Assembly: GCF_037042905.1 (NCBI RefSeq)
Contig: NC_087246.1
Coordinates: 25,854,001 to 25,918,000 of the forward strand
Reading direction: 5' to 3'
DNA length: 64,000 nucleotides
Origin: Lytechinus pictus
Lineage: Eukaryota
Shown here: one piece after another, positions 1 through 64,000 of the stretch
Position numbering within the stretch: the first letter of the stretch is position 1
Layout: each line of letters opens with the position of its first letter
Program-made: the position numbers and the translations under genes
Notes under the pieces: generated by a model
What the model was told of the DNA's origin: nothing
Databases searched by the model: none
Seen by the model: the letters and a program-made list of their open reading frames with translations, nothing else

Positions 1-3000
1 CTGTCTAAGACAAAATTCTTAGCCAAAACGCGTATTCCATAAAGAATTGGCTAAGAATTTTGTCTAAGAATTTGGCTAAGAATTTTTGCGCGACTAAGAC
101 AGATTTAGGATAAATGGCTAAGTAACTTTTCTTAAATATGCAGAGTCTGTATTTCATAAATTCTACATGGCTAAGAATTTTGCCCTAACTTTAAGACAGT
201 GGTGAGTTGTCTTAATTGCTTTAAGACAACGTTTAAATCCAACAAATCATGGCCAATTTTTTTTTAGAATTCATACCTATATTGCATTTCGAGCTACTTC
301 CTCAGTTTTTAACCAATTTTCATGAAATTTGGAACACACATTGGTCTTAAGGTAAGGAGGTGTAAGAATTTTTTTTGCTTTTTCAGAAATAGTGTTGCCA
401 TGGTAACAGTATATTATGGCCAAAATTTAAAATTTAAATTACTTCATCGGTTTTCTACCAATTATCATGAAAGTTGGCTCACACATTGGATTTGAGGAAA
501 AGATGTGCAAGACACAATTTTGCATGTGTCGGAAATTGTGTTGCCATGGTAACAGTATATTATGGCAAAAATTATGTATAAATCTTGCTATTCCAACTAC
601 TTCCTCAGTTTTTAACCAATTCTCATGAAATGTGGCACAAACATTAGTCTTGATGTGAAGATGTGCAAAACATATTTTATGCCTATATACAAAAATTGCG
701 TTGCCATGGTAACAACATATTAAATAACGAAAATTAGGTGAAAAATTTGTGGTTTTAACAAGTTTACAATATTTCAACCACTTCTCATGATGTTTGCCAC
801 AGACATAAGTCTTGAGGTAAAGATGTGCAAGACACATTTTCGCATGTGTCGGAAATTGTGTTGCCAAGGTAACGGTATATTAGGGCAAAAATTATGTAAA
901 AATCTTGCAGTTCCAACGACTTCTTCAGTTTTTAATCAATTCTCATGAAATGTGGCACAAACGTTAGTCTTAATGTGAAGATGTGCAAAGTATATTTTAT
1001 GCCTTTATAAAAAATTGCGTTGCCATGGCAACAAATAAAATAACAAAAACTAGATGAAAATCTTGTAATTTGAATTACTTTATCAGTTTTCAACTGGTCA
1101 ATTCTCCTAAAATGTTGGCGCACACAATAGTCTTGAGTTGAAGATGTCTAAGATATACTTTTGCCTGTATCAGAATTCGTGTTGCTATGGTAACAACATA
1201 TTATATAAAGAAATTAGGTGAAAATCTTGTGGTTTGAATCCCTTTATTAGTTTTACCAATTCTTATAAAAGTTGGCTCACACATTGATTTTGAGGTGTAG
1301 ATCTGCAAGACATATATTTGAAAATTTGTTGCCATGGTAACAGCATATCAGATCAATAAATGTGTAAACAGCATGATGTGTATTGAACTACTTCTTCATT
1401 TTATGACATTGGCCTATATGTCCATGAAATGTAGGTTTTGAGCTAAAATAATCTGCAAGACACATTTTCTCATTCATCAAAATATGTGTTTGTATGATAA
1501 CTACATGTATACGCCAAAAAAGATTAAGACAATGGTCAATGACAATGCTAACTTTTGTTTGGCTACATAGAGAACTACATGTAGCTGAGGGCTTAGTTCT
1601 AGTTTTTTTTTTTTTTTTTTTTTTTGGGGGGGGGGGGGGCTAGACCTCAAGATTTCGAACTACAGCCCCTAGTTTAGATCTAAGCCTAGATCAAGATTCT
1701 TTAGTCCTAGAAATAACCCAATGCTAGATCCCTAGCCTACTTCCTTTCTCAGGCCTAACGTTAGATGAGTAGAACTAGACTAGATCTAGCCTACATTTAC
1801 TATTTTTAGATCTAGAATCTACATTGAGATAGAGTCTACAAGTCTCTAGATCTACACCTATTACTATGACCCTATGTACACCTAGATTGGTATAGTTCTA
1901 GATCTAGATAGGGTCTAACTTTTAGTCTAAGTGAGTAAGTCATTTAGTCTAGATCTAGGCCTAGGTTAGAGATTTCTAGATCAAACAGTAGACTAGATCA
2001 GCCAGTCCTAACGTTAGGGCTACCGGATAGGCTAGAAATAAAATCTAGAATGAATAGAAGAAAGCACAGGCTAGGCCGCCTAGGCCCTAGATCTAAATTC
2101 TTATATAAATCTAGGCCCTAGTCTAGACTGAGCTGTTGCCAGTGTTGGTCTAGGTTTAGGCCTGTTTTCTAGTCCTGGAAACCTAGATCTAAACAAGTCC
2201 TCAAATTCAAAATGTATAAAATAAAAACTCCAAACAAACAGATGGACCTAAAGCAGGAGAAGATCTAGATAGATGTCTAGACTACTACTAGGACTAGATC
2301 TAACTTTAGGCATAGGCCTAGTTGGCAAGCAATGCATAGCGATATATCTAGCACTGTTGACAGGAATAACCGTCGTTTCTGGGGATTTATTTAAAAGTTT
2401 CTGACATTTACTGTCATATCACATTGGTGAGACTAGGCCAACGTAACGTTAGACTGTTTAGTGTCGTACTCGTAATACTAAAATAGCGGAACAACCAAAA
2501 TACAGTCGGAGACTGAAGCTTTTGGTCTAGGCCTAAGTCAGATCTATTCTAGACCTACATGTAAATCTAGATAGATCTATCCCTGTCTTAAGGCTAAGCC
2601 AGGCTAAGTCCTGCATGTTCTAGGCCTAGACCAATACTAATATAGGTCTATCGTTAGATCTAGGCCTAGTATGTAGCTTCAGTCTCAGTTGCTCCACTAC
2701 GGCACTAGACTAACAAAGTTACGTTTTGGCTTTTGCTTCAGCCTTCAGGAAAGTAAAAAGTAAAAACAATGTTCAATTCTCCTCCAAACAGACGGATATT
2801 AGTTGTAGATCTTGGGCCTAGGCTAGATCTAGGCCTAATGTTAGACCCAAGACTAGTCTCAAAAGTTACAAATGTTTTCCCTTAGACCCTAGGTCTACTT
2901 CAACTGAAGTAGAATAAAGATGTCGAGAGGAATCTACCCTATCCCATTTAGATTTTGACAAACAATACATGAAAAGTAATGAATGGGACTGATACATAAA

Positions 3001-3390
3001 AAACTGTGCAAGTCACTCGGTTTGGGATTGAAATGTTTTGGTAATTAACAAAATATAGAATAATCTGAATAAAGAATTCTTACCATATATGGGTGATGAA
3101 TGCTCTTCTTTTACTACAATGGTTGTAATTAGTTTCAATAAAATCAAACTTGTTAAGAAAAAACAACTTCAATGACATTTTTGCTATTTTGTTGCAGTCA
3201 CCCCTGCAGCAGTTTAGAAGGTCATAGAATTTGACTTTGAGACTTTGGCTTAGCCATATCGTCTGACTTGAGACAAATGTCTTAAAGTTTATAGAATATC
3301 GTTAGGGAAGATTTCTTAGACAAGCAATATGCTAAGACAAATTGCTAAGACTTAAGCAAAAAGCTTATCTCGTTTATGGAATACGGGCCC
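1..3390. mobile_element. Probable non-autonomous DNA transposon in ARRDC intron 2, truncated by the window edge
   Basis: CTAAGA/CTTAG-rich subterminal motifs at 1-230 and 3240-3390. The right end ...TATGGAATACGGGCCC|CAG mirrors CGTATTCCATAA at 31-42. Internal tandem modules at about 240-1500. Confidence 0.55.
240..1500. repeat. Degenerate tandem repeat (about 160-bp units, 320-bp dimer)
   Basis: Recurrent GTTGCCATGGTAAC, TTCTCATGAAA and AAGATGTGCAAG motifs. Confidence 0.85.
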
Positions 3391-3758
3391 AGCTGCCTGT
3401 GATTTTTTTTGGGGGGCAGCAATTGTTGTATATTTGGAGACCAATGAACATTTATTCAATGAATAACAAGTTATATATTGATAAAACAAACATAAATTTA
3501 CAGTGTAAAGTTCACACATAGGCTATGCCATTTTAAAATGGATACATTATTTTTTAAATAATAAATTCTCTTATTTCTTATCTATGACAATGCATATCAG
3601 TAAATAGTTAAGTATACATGATCAGAAAATTTATTCATTTAGAAAAATGAAATATGTGTGAAGCAAAGGAACTGAGCTTGAGAGTATCTCAAATACATGT
3701 CCATTAAAAATAAATTATAGATGAATCAAAATTCAAATGGATGCAAAGAAATATTAAC

Positions 3759-3893
3759 CTGCTCCACGGAGAATGACTTCTTGCTTGAAGAATGGAATTT
3801 TCCATGTGTAATGGATGGTTCTTCTGTGATCTCCGGAGCCTCGTGTTTCAGTCCAGTGAGTGTAGGACTTGCCTTTGCATATTACCTTAATAC
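3759..3893 (-). CDS. Alpha-arrestin, coding exon 2 (gene continues beyond the left edge)
   Basis: CAG acceptor at 3896-3894; phase 1 matches exon 1. Reads (G)IKVICKGKSYTHWTETRGSGDHRRTIHYTWKIPFFKQEVILRGA, the typical G..xW.E...T..Y....F arrestin_N segment. GTTAAT donor at 3758. Confidence 0.85.
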
Positions 3894-4498
3894 CTGCATG
3901 TAGTCATGAGAGAGACAGAGAGAAAAGGGGAGGAGAAAGAGAAAAGGGGAGCGAGGAAAATTGTAACTCTATCACTTTTTATTTCCATGAATGAAGTTTT
4001 TGTCAATTCCGCTGGTTACATATATATGCTCTGTAGGTATACCAGAATATGCAAAGCAAAGTATTCATTAATTCTTGTTTAATGCATAAACCTAGTAACA
4101 GTTAGGTCTTTCCTTTCTGCAAAATTTTCATTCTGTGATTGGCCTTTAGGCTTAAAAAAAAATACTCATCACTATATTTGCATTAGGAACATGTGTACTA
4201 CCATGGATGGAGTAAGAATTGCACATTGGTGAAGATGCGCCGGCATGATGCAATTATTCTTTTTTAAACTTAGATCCATTTCCGGGGATCCATTTGTATT
4301 TTCAAGGGAAGGATTCAGCAATCAGTCATATTATAAGTTGGATATTTGTAATCATATTGGTCATGTTTTTGGACTGGAGCAAAAATGAAGTCAGATAAGT
4401 GCAGACTTTGTTCTTTATATTAAACTAAGTCAAAATTAAGGCATACCCCGTTACTAAGAGTTGATTGGGTTAAGAACTTTATCTTGATGTCCTGCTCC

Positions 4499-5392
4499 AG
4501 GGGTGGTATTGAGGTATTCTGAGGTAATTTTATCTTTAAAATATTTCATTTTGTCTTCAAAAATGAAATTGGTTTTCTGAGATGACATTTTATCTCTCAG
4601 ATAAAATATGAAATTTTAGCAAACTTAACTTCATTAGATCTACATATCTAAAGATTATACGCGACAGAGCAGAGCCTACATAGAAATATCCATCGCGTAT
4701 CTAGCCATTGCTACGCAGATGATGTGCGTGTACCCACGTTACTTTGAAGAAGAAACTTAAAAAGAAACTTAAAATAGGGTGGGGCCTCTTTTATCTCTGC
4801 GTCGTCCAATCCAGCATGGTTTCTAAGTGAATTAGCTCTAAAAGCTTGAAGACAAATTTGAAAGAAAAATTATATCATTGAGAGTAATAGTATAATACCT
4901 GAACATTACTCCTGTATGATAAGGAATTATTTCATAATATTTTCTGGACTAATAATTGTCTCTAAAATGATGCTGGTGATGATGCGATATTGACATTGGG
5001 ACTCTGTGAGTATTGTCATATTTTTAAAAGAAATCTCTGTAAAAATGCCCTAGCGCATAGTGCAAGCGTATTTGAATTCAATAAATTGACATAATCTTGC
5101 TCCTTTGCCATACCTCCTGGCGGAATGGATATCAATGATTAGTTGAGTGAGATGAAAGTGCTATAATTATAAAACAATTGATGTTTCTCACTTTCTCATT
5201 GGATATTACTTCAAAAATAGACATGATAGATGTGTCTTACAGAGATTAAATGAAGATAAACTGGTTCTCAGAATACCAATTTGGAGAGATTTTATGGATA
5301 TTTTATCACACTCATTTTAACGAAGATAAAATATTTTATTTTATCTGACTCTGAGATAAAATGGATATTAGAATTCAGAATACCACCCCTGG
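4499..5392. mobile_element. MITE/non-autonomous DNA transposon
   Basis: Inverted termini GGGGTGGTATT...AATACCACCCC; a related partial copy lies at about 17476-17660. Confidence 0.65.
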
Positions 5393-5467
5393 GCCCCAGT
5401 ACAGTACCACTACAGAGCTCTGCTGACGCTGGACCCCAGGAAATGCGGACCTCTTTGTTGAGGTCCT

Positions 5468-6370
5468 GGGGACGATTCCACGAAAGGGTCTTTGCCAGAA
5501 CGGCATTATCCTGGTTTAAGTAACCACTCCATCTCCCATTGACTATGTACACAAAGAGCGCACACACACACTGACACACACAAGAAGAGAGGTGACTTAT
5601 TTCAAGATAAGGCTGCAAGAACCGTCTTCCGTGTCGCCCATTTATGATGCGCCATGTGAAACGCATCTTAAATAAATTATGATGGTCACCGTGGTCCCTA
5701 TAAGTCTGCGCACCTAGCTACCGGTATATGAGTTAAGATTTAACACGAATTTCTTTCTATTTCACAAAATCTTTCAGTTAGCCGGTAATGATGTTCCTGA
5801 TATTATATTAGGAGTATTAAAGTGTGCCAAATATCTCATAAAAATTTGAAAGAATATATAGGATTTTCTTGGAGAAATCAGAATGAAAAAAAAAATGGTA
5901 CCCCATGTCTGCGCACCCCTTCACTTTGCACACCATTCGGGGATTTTGATGACAAAGGCTGCATTTTAAGGCCGTCACATGAAATGCCCAAAATTCATTA
6001 TTTTTCCAATATTTTGAGTCGGATTGTTTGATGAATATCTGTCTATGTATTGCATTTGTAAAGTCTGTGTTCGTTGCGTATCTTCTTTTACTAGAATTGC
6101 GCAGATAAGCATGTGCGCAGACAAGGGGGACTGCATGCGCAGACTTGGGGGAACTTGCCATACCTGCAAACATATTTTATTCATCCGATAAAGTAAACAA
6201 AAATAATAATCTTTGTTTATGAAATGATGTGATATATCTTGAAATTGTATACAAATTGATTTAAATGCTATCTCACAAATTTTATTTGTTTATCATACAT
6301 TTAAGAAATATGCCGCATACAGCGGCCTTGACCTTGGTCTTGGAAAGACCCTTTCGTGCAATCGGCCCCT
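5468..6370. mobile_element. MITE/non-autonomous DNA transposon, PIF/Harbinger-like
   Basis: TIRs GGGGACGATTCCACGAAAGGGTCTTT / AAAGACCCTTTCGTGCAATCGGCCCC, flanked by CTG. Confidence 0.7.
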
Positions 6371-6408
6371 GATGATCTGATCTGACATGCATACCGCAGT
6401 ATGGTTGG

Positions 6409-7020
6409 AACTACCCCTTATCGACCATCTAATCTTCTAAGCATCGTATCTGCGATCAATTTTACCCAGTTTTCGTCTCATTTGTGCAGAAAATTGAGCA
6501 GATCAGATTCCCATGTTTCGCTCGGCGACTCCGATTCAATCCGCGTATATATCGACGAACAACGAATACGACGATTTTACATTTGCTCATTTGCACCCGT
6601 CTTTTGAAACCGACCACCCGCGGTACATTGAGTTTACGACCGATTCTTGTCGCGGTGGCAAAATATTTTTACTCTTCCAAATCAGTTCTATGATGTCAAC
6701 ATGCTAAATGATCGTCTCACTACTTCCACTGCGAGCTCCGACACATGATTGAACGATTGACGACGGATATTTGTTCTAGAGCCGTTTCCTATTGGATTTC
6801 TTGGTTTTTCAGCGGGGTTTAATTGGGTCTGGTCAATACAATTTTGATTAATTCTACTAAATTTTTACTTCTTGTTGCTTCTTTTTTTCTCGTAAAATCA
6901 ATTCTTACCGTTTCTATGGACACTGCGCCTACTCTCCCGTGCGTATCGTTAGTAATACGCAATAATTTTAACGTGCGCAAGGTGGTCGGTTTCAAAAGAG
7001 GTGGTCGATATGTGGTAGTC
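6409..7020. mobile_element. MITE-like element
   Basis: Imperfect TIRs ACTACCCCTTATCGACCATCT / AGGTGGTCGATATGTGGTAGT. Confidence 0.5.
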
Positions 7021-7350
7021 TCACCATACCCCTGTTGACCAAGCCATACCCTTAGTTCCAAGGCAATTGGCAATTCCTCCTACTTTAGTAGGATGGGGGG
7101 TCGGGTGTCCGGACACTTTATCTTTTTGAAGCCTTCTTTTTTGTCTTTGGATTACACTAAAAATATGAATTCAATACTTGTAATCATCTTCTGTTTTGTT
7201 CTTTATAATATTTCCTAACGTTTTGTACTAAAAATTGATGAAACTTCGCTTGTAATTTTTTCCAAATGACTTTCTAAAATTGATCGTCCGGACACACAAC
7301 CTGTCCGGACACACAACCTGTCCGGACACACAACAACTGGGTATACTTAC

Positions 7351-7471
7351 CTCGAATGTCTCCCTTTTCTCCCGTCAAAACTATCCTTGCGTGTCCCTGG
7401 ATGGTATCCCCTGGTTTGAACACTTCATTGCTACCTTCGAAAACAACCTCAAATACCTGCAATTTACCCAT
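7351..7471 (-). CDS. Alpha-arrestin (arrestin domain-containing protein), coding exon 1
   Basis: MGKLQVFEVVFEGSNEVFKPGDTIQGHARIVLTGEKGDIR matches the arrestin_N start (vF.pGd.i.G.v.i). Ends at a GTAAGT donor (7350), phase 1. Confidence 0.85.
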
Positions 7472-7799
7472 TATTGAGTAGGTCTAGCTAGACCAAAGTC
7501 AAAGACAAAATGATTTGTTGACGATAGAGATCGCGTCACGGCCACACCCAAGGTGGTTCCCCATGTTCCTCTCGATCTCGCGCTCGATCCGATCCGCACT
7601 CGCGCCGCGGTGCCGCTCTATCCCTCTCTTCAAGCCGTGCATGCGCAATGCAATTCTTATGCAGATATCACGATTCTGTGATCGCAGCTATTGAAATTAC
7701 ATGTGAGCTGAATTCCCAACTGAGGATTAGACTGTTGTTGAATGGCAATACTGTGATCATATTCCTCTTATTGTAACACTTTATCGCCAATCAAGGACA
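7472..7799. promoter_or_regulatory. Putative bidirectional promoter shared by ARRDC and METTL3
   Basis: Only 328 bp separate the divergent ATGs. There is a CpG-rich patch (about 7530-7650) and an NRF1-like GTGCATGCGCA at 7637-7647. Confidence 0.6.
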
Positions 7800-7890
7800 A
7801 TGGCTAGTACTTTGGAGGCTCTTAAGAAAAAGAGAGAAGATTTAAAGGCCAAGTTGATGCGAAGGAAGGAAATTACAACAGGAATAACTG
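7800..7890 (+). CDS. METTL3: METTL3 exon 1 (N-terminal leader helix)
   Basis: [30 protein letters not shown] resembles the basic N-terminal helix of METTL3. GTGAGT donor. Confidence 0.8.
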
Positions 7891-10800
7891 GTGAGTTGGA
7901 AAGGACTGCCATGACTGTAGTCCCATAAGTTGAAAATTATGTAAGGCGGCATACCGTAGATTATTCTGATATTGATTTTAATTTAATACATACATTTTAT
8001 CACAAAAATATATTTTCCTCCCAAGGTTATGTGACTCAAGAGTCAAGATGGTTGATTGTTCGATCATGTTTCATCATTTGGAAACTGGATTCGCTTTTGA
8101 AAGTGAAATATCAATGTTCTTTTGTAGAAAAAAATGGAATTGGAAACTTTTCAATCATGTTTCATTATTTTGCTTTTGAAAGGGGAATATCATAACGTTA
8201 AATGTCGACTTTTTAATTAAAATGCAAAAATTATGTTGCACTTGCAGGGCTGCCAACTTTTGAGTAGCATGGCATTGCATTGACACTCGATCGCTTGTTG
8301 TGCCTCGCACAAAAACCCCGCTTCATAGTAAAATTTCGACGTCACCAGCTCTCATATACTAATATAGTCATACACGGGATACAGTAAGCCAATCGCAACT
8401 CAATGTCTTGTCTTTGCGCAGCAAACCGAAACCAATTCGCATTGATGGTTTAGCTTTGCGCTTGTGTGGTTAAAAACTTTGAAACTTTTGCCTGTCCGGG
8501 TTATAATGTTATTGAATATCCGATATAGGCTAATAAACTTTTTTCTCTCTATTTTCGGGGTTCAGCGTGAGAATCGGGTGAATTGTGTGAGACTCACGCA
8601 GATTGCGTGAGAGTTGGCAGCCCTGTGTTGTTTAATTTTTTCACTCTTGAAAGAAAATGCATGAAAACTCAGAGGAAAGAATATTTCATTTCCACATGAC
8701 TGTATGAGCTTGGATTTAGATAAAGAAAACAAGTCCACACTGTAGTGGTTTCTAATGCCTCTGTATTGATATGTCCTTTTTCAATTATATTCGTCAGAGA
8801 ACAAACCAGTTTCACTCAAGTTGGAAGTATCAAGTTCACCTATTCCACCTGATAGTGTGCCTGCACAGAGTAGTAGTACATGTACCTCATCAATACAAAC
8901 AGGAATAAAACAAGAAGATGGATCAGCTCCAGTTCCTATTCCAAAGGTATTCTACAGTTGGTCAAGAAGGTTTAGAATTTATGGTAGTATACTGAATAGT
9001 GTTCTCATCGTTTATCGTATCATTTATAATCTTGGAAGTCAGCAGCAATTTCCTAGTCCCAATTTACTTGACTGAGTCAGAGCAGACATGGTTATCTATT
9101 TTTACCATTTGCAGTAAAATTGATTGTAGACATAGTCAGATTTTGCTGACATTGCATATTTGTAATGTTTGATGTATTTTCTAATGCAATACCTGACTAT
9201 TCCCAATGTACTACCACAATAAATTTTTATGAAGTGGCCCTAGAGGCCAAAATCAATGAAAAATGTATTTGAACAAGACAGTCAAATATTGATAACTCTC
9301 AGAATAAATTCAGTCTTGCTTGATTCCTAAGATAATGTACTACCATAGTCTAAAAATTCTTTACCCTTAATTATATTTTAACCATCCAATATTGCCTTTA
9401 AACAAAGGAAATGTATGATTACTGCTGTAGATGTTGAATAGGCCCGATAGATATATTTAAGGAAAAAATGGTGTTCTTGTCAAACACAGCTCATAAGATT
9501 GGTTGAGTTTGTTGTTTTACTCTTTACACACCAAACATCAAATCAGTTTGTGTATTTTCCTTCTGTGCAATCAGAGACTTTGGAGGCATAGACTCAAACA
9601 CAACTTACATTGCAGCGAACATTTCTGTATAAATGACAAAAATCCATTTTGCAGATATAATTGCCCCTATGCAAGATGCTTTACTTGGTTTATGGTGTAG
9701 AACTGGCCCTGGATAGATCACTAAAATATATTTTCTAGATATTTGTCAAGTTTCTGTCAATTTCTTTTTTAAATTGCCCATATGCAAGATGCTTTACTTG
9801 GTTTATAGTGTAGTACTGGCCCTGAATAGATCACTAAAAGATATTTTGTAGATATTTGTCAATTTTTTGTCAATTTTTATTGAAAAAACCCCATTCTTTT
9901 GCTATAGCTTCTTGCGGTAGATACAAATGATAATATAAAAGCTGATAATGTAAAGAATAATTGTTTTTCTTTATGGTGGTGTTTTTCTGTAGAGCATTGC
10001 TGTAGTTGTTTGATAGGAATAAATCATAAAATCATGCATTTTAACACAAGGTACATGACATCCCTTATAGATGAAGTATATATATTTTGTAGATGAGAGG
10101 ATACAGAAATTGCTGAGAAGATAAAAATATAATGTGACTCATAAAAAAATGATCATGTTTCAGAGATAAATCGCTTGAAAAAAATATTACTTCAAAAAGA
10201 AGGGCACTTGTCTGAAAATGAGGGACACATTGCAAAATTTATGGCAAAGGGGGATGCCACCTGTGCCCCATGACCCACAAATTACTGATAGTGTACATGT
10301 AGGTCTTTCAGTAAGAATACACTTGTTCCTTTGATTTTTATCCATTTTTTATTCAAACATGTGTTGTAAACTTACAATTGCATTGTAATGATCATACGCA
10401 TATTTCTTAGAAAATTTTTCCTCAGTTACACTACTGTTTCAGGATTTTATATTATCTTGTAAATGTTAGAAAATATAGATTTTTCCAGGTCAATGAAATA
10501 CTGTATTTACAGGTTTAAGAACCTGTGTTACTTATCTTTTTTCTTTATTTTTCTGCCCTCCAAAGTATGTCGCTGATCAGTTTACTATTCATTTCATTTT
10601 TTCTTCTTAATTTACCAGAGTACTGTACCTGCAGGAAGTCAAGGTATCTCTGATGGGACTGAATCCAGGAAAAGAAAGAGAGAAGAGTAAGTCATAAAAG
10701 GAAAAGATTTAATGAATCCACTCTGAACATGAAGCATCACTTCAGTTCAATGAGTAGAGAAATGCAGTACCCTATTGACTTTTCAGTGGTTAAAGTAGGA

Positions 10801-13800
10801 TCTATCAATTATATTCTGTTTACCCTATTTTAAGAAGTCCAAACAAATATTTTCATTACCTCTACCGCTATGATACTGTGCATCAGATCTGTGCCCAAAC
10901 CAATTAATTTTATAAGGATAAAATTTACAGCTCAGTTTTTTTTTTTATTATATAACTACTATTTGATAACAATTTTGATGTAAATTTTCAAGTCTTTGAT
11001 CTGTGTCTAAGAACAGGGGTGAAATGAATTGTACTGTACTTTTTTTAAAACAATTTTGGGACCTAATATTTCTTTTAAATATTAAAGATTAAAGTGGTTT
11101 ACCATAGTAATTCTAGTGGGTATATATATCAGATAAGATTACATGATCAAAATATAGCATTCTGAGAAAGGAGTGTTAGAGTGAGCAATTTGAAACTCAG
11201 GGGGATATTGTACTACCTTCAAGGTTTAGCATTCTCGCAAATAGTAATTTTGTAAATTACAATAAATGACAGATGAAGTTAGTCAATGCTTAATATCTCT
11301 CTTAAAATGGACCAGCTTTCTCCCATTATGAACTATATTATTTATTGATTTTTATGTGCATAGATCTGATTCAGATCAGGATATTGGACCTACTTCTACT
11401 GCCAAACAGTCAGCTGTAAAATCAGAAAAAGAAGATGAGGTTATTGACCTAACTCTAGAGAACCTTCTTACCTCAACATCATTTAAAGAACAAGAGGTAA
11501 TATATTGGTGGCTTATTGGATTATTAATTGTTCATATAATTTTTTTGACAAATATGTTTTGATAATAATAGATTACTTCAAAAAAAAACTTTATTAATGA
11601 ATAATAGAAAATATATTTGTATGGGTCAAATGTACTCATCTTTTAGGGATGTTTCTGTACCTTTTTATTTTAAAATACTAGTAATTGTACAACAATAAAT
11701 GGAATCTTATTTTGTGTAATTCGAAGTTATTTTATCATAGGTTTATTGCTTTTGACTGATTGGAGATCATTTATTTTGAGTTTTCGGGAGAAATTATTTC
11801 AAATGATACAATAATAGATTATTAGAGCAATAAAATCGTAAGATGAAATTGTACCCCTCCCCCCCCCCCAATAAAAAAAAGGAATAGTTTTAATATTGAA
11901 ATAATAGTAATAATGATAAATCAAGAGATAGGAGAAATTCTGAAATGGTAGGATTATTCAAATCTAATGTAATGAAGGTATATCTGAGTCTATTTTCAGA
12001 AACAAGTACAAACTTGTTATGCATGCTGACCGTAAATTAACTTGATTTTATTCTTGTTTTTACAGAGTAAAGAAATGGGACAAGAGATACATGATCTATT
12101 GAGTATGCCAACGGCTAAAGAGAAGTCAATTAAGGAGGCTTTTAAGTCAAAAGGAGGTTTGTTCAAGTTCATACTTTTTTTCAAAGATAGGTAAAAATTA
12201 AAGCTGATCGGTTTAAAGAGCTTGGAACAAAACAGCTTTCCACACGCTTAATTTTACCCATGTGTGGAAAAAGGCTAATAGGAGTGAAGTCTAATAATAC
12301 CTTAAATGTCAATATTTTTGGTTGCAAGGCCACTTTTTTATAGGGTACATTTCTATTTTAGGCCCCTACTGCCTAAATGGTAAAAAAAAATTGAAATGTA
12401 GAAAATAAAACAACAAATCTCCAAAGCCGATGAGAGGTGATAAAGGCCAATCAACGATCGCGGGCTTCGATTAATTTTAGCTCTGTTTACCTTACTATTT
12501 TTAAAATTCTTTTCCTTCAAATTGTCAGGTACTGTTCATGAATTCTGTTCGCATGGTACAAGAGATGAATGCATAAAAGTTTCTGGAGCATCAAATTGTA
12601 ATAAGGTAGGATTTGATCTTTAAAGTCTTCATTATAAATATTTAAAATATAATTATGTACACATGCAAACATGTATTGTGCTTCTACTTGTTTTCATTGG
12701 GCCTTACCAAGAGACTATTTGACGTGGAGAAATGTTTTTTTAATGTTTGTTACTTGTTTAATAGATATGCATACTCTGCTTGATTATAACAGAAGGTATA
12801 TTTATGGATATCAGAATGAGGTTAAACCTTGTTTTGGTCATGTTTTATTATTTTTCAATTCTTGTTTCAAATCTCTATTTTTTTTTCTATTCAAATTTCA
12901 CAACCAATTTGATAAAATGTATTTAAATTCTATGTTAATGATTGAACGAACAGTGATATTTAAGAATTCTATTAATTTCTAACTTTTTCCTCTTTCTTTT
13001 CATTTCCAGCTTCATTTTAGGAGAATAATAAACAAACACACTGATGGTGAGCTTTTATTTATCTATATAATAACATTGTATGTAATTGGTGTGCTATTAG
13101 TGTCTTGGTGTTGTTTACTTCTTTTGACTTTCCCTTGTAATCAGAGGGTCATGTGATCAAATTCCATTGATGCAATAGTGCCCTTTGCCAAGGCATCAAT
13201 CTATACTTAGTCAATCTCCACCTATGTAGTTAATAGGTACTAGTAGAATGCAAACGTCAATGTTTGTTGGATAAGCTATTTGCATGGGTTGACTGCTAAT
13301 TGCTGGAATAATAATAGGGTTTTTCATAAATGTAATTAGTTTCCAGTATATATCTTTTTTTAGGTCATTGAGACGAGCATGCATTTTGATGAATACTTTA
13401 GATATGATTGAGTTTATATGTATATCCTCTTTTCCCATCTAGAGTCCCTTGGAGACTGTTCGTTCCTGAATACTTGTTTTCACATGGACACATGCAAAGT
13501 AAGTACAAGACATCTGAATATTTATGTTTCATCCATTTTTTTATTTAAAAAATTAACCAGTATTGTTTTATAATAGACTGTCTATTCTGAAAGTTTCTAG
13601 TGCAAGTGATATTCTATTTGCATTCAGAGGAGCTTTGATATCACCATGAAATGTCATATAATTGAAGTTGATTACCCATGTAGTATGTATATTATGAAGA
13701 TAAAGAGTCTAGCCAGAGTGGTGATCAGATTTTGCACTGTTATGTTTTTTTTTACCATATAGTATGTACATTATGAAGTTGAAGAAGGCTAGTAAGAGTG

Positions 13801-16800
13801 GCGATCAGATTTTACACTGTCTTGTATTTATTTTCACATGTAGTATGTACATTATGAAGTTGAAGAAGCTAGTAAGAGTGGTGAGGAAGAGAAAGGCTCA
13901 TTCAGAGGAGCTTTGATATCACCATGAAATTTCATATAATTGAAGTTGATTACCCATATAGTATACTATTATGAAGATGAAGAGCCTAACCAGAGTGGTG
14001 ATCAGATTTTGCACTGTTGTGGTTTTTTTTACCATATAGTATGTACATTATGAAGTTGAAGAAGGCTAGTAAGATTGGTGATCAGATTTTACACTGTCTT
14101 GTATTTATTTTCACATGTAGTATGTACATTATGAAGTTGAAGAAGCTAGTAAGAGTGGTGAGGAAGAGAAAGGCTCATTCAGAGGAGCTTTGATATCACC
14201 ATGAAATTTCATATAATTGAAGTTGATTACCCATATAGTATGTATATTATGAAGATGAAGAGCCTAACCAGAGTGGTGATCAGATTTTGCACTGTTATGT
14301 TTTTTTTACCATATAGCATGTACATTATGAAGTTGAAGAAGGCTAGTAAGAGTGTAGATCAGATTTTACACTGTCTTGTATTTATTTTCACATGTAGTAT
14401 GTACATTATGAAGTTGAAGAAGCTAGTAAGAGTGGTGAGAAAGGCTCTGGTCCAGTAGCTCTACAAAGAATGAACAGTAAACTTGGTCCAAGTGTCATGA
14501 CGCCCCCGCAGGTAAGCTCACAAATCAATCTTTGGTCTTAAAAAATTGACAAAGCACAGATGGTGGACATGTTTGATTTTTTTTAGTCTGCATTTCATCA
14601 ATGATACATGAATGAAAGGAAGCAAGGAGTACAAAATATTGTGAGAAAATAGTGATTACTCGAAATAAATAGGCAAATTCTTATTTATTCAACTGTCTTC
14701 TTGATTATTCATTTCTAAGTTTCTTCATAAATAGTCAAGTTTCTACCATGCACTTATATACAGTGGTGTTTGAAAGTTAATGAACCCCACCAGAAATGCA
14801 CTCCTTCGTACTGAGTGTTGAATGAAGACAACAACAGTACAATGTTCAGCGAGCACAGAGATACAAACTTTATTGAAAGTAATATTTTATCACCTGATTT
14901 CACAATGAAATATCTAAAACGTGGCAAAAACCTGAACACTTGAAATATGTTGGGTTTTTTTTCGGAGGGGTTCACTACCTTTTTAGCACCACTGTGTATT
15001 CCTCATGGTTTTTATCTGTCTGTCACCGCTCTTTCTTCCTTTTTATTGTCTATAATCCCTCCCTTACCCAGTGTACCTGTGTGATAAATGTGATTGTTTC
15101 CTAAACTTCATTATGATTATCTTGTTTCTATCTTGCTTTAGTGGGTTCAGTGTGACCTTAGGAGCATGGATTTTGAAGTACTTGGCAAGTTCTCTGTGAT
15201 CATGGCTGATCCACCGTGGGATATCCACATGGAATTACCCTACGGAACTATGCAAGATGACGAGATGAGAAAACTCAATGTACCCATAATGCAAGATGAA
15301 GGCTTTCTCTTCCTCTGGGTCACAGGCAGGTCAGTTACCTTTCAACTATCAGAGTGACTTTCTGTAGTGTAAACTCAATGTTCCCACAATGCAATAAGAT
15401 GTAAGCTTTCTCTTCCTCTGGGTCACAGGCAGGTCAGTTACCTTTCAACTATCAGAGTGACTTTCTGTAGTGTAAACTCAATGTTCCCACAATGCATTTA
15501 GATGTAAGCTTTCACTTCCTCTGGGTCACAGGAAGGTCAGTTACCTTTCAACTTTCAAAGGGACTTTCTGTAGTGTAAACTCAATGTTCCCACAATGCAG
15601 TTAGATGTAAGTTTTCTCTTCCTCTGGGTCACAGGAAGGTCAGTTACCTTTCAACTATCAGAGTGACGTTCTGTAGTGTAAACTCAATGTTCCCACAATG
15701 CGGTTAGATGTAAGCTTTCTCTTCCTCTTGGTCACAAGAAGGTCAGAAACCTTTCAACTATCAGAGTGACTTTCTGTAGTGTAAACTCAATGTTCCCACA
15801 ATGCAGTTCTAGATACAAGCTTTCTCTTCCTCTGGGTCACAGGAAGGTCAGTTACCTTTCAACTATCAAAGTGACTTTCTGTAGTGTGTAAACTCAATGT
15901 TCCCACAATGCAGTTAGAAGTAGGCTTTGTCTTCCTCTGGGTCACAGGAAGGTCAGTTACCTTTCAACTATCTAAGTGACTTTCTGTAGTGTGTAAACTC
16001 AATGTTCCCACAATGCAATTAGAAGTAGGCTTTCTCTTCCTCTGGGTCACAGGCAGTGGCGGACTGTGACCCGGAGGAGACAAAGCATTGGAGGGGCACT
16101 GTATTGTTTGTGAACAATGCTGTGCCCCTCCAATGCTTTGTCTACTCCGGGTCACGGTCCGCCACTGGTCACAGGAAGGTCAGTTACCTTTTAACTATCA
16201 AGAGTGACTTTCTGTAGTGTGTAAACTCAATGTTCCCACAATGCAATTAGATTTAAGCTTTCTCTTCCTCTCGGTCACAGGTAGGTCAGTTACCTTTCAA
16301 CTCACAAATTGACTTTCTGTAGTGTAACTTGAATGTACCCACAATGAAATTAGATGAATTCTAGGTCACAGGAAGGTAATTGGCATTCTGTAGTTTAAAC
16401 GTATTAAATCATATTCTGAACTTATGTATAATAGAATTACAAAATTTACCTTATTCTCGGGTTCTAATTTTTATGCATCCACCTACTTTAATGCTTGCTG
16501 GAGGCATTTTGTTTTCAGGCTGTCCTTTCATCTGTCTGTCTTGTTTTGGTTCTTGCGATATTTGAACTAATTTTAGTGATCAACTGCAAACTTTGGCCAA
16601 TGGTCTGATTAGATTTGTGGGTCTTGCTGTAAGAAGTCACAGAGGTCATTATAATGTATTCAATGAAAAACCTTGTTCTCATGCTAACCAAAGAACTGTT
16701 TTAAGAATTGGCATGCCATTGCAGTCTTGTTGACTTATTTATTGCATTGAATGAAATTGATTTTTTATAGCCACTATCCTCACTGTTTAATGTCAATATC

Positions 16801-19800
16801 ACTTTATATTCAAAGAGCACCCTCTGTTCTTTCTTTGAATAACGGTTTACCAACGGCTCTGAAATATGAGTCTGTGAAATTGGTGTTGCAGATCATGGAT
16901 TTGGCTAGGATCCAAAACTGCAGTACATCTGCCAATTGTTTGTTTTTTCATCAAGGAAAAGGGGATATTGATTTCTGCTCTTGTGTCCACAATCTTGTTT
17001 TTGTGTTTTCATAATTTTGGAATTCCTGTTCTTTAGAATTTCTCAATTGTAATGTTCATTCTATTTTCTTGGTTTTTAGTACTTTGATGGGTATCGACAA
17101 GGGAGTTGATTACTCAATCAAATTTTACAAACCTATATGTCCTTGGCCTTGTTTCATTAAATATACAATCAATTTTCAATGTAAGCATATCTATGAGTCT
17201 GTGATGGCTTAACATGTACAATTGTTACAATAAATTTTAAATTCAATTATATCAGTTTCAGTTTATTTCCATAATTCACATATATACAAACATTTTACAT
17301 TGGTTGACATGGGTATAACATACATGTATCATGAAATGAAATAAATGGTTCTTGAGACAAATAGGAGTTTATACACAATAAGAATTAAAACCAGTGAAGA
17401 ATGGAGGGGCTATCAAAGATGAAAGCATAGCTTGTGAGTTATAAGATCTTTATCTTATTTGCCAATCAGTTAGCCTGGGATGGTATTCTGAGGCACTGCC
17501 CTGGCACGTATCATCTTGAGATGCGCAAGATAAAGATTTATCGCAGATGAAATTTCAAATTTTATCTGAGATAATATATCTAATCTCAGAATTCCAATTT
17601 CAATTTAAAAGATCAAATGAAATATGTAAAAGACAAAACGACCTCTAAATTCCACCTTGTTTAATATAGGCCTAACCTTCTTTTGTGAACACATCATAGA
17701 AAGCTTGGGCAATGCCACTTTGTATTGCCAGTATTCTAAGAAATGTTGCTCTTGATTCCTATCCACATTAAAAAACATTCAAATCCACCTTACACCACAT
17801 ATATGAAAGATATTTACAAGTATTCAGCATATCCTCAGTTACATCAATTCTTTCATTGCTCTAAGATTATTATAGAAGCAGGTGGGTGTTTTATAAAGCT
17901 GTTCGTAAGTTAAGAGCGACTTTAAGAACAACTGGTGAACCTTTCTTGTAGTAAATAGTATATAGAATTGGCGATGCTTTAGCGCGTAAGAAGGGTTCAC
18001 CAGTCGCTCTTAACTTACGAACAGCTTTATGAAACGGCCCCCTGGTCTGTTTATAACCATCCCACTATTAACACTTTAACTTCTGAATTCCTCTGCTACT
18101 CTAAGGTTATTGTAGGAATTGGTTTATTTACAACCATACCAATAATAACAGTTAAATTCTGAATTCTATCGTTGCTCAAAGCTTATTATAGAAACGGGTC
18201 TGCTTACATCCATCCCATCCCATTGCTTTAAAGCATATTATAGAATGGGTCTGTTTATGTCTGTCCCACCATTAACACTTTAACTTCTGAATCCTTTCAT
18301 TGCTCTAAACTTATGATAGAAAATCGGTCTGTTTACATGGGCAATGGGTTAAGACACAAGTCCTTGGTAGAGTATTCACCTGAAGTGCTTTGCAATGACC
18401 CCTAGTTGCACCCCCGTTGAAGTAGGGATCTGTGCCATGTTGGAAGGGCTGTCAGCTGCAGAATTCCCCTAATCCATCCCCGGGGAGTGCTACTTACCTT
18501 GACCTTTGACCTTGGTTTCATCCCATAAACCCCTCTGTTTATCCTCCTACAGGTGTTCACTTCTTCATAAAATACACCATCTTTCATTTCTTAAGCTGCT
18601 GTACATCAGAGCAAAAAGGGCTTTAAATCATTCCTTTTACTCTGAATTTATTCCCTTCTGGCGCTCACCTGTTAGTGTGCTGGTGTTCTTTAATGGACGT
18701 TTTGAACGAATATAGAAAACTCCATTTTCTCAATCATTGGATTATCTTTGATGCAATCTCTGACATTCAAAGAGATGAATGTAAACTAGTTAGATAATAA
18801 ATGTCAGTCAGAAGTGGCCAATAAAAATTGCCATGTTTTAAGAACTTTGAAGTTGTATTGCTGCCACACTGAGATTCATTTGGCCCTTCAACCTGTACTA
18901 ATAAATCATGAGCTGGTGTAAAAGTGTTAAAACCAGAAATATCATGACTTAAAAGAAGAAATCAGGGTAAGACAAGTACAGAAGAAGAAGAAGAAATGAA
19001 TAAAGTGAAGATCTAGAATATAATCCATTCTTTTTATCTACTGTTTGTATCCAATCTCAATCCATTATATACTGATCTAATGATTTGGTCCTTAAGTTAG
19101 AACTTAGACCTATAATATTTTCAATATCATGTTGAAACATTTCTTCTGAGCGCAATAATTATGTTGTTAAGAATTCAGGAATCATTAATAGGTGTTTCTG
19201 TTGGGCCACAACACAGATTTGAAATGAGACCAGTACTAGGACTGATGTCATTTGGTATTTGACTATCATTAGAAGAATGATTTAACTTCATTTGAAGAAT
19301 ATATTAACCTTTTATTCCCTGTCATGTGAATTGTTGATACATCACTACCTATACATGTATGTACATCACCTTATTGATTTTCAAATAATAGAATAAATAT
19401 TTCTTTAAGACACACAATGACAAATCAAAATCATTATTTTGAATACAATCCAAATTGATTTCCTTCAAAATGAAGAATGGTGTAGGTATCTGTAAGTGGG
19501 TGGCTTTTACCGTTTTGTTCCCTAGATATTAATACCCCAGTTCCGTGAACATGACCCAGTATCTCATAGTCTCCCACGTGGGAGATTTATGATAAGTTTG
19601 GGTGTGAAGAGGAGAATCAGGTTTTATGACATACATTTTTCTTTCTCAATAGACAGCTGAGATTTGTTTACACTAGTATATATTCTGTTCCAGATCTTTT
19701 TTTTTCGTACTCCTATTCTCTTTATGCTTTGCTCCCCCTCCAATTTTACATCTATTTTCTCTCAATTTTTTTTTTCAATTTAGTTTTTTTCTTTCTTTTT

Positions 19801-22800
19801 TTATTACAGAGAGGGATATATCTCTTTCGATCTCTCTCTGTTCTATTTGTGTTCTTCTTTGCATGGTGTCTTGAATATAGCTGCTTTAGTTCAAATGTCA
19901 ATTATCATTATAATTGCAGTAAGTTATACAGGGGCAGATTTAGGATTTTGAAATAGAGAGGGTGCAAAGAGCAAATTTGGAAATAAAGGGGGGGACAGGT
20001 GACAATTTGATAGATGTAGCCGTATTGATGTGTATGTTCTTTGGGTTAGCCTCATTAGTAGATGCAGCGTGCACCCCTGCTAGGATCAAGGAGGTTGATA
20101 GACCCAAGTGATGGGATAAATGGGAGATGCATTTGAGGAGGATCTGTTGATTACCTCCAAGGTTCACTGTCTTGAGGAGAGATCCGAGGGGGGGAGCACT
20201 CACATCAGACCTAATTTTCAATTCTCTAGATACTCCGAATGACAAAAGTTCCGTTCAGAAGCTCCCACCCCGCTCACAAGACCCCTGTTATGAAACTCCT
20301 CAGTTCCCTAGGCCCTGCCAAAATTGTCCAGCGTGAGCACCGCATGGGAGAGCTCCGTGCACGGCTTCACAACTCCCTCCGCTAGCAGCTCCTTGCACCG
20401 CTAGCGTTCACCGTACCCACTGTACCGCGATCGTTCCATAGACCCTGTTTTTCACAGTGCCCAGTATATATTTAGTTCACAAGACCCCGTATTTTACCCT
20501 TGTGGTCAGTTCCTTAGACCCCCATTTCAGAGTTTCATGAGGCACACCCCCATCAAAATATAACTTGAGTGCCCTCCATCCCCCTCCCCCCGGGGGAGAG
20601 ATATTATGACCCTGGGATTCTGGTGTACACAGGCTTATGACAGGTGCGTCTAGTTTGCCATCCTCCCTTGCTACCAATTAGTTGCCTTCACAAGGTGTAA
20701 GAGGTTAAATCATGAACTCAAGATGACCCAACAACGGGCATACGTTGTGATATGCACATTTATGACACCTACCCCAGTAGGATGTAATTACAGAATACCA
20801 CATGAGTAGGGCTCTGTTTACATCCCATTTGCTTTTCACACCATTTTATGCGGAAATACAAATTGATTGTCAAAGACAAACGGTGCGATGCCGAAATTGG
20901 AGGTACAGGTAGTTGCACATTTCGGCGCTTTGTTAGTTCTTGACATTATTTATTCCAAATCACGATGTGATCATGAGCAACTTTCAAGAAGTCATAATCA
21001 TGCCTCACTTTTACTGAAACAAAAGTTCATTAATGAATCATAATTCAATTATGGGTAGTGTACTTTGTAAATGATGAACTAAAGCTTTATCTTAATGATT
21101 ATAGCTATCATTTTATCAAAAGTTAAACTACATTTTTTGTGTGGTTTATCCAGAGCTATGGAGCTAGGTAGAGAGTGTTTGCACCTCTGGGGATACAAGC
21201 AAGTAGAAGAATTGATCTGGGTCAAGACTAATCAACTCCAGCGATTGATCAGGACGGGTCGTACGGGTCATTGGCTCAACCATGGCAAGGAACATTGTTT
21301 GGTAAGATACTGTAGATATTGAGAAACTTTGGGGGCCCCTTAAAGTGCTTCCGTTCTGGTCAACAGATGCTTCTGAGACATCATTGAAATTAACAATCAA
21401 ATCATCTGCACATGCGTTGACTTTTTGGTTTTGTCAAATGTCGAGACACTATTATTTTCTATGACTTTTTAGGTAAATCATATGATACCTTTTCGTTATG
21501 TCAATGAGAGTATGTCCTTGTCTTAAAAAACAAAATTATTAATTCATGGATGATAACACTTATTACATCCAACAGAATAAAGTACCCGTCGTCCAAAACA
21601 TTTTTTTCATTTGCCAGATGTGGTAGTTCAGTTTTTACACAAAGTAACACTATTATTTGTCCCTTATACCAGTGGATAGCAGTACTTTTCAGGCCCCCGT
21701 CTTACAAAGATTTGCGATTGATCCGATTTAGTCGCAACTATGGAAAGCCAGCAAAGTCAACATATAAGATGCACGTTTGTTCAAAAAAATTTCTAGATAT
21801 GAATGTATATTCATAAATGTATTGATTTCTTGACAATTTGGTGTGTTCTCCTTTGTTTTCAAAGAACATTTTGCAAATTTCCTTTTGAAAAAATTATGAC
21901 ACTAATGGATTTCCAAAGAGATACGATTGATTGGATTAATCGTAACTCTTTGTAAGACGGGCCCCTGATGTCTTGTGTGATTTAAATGGCCAGCACTCAA
22001 TCATTGAACTAGTTTGTGTTGGACATCCAAGTTTACCAAGAGGGGTCCAAGTTCCTCAACATATATAGTTCAAGACACTCCAGGGGCCGCGGAACCGGGG
22101 GGGGCTGGGGGGGTTTCAGCCCCCCAACTTTTTCCAAAACCATGTACAAAAACGTAAAAATTACCACTATATGATTTTTTTTTGCATGGTCAGCCCCCCC
22201 CCCCCCCCCCACTTTGAAAACCGTTCCTCGGCCCCTGCACTTGCATCTAAGCCTCTGAATCACACCTCACTGGTGAACTCCGTTCTAGGCATATATCCTC
22301 GTAGTATTTGCTAATAATCATGGTTTGATTTAATTCATCCTTTTGTAGAGTACCTGTTGTTCATTCACACTTGAGCAATAAATTCTCACTAGCATCCCTG
22401 TATGTATACAAAGCTATTGACACCTTGTCAATTAATCTTCCCCGAGATATCTGACAAATTATTTTTTTTTTTAGATTCAAAGATCATTTATTATTTAGAA
22501 ATTCAACCATTCACATGCAGAGAGGCTATTTGTACAGGTTTGAACTGAATATTAGTAATATTATATATATCTAGATATATGAAAAAAAATTATTGAATAT
22601 TAATAACGTTCTCTTTTCAGTGTGGAGTGAAAGGTAATCCAGATAACTTCAACAAAGGTCTTGATTGTGATGTCATCGTTGCTGAGGTCCGTCAGACGAG
22701 TCACAAGCCAGATGAGATCTACGGTCTGATAGAGAGGCTTTCACCGGGTACTAGGAAGATTGAACTCTTTGGCAGAATGCACAATATACAACCAAATTGG

Positions 22801-23924
22801 TAGGCCAAGTGTTATTGTTGGGAGCTTTCCATGAGAACTTTGTCAGTGATTTTCACTGCCAGATACTGTAAGCTACTGCAAATCCTTGAATCTGATTGGC
22901 CGAGAGGAAACCAGTGAAAATCAGCGACAAAACTTTTCATGAAATGCTCCCCTGAAAATTGCACAACATTTTAGAGATGTCTTTAGTTTGTGGCTAGTCA
23001 GAGCTATCTTTTAGAATATACTTTAATCTTTTTAATAAAAAAAAAATTATTCAAAGAAAGAACCAGTAAAGTGTTCAATTGTTAACCATATTATAAGGTT
23101 GAAGGCATACACGAAGCTCGCTAGCTGGCGAATGTGGATTCTGATGAATCCACCCATTACTGTCCAACAGGGATGAAACTCCATTTTGACTTCTGATGAA
23201 CTGACTAGCTGGTAGAAGCATTTTTTTTTTTAAACTTTGCAAAAAAAATCTAAACCCTTGTTATCATTTATTTGAAACATTGCAGTTTCGGTCCTGTATT
23301 TTGTTTCATGTTCCATAGTATAGTGGTTCTGACTCTTACCTTGTTATCAGAGGGTCATGTGTTCAAATCCCATCACCACACTGGTTCCCTTTTGCAAGGT
23401 GTCAGTTTACACTTTGCCGCTCCCCACCCAGGGGGTTAGTGGTTGCTATTGTGAACCCAGTATGTTGGTGATGTAGCAATTTGAGTGATTCAAGTGCTCA
23501 TTGCTGGAATACTGTCAGGAAGTGGAAGTTGTACATACATCATGCATAATGCAAGCTAGCTGGAATGTGATGACTGGGGTGATATTATATCAGTAAAATG
23601 CTTTATTTAGATTTCATTGAGATTTTGATAAGCACTACATTAAAGTAAAATGTTATCATGATTGATTTACTATTTAAGATTTTGTGTTCCCTTCTCTTTT
23701 TGTTTTGATCTTTTACTAAGCACTTCATTAAATTGGAGTATTATCATGGTTGTTTAACTCTTCAAGAACGTATATTCCATTCACCTTTTGCTTGATCTTT
23801 TACTGATTTCAGGGTGACGTTAGGGAACCAGCTGGATGGCGTACACCTCGTGGAACCAGAAACCATCAAAAGATATCAAGAGAAATACCCGGACAATAAC
23901 GCTCTGAAAGCATCCCAGAAATGA
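7800..23924 (+). CDS. METTL3: N6-adenosine-methyltransferase catalytic subunit METTL3, 13 coding exons, about 480 aa
   Basis: join(7800-7890,8798-8946,10619-10686,11364-11496,12066-12156,12529-12605,13010-13046,13443-13498,14398-14511,15142-15329,21154-21301,22621-22799,23813-23924) = 1443 nt. All introns are GT-AG with compatible phases. Contains the leader helix, two CCCH fingers, DPPW and [15 protein letters not shown]. Confidence 0.95.
8245..8625. mobile_element. hAT-like MITE in METTL3 intron 1
   Basis: TIRs CAGGGCTGCCAACT / AGTTGGCAGCCCTG; no TSD recognisable. Confidence 0.65.
8798..8946 (+). CDS. METTL3: METTL3 exon 2 (low-complexity linker)
   Basis: CAG acceptor and open frame [18 protein letters not shown]...VPIPK; phases fit both neighbours. 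No conserved motif. Confidence 0.65.
10619..10686 (+). CDS. METTL3: METTL3 exon 3 (basic NLS-like SRKRKRE)
   Basis: Polypyrimidine tract plus CAG, GTAAGT donor, phase 0 to 2. Confidence 0.75.
11364..11496 (+). CDS. METTL3: METTL3 exon 4
   Basis: [17 protein letters not shown] is similar to human DLEIESLLNQQSTKEQQ. Confidence 0.88.
12066..12156 (+). CDS. METTL3: METTL3 exon 5
   Basis: [30 protein letters not shown] is similar to human SKKVSQEILELLNTTTAKEQSIVEKFRSRG. Confidence 0.92.
12529..12605 (+). CDS. METTL3: METTL3 exon 6 (zinc finger 1)
   Basis: [26 protein letters not shown]. Confidence 0.92.
13010..13046 (+). CDS. METTL3: METTL3 exon 7
   Basis: [12 protein letters not shown], identical to human; CAG acceptor, GTGAGC donor. 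Confidence 0.93.
13443..13498 (+). CDS. METTL3: METTL3 exon 8 (zinc finger 2)
   Basis: [19 protein letters not shown]; GTAAGT donor. Confidence 0.95.
13621..14445 (+). repeat. Higher-order tandem repeat (3 x 277 bp, each with 3 subunits) of the METTL3 intron 8 acceptor and exon 9 start
   Basis: tag|TATGTACATTATGAAG-like motif with the AG ending at 13683, 13762, 13843, 13961, 14039, 14120, 14238, 14316 and 14397. Confidence 0.95.
14398..14511 (+). CDS. METTL3: METTL3 exon 9
   Basis: [38 protein letters not shown]; this copy of the repeated acceptor reads open to the GTAAGC donor. Confidence 0.9.
14761..14994. mobile_element. Tc1/mariner-like MITE
   Basis: TA|CAGTGGTG...GAACCCC and GGGGTTCA...CACCACTG termini. 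Confidence 0.6.
15142..15329 (+). CDS. METTL3: METTL3 exon 10 (MT-A70 domain, catalytic DPPW)
   Basis: [63 protein letters not shown]; GTCAGT donor. Confidence 0.96.
15270..16395 (+). repeat. Tandem repeat (about 10 x 103-105 bp) of the METTL3 exon 10 end and its donor
   Basis: CTCTGGGTCACAGG(C/A)AG|GTCAGT-like motif with GT at 15330, 15433, 15536, 15639, 15742, 15847, 15952, 16179, 16285 and 16376. Confidence 0.95.
16054..16167. mobile_element. Palindromic hAT-like MITE with 8-bp TSD
   Basis: CAGTGGCGGAC...GTCCGCCACTG, near-perfect 114-bp foldback; GTCACAGG duplicated at 16046-16053 and 16168-16175. Confidence 0.9.
17882..18041. mobile_element. Palindromic PIF/Harbinger-like MITE (same family at 57792-57961 and 58238-58408)
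   Basis: ...ATAAAGCTGTTCGTAAG / CTTACGAACAGCTTTATGAAAC TIRs with CWG flanks; three copies in the window. Confidence 0.8.
21154..21301 (+). CDS. METTL3: METTL3 exon 11
   Basis: [49 protein letters not shown]. Confidence 0.96.
21693..21965. mobile_element. MITE
   Basis: TIRs GCCCCCGTCTTACAAAGA / TCTTTGTAAGACGGGCCC with CWG flanks. Confidence 0.7.
22081..22236. mobile_element. hAT-like MITE with G/C tracts
   Basis: CAGGGGCCGCGGAAC / GTTCCTCGGCCCCTG termini. Confidence 0.65.
22621..22799 (+). CDS. METTL3: METTL3 exon 12
   Basis: [60 protein letters not shown]. Confidence 0.96.
23310..23640 (+). mobile_element. Degenerate tRNA-derived SINE (related copy at about 13090-13230)
   Basis: A-box-like TAGTATAGTGG and B-box GTTCAAATCC; shares ATCAGAGGGTCATGTG...CCCTTT(T)GC(C)AAGG with the second copy. 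Confidence 0.5.
23813..23924 (+). CDS. METTL3: METTL3 exon 13 (last coding exon)
   Basis: [36 protein letters not shown]; AATAAA at 25015-25020 is a possible polyadenylation signal. Confidence 0.95.
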
Positions 23925-25567
23925 CCTCAGACTTAGTTCCCAATCTCCTTGAGACGTACTCCATCCCATGAAAACCTCAAGGAGTGTGTTTCCAATCAGA
24001 CCTACTCTAGGAAATGCATTGGATCGTTCCCAAGAGAAGTTATATCCCAGGAGATAGATCTAGGTGGGTCAGGATGATGCCAGTGTCAGCTCCCATCCTG
24101 TGATTGGTTTCCTCAACTCCTGTTCCCTCCCTTGAGGTCTATCTTCTTTCAAGAGACTCTACAGAAGCCTCTTGTGACGTAAGAGATGATGAAGATCTAT
24201 GCCATTCAGAATGGCACCAGAATCCACTGCCAGCCTGTTGGCATCATCCGATCCTTCCAAGCTCTCTTTCATTTAAGACCTGATTGAAACTATAAGAGAT
24301 TCATCAAGATGCTACCTGTAAATGACATTAGAGACAGCCGTGTCTGTTTCGTCTATACTACTTGTCATTGAATGGATTCTTCAAGAGAATGGTTTACGGA
24401 CATCTGTCCTATGTGTGTTACTGTTACTGAAGCAATGGACCTCTGATGATCCAAAATACCCTTCAAATTGATAACCAAAGTCAAAGACTGTATGTAATTT
24501 AACTATCCTGCCTTACTCTTACAAAAGGAAACTAGAATTGGAATTGTTATTTCGTTTAAAAGAACAAACTGTGTCTGTCATTTGCAATGTCATCAATGCA
24601 TGACGAAGCTAATGTTTCACATAGATTTAAGTGTGCCTTAGAGTTGCACTTAAATTCCCAGTTGAGCATGCTACTGCAAATTAATTCAAAAGACCGCACA
24701 TTAAACATCATGTACTTGTCAGTATTTAAACAAGGCTTTTCGTCATGCTTATCTCTTTGTGGAACACCCAACCCCCCCCCCCCCCCCGATGGTTAACCAG
24801 TCATATCGCTTTGCATAACGAGTGCTTTGGTATGGATTTTTCCTGGAAAAGGAAATTGATTTGTAAGGTGTTAAACATTATATATCACTTGCTTCCTTTT
24901 ATCAAAGTATATTGCTTTTCACTTTGGTCCTAGAACTTTTACAATACCACATGGTTTACTGCATTAAATGAATTGAATGAATACTGAAAATCAAAAGTAC
25001 ATTATATTTAAGCAAATAAAGATTTACCAAAATAGAAATCTGGAAATGGACATGTATTATGCAAATTTGATGTCTAAAGCTTTAAAATCAATATAGCAAT
25101 ATTGATAATGACATTATTAATAGTAGAAATGATTATTATGATAATAATAATAATATTAATGTTGATAATAATATTGATAATATAAATAATAATAACCAGG
25201 TATGACTTAGAATTATGGTATCTCTTACCATTATATTACTGACTACCATGTTCACAATGGTATGTAGGGTTCAGCTCAGCATAAAGGCAGGGTTTATGTA
25301 GTGATTATAAGTCTTTATGAAATCAGGCCTGATGAAATGGACCATGGTGCTACAAATTATTAAATCAATAATTGAAAATGAATAGATATTGATGTCAACT
25401 GCAGTAAAATGCTAACATCAGGGGTTTGGTCTGTTTTAGGAATAGAATATGAAAAGAAGTCTATTTAGACAATAATGCATGGCTGGTATGATGCTTCTTA
25501 GATTCAAACCTTGTTGAGACATTTGACAAACTTGACAAAATACAGTACCTGTATTCAGCACCTTTAA

Positions 25568-26158
25568 AGGTCAAGTCCACCCCAGATAAAATGTTGATTT
25601 GAATAAGTAGAGAAAATCAAATTAGCAAAACGCTGAAAATTTCATCAAAATCGGATGTAAAATAAGAAAGTTATGACATTTTGCTTATTTTTCACAGAAC
25701 AGTGATATGCACAATTCAAATGAGACAGTAGATGATGTCCCTCACTCACTATTTATTTTGTTTTTTATTGTTTTATGTTTTAATTATACAATATTTCATT
25801 TTTTATAGATTTGACAAGATGGTCAAACTTGACTGAATCATATAGTATTAAACAATGCTCACTCCACTTGTTCAGGGAGGACTAAATCGTTGTTTCTCTT
25901 GACAATGAGGAGAAAAATAGAATATTTCCTATTTCATATAATAAAATCAAAAGAAATAGTGAGTGGATGATGTCATCAGTCTCCTCATTTGCATAACCAC
26001 CAGGATGTGCATATAACTGTTTTGTGAAATTAAGCAAAACTTTAAAATGTCATAACTTTCTTATTTTACATCCGATTTTGATGAAATTTTCAGTGTTATT
26101 CTTGTTGGATTTTTCTCTTTTTATTCATATCAACTTTTTGTTGGGGTGGACTTGTCCT
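25568..26158. mobile_element. Kolobok-like non-autonomous element (TTAA target, AG termini)
   Basis: TTAA|AGGTCAAGTCCACCCCA...TGGGGTGGACTTGTCCT|TTAA. Further copies at 34739-35897 (inverted, with an insertion) and, degenerate, at about 63315-63845. Confidence 0.8.
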
Positions 26159-27749
26159 TTAAAGAGACGAGCAGGTGAAACGTCCTCCCCTTTGGTTGCT
26201 GCAAAGTTTTGGAATCACCTTCCTGAAGACGGCCTCCTCTGTTGAATTATTCAAGAAAGCCATTCAGTCTCTTCTATTTTGCTAAAAAGCACAATGAATT
26301 GCATGGAATAAGCTGACCATTCTGAAGTGTTTAATGTTTAAAAACATGGAGCAGTGTGTGCGTAGCGCTTTGTAACCGAAAGGAAAATTATCCTGTAGTA
26401 GAAAGTACTTGTCACAACCCTTAACACTAAGTGATATCTTGAGATACAATCTATGCTTTCAGCATACTCTTAGTTCACAATCAGATTTTGTTATACCTTG
26501 AATTTTTATTTCAAGATATGATGTGAGTCATTTTGTAAAGAGTTCTGACAAGTTATTATGAATAAAAATGAAAGATAAAGGTTCTTATGTAATAAAAATT
26601 ATATAAGACAAATTCTACAATTCGAAATTAAAAGGCAAAATGATTTTTCTTGATAATTTCCTTATTAGATATTTCATTTATCTGCCAGTTATTGGTTTTT
26701 ATTTCAATTCATCTTTTCTGTATCACTTTTTTATTTCATTTTAGTCTGAATTACATTAATGAGTTAATTCATTTTTTTATTTATAATGGAATTCTAGAAA
26801 TTTAGATATTCAACACATTTAAGAACAGCATTTGTGGGTTTTTTTATGTGAAAACAATGTTCACTTTATGTATCAGATAGGATAAAACCAATCCCCTTCC
26901 AATCAAATGAACTTTTCTTGAACTTTGAGAATGTTTTTCACTTCTTGCATTCTGTCCATTGAGATGCAGATAAAACCTGGAATGGTTGAGATGTAACTCA
27001 TAAAGATGCTAAGGGGATGATGTGTGTTCAGACGGATTGGTGATTCTATATTGCAGACAAATCTTCCTGATATGTATTCAGATAGCTTCTTAACCATGTG
27101 ATATCTATCAATAAGGTACCTAGCTCTGGCTATGAACTATGCCAAATGTGTAGTGTACTAAAATCAAATAATGCTGAATGGTCTAATTCCTGTTCAAAGT
27201 GTGCTTTAACCCCTGTGCGCATTTCGAAATTCCTCACATGAAATTTGTTGGTCCAAAGTTGCAGTTCAACTGTTGACAAATTATGTGCTAATATTTAAAA
27301 AGTGTTGATTGGTTCACAACTTTTTGCAGCAAGGAGACAATATTTTTTCTGTAACCTCACACTCTATTGTCTTTTTTTACACAAAATGTTTCTGAGCCTT
27401 GATAGAGAGCTTTGTAGGTCTATGTCTGAACGTGACTTTCCTCCCTAAACTGAGTAAACTTGGGATGAACTCTTTTGGAATTGTGCCAAGATAGCACCCT
27501 TGGTAAATTCTTGGTCTCAAGGTTTTGAATCTGGAAAAAAAAATTATTCTCTCAATTGTCTTGATATATTGTAGTAATTGTTACCAATTAAATTTCATTG
27601 ATTGTATTGATGAATGTGAACATTTGTTTTTCATCTGTTTAGTATATTTGTTGTAGCTGGTTTGAGATCTCATACTTGTAGAAGGGACAAGGACTGGAAT
27701 TTGTTTGTTTCACCATATTCACCACCTCTGTCATTTCCATTATTGTTTT

Positions 27750-28140
27750 CATCATCACTGTTATCATCATCATCACCCTCACCATCATCATCACCTTATT
27801 GTCATCACCATCATCACCAACATGATCAAAACTATCATCATCTTAATCATCGTAGCCATCATCACCAACATCATCAAAACTATCATCATCATCATCATAG
27901 CCATCATCATCATCGTCATAATCACCATCATCATCATTATAGCCATCATCATCATCATAACCATCATCAGAATTACTATCGTCATCATCATCGTCATCAT
28001 AATCATCATTCTCATCACTGTCATGTCAATCATCACGGCCAACATCATCATCACACCCTTCATTATTATCATCACTGACATGTCTATGCCATCGTCACTA
28101 TAATTATAACTATCACCACCACCATCATCGTCGTCATAAT
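27750..28140. repeat. Degenerate (CAT)n microsatellite
   Basis: Direct inspection; explains the His/Ile/Met-rich ORFs here. Confidence 0.95.
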
Positions 28141-28528
28141 TTCCACCATTTTCTCCTTTCCTTCCCTTCTCCTCCCCATAAGACTTTCCTCCTCTTTTAC
28201 CTCGTCGTCGACCACCTCCATATTCATTCCAAACTCTATTTCGAAGAAACACAAATGCGTTTTGGTATTAGCAAGGTATGCGTTTTCTTTATTTTGCACG
28301 TCGAAGCAAATCCTTTGACAGGCTGGTTTGACGAACTGTGCACTAAAATGATTTATGGAACATCAAAAGATTTCAATAGATCACCAATTTCTTGTGGGCG
28401 GAGTGGGCACCGGTACATTCGACCTATCTTATTTGAACATTTATAGGCCCTACTCCTTGATTTTTCGAACCTTTAATATTGCAAGGATATATATCTTAAT
28501 TTCACGATATTTCATTAGCTGCACTCCT

Positions 28529-28930
28529 TTATTTTTGTCTCGCCTGCATAGCAGAGCGAGACTGTAGGCGCCGCTTTTCCGACGTCGGCGGCGTCGTCGT
28601 CATCAAATCTTAACCTAAGGTTACTTTTTTGAAGTAACATAACTTAAAAAGTATATATACCTAGTTCATGAAACTAGACATAATCGTAATCAAGTATTAC
28701 TGAACATCCTGCCTTGGTTTCAGGTCACATGACCTAGTTCAAATGTCATTTAGGGTAAATGAACTTAGACCATGTTGGGGGATCAATATCAAAATCTTAG
28801 CCATGATGGTTAAGTTTTTGAAATGTCATCATGACTTAGAAAGTATATGGACCTAGTTCATGAAACTTTCACAATAGGGTAATGAAATATTTCTAAACAT
28901 CCTGCCTGAGTTTCAGGTCACATGACCACG
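28529..28930 (+). mobile_element. Helentron/DINE-1-like non-autonomous element fragment
   Basis: T-run followed by a short hairpin GTCTCGC...GCGAGAC, a (CGT/CGG) microsatellite and two tandem modules of about 190 bp. Confidence 0.45.
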
Positions 28931-29789
28931 AAGAATGAACATGCAGTTTCGTCTATAGCGTTCAGAGATTGTTTCTTCTCCACTGGGTTGGAGAACTTCA
29001 TTTTGATGATCGATTTAAACATGGCTTTCCAAACTCTTATCAAATGATATTCTCAGTTTGACTGAATATCCTTAATTATTTTATTGACCTAAATATTGGA
29101 TAAACAAAGTGATAACAATTGCACGTAACGTCGGGGGGAGTAGCTCATCCCATTCCTTCAAATTATATATCTGATGCCACGATGGCGAAGGTCAGCGTTA
29201 TTTCCAATTTTGACACCAGCTTATTTACTTGTCCTAGGGATTACACTCGCAAGGGTCATCCCTTTTTCTCCCCGTTTTCTTCCACTCCTTAGTTGTTGTT
29301 TTTCTACCCCCCCCCCCCCCTCCTCCCCCACCCAAGGATACACTACATCTGTTTTTACCGATGGGGATCTGTAAGCCCTTCTTTGACATACTTTTGAAAT
29401 AGGTAATAGGTCGGCGAGTCGATATCTTGTTTTTGAAACTCGATCGCGTCAAATCATTCTTATAACCTAAGATTATGATATGTGTTCTGTCATTTTTGTT
29501 TGTCATAAAATCGTCATGTTTTATAGATAGACATCGGAGTATCACGAAGACGATATGGAATGATGGTAAACAGACAGGAATAGAAATATGAAACGTATAC
29601 CCAAGTATCTAGACTATGCCAGAATAATCCCATCCCCCAAGCGAAGTGCACGCATGTTCTGATGGCAAGGTACAAATTACAGCTTGAAGAGGGGGACGAA
29701 GGGGGTAATAGTCCGATTGGTTACAGTTATATTTTGTTTAATGTTTATTGCCGTATGAGAGGGTGAGTTTTTTTTTCAGTTAGGACTGA

Positions 29790-30090
29790 CACACCTACAG
29801 ACTCTCCCCTCCTCTCTCTCCCCCTCACAATCTCACACACCCACAGACTCTCCCCTCCTCTCTCTCTCACATCCACACACACACACCCATAGACTCTCCA
29901 CTCCTCTCTTTCCCCCTCACACTCACACACACCCACAGACTCTCCCCTCCTCTCTCTCTCACATTCACACACACACACCCATAGACTCTCCCCTCCTCTC
30001 TCTCCCCCTCACACACACCCACATACTCTCCCCTCCTCTCTCTCTCTCACACACACACCCGCACAATCCCCTCCTCCTCTCTCTCTCTTT
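29790..30090. repeat. CT/CA compound minisatellite
   Basis: About 7 units of AGACTCTCCCCTCCTCTCTCT...CACACACCC. Confidence 0.9.
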
Positions 30091-31534
30091 AAAATAGAAG
30101 ATACATATTTTTAAAAATCAATAAACTTAACTTATCAAATTTTATTTCAAATATATACTTATCATGCTTATTATGCAGACATGAGGAGGGTAATATACAA
30201 ATATATGACATCATGGTTCAGGTATAATGTGAGGGTGCCTCTATAATGTCTCTTTAACACAATAAATGTACTGAACATAGTATAGGAAAACACTCTAATA
30301 AAGGGTTGTGTAAAAGTTAACGTGAATATATTAACTGATATTTGATTAACTTTTCCGCAACTGTTCTTTCAGAGTGCAATCCTGCATAATATTCATATTA
30401 TATTTACAGTTTGAAGGTAGAAAGGAAAAATAATACAAAAATACAATTAAATGAGATAAACAGTAATGAAAGTAATGAAGTGATATAATCAGCCATAAAT
30501 GACTTGGAATTCGATAGAATAATTTACAGATATCAACACATTGTTTACACATAAATTTATCAAGCGTGAGGGATGGAGATTTCATGCATTATGGAAAAAA
30601 ATACAAAAGAAACTCTCTAAAAATATATATATCAAAGCAAGTTAAATTGTTAATCTAATTATCAAGCAATATGTTATTAGTACTTTCATGCATCCAAGAC
30701 CGGTGAAAGTATTTTAATACTAGAGACTAGTTAATATAAAAATAGGATTGAAATAATATTCTCAAATCAATAAAGATTTTTCACATTTTCATTGCTTCCA
30801 TGTGCTATTATGTAAACCTTGTTTAGTTTTATGAATGAAACATTACCAACAAGCATCCTTGAAAAATAAATCAAATTATTACTAATAGCGCAGTCACATT
30901 TCCCCTACGGCGGCCGTAAGGCGAGTCGAAAACAGCACTGCAGTTTTAAATGTTTTTGTGCTAGCTATGTATAGTTAGGGGAAATGTGACCGCAGCATTA
31001 ATATTCATTTTTATTACACATTCTTTACTCTGAATTAAATGTAGGTACCTTCTCATAAAACTTTACCTGTTTGACGGAAACATGTTTGACATCATCGGAA
31101 CAGTTTGAATTTCTGAGCAATGTCAAACTATTGTAATACAATAACAAGGTTTATGGCACCCGTACCCTTTTCTTAAATGTTTTATTTTGGAATGTATCTA
31201 GGCCTACACTAGATCGTTACAGGGAAGTTCATCAATCAATGACCGATGTACTCAACACGCTTATCATGTAATTCCATTCCGTTCTCCTTCCTTTTTTTTG
31301 TCAATGAAAAACTTCAATTCATGCCAATATATAATTCCGTTTTCATGAAAGTGATTTTTTTCTTATTATTGTGACACGCTTAAAGAATGGCCATACAGGC
31401 ATATAAGCCGATGTATGTTATTTTACTATAAACGATAAGCATCGAACCGGATAAAACTGAATCGGTGGGAGGGTTGGTGCAAATTAATGGTGATTGTCTT
31501 CGATGGTGACATCGAGATAGTTGGCACGAGTCGT

Positions 31535-31726
31535 CTATTTCGGTTCAGATGACGCGGTCTGGATAGAGTTAAGATTCATCTCATCGGAGGTAGCGTAGTC
31601 CTCCTCATCGCCGTACTCGCAGGTAGTGCATCGTCGGAGTCGGCTTGCACTGACGTTGGGATCGAGGATGTAGTCGTACGTGATCGCTCCTAGCAGTCCA
31701 CCAATCATTGGTCCAACCCAGTAAAC
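31535..31726 (-). CDS. Aquaporin (AQP4/AQP1-like) last coding exon: TM6 and C-terminal tail
   Basis: CAG acceptor, then VYWVGPMIGGLLGAITYDYILDP...SSEPK*, the canonical MIP TM6 motif; phase 0. Confidence 0.93.
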   Translation of the reverse strand, partial: VYWVGPMIGGLLGAITYDYILDPNVSASRLRRCTTCEYGDEEDYATSDEMNLNSIQTASSEPK

Positions 31727-33118
31727 CTGATCAACATAAAGATGAGAAACGTATAAGCACATAAAATTGAAGGGGTACTCCGGGCTGAAAAAATATATAT
31801 CTGAATAAATAGAGTAAAATTAAAAATTTCATCAAAATTCTGAAATTCAAAGTTTAGCAATATTTTGTTAAAACAGTTATATTACGCACATCGTCATGAA
31901 TATTCATTGGATGGACTGATGATAAAAGTCACCACTTTTCCTTTTCTTATGTTATTACAGGAAATCATAATTATTTTATATTTTCATACATGTGTGTATG
32001 ATATGTCTCTCTTATAGTAAAATAAGTTGCAGCAATGAATATCTAATGCATTAAAGGATCCGGGCGGAGAATATTAATATCTAAATAAATAAATTAAAAT
32101 TCACAGAGAAAAATGCTGAAAATTTCATCAAAATAGGATAACAAAATAACGATGTTATTGAATGTTAAAGTTTAGCAATATTTTATGAAAACATATATAT
32201 GCACGTCATCATGAATATTCATTAGGTGGGCTGATGATGAATTTTCAATGTCCCAAGCAAGGTTGGTATGCCTCACAATAGAGTTAGTATCAAGGTAGCC
32301 GAGTGTTGCTTTCTAAGATTGGTTTCTATACATATAAAGTATCATCGATTTATTCTGTATCATTTCAACAATTTAATTAGCTTCATCATCCGAATATAAT
32401 TTTGGCCAACACTTTATGAACGGTCATCATGGCCATCGGAAGTAATCGTTATCGATAAATCATCAGTCAAAAAAATGAATGGAGGAATACATTTTCCCCG
32501 ATGATTGACATCATGCCGTATGCTCTCGAACACTTGAACTTGGAGAGTACTTAAGAAGGTCGTTTGTTCTTTTTTTTTCAAATCGAAAACATGCATTCAA
32601 CATCGGGTAAAGGAAACACACCAGTAAAATAGAAAATCGTTCAAATTGGATCGGGAATCAGCAGCATAATTTTAGGGGATAATTAAATGTACATTGTTCT
32701 TTTGGTAGACCTCTCGGTCAATTATTTGAAATTTTCAAATAGCGTATTTTATAGCATCAATTTTGCAGACGCTTTCTGCAATATTCAGAATATCTTGAAA
32801 ATGCCCGTCAAATCACAACGGATAGATTAGAGGTCATTGTCGAAAGTTGGTGTAACGGGACAGCATATCGTCTTCAGATTTGGATCGGAAAAAAAAATTG
32901 CAAAAATGTCGTTTGTCCAGAGTCCAGGACGACACTGCTGTTTTGATTCACTGATTTTCGACAAAGACTGCTTTGTTATGAAGGGGTTTTGACAAAAGAT
33001 TCTCTATATACGTTATAGAAAGCGTCCACGAAGTGATTGCTAAAATGCCCTAATCAGGTTTCATTTAAGCGAAGAGAGGTTTGTGAATTGATGGAAATCG
33101 AATAAAACCAAAACATAC

Positions 33119-33199
33119 CCAGTGCGCAGTCCATACTCCACCGACGACAGCCGATCCAAGACTACGAGCGGGATTCATACTAGCACCAGAATATTGAAT
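33119..33199 (-). CDS. Aquaporin 81-nt exon with the second NPA motif
   Basis: CAG|[27 protein letters not shown]|GTATGT; phase 0-0. Not in the ORF track. Confidence 0.93.
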
Positions 33200-33379
33200 C
33201 TGTAAAAGAAATTAGAAAGATATCATTAAGTTGGTAATATTTTGCAAGTGTTATTCACTTACTTACAAATCTGTGTATAAACTGGTGAAGATGTGCCTGT
33301 GCCTTGCATTATGTATAAAGCTGCCAGTGGCAAATGGTCTGGAATTTCTAGCCGAGTCAGGCTTTCACCCAATAGACAG

Positions 33380-33451
33380 TCATTATCACCAATACTATTC
33401 ACCACCGTCATCATCACCATCATCATAATCAGTATCATCATCATCATCACC

Positions 33452-33483
<32 letters not shown>

Positions 33484-33690
33484 TACAATCATAAGTAGTA
33501 GCATCAGCATCATCACCATCACCATCAACAGTATTACCATCGCCATCACCACCAATACGACTACATCCACCACCATCGCCATCATCATTATCAACATCAC
33601 AATGTCATCATCATCTGCAATCGCGAGCACCATAATCACCATCGCCAGCATAATCATCACCATAGTCAACTCCACAACCACCACCGCCGT
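33380..33690. repeat. Degenerate (CAT/CAC)n microsatellite
   Basis: Direct inspection. Confidence 0.95.
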
Positions 33691-34738
33691 CGTTAAAACA
33701 CCCCTTTAAAGCATAGCTAGAGTAAAACATTTTGTTTGAATGTATTTGCCTATTAAGTTTTAAATGAGAGAAAGAGATGTAAAAGGAGATTCGATTTCAC
33801 ACCCTTTTAATCCTCCCACGATATCCGCGGTCAAGATGTGCATGTACATATTAATCATGGATGCGTTCTTTAGAGCATAAATGTTGTCACGAGAATGTTA
33901 TGATATCAACGAGTGTAAACGCTGCTCCAAAGTCTGATACCATCATTGTGTTATGATAGACGTAAATGGCAATATATGACCATTTACTGCAGCTTTTTAT
34001 AAACCAGTCTATCTTATCTTATTGAGAACAAACAAAATACAAAACAACATTAGAGCACAAGCCGCAAAGCTATTTAAAACAGCGATTTCATGTAAATTTG
34101 ATTGATTACAAAAAAGTCACATTGATCATTGACATCTCAGTGATTTTTCGAGGGGAAAAAAGTTTTAATTGTCACACTTGTAAAAAAAATAGTCAGGATG
34201 AAATAATACTCATCATGTACATTTTTGATCATTTTCCTTTCTGAAACTCGGTTATTATAGTGATATCATTGTCAAACACCATGTCCAAGTAAAAACGACA
34301 TCAAGTGTGTATTGGTTGCATGGGATAAAGTGGCCTATATGATTTAATTATTTCCCGCGATAATTTCAAACTGACAGCCAATTAATCTTTGTGATTGAGA
34401 GATGAAAAATCATCTGTTGCAGTGGCGGATCCAGGCCCCCCCCCCCCCCCTTGAGAGCCATAGTCCAAACTTTTGATGGAAATATGCCGTTCTTACACAA
34501 GTGTGCCCGTTGTAAAGTCACAACATATATTTTTTAATGGGAATATGTCGTTTATACACAAGGGAGAACCTTTTTTTTTTTTGCTTGTCAAATTTTCCTC
34601 GGGAAAATGTGCCCCCCCTCCCTTTGAAAAAATCCTGGATCCGCCCCGGAACTGCTGAATAAAGATATTCTTATTTACATCTTGCAAAATCAAATAGACG
34701 CTTTTATGTCACATCGTAGCACCTTGATGTTAACTTAA

Positions 34739-35394
34739 AGGACAAGTCCACCCCAACTAAAAGTTGATTTTAATAAAAAGAGAAAAATCCAACAAGCATA
34801 ACACTGAAAATTTCATCAAAATCGGATGTAAAATAAGAAAGTTGTGACATTTTAAAGTTTCGCTTAATTTCACATAACAGTTACATGCACATCCTGGTCG
34901 GTATGCAAATGAGGAGACTAATGACGTCATCCACTCACTATTTCTTTTGTATTTTATTATATGAAATATAAAATATTTTGATTTTCCCCTCATTGTCAAG
35001 TGAAACAACGATTAATTCCTCCCTGAAAATGTGGAATTAGCATTGATTAATACTATATGGTTCAGTCAAGTTGGTCCTTATTGTCAAATCTGTAAAAAAT
35101 GAAATATTTGTTTTTACTGGTCCAAAATTATGGAATTCTTTTTCAAAGGATATTATACAATGTAATTCAATACACAATTTCAAAGGAAAACTTAAAAAAT
35201 ATCTTCTGAATTCATATTAGATTATCGTTTTTTCCCAAAGTAATGTAATTCAGAACTTAATATGTAAATGTGTTTATTAATTTCTCTTTGTATATATGTT
35301 TAATCGTTTTATGATTTCTGTATACAGTGTATACTGAATCATTTATTTTTATTATTATTTATTTATTTTTATTTTTATTTGTTTATTTTTTATT

Positions 35395-35434
<40 letters not shown>

Positions 35435-35897
35435 TATTTCTTTATTTTATCTTATTTTTTATTCATAAAATTTACTTATAAAAGGGGGCCTTTACCCTAC
35501 AAGCTCTGCTTTTTAGTTGGTCTCCTTCCCTTTCGATTTCATGGTATTATTGTATTATAAAAAAATGATTTAAATGTTATATTTTGTAAATATGTATATT
35601 GAACTATCATTGTAAATGTAAAAAGATTGAAAGAGAAAATAAATGAATTGAATTGAATTGTATAATTCAAACAATAAAAAACAAAAGAAATAATAGTGAG
35701 TGATGGACATCACCGACCGGCTCATCTGCATGTCACTGAGTTGTGCATATCACTTATTTGTGAAAAATAAGGGAAACTTTAAAATGCCGCATAACTTTCT
35801 TATTCTACATCCTATTTGGATGAAATTTTCTGCGTTCTGCTAGTTTGATTTTTCTCTATTATTTCACATCAACATTTTTCTGGGGTGGACTTGACCT
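34739..35897. mobile_element. Second Kolobok-like copy, interrupted by an AT-rich insertion
   Basis: TTAA|AGGACAAGTCCACCCCA...TGGGGTGGACTTGACCT|TTAA; reverse-complement similarity to 25568-26158. Confidence 0.8.
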
Positions 35898-38800
35898 TTA
35901 AAGCACGTGCATATACAATAGACTTTAAACCGTAATGATAGCTATATTAAACCATATGACCTAATCCCTACATCTGAGAACGTGCTGGATATCATCAACA
36001 AACCATGCAAATTGTCCACAGTGACTTAAAATACTTTAATTCGAAAATATTTTGAAATCGCATCTGATATTTATTTCGTGAGAAATACATCACGAATCTA
36101 CGTGGGAATCACGAGAGTGAATATAACATAGATACATGTATAGTGCAAATGACGGGCATGGAATATAACCGCATAAATTGTCATTCCTTTTTTTTTTTTG
36201 ATCGGTCATCGCGAGATATTGGCAGAGTGCTATAATTGACTATATAAATATTGACTGAGTTGGTCTAATGCATACATGTGATATCCATTTCCCAGGGGTT
36301 AATATTGACAAAGATCAACCGAACAAAAATATTTCACACTTGACCTTTATCAACATAAAAATGATACCAAACATCATTCGTATATGATCAATGCTTTGAT
36401 TGCAGTGATGCTATTCATATACATGTAACAAAGTTATTACCCCATAATTGTAATGACACGTGGATGTTTAGGTGCAAAGAATAGCTTTATATCGTATCGT
36501 TTATCAAAATCGCTATATGTGTGAGACCAGTGAGAAAAACGTGATATTCAATGATACTTTTATAGCACAAAATAATAATACATAACATTTATAAGGCACC
36601 TACTATATATACCATGCAGGCGTTTCTAAGCGCACTGTATTATGTTTATGGTTTATACTCGGGGAAAATGATAAAGAATCATATCAAATCATAGAAATCA
36701 TAGAATTTACCATTTCTTAAGTATATCATTTCAACTCTTTCCACTTTCGCCTTCTCCCAAGAAAAGATGGCATATCGTCGTATCATATTAAAGGGTGTCA
36801 TATTGGCCCGATGTACAAAAGTATCCTCTCTTTAACCTTCTCTCCAACATTGTTCTTCCAATAAATCTGTTTCTCACATTGCAAAGCAAGAGTTAAAACA
36901 GAGAGTAAAAATTGATAATTTTTTATATAAAAAAATCTACAGCGAATGTGTGCATGTGACTATAGGGAAGTTTCACGCCTATAGCGTGCAACCATTTTTC
37001 ACCTCTCAACTCCGAAGCAAGCTTCAGAACCTGACAAACATTCCATATCATCATAGATGACTGTCATAATGAAGGATGCGGATGGATTATTGGTGAGGCA
37101 ACTGGTCTCGATTCATGGCGTACTTCTTCGGATTACTTGGCAAAGAAGACATTCTTACATCCATCATTATTTTCATAAAACCACATCATTAACCAGCTGT
37201 GGTCTCGGATATAATTTTTGTTCTCTGTAATGACGTTTTGAATTCATCAAAATAAAAACGATTTGACAAAATTAAGCTGTTTTGAGGCAGGGGGAGTGGC
37301 GGGAATCACCGCTCCATGAACATGCAAAAATGCGAAAGGAACATTCACTAACAGGTATCATTTTGTAGAGGAAGGGGACTGAAATTCATCAATGCAATAT
37401 ATAGCTCATCGTCTTTTATGAGTTATTTGGTAAAATATTGTCTTTGGACTTAAATAAATAGTTGTATGTCGATTCGATACTAAAAGTTCACCATTTACCA
37501 TTTCATTATCTCCTTACATTTAGTTAAATGACCATAACTTTATAATTGGTCGACTTTGCCTATAACCATTGTTAGCAAACGACTCCTTATAAGTGACATT
37601 ATGAATGACTTATTAAAACACCATAACAAAGACATTCATGAATATTATGGCACAAGAATGCTCTAGTTTTCTGACATGACCTTGGTTCTGAATCGTAAAA
37701 CTAGATGTGTCAAAGACGTAATAGCATCATCTTTGTAGAAGTATGGAAAGTTGATGCGATTTATGTTTTACAGGCAATAATACAATGACACGTATACCAT
37801 AAATCACGATTACATTTATATTTGTTAACGGAATATAGAAGCTTCAATTTTTTTCTGATAACACCACGTGGGGGGAGGAATGTAAAGATTATATTTCAAA
37901 TAATGTAGGAAAGTCCCTCGCCCCTCCTAAAACGATATTAATTCCATTGCTATATCTTCGATCATAATTATGGATTTCGAATCTCACTCTCTATCTCTAC
38001 CATTCATTGAAATAAAGAGTTACAAAGCTTTTATATATTTGTAAGTAATAACAAATCAATTTGCAATTGATTGCTTATGTTCAGCATCAGTCGACAAAGA
38101 TGGAAAGTCACTCAAAAGTGTGTGTTAGAAACACAATATTTTTTATTAACAATAAAATAGATACTGATAACTCATTTACATGCACGATTTCGACATGCTT
38201 GCAAAATCGCGATCTTTTCACTGAATAAGCATGATAAACAAAAAAACTTGAATGAAAAATGAAATTGAACCAAATCGTTACACTATAAATCGAAAATTTT
38301 TGGTTACCTTTATCCACCAAGCGACACTGAAAATACATTCTTATTTTAGAAAAGCATGTAAGCACAACTGCATTGTCACAATACAGGATAGAGGAAAAAA
38401 GTAACCAGAATTTATGACTGTGACTGCGAAAACTAATAAAAGGATATCGAAAAAAGCAACTACAAATTTAGGGAATACACTATAGTTTGGCAAGCATCCC
38501 AATCTTAAAAGGATTTGCATCCCGTTTTGAAGTTTGTTTTCACCGTAGTAATGATAACAAACATAAATCAGTGATGTGAATGAACATCTACTCAATATTC
38601 ATCTTTGCAATTCCTATATTTGGGGCAAGTCCAAATTTGCGCCCCATATACGTATTTCCTAGTATTAAGTGTATATTTCGGGGGTTTTAAAAATAAATCC
38701 CCCAAAAGTAACTGTCACTGTCCTAGATAATTATCAGGTCCTCAAACCTCCTATTTGTGTGGATAATAATGAAATTAAACAATAACGTGTTTTGTTTATG

Positions 38801-39469
38801 TTCTACATCCTGTGAATTTTATATTCACAAACTTTGTCTTTTTTATAATACAAAACAACTTTAAAAGCACGGAATGGACTGGACAGTGCAAGACATAATA
38901 TTTGTTTCTTCAAGCATTACACTTTGGAAATAAAATGTTCCAAGGGCCCAGAAATAAACCATGAGAGGTTGCTAGATATTTTCAAAAGCAAAATTCTTAT
39001 TTTTACAAAGGAAAAAAAAATCGGCGCCTCGGACCCCTTTAAATTCCTTCCGACGGGCATGTATAAAAGGTATGTGTATTCGGAACACACGTGGTCATTT
39101 CCCATTTTAGCATCCTGTATCAGTATCTGCTGGATGAGATGGAGGTATATAAAAAAAAAAAAGGTTGAAGTGACGTAAATAGATAACATAACTTAGACTT
39201 AACCGAGTTCCACTTCCCCGGTTTCGGCTCCAGGTTTTAGTGAAAGTTTAAAGCAGCTGGCTAAATTCAGGTTATCACGAAGAGACAATATAAAAGCTCC
39301 ATATAGACAAAATGATAGTTCCAAAATTTTGCAATTACAACATTGCCACGACTGATCTCAAGATACATGAAGATCTGACAAGATTTGACACGATCATTTC
39401 GATTACTCCACAATTTTAACCACGGTGTCAATCGTAGCGTGAATCGCAACAGTGGGAAGTATATGCAAT

Positions 39470-39710
39470 GCATAAACTCCGGTGTTGATTAAACACCAGT
39501 CCGGAATCTATATATCTATGTCCACACCAGAGAAGTGTTAAACAACACCACTTTGGTTTTGGTCTAACACCAGATATGTGTTTATATAACACCGATTAGT
39601 ATTAAAACAGCATCGGTTTGATTCCAAACTGGTGTTATTTCAATACTTCTCTGGTGTGGACATAATAGATTCCGGGTTGGTGTTAAATCAACACCGGAGT
39701 TTTTGCAGTG
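39470..39710. mobile_element. CACTG-type (EnSpm-like) MITE; similar element at 54609-54846
   Basis: AAACTCCGGTGTTGATT / AATCAACACCGGAGTTTTTGCAGTG termini with internal AACACC motifs. Confidence 0.55.
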
Positions 39711-41999
39711 TGTAAGGGCGACATAAACCGCACCCTTAAAGATATATATGTATAAAGATTCTTGGGATCAACATTTGCACCAAACATTTGCTCCAAACAT
39801 TTACTCCTAATGCACGATTTGAAATTTACAAAATCACTCTCTGTATGTAAACGTGTGTAGATTTTCTTTCTAAGCTAATAGTCCAGGAAAAATAACTGAT
39901 TTTGGGGGTCAACCGCAAACAAATTGCAATAGAATTTTTTTTACCACAATGCATTTCCCTGAAGTCCCCAAAATGACATACTAAAAGTCCAGAAAAATCC
40001 CAGTAGTGGAAAGACGTCTAATTTGCATAAATCCAAAATGGCCGCCAAATTTTCAGAAAATTTGAATTTTCGTACATAGATTTTGACATGAATATGTAAT
40101 TGCCACAAAATTAGTGTCATATGAAAGAGAAATAAATTTCCTACAATTTGGTACTATTTATAGGGGATAGAAAGATAATTTGGCTGAGATTTTTTAGTAG
40201 AAAACTGCATTTTTGTCATTTTTTCTCAAAAATTGAAAATTTTGGAAATACATGATTTTACATAAATCTGAGAAAAATTAAGCAATTACCTTGAAATGTT
40301 TCAGAAAACTTTACTGATATACTATTATCATGTGGATGCAATTCTAAATTGGTGTCATTCTTTTTAACAAATTTATAAGGTATCAAAGTTGAATGTTCAA
40401 ATTTTACAAATGTCGCTTTTTGTATGCATTTTTGTAGACTAATATGTATAACGTGTACAGTACAGTAGTGAAAGATTGTATGCATTTATCTGCGCTTTTT
40501 AACCACTTAGTTAAGATTAGGCTTTTTTTATATCTACATAAAAAGGTTGGTACATTGGCGCCTACCCCTCTCAGGGGGCTGTCAAAGTCACGCCTGCTGG
40601 CTATATCATGCTGTACAGTGTGTGTCAAAATAAACGCAACCACATTTTATTCCAAATTTGTGAAAAATTTGTTAGCTTTAAAGTCCAGAAAAAATTAATG
40701 ATTTAGGGGGTCAACCTCAAACAAATTGCACAATAATTTTTGTACTGCAATGCATTTCCTTGAGGTCCCCAAAGTTTCATACTAAAAGTGTTTTAAAAAT
40801 CCATGTAGTGGAAAGTCGTCTTATTTGCATAAATCCAAAATGGCGGCCATCGCAAGAATTTTCAGTAATGTTTACTTATAGTAGTACAAACACTTGTCTT
40901 ATCATAGCACTTTGAAAAGTTATGATTTCACCAGTGTTATATCTTACCATAGGCTTCGTCTTAAAATTAGGATGCAAGTCAGATTTGGCCTCTGCTGACC
41001 TCTAGAGGTCAATGACCTCAAGGTCAACGACCTCAAAATATCAGAAAATTAATGTTTGTCATCATTAGCTCATGATAAATATAATAATAATGCACACATA
41101 TTTATTATTCAATATTGACTTTCAAGGTAACCTGATATTCTAGAAAGATTTTTGTGTATTATAAATGTTGACCTTTGACCCTGGAGCAATGGAAAAGGTC
41201 AATAACCTTAACATATTACAATATTGATACTTAGCATCAGTGGTTTATGATAAACAGGCCTCTCGTGAAAAAAATACAATACAATTTATTTCAGCACAAT
41301 GCATTTCCATGAAGTCTCCAAAATGGCATACTAAGAGTCCAGAAAAATCCATGTAGTGGAAAGACATCTAGTTTTTGCATAAATCCAAAATGGTGGCCAT
41401 CGTGAGAATTTTTCATTTTTACAAATAATGGTAAAAACACTGGTCTGATCATACCACTTAAAAAATAATGATAAAAGCATTTAACTTTCACCAGTGTTTA
41501 TCTTACCATAGGCTTCATTTTAAAATTCAAATGCAATTCAGATTTGACCTTTCCTGACCTCTTGAGGACAATGACCTTAAGGCCAATGACTTAAAAATAT
41601 TGATGTTTTGCATCCAGAGTTCTTGATTAGCATCATGTTATCATTGTGTTTGAAATTTGAGGATCTCTAAAGAAATTTGACCTTAAATGTAAAAATATTG
41701 GTACTCGGCATCACTGGTTGATATGATAATGTTTTGAGGTAATTGACCTTTCACTTTCCTCAGTAGTCAAATGTTGAGATCTGCAATCTTTACCCAAATG
41801 GTCTGTTTAAAATAACAAAACCATAGATGTATAGTTGTAAGTTTGTAACGCAAGGGGCACGTTTTATAAAGAGTAACTTTGCCATTATGGCAACTACCAT
41901 GGCATTAGGGTTCAGCAGCCAATCAAAATCAAGGTTACCATGGTAGTTGTCATAATGGCAACGTTACAACATTTGTAACTCTTTATGAAACGGGTCCCA

Positions 42000-43200
42000 G
42001 GTCTTCTTTGGCTAGTACATTCCTGACTGAGGTAAGAGCATTGGGAGGTATTGAAATGATATCTGAAATGCCTCAATTATTTTTTTGCACTTATCTATGT
42101 GTACTTCCCTGGTGTAGTTGCTCATTAGAAGGGAGATGCAGCTTACCACGATGCTGGCTGGCACTGCACATCTCTTCCCATAACTTGCATAATGGTGACT
42201 CTGTCAGAGGTTGGACAGAATTAGAAATGTTTCCTAGATTTTAGGCTTTTTCAGCTAGTTTGGCATCATAGATTTGATGGACGCTATATCTTCGCTGAGA
42301 GCTAGCTCTGTGGTATAGCTACTGGTCTGCGTATATCAGATGGGCAATACCTGACAGGAAATACAGACCCTTCACATTGTTTTAGCTTTAGATAGTTTGC
42401 GATAGCCCCACAAGTGTTGCCTAGAGGTAGATGTGTCCAAGACAGCACATGTACACTCTGTAGCAGAGTATTGGTGGAGGAGTTTGTCAGTTCCGGAGAA
42501 GGTTATTATGGATCCTCATTTTCCACCTTCACTCTAAATGTGACTGATCAAGGTTGACACCAAGATATATTGCATGGTCGCAGTGCTGGAATGGAATTAA
42601 AACCATAGGTTGTTTTGAGTTTCCTCAAAGCATGAGGATTGTGGGGATGAAACAAGCTAACCTTGGTCTTTGGGTTTGAAGACTGGACTCAAGCAAGAAC
42701 ACTACCCTGAGAGAGTCAGTTCTTTTGAATTCTTTACCTGCTGGTCTTCCTGTTGAGCTCCATAAAGAGATGTCTGTTTTCTAGTAGAAGTTTGATGACT
42801 TTGGTCAGATGAATGTCATCAATGATTTGTATAGTTGTACGAGTAGACCACAGTATCAGATGCAGCTGCTAATTCAACAAAATTGTTTACACCCGTTAGT
42901 TAGTTACCGTATCAAGTCGGAAGTCCTCAGTGAACTGAGTCTGGTTGAGAACCTAGCCTGTATATTATTTACAAAGTTAAAACCAGCCTGGTTAGGAATA
43001 TGATATGTTGTTCTATAATGGGACCATTTTTTAGGATGAGATGCTCAAGTAGCTTGTAGAGATATCAGAAAAGGGCGATTGGCCTGTAGCTTTTAGGCAC
43101 ATTTGGATCTTTCCCAGGTTTGATGAATTACTTTAGCCTTCCTCAAAATTTCTGGGAGATGGGACTGTGTAGCACATTGTTAAACAGGCTGACAAGCCAT
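42000..43200 (-). pseudogene. Decayed non-LTR retrotransposon (LINE) reverse transcriptase fragment
   Basis: Minus-strand remnants FIKPGKDPNVPKSYRPIALF*YLYKLLEHLIL (about 43032-43127), HAIYLGVNLD (about 42549-42578) and LYFLSGIA/DIRR (about 42325-42366), broken by stops and frameshifts. Confidence 0.8.
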
Positions 43201-43229
43201 TCTGAAGTATGGAAGCTTAAGATGTTCAT

Positions 43230-43705
43230 ATAATCATCTCGTCAGGTCTACATCTCTTAAGGAAAAGAGATAAGATGTCGAAATCTCGGATCTCGTCATG
43301 TCTACATCCTGTGGGAGAGATGATCAGGTGACAAGATATTGGATCTCGTCATGTCAACATCTTTTAGAAGAGATGATCAGATCTGTGATCTCGTCATGTC
43401 TACATCTTTTAGAAGAGATGATCAGATGAAAAGATCTGGATCTCGTCATGTCTACATCCTATAAGAGAGAAATGATCAATGACAAGATCTGGGATCTCGT
43501 CATGTCTACAACTCTTAGGGAAAAGGATAAGATGACAATATCTTAAATATGATCATCTCTCCCACAGGAAGTAAAAAAAGGCGAGATCCAAAATCTTGCC
43601 ATCTGATCATCTCTCACACAGCATGTAGACATGACGAAATCTAAGATATTGCCATCTTATCTTTTTCCGTATGCAGACATGACGAGAAATCGGAGATGAT
43701 CAAAT
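43230..43705. repeat. About 50-bp tandem repeat that switches orientation midway
   Basis: GATCTCGTCATGTCTACATC about 6 times forward, then GTAGACATGACGA in reverse. Confidence 0.8.
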
Positions 43706-43867
43706 GAACATCTGGGCGGCAGATCAAAATGTTTCATTTACTCAGAGTGGTGTCACCGAAGCGTGCTGCCTTTCCCTTTTTTGTTCCTTCAATTTCAATA
43801 TCCAGGTGAAGTCTCCATTGGACTGGTCCCATGGAAGATATCCACTTAGTAAACTAGTTAAGTTAAG

Positions 43868-44049
43868 ACCGGTGTGTTGGCTCAGTTGGTAGAGCGTCCG
43901 TCTCACAACCGGGAGGTCGGGGGTTCAAACCCCGGCCGCGTCAGACCAAAAGACGTTAAAAGATGGGAGTTGCTGCTGCCCTGTTTGGCGTTCAACGATT
44001 AAAGGGATAGAGCCTCGTCGATCTGGCGCTGCACAGCGGCTGCCGGGCC
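43868..44049 (+). mobile_element. tRNA-derived SINE, split by an insertion (3' part resumes at about 46308-46345)
   Basis: A box TGGCTCAGTTGG and B box GGTTCAAACC followed by a non-tRNA body; no acceptor stem. Confidence 0.75.
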
Positions 44050-44262
44050 GCGAAATTATTTTTCCCACCGATTTCTGCACCAACATATGAATATTCATGA
44101 CTTGCGTCTTCGGATTAAGTGTACGCATGCGCGTGGACTTTACCTCGACCGTACCAGTGCCGCGATCGTAAGCATTCACGTTCAGTTGCTCAGAATGAAT
44201 TAGCATCGTCAAATTACCGGTACCCTTATATAGTTACATATATAGGCCTTACTGGCTTAGAT

Positions 44263-44316
<54 letters not shown>

Positions 44317-46307
44317 AATTCTTAAACACTTATCAAACTAGCTGCCATTAATGGCAAGACATGTGCTAGGCTAGCACTCGCTTAGGCTAGCGCATAGGGC
44401 CTACACCTCAAATCTGGACCTGTCTAATGCCTCATAGCCGACTAATGCCATGGTTAACTTCGAACCAGTCAATTCCGAACTTAACGTTTGATTTTATTTA
44501 CCATGGTTTAATATGTCTTGTCCGTATACAGAACGAGTCCTAGATCTAAAGAAAAAATATCTTAGTTCTAACGTTAGTCTAGTCTCTAGATCTAGACTCT
44601 GATCTACGCTGTATCAGCATGGAACAACTAGTGTAGCAAAGGGGAGGGGCAGACTGCCCCCTGACAATTTACAACTGATTCAGGGGACGTGCCCCCCTTT
44701 GAGAAGCCAAATTCATAATTGTCAAAATGCAACAAAAAAAAAGACTTATTCATTCACCCTATTTTTAACGTGTTTTTTTGCTTGTCAATTTTTTTCAGCT
44801 AATAAATCCTTAATTTGGGTGAAGACGGGGATCAAGATCACTGACGTTGGTTTGTGCCTGACGTTATACGTTCCATGCACTGCAGTGGCGTAGCTAGGAT
44901 TTTTTTCCTGGGGGGCACTGGGGGGTCCTTGCTTTTATTTCCTTGAAACTGTAGAGAAATGAAATTCACTGTTGAACGATATATGATTAAAAAGAAGTAA
45001 AAATTTTCCCCCTTTCTTTTGTCAATCTGACCCAAAACAAATATACAATTTAGAAAAGAGATAGAGAGAAGAAGAAGTTCCACCACCAAAAATAAACTTA
45101 GACAAGGGGGGAGGGAAAGGAAAAGATGGAGTAAATGTGATATTATTTTTAAAACAACCTATTGCAAAATTTGTTTTTCCTCTAGAAATAGGGGGACAAA
45201 TTTTGTTCACTCGCTCGCTTCAATTGCTTTCTTCTTTTTTGACAGAAATTTTGCTCTAGCCATGCTTGGCCCCTCAAAGTTTCTGGCTCATCATGCCATT
45301 GAAATAACCCATTTGGATATGACAAAATTGAAGACTGTGTTTAAGTTTACCAAATCTTTTCAGAATATCATTAAGACTTAAAGCATTTGGCCAAAGGAAA
45401 TAATACAAGGAAAATCCTAATGGAATAGAAATCAACTTTCTTATCGTTCTTTAGAGTTAGCTATGTTTAAAGTATGAAAATTGTTGTTGAAATTGCAGTC
45501 AGATGTCAAATTTATTCTTGTCATCAAAGCACTATTATCTTGATCATGATCATTCTTATTTACTGTCATTATCATCATTAGTCATGATTACAACACATTA
45601 CCAATACATAATGCTATTTTTCATAACTGATGTAATCTTTGTTTGAAAATTCTTGATAATGCTGGTGACAATTACAATTGATAACACTGCTAGAACACTT
45701 ACTACTGCTGCTGCTAATGTGTTACTGGTGACTGGTAGTATTGACCATTAGTGTCATTAAATATAAAAATAACAATTGAAACATTTATAATTAATTATTT
45801 AAAACAAATGAAAGTACAAAATACAAAATGCCTCGAAAAGGCCTTGAAAATGCCTTGAAATTTCAAGGCTCAAAATCCTCAAGACCAAGGCTTTGAAAAA
45901 GTAGGCCTTAGGCCGAGCATCAAGGCACTACAACACTGATTAGTACTAGGCATTAGACAGGTCCAGATTTGAGGTGTATGCGCTAGCCTAAGCGAGCCCT
46001 AGCCTAGCACATGTCTTGCCATTAATGGCAGCTAGTTTGATAAGTGTTTAAGAATTGGATATATATATATATATATATATATAAAGATCTTAGAAGCCAG
46101 TAAGGCCTATATACGTAACTATATAAGGGTACCGGTAATTTGACGATGCTAATTCATTCTGAGCAACTGAACGTGAATGCTTACGATCGCGGCACTGGTA
46201 CGGTAAGGTCGAGGTGAAGTCCACGCGCATGCGTACACTTAATCCGAAGACGCAAGTCATGAATATTCATATGTTGGTGCAGAACTCGGTGGGAAAAATA
46301 ATTTCGC
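44050..46307. mobile_element. 2.26-kb element with TIRs of about 370 bp (Mutator/foldback-like) inserted in the SINE
   Basis: 44050-44430 is the near-exact reverse complement of 45948-46307, including an (AT)n tract. Flanks TGCCGGGCC / TGCCGGCGGGCC form an imperfect TSD. Confidence 0.85.
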
Positions 46308-49072
46308 TGCCGGCGGGCCCATGATCGATTGGGCAAAGCAAATTTTCCTAGTACTTCATTTCATGTCTATTTCGAACGATAAATTATGGATTTTCAAGTT
46401 TAATATTCTAAATGAATTGACCTTTGAAAGTTTCAGGGTCAAAGGTCACAACTTTTAATAATCGCACATTTTCAAGGGGCCTTATAAGTTAACGAATTGT
46501 TTTGATGCAAAACATAAATTTTTATGATATTCCGACGTCAATTTTCATTGCTTCTAGAGTTCAGCACAGGTCAATTCTAAATTGCATTTGATTTTTAAAA
46601 TGAAACCTAGATGATAAAATATAACAGTGATGAAAGTTTACACTTTAATCATATTCTTAGTGTTATGATCAGACCAGTATTTGTACTACTACGATTAATC
46701 ATTTTGGATCACTTTTGATGCCAATAAGACGCTTTTCCACCACTTGGATTTTTCTGGACTTTTGGTATATCATTTTGGAGACTTCATGGAGATGCACGAA
46801 ATAGTATTGCAATTTTTACACATTGAGGCCTGTTTATCATATATGCTTAGCGTCAATATTCCAAAATATTAAGGTCATTGACCCTTTCTAGCTCTCCAGT
46901 TTTCAAAGGTCAAAGCTTATAACCCACCAAATTCTTTCTAAAATACGAGAATACCTCGGAATTCAATATTGAATAATTTTGTTTTCATTATTACTGGACA
47001 AAAGTCCAGAAAAATCCAAGTGGTGGAAAAGCGTCTTATTGGCATCAAAAGTGATCCAAAATGATTAATCTATTTTTATCATGAGCTAATGATACAAAAC
47101 ATCATTTTTTGATATTTTGAGGTCATTGACCTTAAGGTATTTGACCTCTAGAGATCAGCGGAGGTCAAATCGAACTTGCATCCAATTTTTGAAATGAAGC
47201 ATATGGTAAGATATAACACTGGTGAAAGTTCAATGCTTCAATAATAATTTTTAAAAGTGCTATGATCAGACCAGTGCTTGTACTAATAATCATGAAAAGT
47301 TTTCATGATGGTCGCCATTTTGGATTTATGGAAATTAGACGTCTTTCCACTACATGGATTTTTCTGGACTTTTAATATGTCATTTTGGTAACTTCATGGA
47401 AATACATCGTGCTCAATTGATTGCAATTTTTACACTAGAAGCCTGTTCATAAATCGGAGATGCTACTTGTCAATATTCTAAGATGTTAAGGTCATTGACC
47501 TTTTCCAGCTCTCCAAGGTCAAAGGTCAAGATTTATGGCCCACCAAATTCTTTCTAAAATATCAAGAAACCTTGAAAGTCAATATTGAATCATTTTGTTT
47601 TCATTATAACCATATTTATTACGTACTAATGATGCAAAGCATCAATTTTCTTATATTTAGAGGTCATTTACCTTAAGGTCATTGACCTCTAGAGGTCAGC
47701 GGAGGTCAAATATTACTTGTATTCTGATTTCAAAATGAAACCCATGGTAAGATATAACACTGGTAAAAGTTTCATGCTTTCATCATAATTTCTAAAAGTG
47801 CTATGATCAGAACAATGTTAGTACTACTATCAATAATCATCAAAAATTCTTACGGTAGCCGCCATTTTGGATTTATGCAAATTAGACATCTTTCCACTAA
47901 ATGGATTTTTCTGGACTTTTAGTATGTCATTTTCGGGACTTCATGGAAATGCACTGCGTTGAAAAAAATTCTATTGCAATTTGTTTGCGGTCAAACCTTA
48001 TTTTTCCTGGACTATAAGCTAATGCCCAGCCTGTAACTACGACTTAAATGATGGCCAAAACAATACAATAATAATTCATTCTCATACCTCATGTGTTCGT
48101 TTGTTTGTTCATTGTTTGTTTTGGGGAAAATCATATGGATTTATATAGACAAAGATCATGATACGTAGGCTCTGTGTAAAAATCAGCATGCGTGATAAAC
48201 AGGGGGGGGGGGGCTAAACACTTCAAAATTTCTGTCATTAGACCCGATAAAGTATGAAAATCACATAATTCACTCTCCGCTAAGGTTACTGCACCAGTGC
48301 ACTATGTCTACCATGAAAGAAATATACTATGGTATTTTTGTAAATAATATTCATCGAAATGCAACATAATGGATATTTGGAATGATTTTCATTTTCGAAA
48401 ACATTCGATATTCTGTTATCAGCATTATGACGAAGCAATATAACATACGTCTTTCAATATCACGCACTGCATGGGAGCTTCGGCACAAAGATCTTATTTT
48501 ATATAGTTTTACAAAATATATATGGGTATATGCCATACACCCATGCATACTTTTAAGGTGACAATAGGGATTTTACTTCTTGTTCGGAAGATCCGAATAT
48601 AGGACTAAAATAATATTTAGAAACCTTTAATCTGTATTATCTACATAAATATTAATACGATATTCGAATAACGGTTGCATTAACATCCATTTCAAATCAC
48701 CCTTTCAGTAATTTACATAATGGTTTTAAAAACACTTTTTAGTATCATTTCTCATGTTACTTCCACTGAAAAGGGATTTGCAAAAGTATGTTTACGAACT
48801 CTGTAGGATTATGACATCATTAGCATCTTGATTCACTCATTGCAGTCACGCCTTACTTTGGCGCAAGTCAAAATTTACATCACTTCAAAGAATAGGCCTA
48901 CCTACTGATTTGTCAAGTGTGAAGACATACCATATAAATATAGTATCAAATTAGTTGAGAGATAATTTTTCCATATGATAATGCGTTCATGACATACTTT
49001 TTCCCTTAAAATGGGGATTTGTGAGGTGTCATTTTTTTTACTCATACAGAATATATATATATATAATATATA

Positions 49073-49530
49073 TGGGCAATTCCATAGGTTGGTGGACATG
49101 AGCTCAATGTGTTTTTGTACATATAGCCCATCTAAACCGTAACGTGAGTAACCACTTTATCTGCACCCCTAGTAAAAACCATGTGTTCTTTATTTTTTTT
49201 AATTATATACAAATTTGTCTCCCTAATATACTTCTTTTAAATGGATATATCAACTTTCATAAAAGCCTTGTATGAGGACACTTTTCACTTATGTCCACTT
49301 TTCATTTTATGCATGTCCAAATCATGTAACATGAGTAACCGACACATTTCAAAGATTTGCCAGGAGCATGATGAAATTTCCCAAGTTTTGTTTTTATACA
49401 AAGGATAGTCAGACTGCGTACTATGTTGTGATAAAGAGATGTTTAGTTCCTTTCAATAATAATGGAGTTACAGCTCCAAGTATGAGTCAAGGTGTCTCCA
49501 AATGTAACGTGGGTAACCGTGGAATAGCCC
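49073..49530. mobile_element. MITE in a TA tract
   Basis: GGGCAATTCCA / TGGAATAGCCC termini. Confidence 0.55.
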
Positions 49531-51109
49531 ATATATATAGTTTTCTCCCTATCTTTCTTTTCTTCACGAGAAGAAGAAGCGATGAAGACGTAAAAGACGA
49601 AGAAGAACAAGAAAATGAGGATTTGGAGAGAACGAGGGAAGGGGGTGGAAGGAGGAGGATGCCGTTGATGGAAAAATATAAAAACTTATTTAAAACACAT
49701 TCAGCCCATGTAACGTATATCTTCTTATTCTTGAAACTATAAGTGGCGGGTTATCACAAGCGATGGATCGGTACAAAACCCACTTGAGAAATGCCAGATA
49801 AAAGCGGGTCATCCACTTAAATCTATAAACTGATTACTCTAGTGCTATACCTTCGCCCCTCTTTATGGGTTTTCCGACAAATAACGGTAGGGGTGTTTCT
49901 AGAACGAAGACATGACCTTACTTTGATGTGTACAAGCACACCATGAAAGCTTGTTTAGCGTGTTAAGGGGGTTGTACGGTCTATCAACCAATAAATAGGA
50001 TTATGTGTAAATCCCAGAGAATCTGCTAATTGACGGCGGAGGTTTCAATTCATAATGCCTTTGACATTGAAACGTATACGTGATAGAACCTTTGAATTAG
50101 GAAGGAATATTGTATGCGAGTGGCGACACGCAACATACAAACTCCGGTATAGGCACGATGTGCGATGGTGTGCTATAAATTATCGTTTGGTAAAATCAAC
50201 CCACGATATGGGAATAACAATAGGGATAAGGATGTGAAGAATATGCTGGTAATATTACAGTCAGAACTACCATGTAAAAGTATTTTCGATTTACATGTGG
50301 TTACAAGAAGCGATTGAAAAGGAATGAGTAAAACATATCCCTGATCGCACAAAACAACAATTCTATTATCATTCGACAAACTGAATATAGATGAAATGAA
50401 TATTTGAGTTTCTTTTTGATACTGAAATTATAACTCTCTCGTCCATTCACAAAGAATGCTTGGCCTACTTGCTATCCTGCATTCGATTGGCGCATACTTT
50501 TCAAACTCTTAGCCAATGAGCGGAAAGAACGCATTCGTACACTGTATCAATGATTCAAGTATGTACTATAATACCATGAAAATTTTTTAGAAAGCTCGAG
50601 ATCCAAACTTTGTAACTTCGTGGTAAACAGGTAAAATTGTGACCACTCTATAAAAAGGAGAGAAATTAAAACGGATAGCTGTTCTGTTGATTTTATGAAA
50701 ATGGTTGAAATTAAGATCAGTAGAGATGACCATGGACGTGTTGTAAATGAGTTTGAACCGGTAAGAACAGGGATGTATCATCTCTTTGGTTTAACCGTGA
50801 CTCAGAAAATCAAACGCAGACATTTAATATATTCGCTTCTGATTGTTTGAAAATCAAACGAACTTCATTAATTTTGATAACATTTCTTTCAACGGAGGGG
50901 GCCCCGGAACATGCAGGAAATGTGATTTTATAAACAGTGGTTAATAAAAACGAACTGATGATTGTTAAAATAGATACTTTTGGTTGATTCGTCGCCCTTT
51001 GGAATTAAAGAGAGGGCGGGGAATGAAGGTACATGAAAAGTGGGGAGGTACCGAGGAAGGAAGAGGGAGGGAGGGGAGGGGAGGAGGGAGGGAGGGGAGG
51101 GGAGGATGA

Positions 51110-51372
51110 NNNNNNNNNNNNNNNNNNNNNNNNNNNNNNNNNNNNNNNNNNNNNNNNNNNNNNNNNNNNNNNNNNNNNNNNNNNNNNNNNNNNNNNNNNN
51201 NNNNNNNNNNNNNNNNNNNNNNNNNNNNNNNNNNNNNNNNNNNNNNNNNNNNNNNNNNNNNNNNNNNNNNNNNNNNNNNNNNNNNNNNNNNNNNNNNNNN
51301 NNNNNNNNNNNNNNNNNNNNNNNNNNNNNNNNNNNNNNNNNNNNNNNNNNNNNNNNNNNNNNNNNNNNNNNN
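51110..51372. other. Assembly gap (263 N)
   Basis: Run of N adjacent to a GGAG-rich tract. Confidence 1.
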
Positions 51373-53376
51373 TCAGCACTCGTAGTGTGGTCCCTACAAG
51401 CACTGTAAGTGCTAAATTGGCACTTCATTTTTTACAGTCTATCAGATCGACAACGCTCAACTCTCTCTCCTCTTATATAAGAGGAGAGAGAGTTGAGCGT
51501 TGTCGATCTGATAGACAACACACATCGCATGATTTTGTGACGGAATAAAAAAAATAGCGATCACAACCATTATTGAGATGGAAAACTGTAAAAATTTGTT
51601 TTGAATGAGAGCGTTTTCAAAAGCATGCATCTAAAATGTCCATAATGATGGACGCATGAATGTATTCTTTTGTGAATCATAATTGCAATTCAATGTCAAC
51701 CGATTTGTAAATTTATGTTTCGAGCATGGACGGCGTTCTTGGGGTGTCACTTTTGAATGTCGAGTTTTGTAAAGCAGCCTATGGGAGTGTTCTCCCCCCC
51801 CCCCCCCCGAATGACCAACAATCTTACGAAAACGCTACGCATGATTTAAAGCGTTATAGGGGCAAGTAACGAACGCATTTATACAAAAAATAATATCTTT
51901 TCTTAATGGAAGAAAATAAATAACTTACAAGGTTGGTCTGTCATCCATTTCTGACATAAACATATGAGTTGCCATAACGTATTGTTTAACAACAAATAGC
52001 AAACGATTGAATGTTTCAACATTTTGTCTGAGGAGGGTGGAAGAATGACTACATTTAGATCTGTACACATTCCAAGGTTTTCACTAGCCCTTTTTCTAGT
52101 GCTGCTAAGTTTAATTGGCTGGAGTCATGAGGCATTATTGGTCTATAATAACTGTCTTAATTATGATTATTCTATAGATCACTTGATACATTGGGTTATT
52201 TAACATTTAATTTGGAGAAAATGCCGGTGGCCGGCAGTCCATGGGCCTTTTGTGGCACTGTGTCGGCCGGTCAGGGGCCGTGTCGGTTTTTCAATGCCGG
52301 TCTCTGCCGGCCTAAGTGGCACTACTGGTACGTACCAAAATGATTGAACGCCAACTTGGGCTATTTATGTACCAAGATCAAACAAGATACTGGGTTTTGT
52401 TAACAGATGAACGGAATGAACAGAACTTTCTGATTGCCTTATTTCGCAAGGGTTGATTAAAGGTGTTTGATTGAATCACCATTGTATGGCGCCGTCTACA
52501 TGTGGTTTTAATTGTTTAACGGTGACGAGTATTTGGGAGCTACTTGTAAAATCTAATGGTTAGATCTCCGATAAAAGTCACAACTCAGCTCAAGTTGTCG
52601 ACCTCCAATCATGATCATTTTAGTGCTGAAGATGAACTTAAATAAAAGATATTCTGAAAATTTGAACTCACGATTATAACACTGATGTAGCTGTCCCATT
52701 CGTTTTGTTACTTGAAATTAACGCAGCATTAATTAGGTAGAAAGCAGCTCAGCGCAGGGAATGGTTTCCAAGGGAAAAGCCACCAAAACAAGGATTGACA
52801 TGCTTAAAATATGAAATGATATAGAGAAAACTTTGCCACCTACCCCCTTCCAATCCACCACCACCAAATAATATAATTGAATAATAAAGCAATATAACAA
52901 ATGTCATCCTTGTAATATAGAATATTTACATATTGGAAGTAAAAAAACAAATCACCAACGTCATCATCACCAACACCATCATCACTAACATTACCACCAC
53001 CATCATCATCATCAGTGGCGTGGTGAATCAAGAATTTGGAGTAGAACACGAATGTTGTACAGGGTTCTAAATAGCCGCGAGGTAGCAAAGCGAGGGGGCA
53101 AAACATTTGAAAATGAAGTCTATTTAAAAGAATATCTAGAAAATAGTTTCATATTGTACTCTTTTCCTCTTCATTCGCTTTTTTATTTTTTTTTCTTTCT
53201 TTCCCCCCTTTTTATAGATCATTGACCTTTTGGAGAAAGGATTAGGATTAAAGTACCACCAGCCCATATTATGTTTACGCCGGTGATCATCATCATCTTC
53301 TTCTTCGCAATCGTACTAGACATAATGATGGTCATAAGCAACATGGGCAATGAATATTAAAATGAATGATACTGAC

Positions 53377-53922
53377 CGCTGCAAGATGAGCAACGAGAAC
53401 AGCGATACCAATGGCGAGTGGACCGGATCCGCCAGGGCTAGCTCGTTTACTATCAACCGTTGAGAAGATGACTAGCACCAACTGAAATGTCAGGCAAACT
53501 TCCATGAGGAATGCCTGCCAGTCTTGAACCCCAGAACCCGGTGTCGTCGGCCCTACGTTATTGGAGACACCGGAAGGTGTGATGGCATAGACCATACCGG
53601 CTGCCGCCATGGCGCCAAGGCACTGAGCAATGGAGTACGCGAAACATCTGAGAGGGGTGATTCTATGAAGGAGCCAGAAGGCAACGGAGACCGCCGGGTT
53701 GAGATGTCCACCGCTGATGTGAGCGGTAGCGTGGACGAAGGTCGCCAGGGCCAAGCCGAAAGCGAGTGAGATCTGAACCTGACTTGGAATGACGGGAGGA
53801 GCCCAGCTGGTAGTCGATGAGATACCGATAAAGATGAAGAAAAACATGCCCACCATTTCGGCAATCACTGCTTGCCAAAACTTCAATGACTTCAGCTCGC
53901 TGGCCATCGATTCATCTGCCAT
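53377..53922 (-). CDS. Aquaporin large 5' coding exon A (TM1-TM5, first NPA)
   Basis: MADESMASELKSLKFWQAVIAE...HISGGHLNPAVS...IGIAVLVAHLAA, then a GTCAGT donor at 53376, phase 0. Confidence 0.92.
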
Positions 53923-54179
53923 GCTGATCCAAGTTACTCGTTCAACTTCAAACTATCACAACCAAGAAAATGTATAAGATCAAGACTGCAAAGGAATCGC
54001 ATCAACATCAAGTGAAACTCAGAATTTGGGTTACAACTATTCCTTCAATGTTATTATAAAATTCAGAATCGAAGATGATCTCACAAGGAAAGGGTACGTA
54101 TAAAATATGAAGAGGATTCATAAGACGATATTATTTTTAAGCATGGGCTCGTGATCCAAACTGAAACGATGACGAGAAT

Positions 54180-54380
54180 GTGGTCTATCTGAGATGAACA
54201 CCGCCTCTATATCGAGACGCGGTATTCGACGTGCAGTACGTAAACACGGTAGGTTGATGTGAATGAGAGAATGGACCATGCCCACTGAAACTAGCCAATC
54301 AACGCAAGACATGAAGGTGACGTGAAATACTTCTCCACCAATCACATACGGCCCGTCCAAAGTTTCGGCAAACGTTACGT
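54180..54380 (-). promoter_or_regulatory. Candidate promoter upstream of aquaporin exon A
   Basis: CpG-enriched patch with two CCAAT boxes (about 54295 and 54338) flanking TGACGTG (about 54318). Confidence 0.4.
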
Positions 54381-57300
54381 CGAAAGATCACAATAGGTGA
54401 GGAGACCAAATTAAAGTTTGTATTTATTCATATTGTCAATACTAGGATTCTGTTCGGTTTGATATTTATATTTATAAAGTGACAACTTGTCAATCTGATC
54501 AATCCCGCTCAGGGAGCCAAAGTCCAACATGAAAACAATATTATGCACAATGCTTGCCCGTCCCAAAACTCCAGTGAAAAGAATTTGACGTTTTTCCATC
54601 TCTGTGTACACTGTAAAAACTGTGGTGTTAAAACTGACACCGGTGGGTGTTGATAGAGGACCACACCCTCTGGTGTTACAATTACACCCTAGAGATTGAA
54701 TATAACACCAAAGAGTGTACATGTAACAACCAAAGGTGTTGCAATTACACCTATAGGGGCTAAACTAACACTGTCAATTTAACACCGGTGTAAAATCACT
54801 GGTGTGGTCATCATGTACACCGGTTAACACCGCAGTTTTTGCTGTGTAGTAACACGGCGTTCGGTCCAGTTATGACATATAATATTCATGATATTAGGAG
54901 AACTACACCTGATCATGGCGTGATCATAACTATGAGTTAGTCAATTAATCTCGCTTGCCAATTCGATAGCTACCATCAACACTACAATACAACATTAATA
55001 TCATCTGAAGATAACCTCTACTTCTACGTACGAGAGAAGCGTATGGAGTCAATCAATCAATATGAATATTTTATCATTTACCAGTTCATTATTAGGACGG
55101 ATCCACGTATCTTCAGCCTTCTCAGTTGAAATACTATATATACAACACTGGAGAGAAGGAAATTATATTTCATACAGTTTAACCTTGGGTTAATGGTGTA
55201 CATCTATATAGTATGTGCATTCAGTTAATACTACACGTCGTCGCGACGAAAATTAAATCAATGTACTGATAGTAAAAAGATAAAAGATTTACAGATAATA
55301 ATAAAATATGTTAATGAGAAGGATAATGGTTTTCATGGTAATGATGATGATAAATGTTTTAATGATATAAAAAAGGAAAACAGATTATGATGCTTGATTA
55401 CCTCCTTCATTATGAGAGAGAGCAATTCAATTTTGATCATTTTATTTTGTCTCCTATTAATCCAAGCGCGAAATAAGATGTAAGCTTTGACTATACGACA
55501 TGAACACTTTATTGGAATAAAAAACAACAGAATACATGTACAATTCTTTATTAAACCAAGAAGATTCTATGACTGGAGTTCCAACAGGCAACAAATTTAT
55601 TCAAGCAGCTGTTCATTTCTAAAGAAGCACAAAAGAAAGAACGGCAATAAGGACCTTTTTGATGTCCGCCTTCGAAGCCGCCAGTTTCAACGAAGAAATC
55701 CGAGGGGTGAAATTTTACGAATATTCATTTGTATAAATTTTTCATGTTTCATATTAATAAACAAACTGAAATTTGAATGCATGACAAATCATCAATAACC
55801 AAGCACTATTACGACGAGATATTTGCCCATATTATATCAATTAACCTTTAATTAGTGTAAAAAAAAAAGGATTTGACCTTTACTGAAACCAGATTTTAAC
55901 ACTTTTCCGATCGTTTGCGGCGAATGAAAATTTCAAATGTGGTCGGTGGAATATTGTTATTCATTACTGTATATGCCAGATGAGTGCCCGCACATGCCCA
56001 GTCGAGCAAATTTGAGTCATATTTCAAAACATATTGCATAGTTTATTTTCGCATGCCTCCGAATTATGTATACTACACATAATTATAACCAGACCAAGAT
56101 GCGGCGAAAAAGTAAGTATCATCACAAAAGCATATTTCCCTTTATGTATGACCTATAGCTGCGGAGTCATGCGGGAATAGTTTTGTCTACACAATTGCAA
56201 GAGATGTTGAGCAAAGTGCATGCCTGACATACTTTCTGCTGGCGGTTTTTAACCTTGTTCAAAGAGATTTTATTTGCTGTTACTCCATCTCATTTGAAAC
56301 CTCCTTGATTAAACATGTTAAAGGAAGATGGCTAGAACTCATACAGCGAAAGAAAACGAAATATTTTTTTAAATATTTATAATGAATATAGATAATGGAC
56401 ATCACGGACTGATGCAATTAGCTTTTGAGGGGAAACTGTCACATCAGAGTTTTGGATTAGCGGGAAGATTATTCAAACTAAATGACAAAGATAGCTTGCT
56501 GTTAAGTTTTAAGAATAACAAGTTCTTATGATCAGAGTTGAAAGAAATATGTTATAGACTATGCGGGAGACTATGTTAGGTGAATATATTTAAACGCGAT
56601 GGGAAAAGGTCATCTGAAGCCTTTAAAGTCATATTATTATTATCATTAAAGATGAAAGCATCGTCTAGATGCTAGAGATTTTTCAACCCATATAAACGAC
56701 TAAAGTAATACCCTGATTGACATATGACTGTAGGGATTCATTTATTCCTCATGCTGAGTTGATGTACATGTACCATGTACAGACGGTTCCATAATCACCA
56801 TAGTAACAGATAGCAAAATATAAAAAAAAATTAATACTCGATCAGTTCATTAAAACGCAGTAAATCTGTCATTTTTTAAATATCGAAATGCAGGGGCCGC
56901 TGGGAAAACAGTTTATCATCATTATCATCATTGTTATGATACACTGAGACAAAATGTCTAGAGGTTTTCGAGTACACGCTCTCAATATGATAACAATAAT
57001 AATAATATTGCATTTATAGAGCATTTAATATTAAGATCTCTAAGCGCTTTACATTAATTAGAAGACTTATTGAATTACGATACATGCTCATGGTCAACAA
57101 TACGGAAATTAGGTAACTCGTAAGTAAAATTTAGAATGATGAAATATCTACGTTATAATGTTACTTCCATGATAATGTCATCGTCATTATCGAAACAATG
57201 GCGATCGGAATTTTCATGATCATCATAACCACGTAGTTTTCATGGTGTGTTATCATTCCCATTGCAACTTGAAATATACAAATTTAAATTAATTTGATTG

Positions 57301-57429
57301 TCATCATGTTTTCAGCAGGATGATTTCGGCAGCGCGCAGTTCGACTCCATCACAACCACCATCACCTCTAACATTGCAAAGTTCATTCAACATCACTCAT
57401 TTTCTTAGTATCATGTTTCTCTGTATATA

Positions 57430-58237
57430 CAGTTGAGGCCAAAAGTTTAAATATACCCATGGAATTCAGTGAAATTTGTCTATTTGCTAAACATCGTAAA
57501 ATTCACTATATCTTCAGAAATATAAAAACTACCATGACGATTGGTATCAAATGAAAGAGCGTATTAAGCTTTTTCACTTGATTGGGGTGCCGTTGGGATT
57601 TAAGTATATTTCAGGTGAAATTTTCTTTGAAGAAAAAAAAAGGAATATTCGTGCCAAATGTATTCTATTGTTTGTTATTATATTTTCAAAAATCGTTTCA
57701 AAGTTTCATAGAAATATATAAATGTCAAATATATGATTTATATTACATTTTCTATCATGATAGTCACCACTGAACAAAAAAGTGTAATCTGGTGGGTGTT
57801 TCATAAAGCTGTTCGTAAGATACGAATGACTTTACGCACGACTGGTGATCCTTTCTTGTGCTATGTGATATCCCTATGTAATTGAGTTATGACCTAAGAA
57901 CATGTTCCATTCGTGCGTAAAGTCGTTCGTAACTTTACGAACAGCTTTATGAAACACCCACCTGAAATGTTTGTGTTGAGAAGTAACTAGCATAAATATG
58001 AAATGTTTTTGTCCAGTTATTTTTATTTCTCTACAATATGAAGATTTTAGGGGGAAAATGACACATAAATATTTTCAGCACCTGATGACAAAGCAATGTG
58101 ATGAAGGGGCATGACATATTTTGTTTGATATCAAATAACACAAATATTTTATAAGATGCAGTAAATTTTGTGATGTTTGGCAAGTGTCAACTTTTCTTTT
58201 AATTTCCTGGGTGTATGTAAACTTCTGGCCTCAACTG
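57430..58237. mobile_element. Tc1-like non-autonomous element carrying Harbinger-like MITE insertions
   Basis: TA|CAGTTGAGGCCAAAAGTTTA / TAAACTTCTGGCCTCAACTG termini. One MITE lies inside (57792-57961) and another in the terminal CTG (58238-58408). Confidence 0.75.
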
Positions 58238-58670
58238 GGGGCCGTTTCATAAAGCTGTTCGTATTAAGTTAAGAGCGACTTTAAGAGCGACTGGTGATCC
58301 TTTCTTACGCGCTAAACCACAGCCAATGAATCTACCATTTACAAGAAAGGATCACCAGTCGTTCTTAAAGTCACTGTTAACTTACGAACAACTTTATGAA
58401 ACGACCCCCAGTATAATTGATGATCCGAATAGTAGTTTCGTCCCAGAGCTAACGAAAAATTGAAAATAATTACGAATCAAGGATTGTACTGCAATTTTGA
58501 TTATCAAATTTTCGATATAGACTTCTTTGCTTGTTTATTTGTTTTTGTCATGACGAACATGTGCCGACAATACATTCTGAAATCCTGGATCCACCCTAGC
58601 TCCTTTGAATGGCTATAACATATAAATAATTCCAATAAAAAGGATAGAACATCGTGAATAATATACTTAC

Positions 58671-59201
58671 AGCACACAAATGAGCAACCAGAACAGCGAT
58701 TCCGATGGCGAGTGGACCCGATCCTCCAGAACTTGGACGACGCTTATCGATGGTAGCAAAGATCACAAGGACCAACTGATAGGTGATGACGAGTTCCATG
58801 AGGAGTGCTTGCCATTCCGTGACATCAGTCCCGGGTGTAGTAGCTCCGAGGGCATTGTTGATATCGGCAGGTGTGATGGCCCTGACCATACCAGCAGCAG
58901 CGATTGCACCAATCATCTGAGCTAAGGAGTAGAAGAGGAACCTTAGTGGGGTGATCCGATGAAGCATCAAGAACGCCAAGGACACTGCAGGATTGAGGTG
59001 TCCACCGCTGATGTGGGCGGTGACGTGGATCGATGTAGCCAGTCCAAGACCAAAGGCAAGGGAGATCTGGACCATGCTAGGGATGTAAGGGGCGTTCCAG
59101 CCTGATATGGAGGCCAAGGAGATGAAGATGAAGAAGAACATACCAACGAACTCGGCGGCAACGGCCCGCCAGAAGTCGATGGACTTTACTTCGTTAGCCA
59201 T
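58671..59201 (-). CDS. Aquaporin large 5' coding exon B (TM1-TM5, first NPA), paralogue of exon A
   Basis: MANEVKSIDFWRAVAAE...HISGGHLNPAVS...IGIAVLVAHLCA, then a GTAAGT donor at 58670, phase 0. A strong acceptor (T-tract plus CAG) places the exon start at 59239. Confidence 0.92.
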
Positions 59202-61021
59202 CACGATAGTATGACGTGAAGGGGGCTTTCTTTGAAGATCTGGAAATGTAAAAAAAAAAAACACACACAAGATGATTCATAATTTATTAACCGATCACAT
59301 CCTTGGAAATTCCCTTCGAATGGTATATTTTAAAGAGATTTCGAAAAGTATTTCTCCCTTGGTATTTCATGAAAAAGGATTGAATATCCCCCAAAAAAAA
59401 AAAAATATATATATATATGTATTACCAATTGTATTCTATGATGTATCTACAATCAAATAAAATATGCAAGCGAAGCGAGCGGAGGAAATAATGTCAAACT
59501 ACACCTTATTTAAAGGACAATATCATTGCAGGGTTCAGTGAGAGAAATAGAATAGAATAGAATACAAAAAGAAAAATGCTAATGAGCCAATCGACGAATA
59601 AGCACGGTTGTCGTATCACGAACCAACATTGTCCAATTTTTCTGCGCAACCTGATTTTGACATTAACATTTCAAATAAAGAGATGATTTAATTGTAATGA
59701 AATATACTTATTTTGCCTTTGAAGAAAAAAGATGTGGGATTCCCAGTTTCCTTTTTTTCTGGGACGCACTGGATATGTTTCTACGTTTTTGCAGATTTGT
59801 TGAGCTGAATATGCTCATTCCATCTAAACCAAGTATTGTTCCATCATGCATAATGAACAAACAAATTATTAATTTCTGACTTGAAATTTCCAGCCATGTA
59901 CTTGTAGAGGAAATAGTGGTTAAATAGGCCAACAGTGATTGCAAAATGCATATCAAACTTACCAACTGTATGCTTCACACACTAACGCTTTACAAAGTTA
60001 ACAATAACTTGTCTGATGTCCAACTTATTTTTTTCCTGCCTCGGAACGTCTTTCCCTCACAACACCGCTGTAAGAACTGAACTCTTTTAGCACCTCCTTT
60101 CTAAATAATCCGCTTGACACAACACCGCTTACTCATTAGAACACCGTGGCTATTAAAGGTATTTGACACCATTCGTTGTTTTGATTGAATCAGGTAATTG
60201 TTTGATATTACTCTTCCGCGAAGTTCTCCTTTATTGATATATTTAGAATTTCTGGTAGTTGTGAGTCTTAACAAATTTTCAGACAATGAACGAGACAAAC
60301 TCAGTAAGCCATTTCTTCACCAATTTTGAAGACCTATATAGCCCCCAATCCTGGATTAATGAATCAGCACATAGAACTTGATGCCAACTTAACAAGTTGG
60401 TCGACAATGAACCTGATTAGCTCATTCATTTATTCGGATCGGTGCGGATCTTAACGAATTAATCCTCCGTAAACTTGATATGATCTTAACAAGTTGGCAG
60501 ACAATGGACATGACCAACTCATTCAGTGATAATAATAGAGGGTGTTCCTTTATACCGAGAATAAACTGATAAGTCATAAAAATGGGATTCTGTAGCCTAG
60601 AGATGTCTAACAACAAACAATTCTATTCCACAAGGATCGTCAAAACTAACAGAGGAGGGGTGGTACAATGTTTATATTTCAAAAATAAATATAATTTATT
60701 CCTTTTATAGAATCTATAGAGGCTATATTTCCTTGTACACAAATCTTTAAAATAAATAAAAATCTCGTCAAGATTTGATGAACTTTCCGATGTACATCCC
60801 GATCAATTTGGATCGTATTCAATTTGATTGGTCTGTTTTTGTTGTTGTTGCTGGGTTTTTTGGGGGGTGGGGGGTAAACGCTTGAAATCTTCAAAATTTT
60901 AAATGAATCCTTAGTTATCAATGCAAACGATTTAATTGATACATCAAACAGACCTCTGTGAGTATGCAAACAACGTTCTCAGAAATATTTAACCAACCTA
61001 CCGGGTTGGTTACATAAGCTT

Positions 61022-62198
61022 GTTACGATCGTCTGCGTTCGCTGAGCGGGGATGGAGCGGGTGTGGCCGCACCCTTTCGAGAAAACCGGGGGAGCTTTTC
61101 TCGAAAGGGTGGGTTGAGGGAGGGGAGTTGAGACAGCCGAGGAGCTTTTCACGAAAGGCTGTGCTGAGTAGACTCTTGTACCAGTAGGTATATTATTTTG
61201 TGTGTCTGTGTAAGTTTGTGTGAGGGTATGGAGGTATATAAGTGAGGTAAGGGATGGTGGGTGTGTGTGTGTGGGAGGGGGTGTGTGAGAAAGAAAAGAA
61301 GGGGAAACACGCACAATTTTTGTGCATTTTGATTTTAGGCTTATAAATTTTCAATAGTCTCGGCGGAGCATTAGCGGCGACCAGGTTGCCATGGTTGGTT
61401 GCCGAACATGCAACTATTATACTACTACTATCTGCTTGCCATGAAATGCCAGTTTTTAAGTAATTTGCTTCAGTGGCATACAGATGGAGGTGCTTTGGGA
61501 TGCTTGCCCCCTCAAAAAAAAGATATAAAGAGAAAAGAAAAGAGCGAAGGTTGAAATATGATATTATTTTCTGAATATTTTGTTATAATTGACTTTTTTG
61601 TAATCAAAATTCTAGCTCGCTCGCAACTTTTGATAAATTTTACCTGATACGCCATATCTTAAAATTTTTTGACTCACTTCACCACTGATTTGTTTCATCA
61701 TACTTATACAAATGCATATTTATTAATAATTTATCCTAATAATTAAATTGTTCTATATCATGGCTTTGTAGAATTGTTGGGAGAGATTCTAGAATTACTT
61801 CATTAATTGTGCAAATTTATTCAAAATCACGAAAAACTGCAAGCTCTCTTCTTTTTCTTCTTATAATTAGTGGCGTAATGAGCAAAAAATATTGAGGGGC
61901 CAGATATATGTCGCGTCGGGCAAAATCTAACAAAAGTTTGTTTTTTTTGGGGGGGGGGCAAGCGCCTCAAGCCCCCATCCACTGCCAATAATCTATTGAT
62001 ATTGTATTGTTGTTATCATTTGATGAATATTTTTCATAGAAACGATATAGAAACGACTGGTTCAAAAAACGACTCCCCTCCGCCAGGTCCCCTCCCTCAA
62101 CCCATCTTTTCGAGAAAAGCTACTCCGGTTTTCTCGAAAGGGTGCGTGCGGCCATCCCCGCTCATTTCCCGCTCCGCGAACGCAGACGATCGTATAAC
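61022..62198. mobile_element. Element with terminal inverted repeats of about 105 bp
   Basis: ACGATCGTCTGCGTTCGC...GAGGGAGGGGA (61022-61126) is mirrored at 62088-62198. Confidence 0.7.
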
Positions 62199-64000
62199 AC
62201 GCCGTTAACATGAACTGTTGGTAAAGAAAAATCCCCATTCGTTTTACTTGCAACTCTCTTTTGTAGGTTGCAAACCCAACCATTTTTTCTGAGAGTATAA
62301 TCTACACATTATTGGAGAGCTCCCGTTGATTTCAGTGGCTGATTTCCTAACAAGTTTAATAAAGTCTTATTCAAGATTAGGATACATTTATCCCGGACAT
62401 TATTTCATGGCCCTGGGAATGCGTGTTATATTCTCCATAGGCAGCACCCCAGGTATCCTGGTAGATGTGTATAAAAATCGAAAAATATAACCAAAATGAC
62501 CTTCAATTTGTAGTGAAAAAGTGAGGAAATTATTAATTAAAAAAAAGTTAGAGCTATATTCGTATATGTACATAGGCAGAAGTTAGCACGTTAGAATCTA
62601 CACGATCACAGCTTTTCTTCTTTTTTTGGCGCAAAATCAAAATAAACTGACAACAACTTACTGTCAAACTGCACACCGATGTTCCATGGCGGGAATCAAA
62701 AAATGCACGTTACACACATATCACAACTTGATTTCCTCATCATGTAAATGCCTATTTACCCCGGAAGCACCCCCACCTCATTCAAAGAACGATCATTTCC
62801 AAGTATTTTAACCCTTTCTTTAGAAAACAATGTCAATGAAATCGAATTCCCGTCTCCATTATCTGTGGCTATGTCTGACAAGCGTTCATGTTGTCAAAAA
62901 CACTTTTTTGTCTTTGCTCAAATAGGTATGCTTATATAAGTGATTCAAATTTATTTCGTTTCTTCCCAGTTTCCTGGTAACTTAAGTACAATGTATTCCT
63001 TTCACCTGTTAGTGGTATAAATAGACTACAATACTTTGAATCAAGTTTGAATACATATACATTAATTGCTGATACATGTATGTGTAAAAAGCCTCTGGCA
63101 AGCTTTAAGGGTTTAAAAAAACAACAGTTATGTTTAAATAAAAAGTATTTACAATAGTTGTACTTGACAACAATATATTCTCTAGAAAGCTTTCGGATTA
63201 CAACCGTTGCTTTAAAAAAATAATGCATAAAATCTTAATGCATAAAATCTGCAATAAACACGAAAGCGTTTTATCTTGGACCCGTTATGGACATTTTTCG
63301 TCGCGATTTTAGCTTTAAAGTCCACTCCAACAAAAAAATTTGATGAAAAGAGAAAAATCAAACAAACATAACGCTGGATAATTCTTCAAAATCGAATGTG
63401 AAATAGTTGTGACATTAATTAAAGTCTCCCCCAATTTCACAAACCAGTCAAACTGCAAAATTAGGGGACTGATGACTTCATCCACTCACTATTTCTTTTG
63501 TATTATATCACGTGACAGATGAAATATCTTATTTATACTAATTATAATGGTAAACAAGTTTTGATTCCTCATTGAATGTATGGAATTGCCATTATTACAA
63601 CCTACTTTGATTCAATGAATATGCTTTGTTATTGTTAAATATGCCAATAATTCTAGTAATAAAACACGACAAAATAATAATGTGTTACACCATCGACTCT
63701 CTCATTTGCATAGCATCCTTGTTGCGTATTTTAATTGTTCTGTGAAAACAAGCAAAACTTCCTTACTTCACATCCGATCTTGAATTTTCAGCAATTTTCT
63801 TGTTTGATTTTCTTTATCTATTTTATTATTGTTGGGTGAAACTTGTTGTTTTATTCAATTAGATACACCACACCATCTATTATCTTCACCTGTCAACAAT
63901 GGTGACTAAACGTATACGACGGGATAGAAGGTGTGTTTTGTGAGGCAATTTCGGACATAAAACTGTTATGCAATTGGGGACTGTCAAAATTAACAGCTGG

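Follow-up and report, generated by a model that had tools for sequence, protein, structure and literature searches.

The DNA analysed here (the window, 64,000 nucleotides of Lytechinus pictus) carries four exons of an aquaporin gene, all on the minus strand and arranged in the order B, A, E3, E4. Variable exon B (58671..59239) is by its splice signals an internal exon, with a 3' splice-site AG at 59241-59240, a coding part that runs from the ATG at 59201 to 58671 (177 aa, MANEV...VAHLCA) and a phase-0 GTAAGT donor; it encodes TM1, TM2, the NPA1 half-helix, TM3, TM4 and most of TM5. The same span of the channel is encoded by variable exon A, whose coding part (53377..53922) yields 182 aa (MADES...VAHLAA) and closes with a phase-0 GTCAGT donor. 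Constant exon E3 (33119..33199; acceptor ...TTTTACAG, donor GTATGT) supplies the last TM5 residues, loop E, NPA2 (SMNPARS) and half-helix HE, its peptide ending ...AHW, and is the sole NPA2 exon within the window. The coding part of constant exon E4 (31535..31726; acceptor ...GATCAG) encodes VYWVGP...EPK, comprising TM6, an acidic C-terminal tail and the stop codon, and the exon extends as 3' UTR, with a match to a transcript's 3' UTR up to about 30386.

The division of the channel among these exons is mirrored in the 222 positions of the Pfam MIP profile (PF00230), of which A and B each cover 1-177 (E about 1e-47), E3 covers 179-205 and E4 covers 206-222. The two variable exons had been described from the letters as intact, gap-free paralogues about two-thirds identical that end at the same codon with phase-0 GT donors; this holds, with 68.9% protein identity over 177 aligned codons and no internal gaps. 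With tblastn E-values of 1e-117 and 1e-78, chance matching is of no concern. A permissive tblastn search (word 2, E up to 50) with five echinoderm aquaporins revealed no MIP exon beyond these four in the readable sequence of the window, and in particular none in the 4.7 kb between B and A or beside the N gap, in agreement with the earlier claim of a single NPA2/TM6 exon pair and an empty interval between the variable exons. The same search found no extra variable exon in the 4.8 kb of the window upstream of B, and long ORFs elsewhere in the window had no Pfam match.

A comparison with other sea urchins provides a framework for judging whether this arrangement is genuine. The sequence-only reading had set the locus against vertebrate aquaporins, a frame of reference that does not suit an echinoderm such as the sea urchin L. 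pictus. The check that it proposed, for the same architecture in related species, came out in its favour, as the B-A-E3-E4 layout with a single 3' pair is also present in gap-free orthologous loci of L. variegatus, Strongylocentrotus purpuratus and Diadema antillarum, where permissive tblastn revealed no private 3' exons for A or B. The donors are kept across species (GTAAGT/GTGAGT after B, GTCAGT after A), and the NPA1 motif and the pore F and H of the variable exons are also conserved. The suggestion that more variable exons could lie past the right edge fared less well, as a search of the 10-18 kb preceding B in S. purpuratus and in Diadema found none. In a phylogenetic tree the B clade (support 95/98) and the A clade (87/84) each contain Lytechinus, Strongylocentrotus and Diadema, and both sit within an echinoid clade (94/94) that leaves holothurians, asteroids and crinoids outside; by this tree, the A/B split is older than the Diadema-camarodont divergence.

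The orthologous loci also bear on an assembly gap of 263 N (51110..51372), whose true size is uncertain and which lies between A and E3. The gap could be taken to conceal NPA2/TM6 exons belonging to A or B, or such exons could have been misassembled away, in which case the locus would consist of two ordinary tandem genes. The gap lies inside the A-to-E3 intron and outside all exons, so no reading frame spans it, and because it is downstream of A, B could use exons hidden there only by crossing A. A G/A-rich simple repeat borders the gap on the left and a 40+40 nt perfect palindrome on the right; judged by the coordinates of the flank matches, both bordering sequences map colinearly to L. variegatus, identically oriented and separated by about 86 nt. 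The three other species show a single 3' pair in gap-free sequence, and the A-type and B-type isoforms of L. variegatus have identical C-terminal 90 residues, against 69% identity of the variable exons. Private exons hidden in the gap, which the earlier reading had named as its own possible undoing, thus find no support in these comparisons, and we consider two ordinary tandem genes scarcely credible and close to refuted.

The product that joins B to the constant exons is predicted to be a complete aquaporin. The RefSeq protein XP_063970371.1 (P0121, L. pictus isoform X3) equals the window's B+E3+E4 exactly, with residues 1-177 from exon B, and an AlphaFold model of this combination (pLDDT 84, pTM 0.83) shows six TM helices and two half-helices (helices at 8-31, 43-65, 71-79, 85-109, 129-151, 162-181, 187-197 and 205-225), with NPA motifs at residues 70-72 and 186-188. 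Foldseek aligns the model to human AQP4 (3gd8) with a TM-score of 0.95, normalised to the target, and an rmsd of 1.5 A. The protein has the features by which the MIP/aquaporin superfamily is recognised, namely the whole profile, six TM helices and two NPA half-helices; its nearest solved sequence is AQP4 (E = 7e-64), and the top PDB sequence matches are AQP4, AQP2 and AQP1. Residues F50, H174, A183 and R189 of the RefSeq protein align with the F, H, A and R of rat AQP4 that we take to be its constriction residues, and exon A carries the same pore F and H. Constriction type and closest relatives would place the channel among the classical water-selective (AQP4-like) aquaporins.

Rates of evolution point to constraint on both modules. 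Between L. pictus and L. variegatus (dS about 0.1), A has an omega of 0.066, B of 0.057 and the constant part of 0.12, while the introns flanking the exons are just 57-72% identical; between L. pictus and S. purpuratus the corresponding values are 0.076, 0.12 and 0.11. By these comparisons A and B are both under strong purifying selection, with dN/dS of 0.06-0.12 for each, equal to that of the shared part, as had been argued from their open frames. Differences between A and B affect about 30% of TM1-TM5 residues and concentrate in extracellular loops A and C and in TM3, with the fewest in loop B and TM5. When all copies are compared, just 4 of 177 positions hold fixed A/B differences (V/A 60, L/I 93, D/G 126, A/S 149), which gives no clear sign of module-specific function.

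A two-isoform architecture is already present in NCBI's automatic annotation. The single L. variegatus gene has B-type isoforms X1, X2 and X4 and an A-type isoform X3 with consecutive accession numbers, and two called genes in that species (L010) share their end coordinate; in L. pictus, isoforms X1 and X2 carry extra 5' exons, which lie outside the window. No annotated or observed product contains both A and B. Several models are truncated: RefSeq ends A early in L. pictus (the 196-aa P0004), and in S. purpuratus and Diadema it is B that is cut short, by a short non-MIP terminal exon 2.2 kb after B in S. purpuratus X1-X3 and by a 188-aa read-through in Diadema. These "half aquaporins" of the annotation pipelines are explained by an architecture with two fronts.

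The truncated B models could alternatively be read at face value, with B left over from a tandem duplicate that was either partial or a since-decayed copy of the whole gene. B would be a separate gene whose transcripts end soon after B and yield at most a five-helix fragment; the Lytechinus models joining B to E3/E4 would then be artefacts of homology-guided chaining. The S. purpuratus isoforms, which splice B to a nearby terminal exon and so do without NPA2 and TM6, and the 188-aa Diadema product are what this explanation expects. Finn et al. 2014 (PMC4245216) likewise count two neighbouring genes, aqp4l2 and aqp4l3. A search of 5.8 billion clustered proteins found no transcript-derived protein that joins B to E3/E4, a combination present only in RefSeq models from the two Lytechinus species. 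Logan contigs of the B type (L007-L009) were considered as proof of splicing and set aside; they are colinear with the genome across both splice sites, being genomic or unspliced, and are therefore uninformative on B splicing. Against a separate gene stand the open, gap-free frame of B and its omega of 0.06-0.12 in four species, a value like that of A and the constant part, together with conservation of the NPA1 motif, the pore F and H and the phase-0 donor. A truncating exon downstream of B that is kept across species was also sought and rejected: neither L. pictus nor Diadema contains a counterpart of the S. purpuratus terminal exon, which is thus not what selection preserves. We know of no function for a five-helix MIP fragment without hemipore 2, and count this against a decayed or separate B, which we regard as unlikely. 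The preferred reading, in which B is a front of the same gene as A, predicts that B is spliced to E3 in vivo, as the RefSeq models have it.

Transcript evidence is direct for exon A. The Strongylocentrotus contig L006 (2171 nt, ending in an A-run) splices A to E3 to E4 plus 3' UTR and begins with a 294 nt 5' UTR that is colinear with the genome upstream of A. This spliced, polyadenylated transcript establishes A as a true first exon with its own transcription start, and by analogy exon A of L. pictus probably continues upstream as about 260-300 nt of 5' UTR. Just beyond lies a putative exon A promoter region (54231..54353, minus strand); in the interval from B to A, no other non-coding block shows conservation between L. 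pictus and S. purpuratus. Two CCAAT boxes in inverted orientation (GATTGG, near 54343-54338 and near 54300-54295) lie within this region, and Diadema retains the first of them. The conservation of the region and the 5' end of L006 suggest that it acts as the promoter of exon A. Exon B is organised differently. B is preceded, about 40 nt before its ATG, by a conserved 3' splice site, and A has no conserved counterpart, so that B reads as an internal exon fed by upstream 5' exons. The end of one such non-coding exon appears at 62662..62687 (minus strand), where ATGGAACATCGG...GACA is followed by a GTAAGT donor; this segment is a short uORF in L. pictus, and L. variegatus isoform X2 treats it as coding sequence. 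Of the splices to E3 foreseen by the sequence-only reading, that from A is seen in L006 and that from B has the support of RefSeq models and selection, with no transcript found. Of its two separate promoters, the one for A is upheld by the transcription start in L006, and in place of one at B there are a conserved 3' splice site and 5' exons.

These data also speak to a further alternative, in which A and B are classical mutually exclusive internal exons spliced from one common upstream promoter. The two exons are homologous, adjacent and of the same end phase, B is internal with upstream 5' exons, and in L. pictus the sequence cctttgcag, about 65 nt before A's ATG, could serve as an acceptor. 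This acceptor is, however, missing in S. purpuratus and Diadema, the 5' UTR of the A-type mRNA is colinear with the genome throughout its 294 nt, and conserved CCAAT boxes lie just upstream of that mRNA's 5' end. A common promoter with splice-chosen exons consequently strikes us as decidedly improbable.

Together, these observations support a model in which a single constant part (NPA2, TM6 and tail) completes either of two alternative 5' modules, each made up of TM1-5 and NPA1. The locus is a real, ancient, two-member variable/constant aquaporin gene, and the variable-constant proposal made from the letters is sustained by the three gap-free loci, the RefSeq B+E3+E4 model, the L. variegatus isoforms, the A-E3-E4 transcript and dN/dS. 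In the mechanism that we propose, a large 5' coding exon would have been duplicated in tandem in an early echinoid, with the two small 3' coding exons staying single. Transcription from the promoter directly upstream of A would give A-E3-E4; transcription from promoters more than 3 kb upstream of B would give 5' exon(s)-B-E3-E4, with A skipped because it has no conserved 3' splice site. Promoter choice would thereby select the module, and the products would be two six-helix channels with the same constriction (F, H, A, R), NPA pair, loop E, TM6 and C-tail, which may differ in expression site or surface properties rather than selectivity. Taken as a whole, one AQP4-like gene with two fronts, promoter-linked choice and two complete channels is the best explanation of the locus, and we hold it with good confidence.

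Such an arrangement would mean that a compact single-domain channel tolerates the exon-level exchange of five of its six helices while helix six and the second pore loop stay constant, and that this exchange has persisted under selection for a very long time. The A and B isoforms are natural chimeras for structure-function work, and, if the reading of a modular channel is true, they offer a chimera series with which to trace gating, trafficking and assembly to one or the other half of the fold. It is likely that echinoids have, since before the Diadema-camarodont split, used a modular channel with two promoter-specific five-helix modules on the same loop E-TM6-tail, whose products could mix in tetramers, and that this is, as far as we have found, the first aquaporin to exchange most of its TM core by alternative exons. 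The count of echinoid aqp4-like genes probably needs correction as well. Finn et al. 2014 (PMC4245216) described Aqp4L2 and Aqp4L3 of echinoderms as a "tandem gene couplet", treated as two tandemly duplicated genes with no mention of shared exons, and placed Aqp4L3 beside Aqp4L2 on the same scaffold, listing it for sea urchins and not for the bat star. XP_799266, the A-type protein of S. purpuratus (P0141), is their Aqp4L2; the position and species range of Aqp4L3, which the supplements of that study give by accession number rather than by sequence, match the position and age of exon B. Aqp4L3 would accordingly be the B type, and the couplet probably a single gene that has two fronts.

Tandem exon duplication followed by the use of alternative promoters and first exons is a familiar phenomenon, and the mechanism itself is not new. 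The nearest parallel is with the UGT1A and clustered protocadherin loci, which share with this one tandem homologous 5' coding exons upstream of one 3' exon set, a variable part that makes up most of the functional domain with the constant part as remainder, and, in exon A, a variable exon with its own (putative) promoter and a 5' splice site only. Tandem variable exons with common constant exons are found in all four species (B-E3-E4 from RefSeq models only). The earlier likening to these loci was right on the two variable exons and their shared constant pair, but overreached for B: every variable exon of such a locus is a first exon with its own promoter, as A is, whereas B, the upstream exon, carries a conserved acceptor and is preceded by 5' exons. 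The locus differs further in having just two variable exons and in placing the join inside a single compact fold, at the end of TM5, rather than between domains. Mutually exclusive exons arising by tandem exon duplication, such as sodium-channel exon 5a/5b and ATE1 7a/7b (PMC9013439, PMC9741552), resemble it in their homologous copies, same 3' phase, ancient duplication and purifying selection on both copies; each transcript of the aquaporin gene would likewise carry one copy or the other, as the annotated and observed products suggest. Such exons are both internal and chosen by splicing; exon A behaves as a first exon, the aquaporin exon, at 177-182 codons, is very large, making up two thirds of the protein with the start codon included, and promoter use, not competition between splice sites or RNA structures, apparently determines the choice. 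Within the aquaporin family, our search of the literature on sea-urchin aquaporin isoforms and on mutually exclusive or alternative first exons in aquaporins found no description of this architecture. Aquaporin genes that yield multiple proteins by alternative use of 5' or 3' exons are nevertheless known, as in AQP4 M1/M23, the N-terminal variants of salmon-louse Glp and the C-terminal splice variants of barnacle Aqp1/Aqp2 and Anopheles AgAQP1 (PMC5513457). Those variants are described there, and generally known, as altering only the cytoplasmic N- or C-terminus, whereas here five TM helices, three loops and the first NPA half-helix are swapped.

The aquaporin gene on the minus strand of the window is built from two tandem large exons, each carrying TM1-5 and NPA1, and a single 3' pair. 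Exon A (53922-53377, 182 residues) and exon B (59201-58671, 177 residues) both translate from Met to ...VAHLxA, the NPA2 exon E3 lies at 33199-33119, and the TM6 exon E4 (31726-31535) encodes VYWVGP..., the tail and the stop, in exact agreement with what the sequence-only reading had described for these four stretches. On the 222-position Pfam MIP profile A and B each occupy positions 1-177, E3 179-205 and E4 206-222, so that the pieces abut and no exon is missing. The splice signals are good, with phase-0 donors GTAAGT (B) and GTCAGT (A), acceptor TTTTACAG and donor GTATGT for E3, and acceptor GATCAG for E4. The common end codon and phase-0 GT donors claimed for A and B are thus present, and the estimate of gap-free, roughly two-thirds identity becomes 68.9% over 177 codons with no internal gaps. 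Permissive tblastn of the window with five echinoderm aquaporins as queries returned no MIP pieces beyond A, B, E3 and E4, which upholds the claim of only one NPA2/TM6 exon pair here. B+E3+E4 is identical at every residue to the Lytechinus pictus RefSeq protein XP_063970371.1 (P0121, 'aquaporin-1-like isoform X3', 267 aa), so the vertebrate framing of the earlier reading was wrong. The gene belongs to the AQP4-like classical aquaporins of echinoderms, and the nearest solved sequence is AQP4 (E = 7e-64).

The Ns at 51110-51372 sit within the A-to-E3 intron, and no reading frame therefore spans them. The left flank (51059-51106) is a G/A-rich simple repeat with a 21-nt unit and the right flank (51437-51516) a perfect 40+40-nt palindrome with no spacer; either could account for the assembly break. 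Permissive tblastn of the window found no MIP-like peptide adjoining the gap on either side, and in the L. variegatus locus the matches to the two flanks are colinear, in the same orientation and ~86 nt apart. The possibility that A or B has private NPA2/TM6 exons hidden in this gap was weighed against the orthologous loci of Strongylocentrotus purpuratus (L003+L001), Diadema antillarum (L004+L002) and L. variegatus (L010), whose fetched ranges are free of N runs. All three carry B, A, one NPA2 exon and one TM6 exon in that order on a single strand, with no extra MIP exon in the fetched ranges, which removes this alternative and shows the same architecture in the relatives. The B-to-A distance ranges from 3.8 kb (L. 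variegatus) and 4.7 kb (L. pictus) to 11 kb (Diadema) and 16.9 kb (S. purpuratus), and the donors are retained across species as GTAAGTAT or GTGAGTAT for B and GTCAGTAT or GTCAGTAC for A.

The A-to-E3 splice predicted by the earlier reading is directly visible in a Logan transcript contig, L006 (SRR31798688; 2171 nt, with an A-run at its end), which aligns to the S. purpuratus genome as exon A with a colinear 294-nt 5' UTR ahead of it, followed by E3 and by E4 with 3' UTR. Because this 5' UTR is colinear in the genome with exon A, A is a true first exon. Between B and A, conservation of non-coding sequence from S. purpuratus to L. pictus is confined to one block, 54353-54231, which lies directly upstream of the equivalent of the L006 5' end and contains two inverted CCAAT boxes; even Diadema retains one of them. 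Comparison of L. pictus, S. purpuratus and Diadema revealed no conserved 3' splice site upstream of A.

Exon B is entered differently. L. pictus and S. purpuratus share a conserved acceptor AG ~40 nt ahead of the exon B ATG, an AG is present further upstream in Diadema, and in both Lytechinus species RefSeq isoforms X1 and X2 reach the B acceptor from upstream exons, one at ~62687-62662 (minus strand) and the others outside the window. This 5' exon is read as coding in L. variegatus X2 (L010 575-608; MEHRCAVLVYD...). The L. pictus counterpart (62662-62687) is shorter by 8 nt and its reading frame meets a TGA, so that the N-terminal extension is not conserved between congeners; in L. pictus it is probably no more than a uORF in the 5' UTR.

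Three RefSeq models of L. pictus and three of L. variegatus contain the B-E3 junction, and the L. variegatus B-type X1, X2 and X4 and A-type X3 belong to one gene, as judged from their consecutive accessions, their last 90 residues, which are identical, and called genes sharing an end coordinate. No transcript-derived protein joining B to the constant part was found in a large protein collection; the Logan B-type 'proteins' were set aside as splice evidence, their source contigs being colinear with the genome and uninformative on splicing. RefSeq handling of the locus is inconsistent across species: L. pictus A is a 196-aa read-through, Diadema B is a 188-aa read-through, and the S. purpuratus B models finish on a short terminal exon of non-MIP sequence, 2.2 kb further downstream. 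That exon (L003 ~20919-20999, with equal coordinates in the merged locus; HHFLNMFSFKSDLSPSIFTDLIMFRV, then stop) has a good acceptor and is used by S. purpuratus X1-X3 to give a truncated five-helix product. Such a product might have been the reason for the conservation of B, a possibility we reject since neither L. pictus nor Diadema has a counterpart of this exon. We know of no function for a five-helix MIP fragment, and B retains NPA1, the pore F and H and the phase-0 donor in every species compared; on these grounds B-E3-E4 is quite probably a real product. On the most economical reading, transcripts from upstream promoters would run 5' exon(s)-B-E3-E4 and pass over A, which has no acceptor, and an internal promoter would yield A-E3-E4.

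A maximum-likelihood tree of the exon-1-equivalent region unites the echinoid sequences in one clade (support 94/94), within which the B sequences (95/98) and the A sequences (87/84) form separate clades, each containing Lytechinus, Strongylocentrotus and Diadema; holothurian, asteroid and crinoid genes lie outside the echinoid clade. This composition indicates that the A/B duplication is echinoid-specific and predates the Diadema-camarodont split, which is of the order of 200 million years old or more. A third echinoid exon-1-type sequence, P0008 (from a 939-nt Logan contig), shares 64% identity with B, lies in neither clade, and could represent a pre-duplication lineage or a further copy. 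Between L. pictus and L. variegatus, exon A differs by 17 nucleotide and 3 amino-acid changes (dN/dS 0.066) and exon B by 13 and 2 (0.057), the constant part has a dN/dS of 0.12, and identity over the first 300 nt of the flanking introns is only 57-72%. Between L. pictus and S. purpuratus (dS ~0.9) dN/dS is 0.076 in exon A, 0.12 in exon B and 0.11 in the constant part. With 0.057-0.12 for A and B against 0.11-0.12 for the constant part over the two species pairs, both exons are coding and are under selection as strong as that on the common part, in line with the earlier claim of selection on both.

The AlphaFold model of B+E3+E4 (pLDDT 84, pTM 0.83) contains all six helices and the two half-helices and matches human AQP4 in superposition (target-normalised TM-score 0.95). 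The join between variable and constant parts falls four residues upstream of the end of TM5, and the constriction residues F50, H174, A183 and R189 are common to both isoforms. A and B diverge chiefly in loop A (~50%), loop C (~50%) and TM3, and little in loop B or TM5; a fixed difference that separates every A copy from every B copy occurs at just four positions. The distinction between the isoforms is likely to lie in the site or timing of production, perhaps in surface or assembly properties, rather than in selectivity. To our knowledge, no known aquaporin isoform alters more than the cytoplasmic ends.

Within the A-to-E3 intron, a tRNA-Val(CAC)-like element (43871-43943, plus strand; called by ARAGORN, with only 36.7 bits for Rfam tRNA) adjoins a 53-bp tandem repeat (43236-43543) and is for that reason probably a tRNA-derived repeat or pseudogene. 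Imperfect (ATC/TCA)n trinucleotide arrays at 33399-33663 and 27749-28017, one only ~200 nt upstream of the E3 acceptor, produce spurious long ORFs on both strands. Downstream of the gene lie long tandem arrays (13621-14443, 15271-16356 and 450-1320) with units of 277 bp x 3 (95% identity), 103 bp x 7.6 and ~158/320 bp, a region in which no ORF has a Pfam match.

Tandem exon duplication followed by alternative or mutually exclusive use is a well-documented route to isoforms (PMC9013439, PMC9741552), and reported aquaporin isoforms vary at their cytoplasmic ends only (PMC5513457). Finn et al. 2014 (PMC4245216) named the A-type protein XP_799266 Aqp4L2 and its neighbour, listed for sea urchins only, Aqp4L3, with the TSA entries JI430437 (L. 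variegatus), JT111244 (S. purpuratus) and GAPB01026719 (Evechinus) given for the latter. They describe the two as a couplet of tandemly duplicated genes on Scaffold664 and make no mention of exon sharing; we infer that Aqp4L3 is the B form. No published description of the shared 3' half was found in the literature, and the architecture is already embodied in RefSeq gene models. The observation is confirmed, and its interpretation as a variable-constant locus is supported with corrections. UGT1A and the protocadherins, to which the sequence-only reading had likened the locus, are the classic variable/constant loci; this one works alike with two members only, but one of their defining features is lacking here, since B is not a promoter-proximal first exon.
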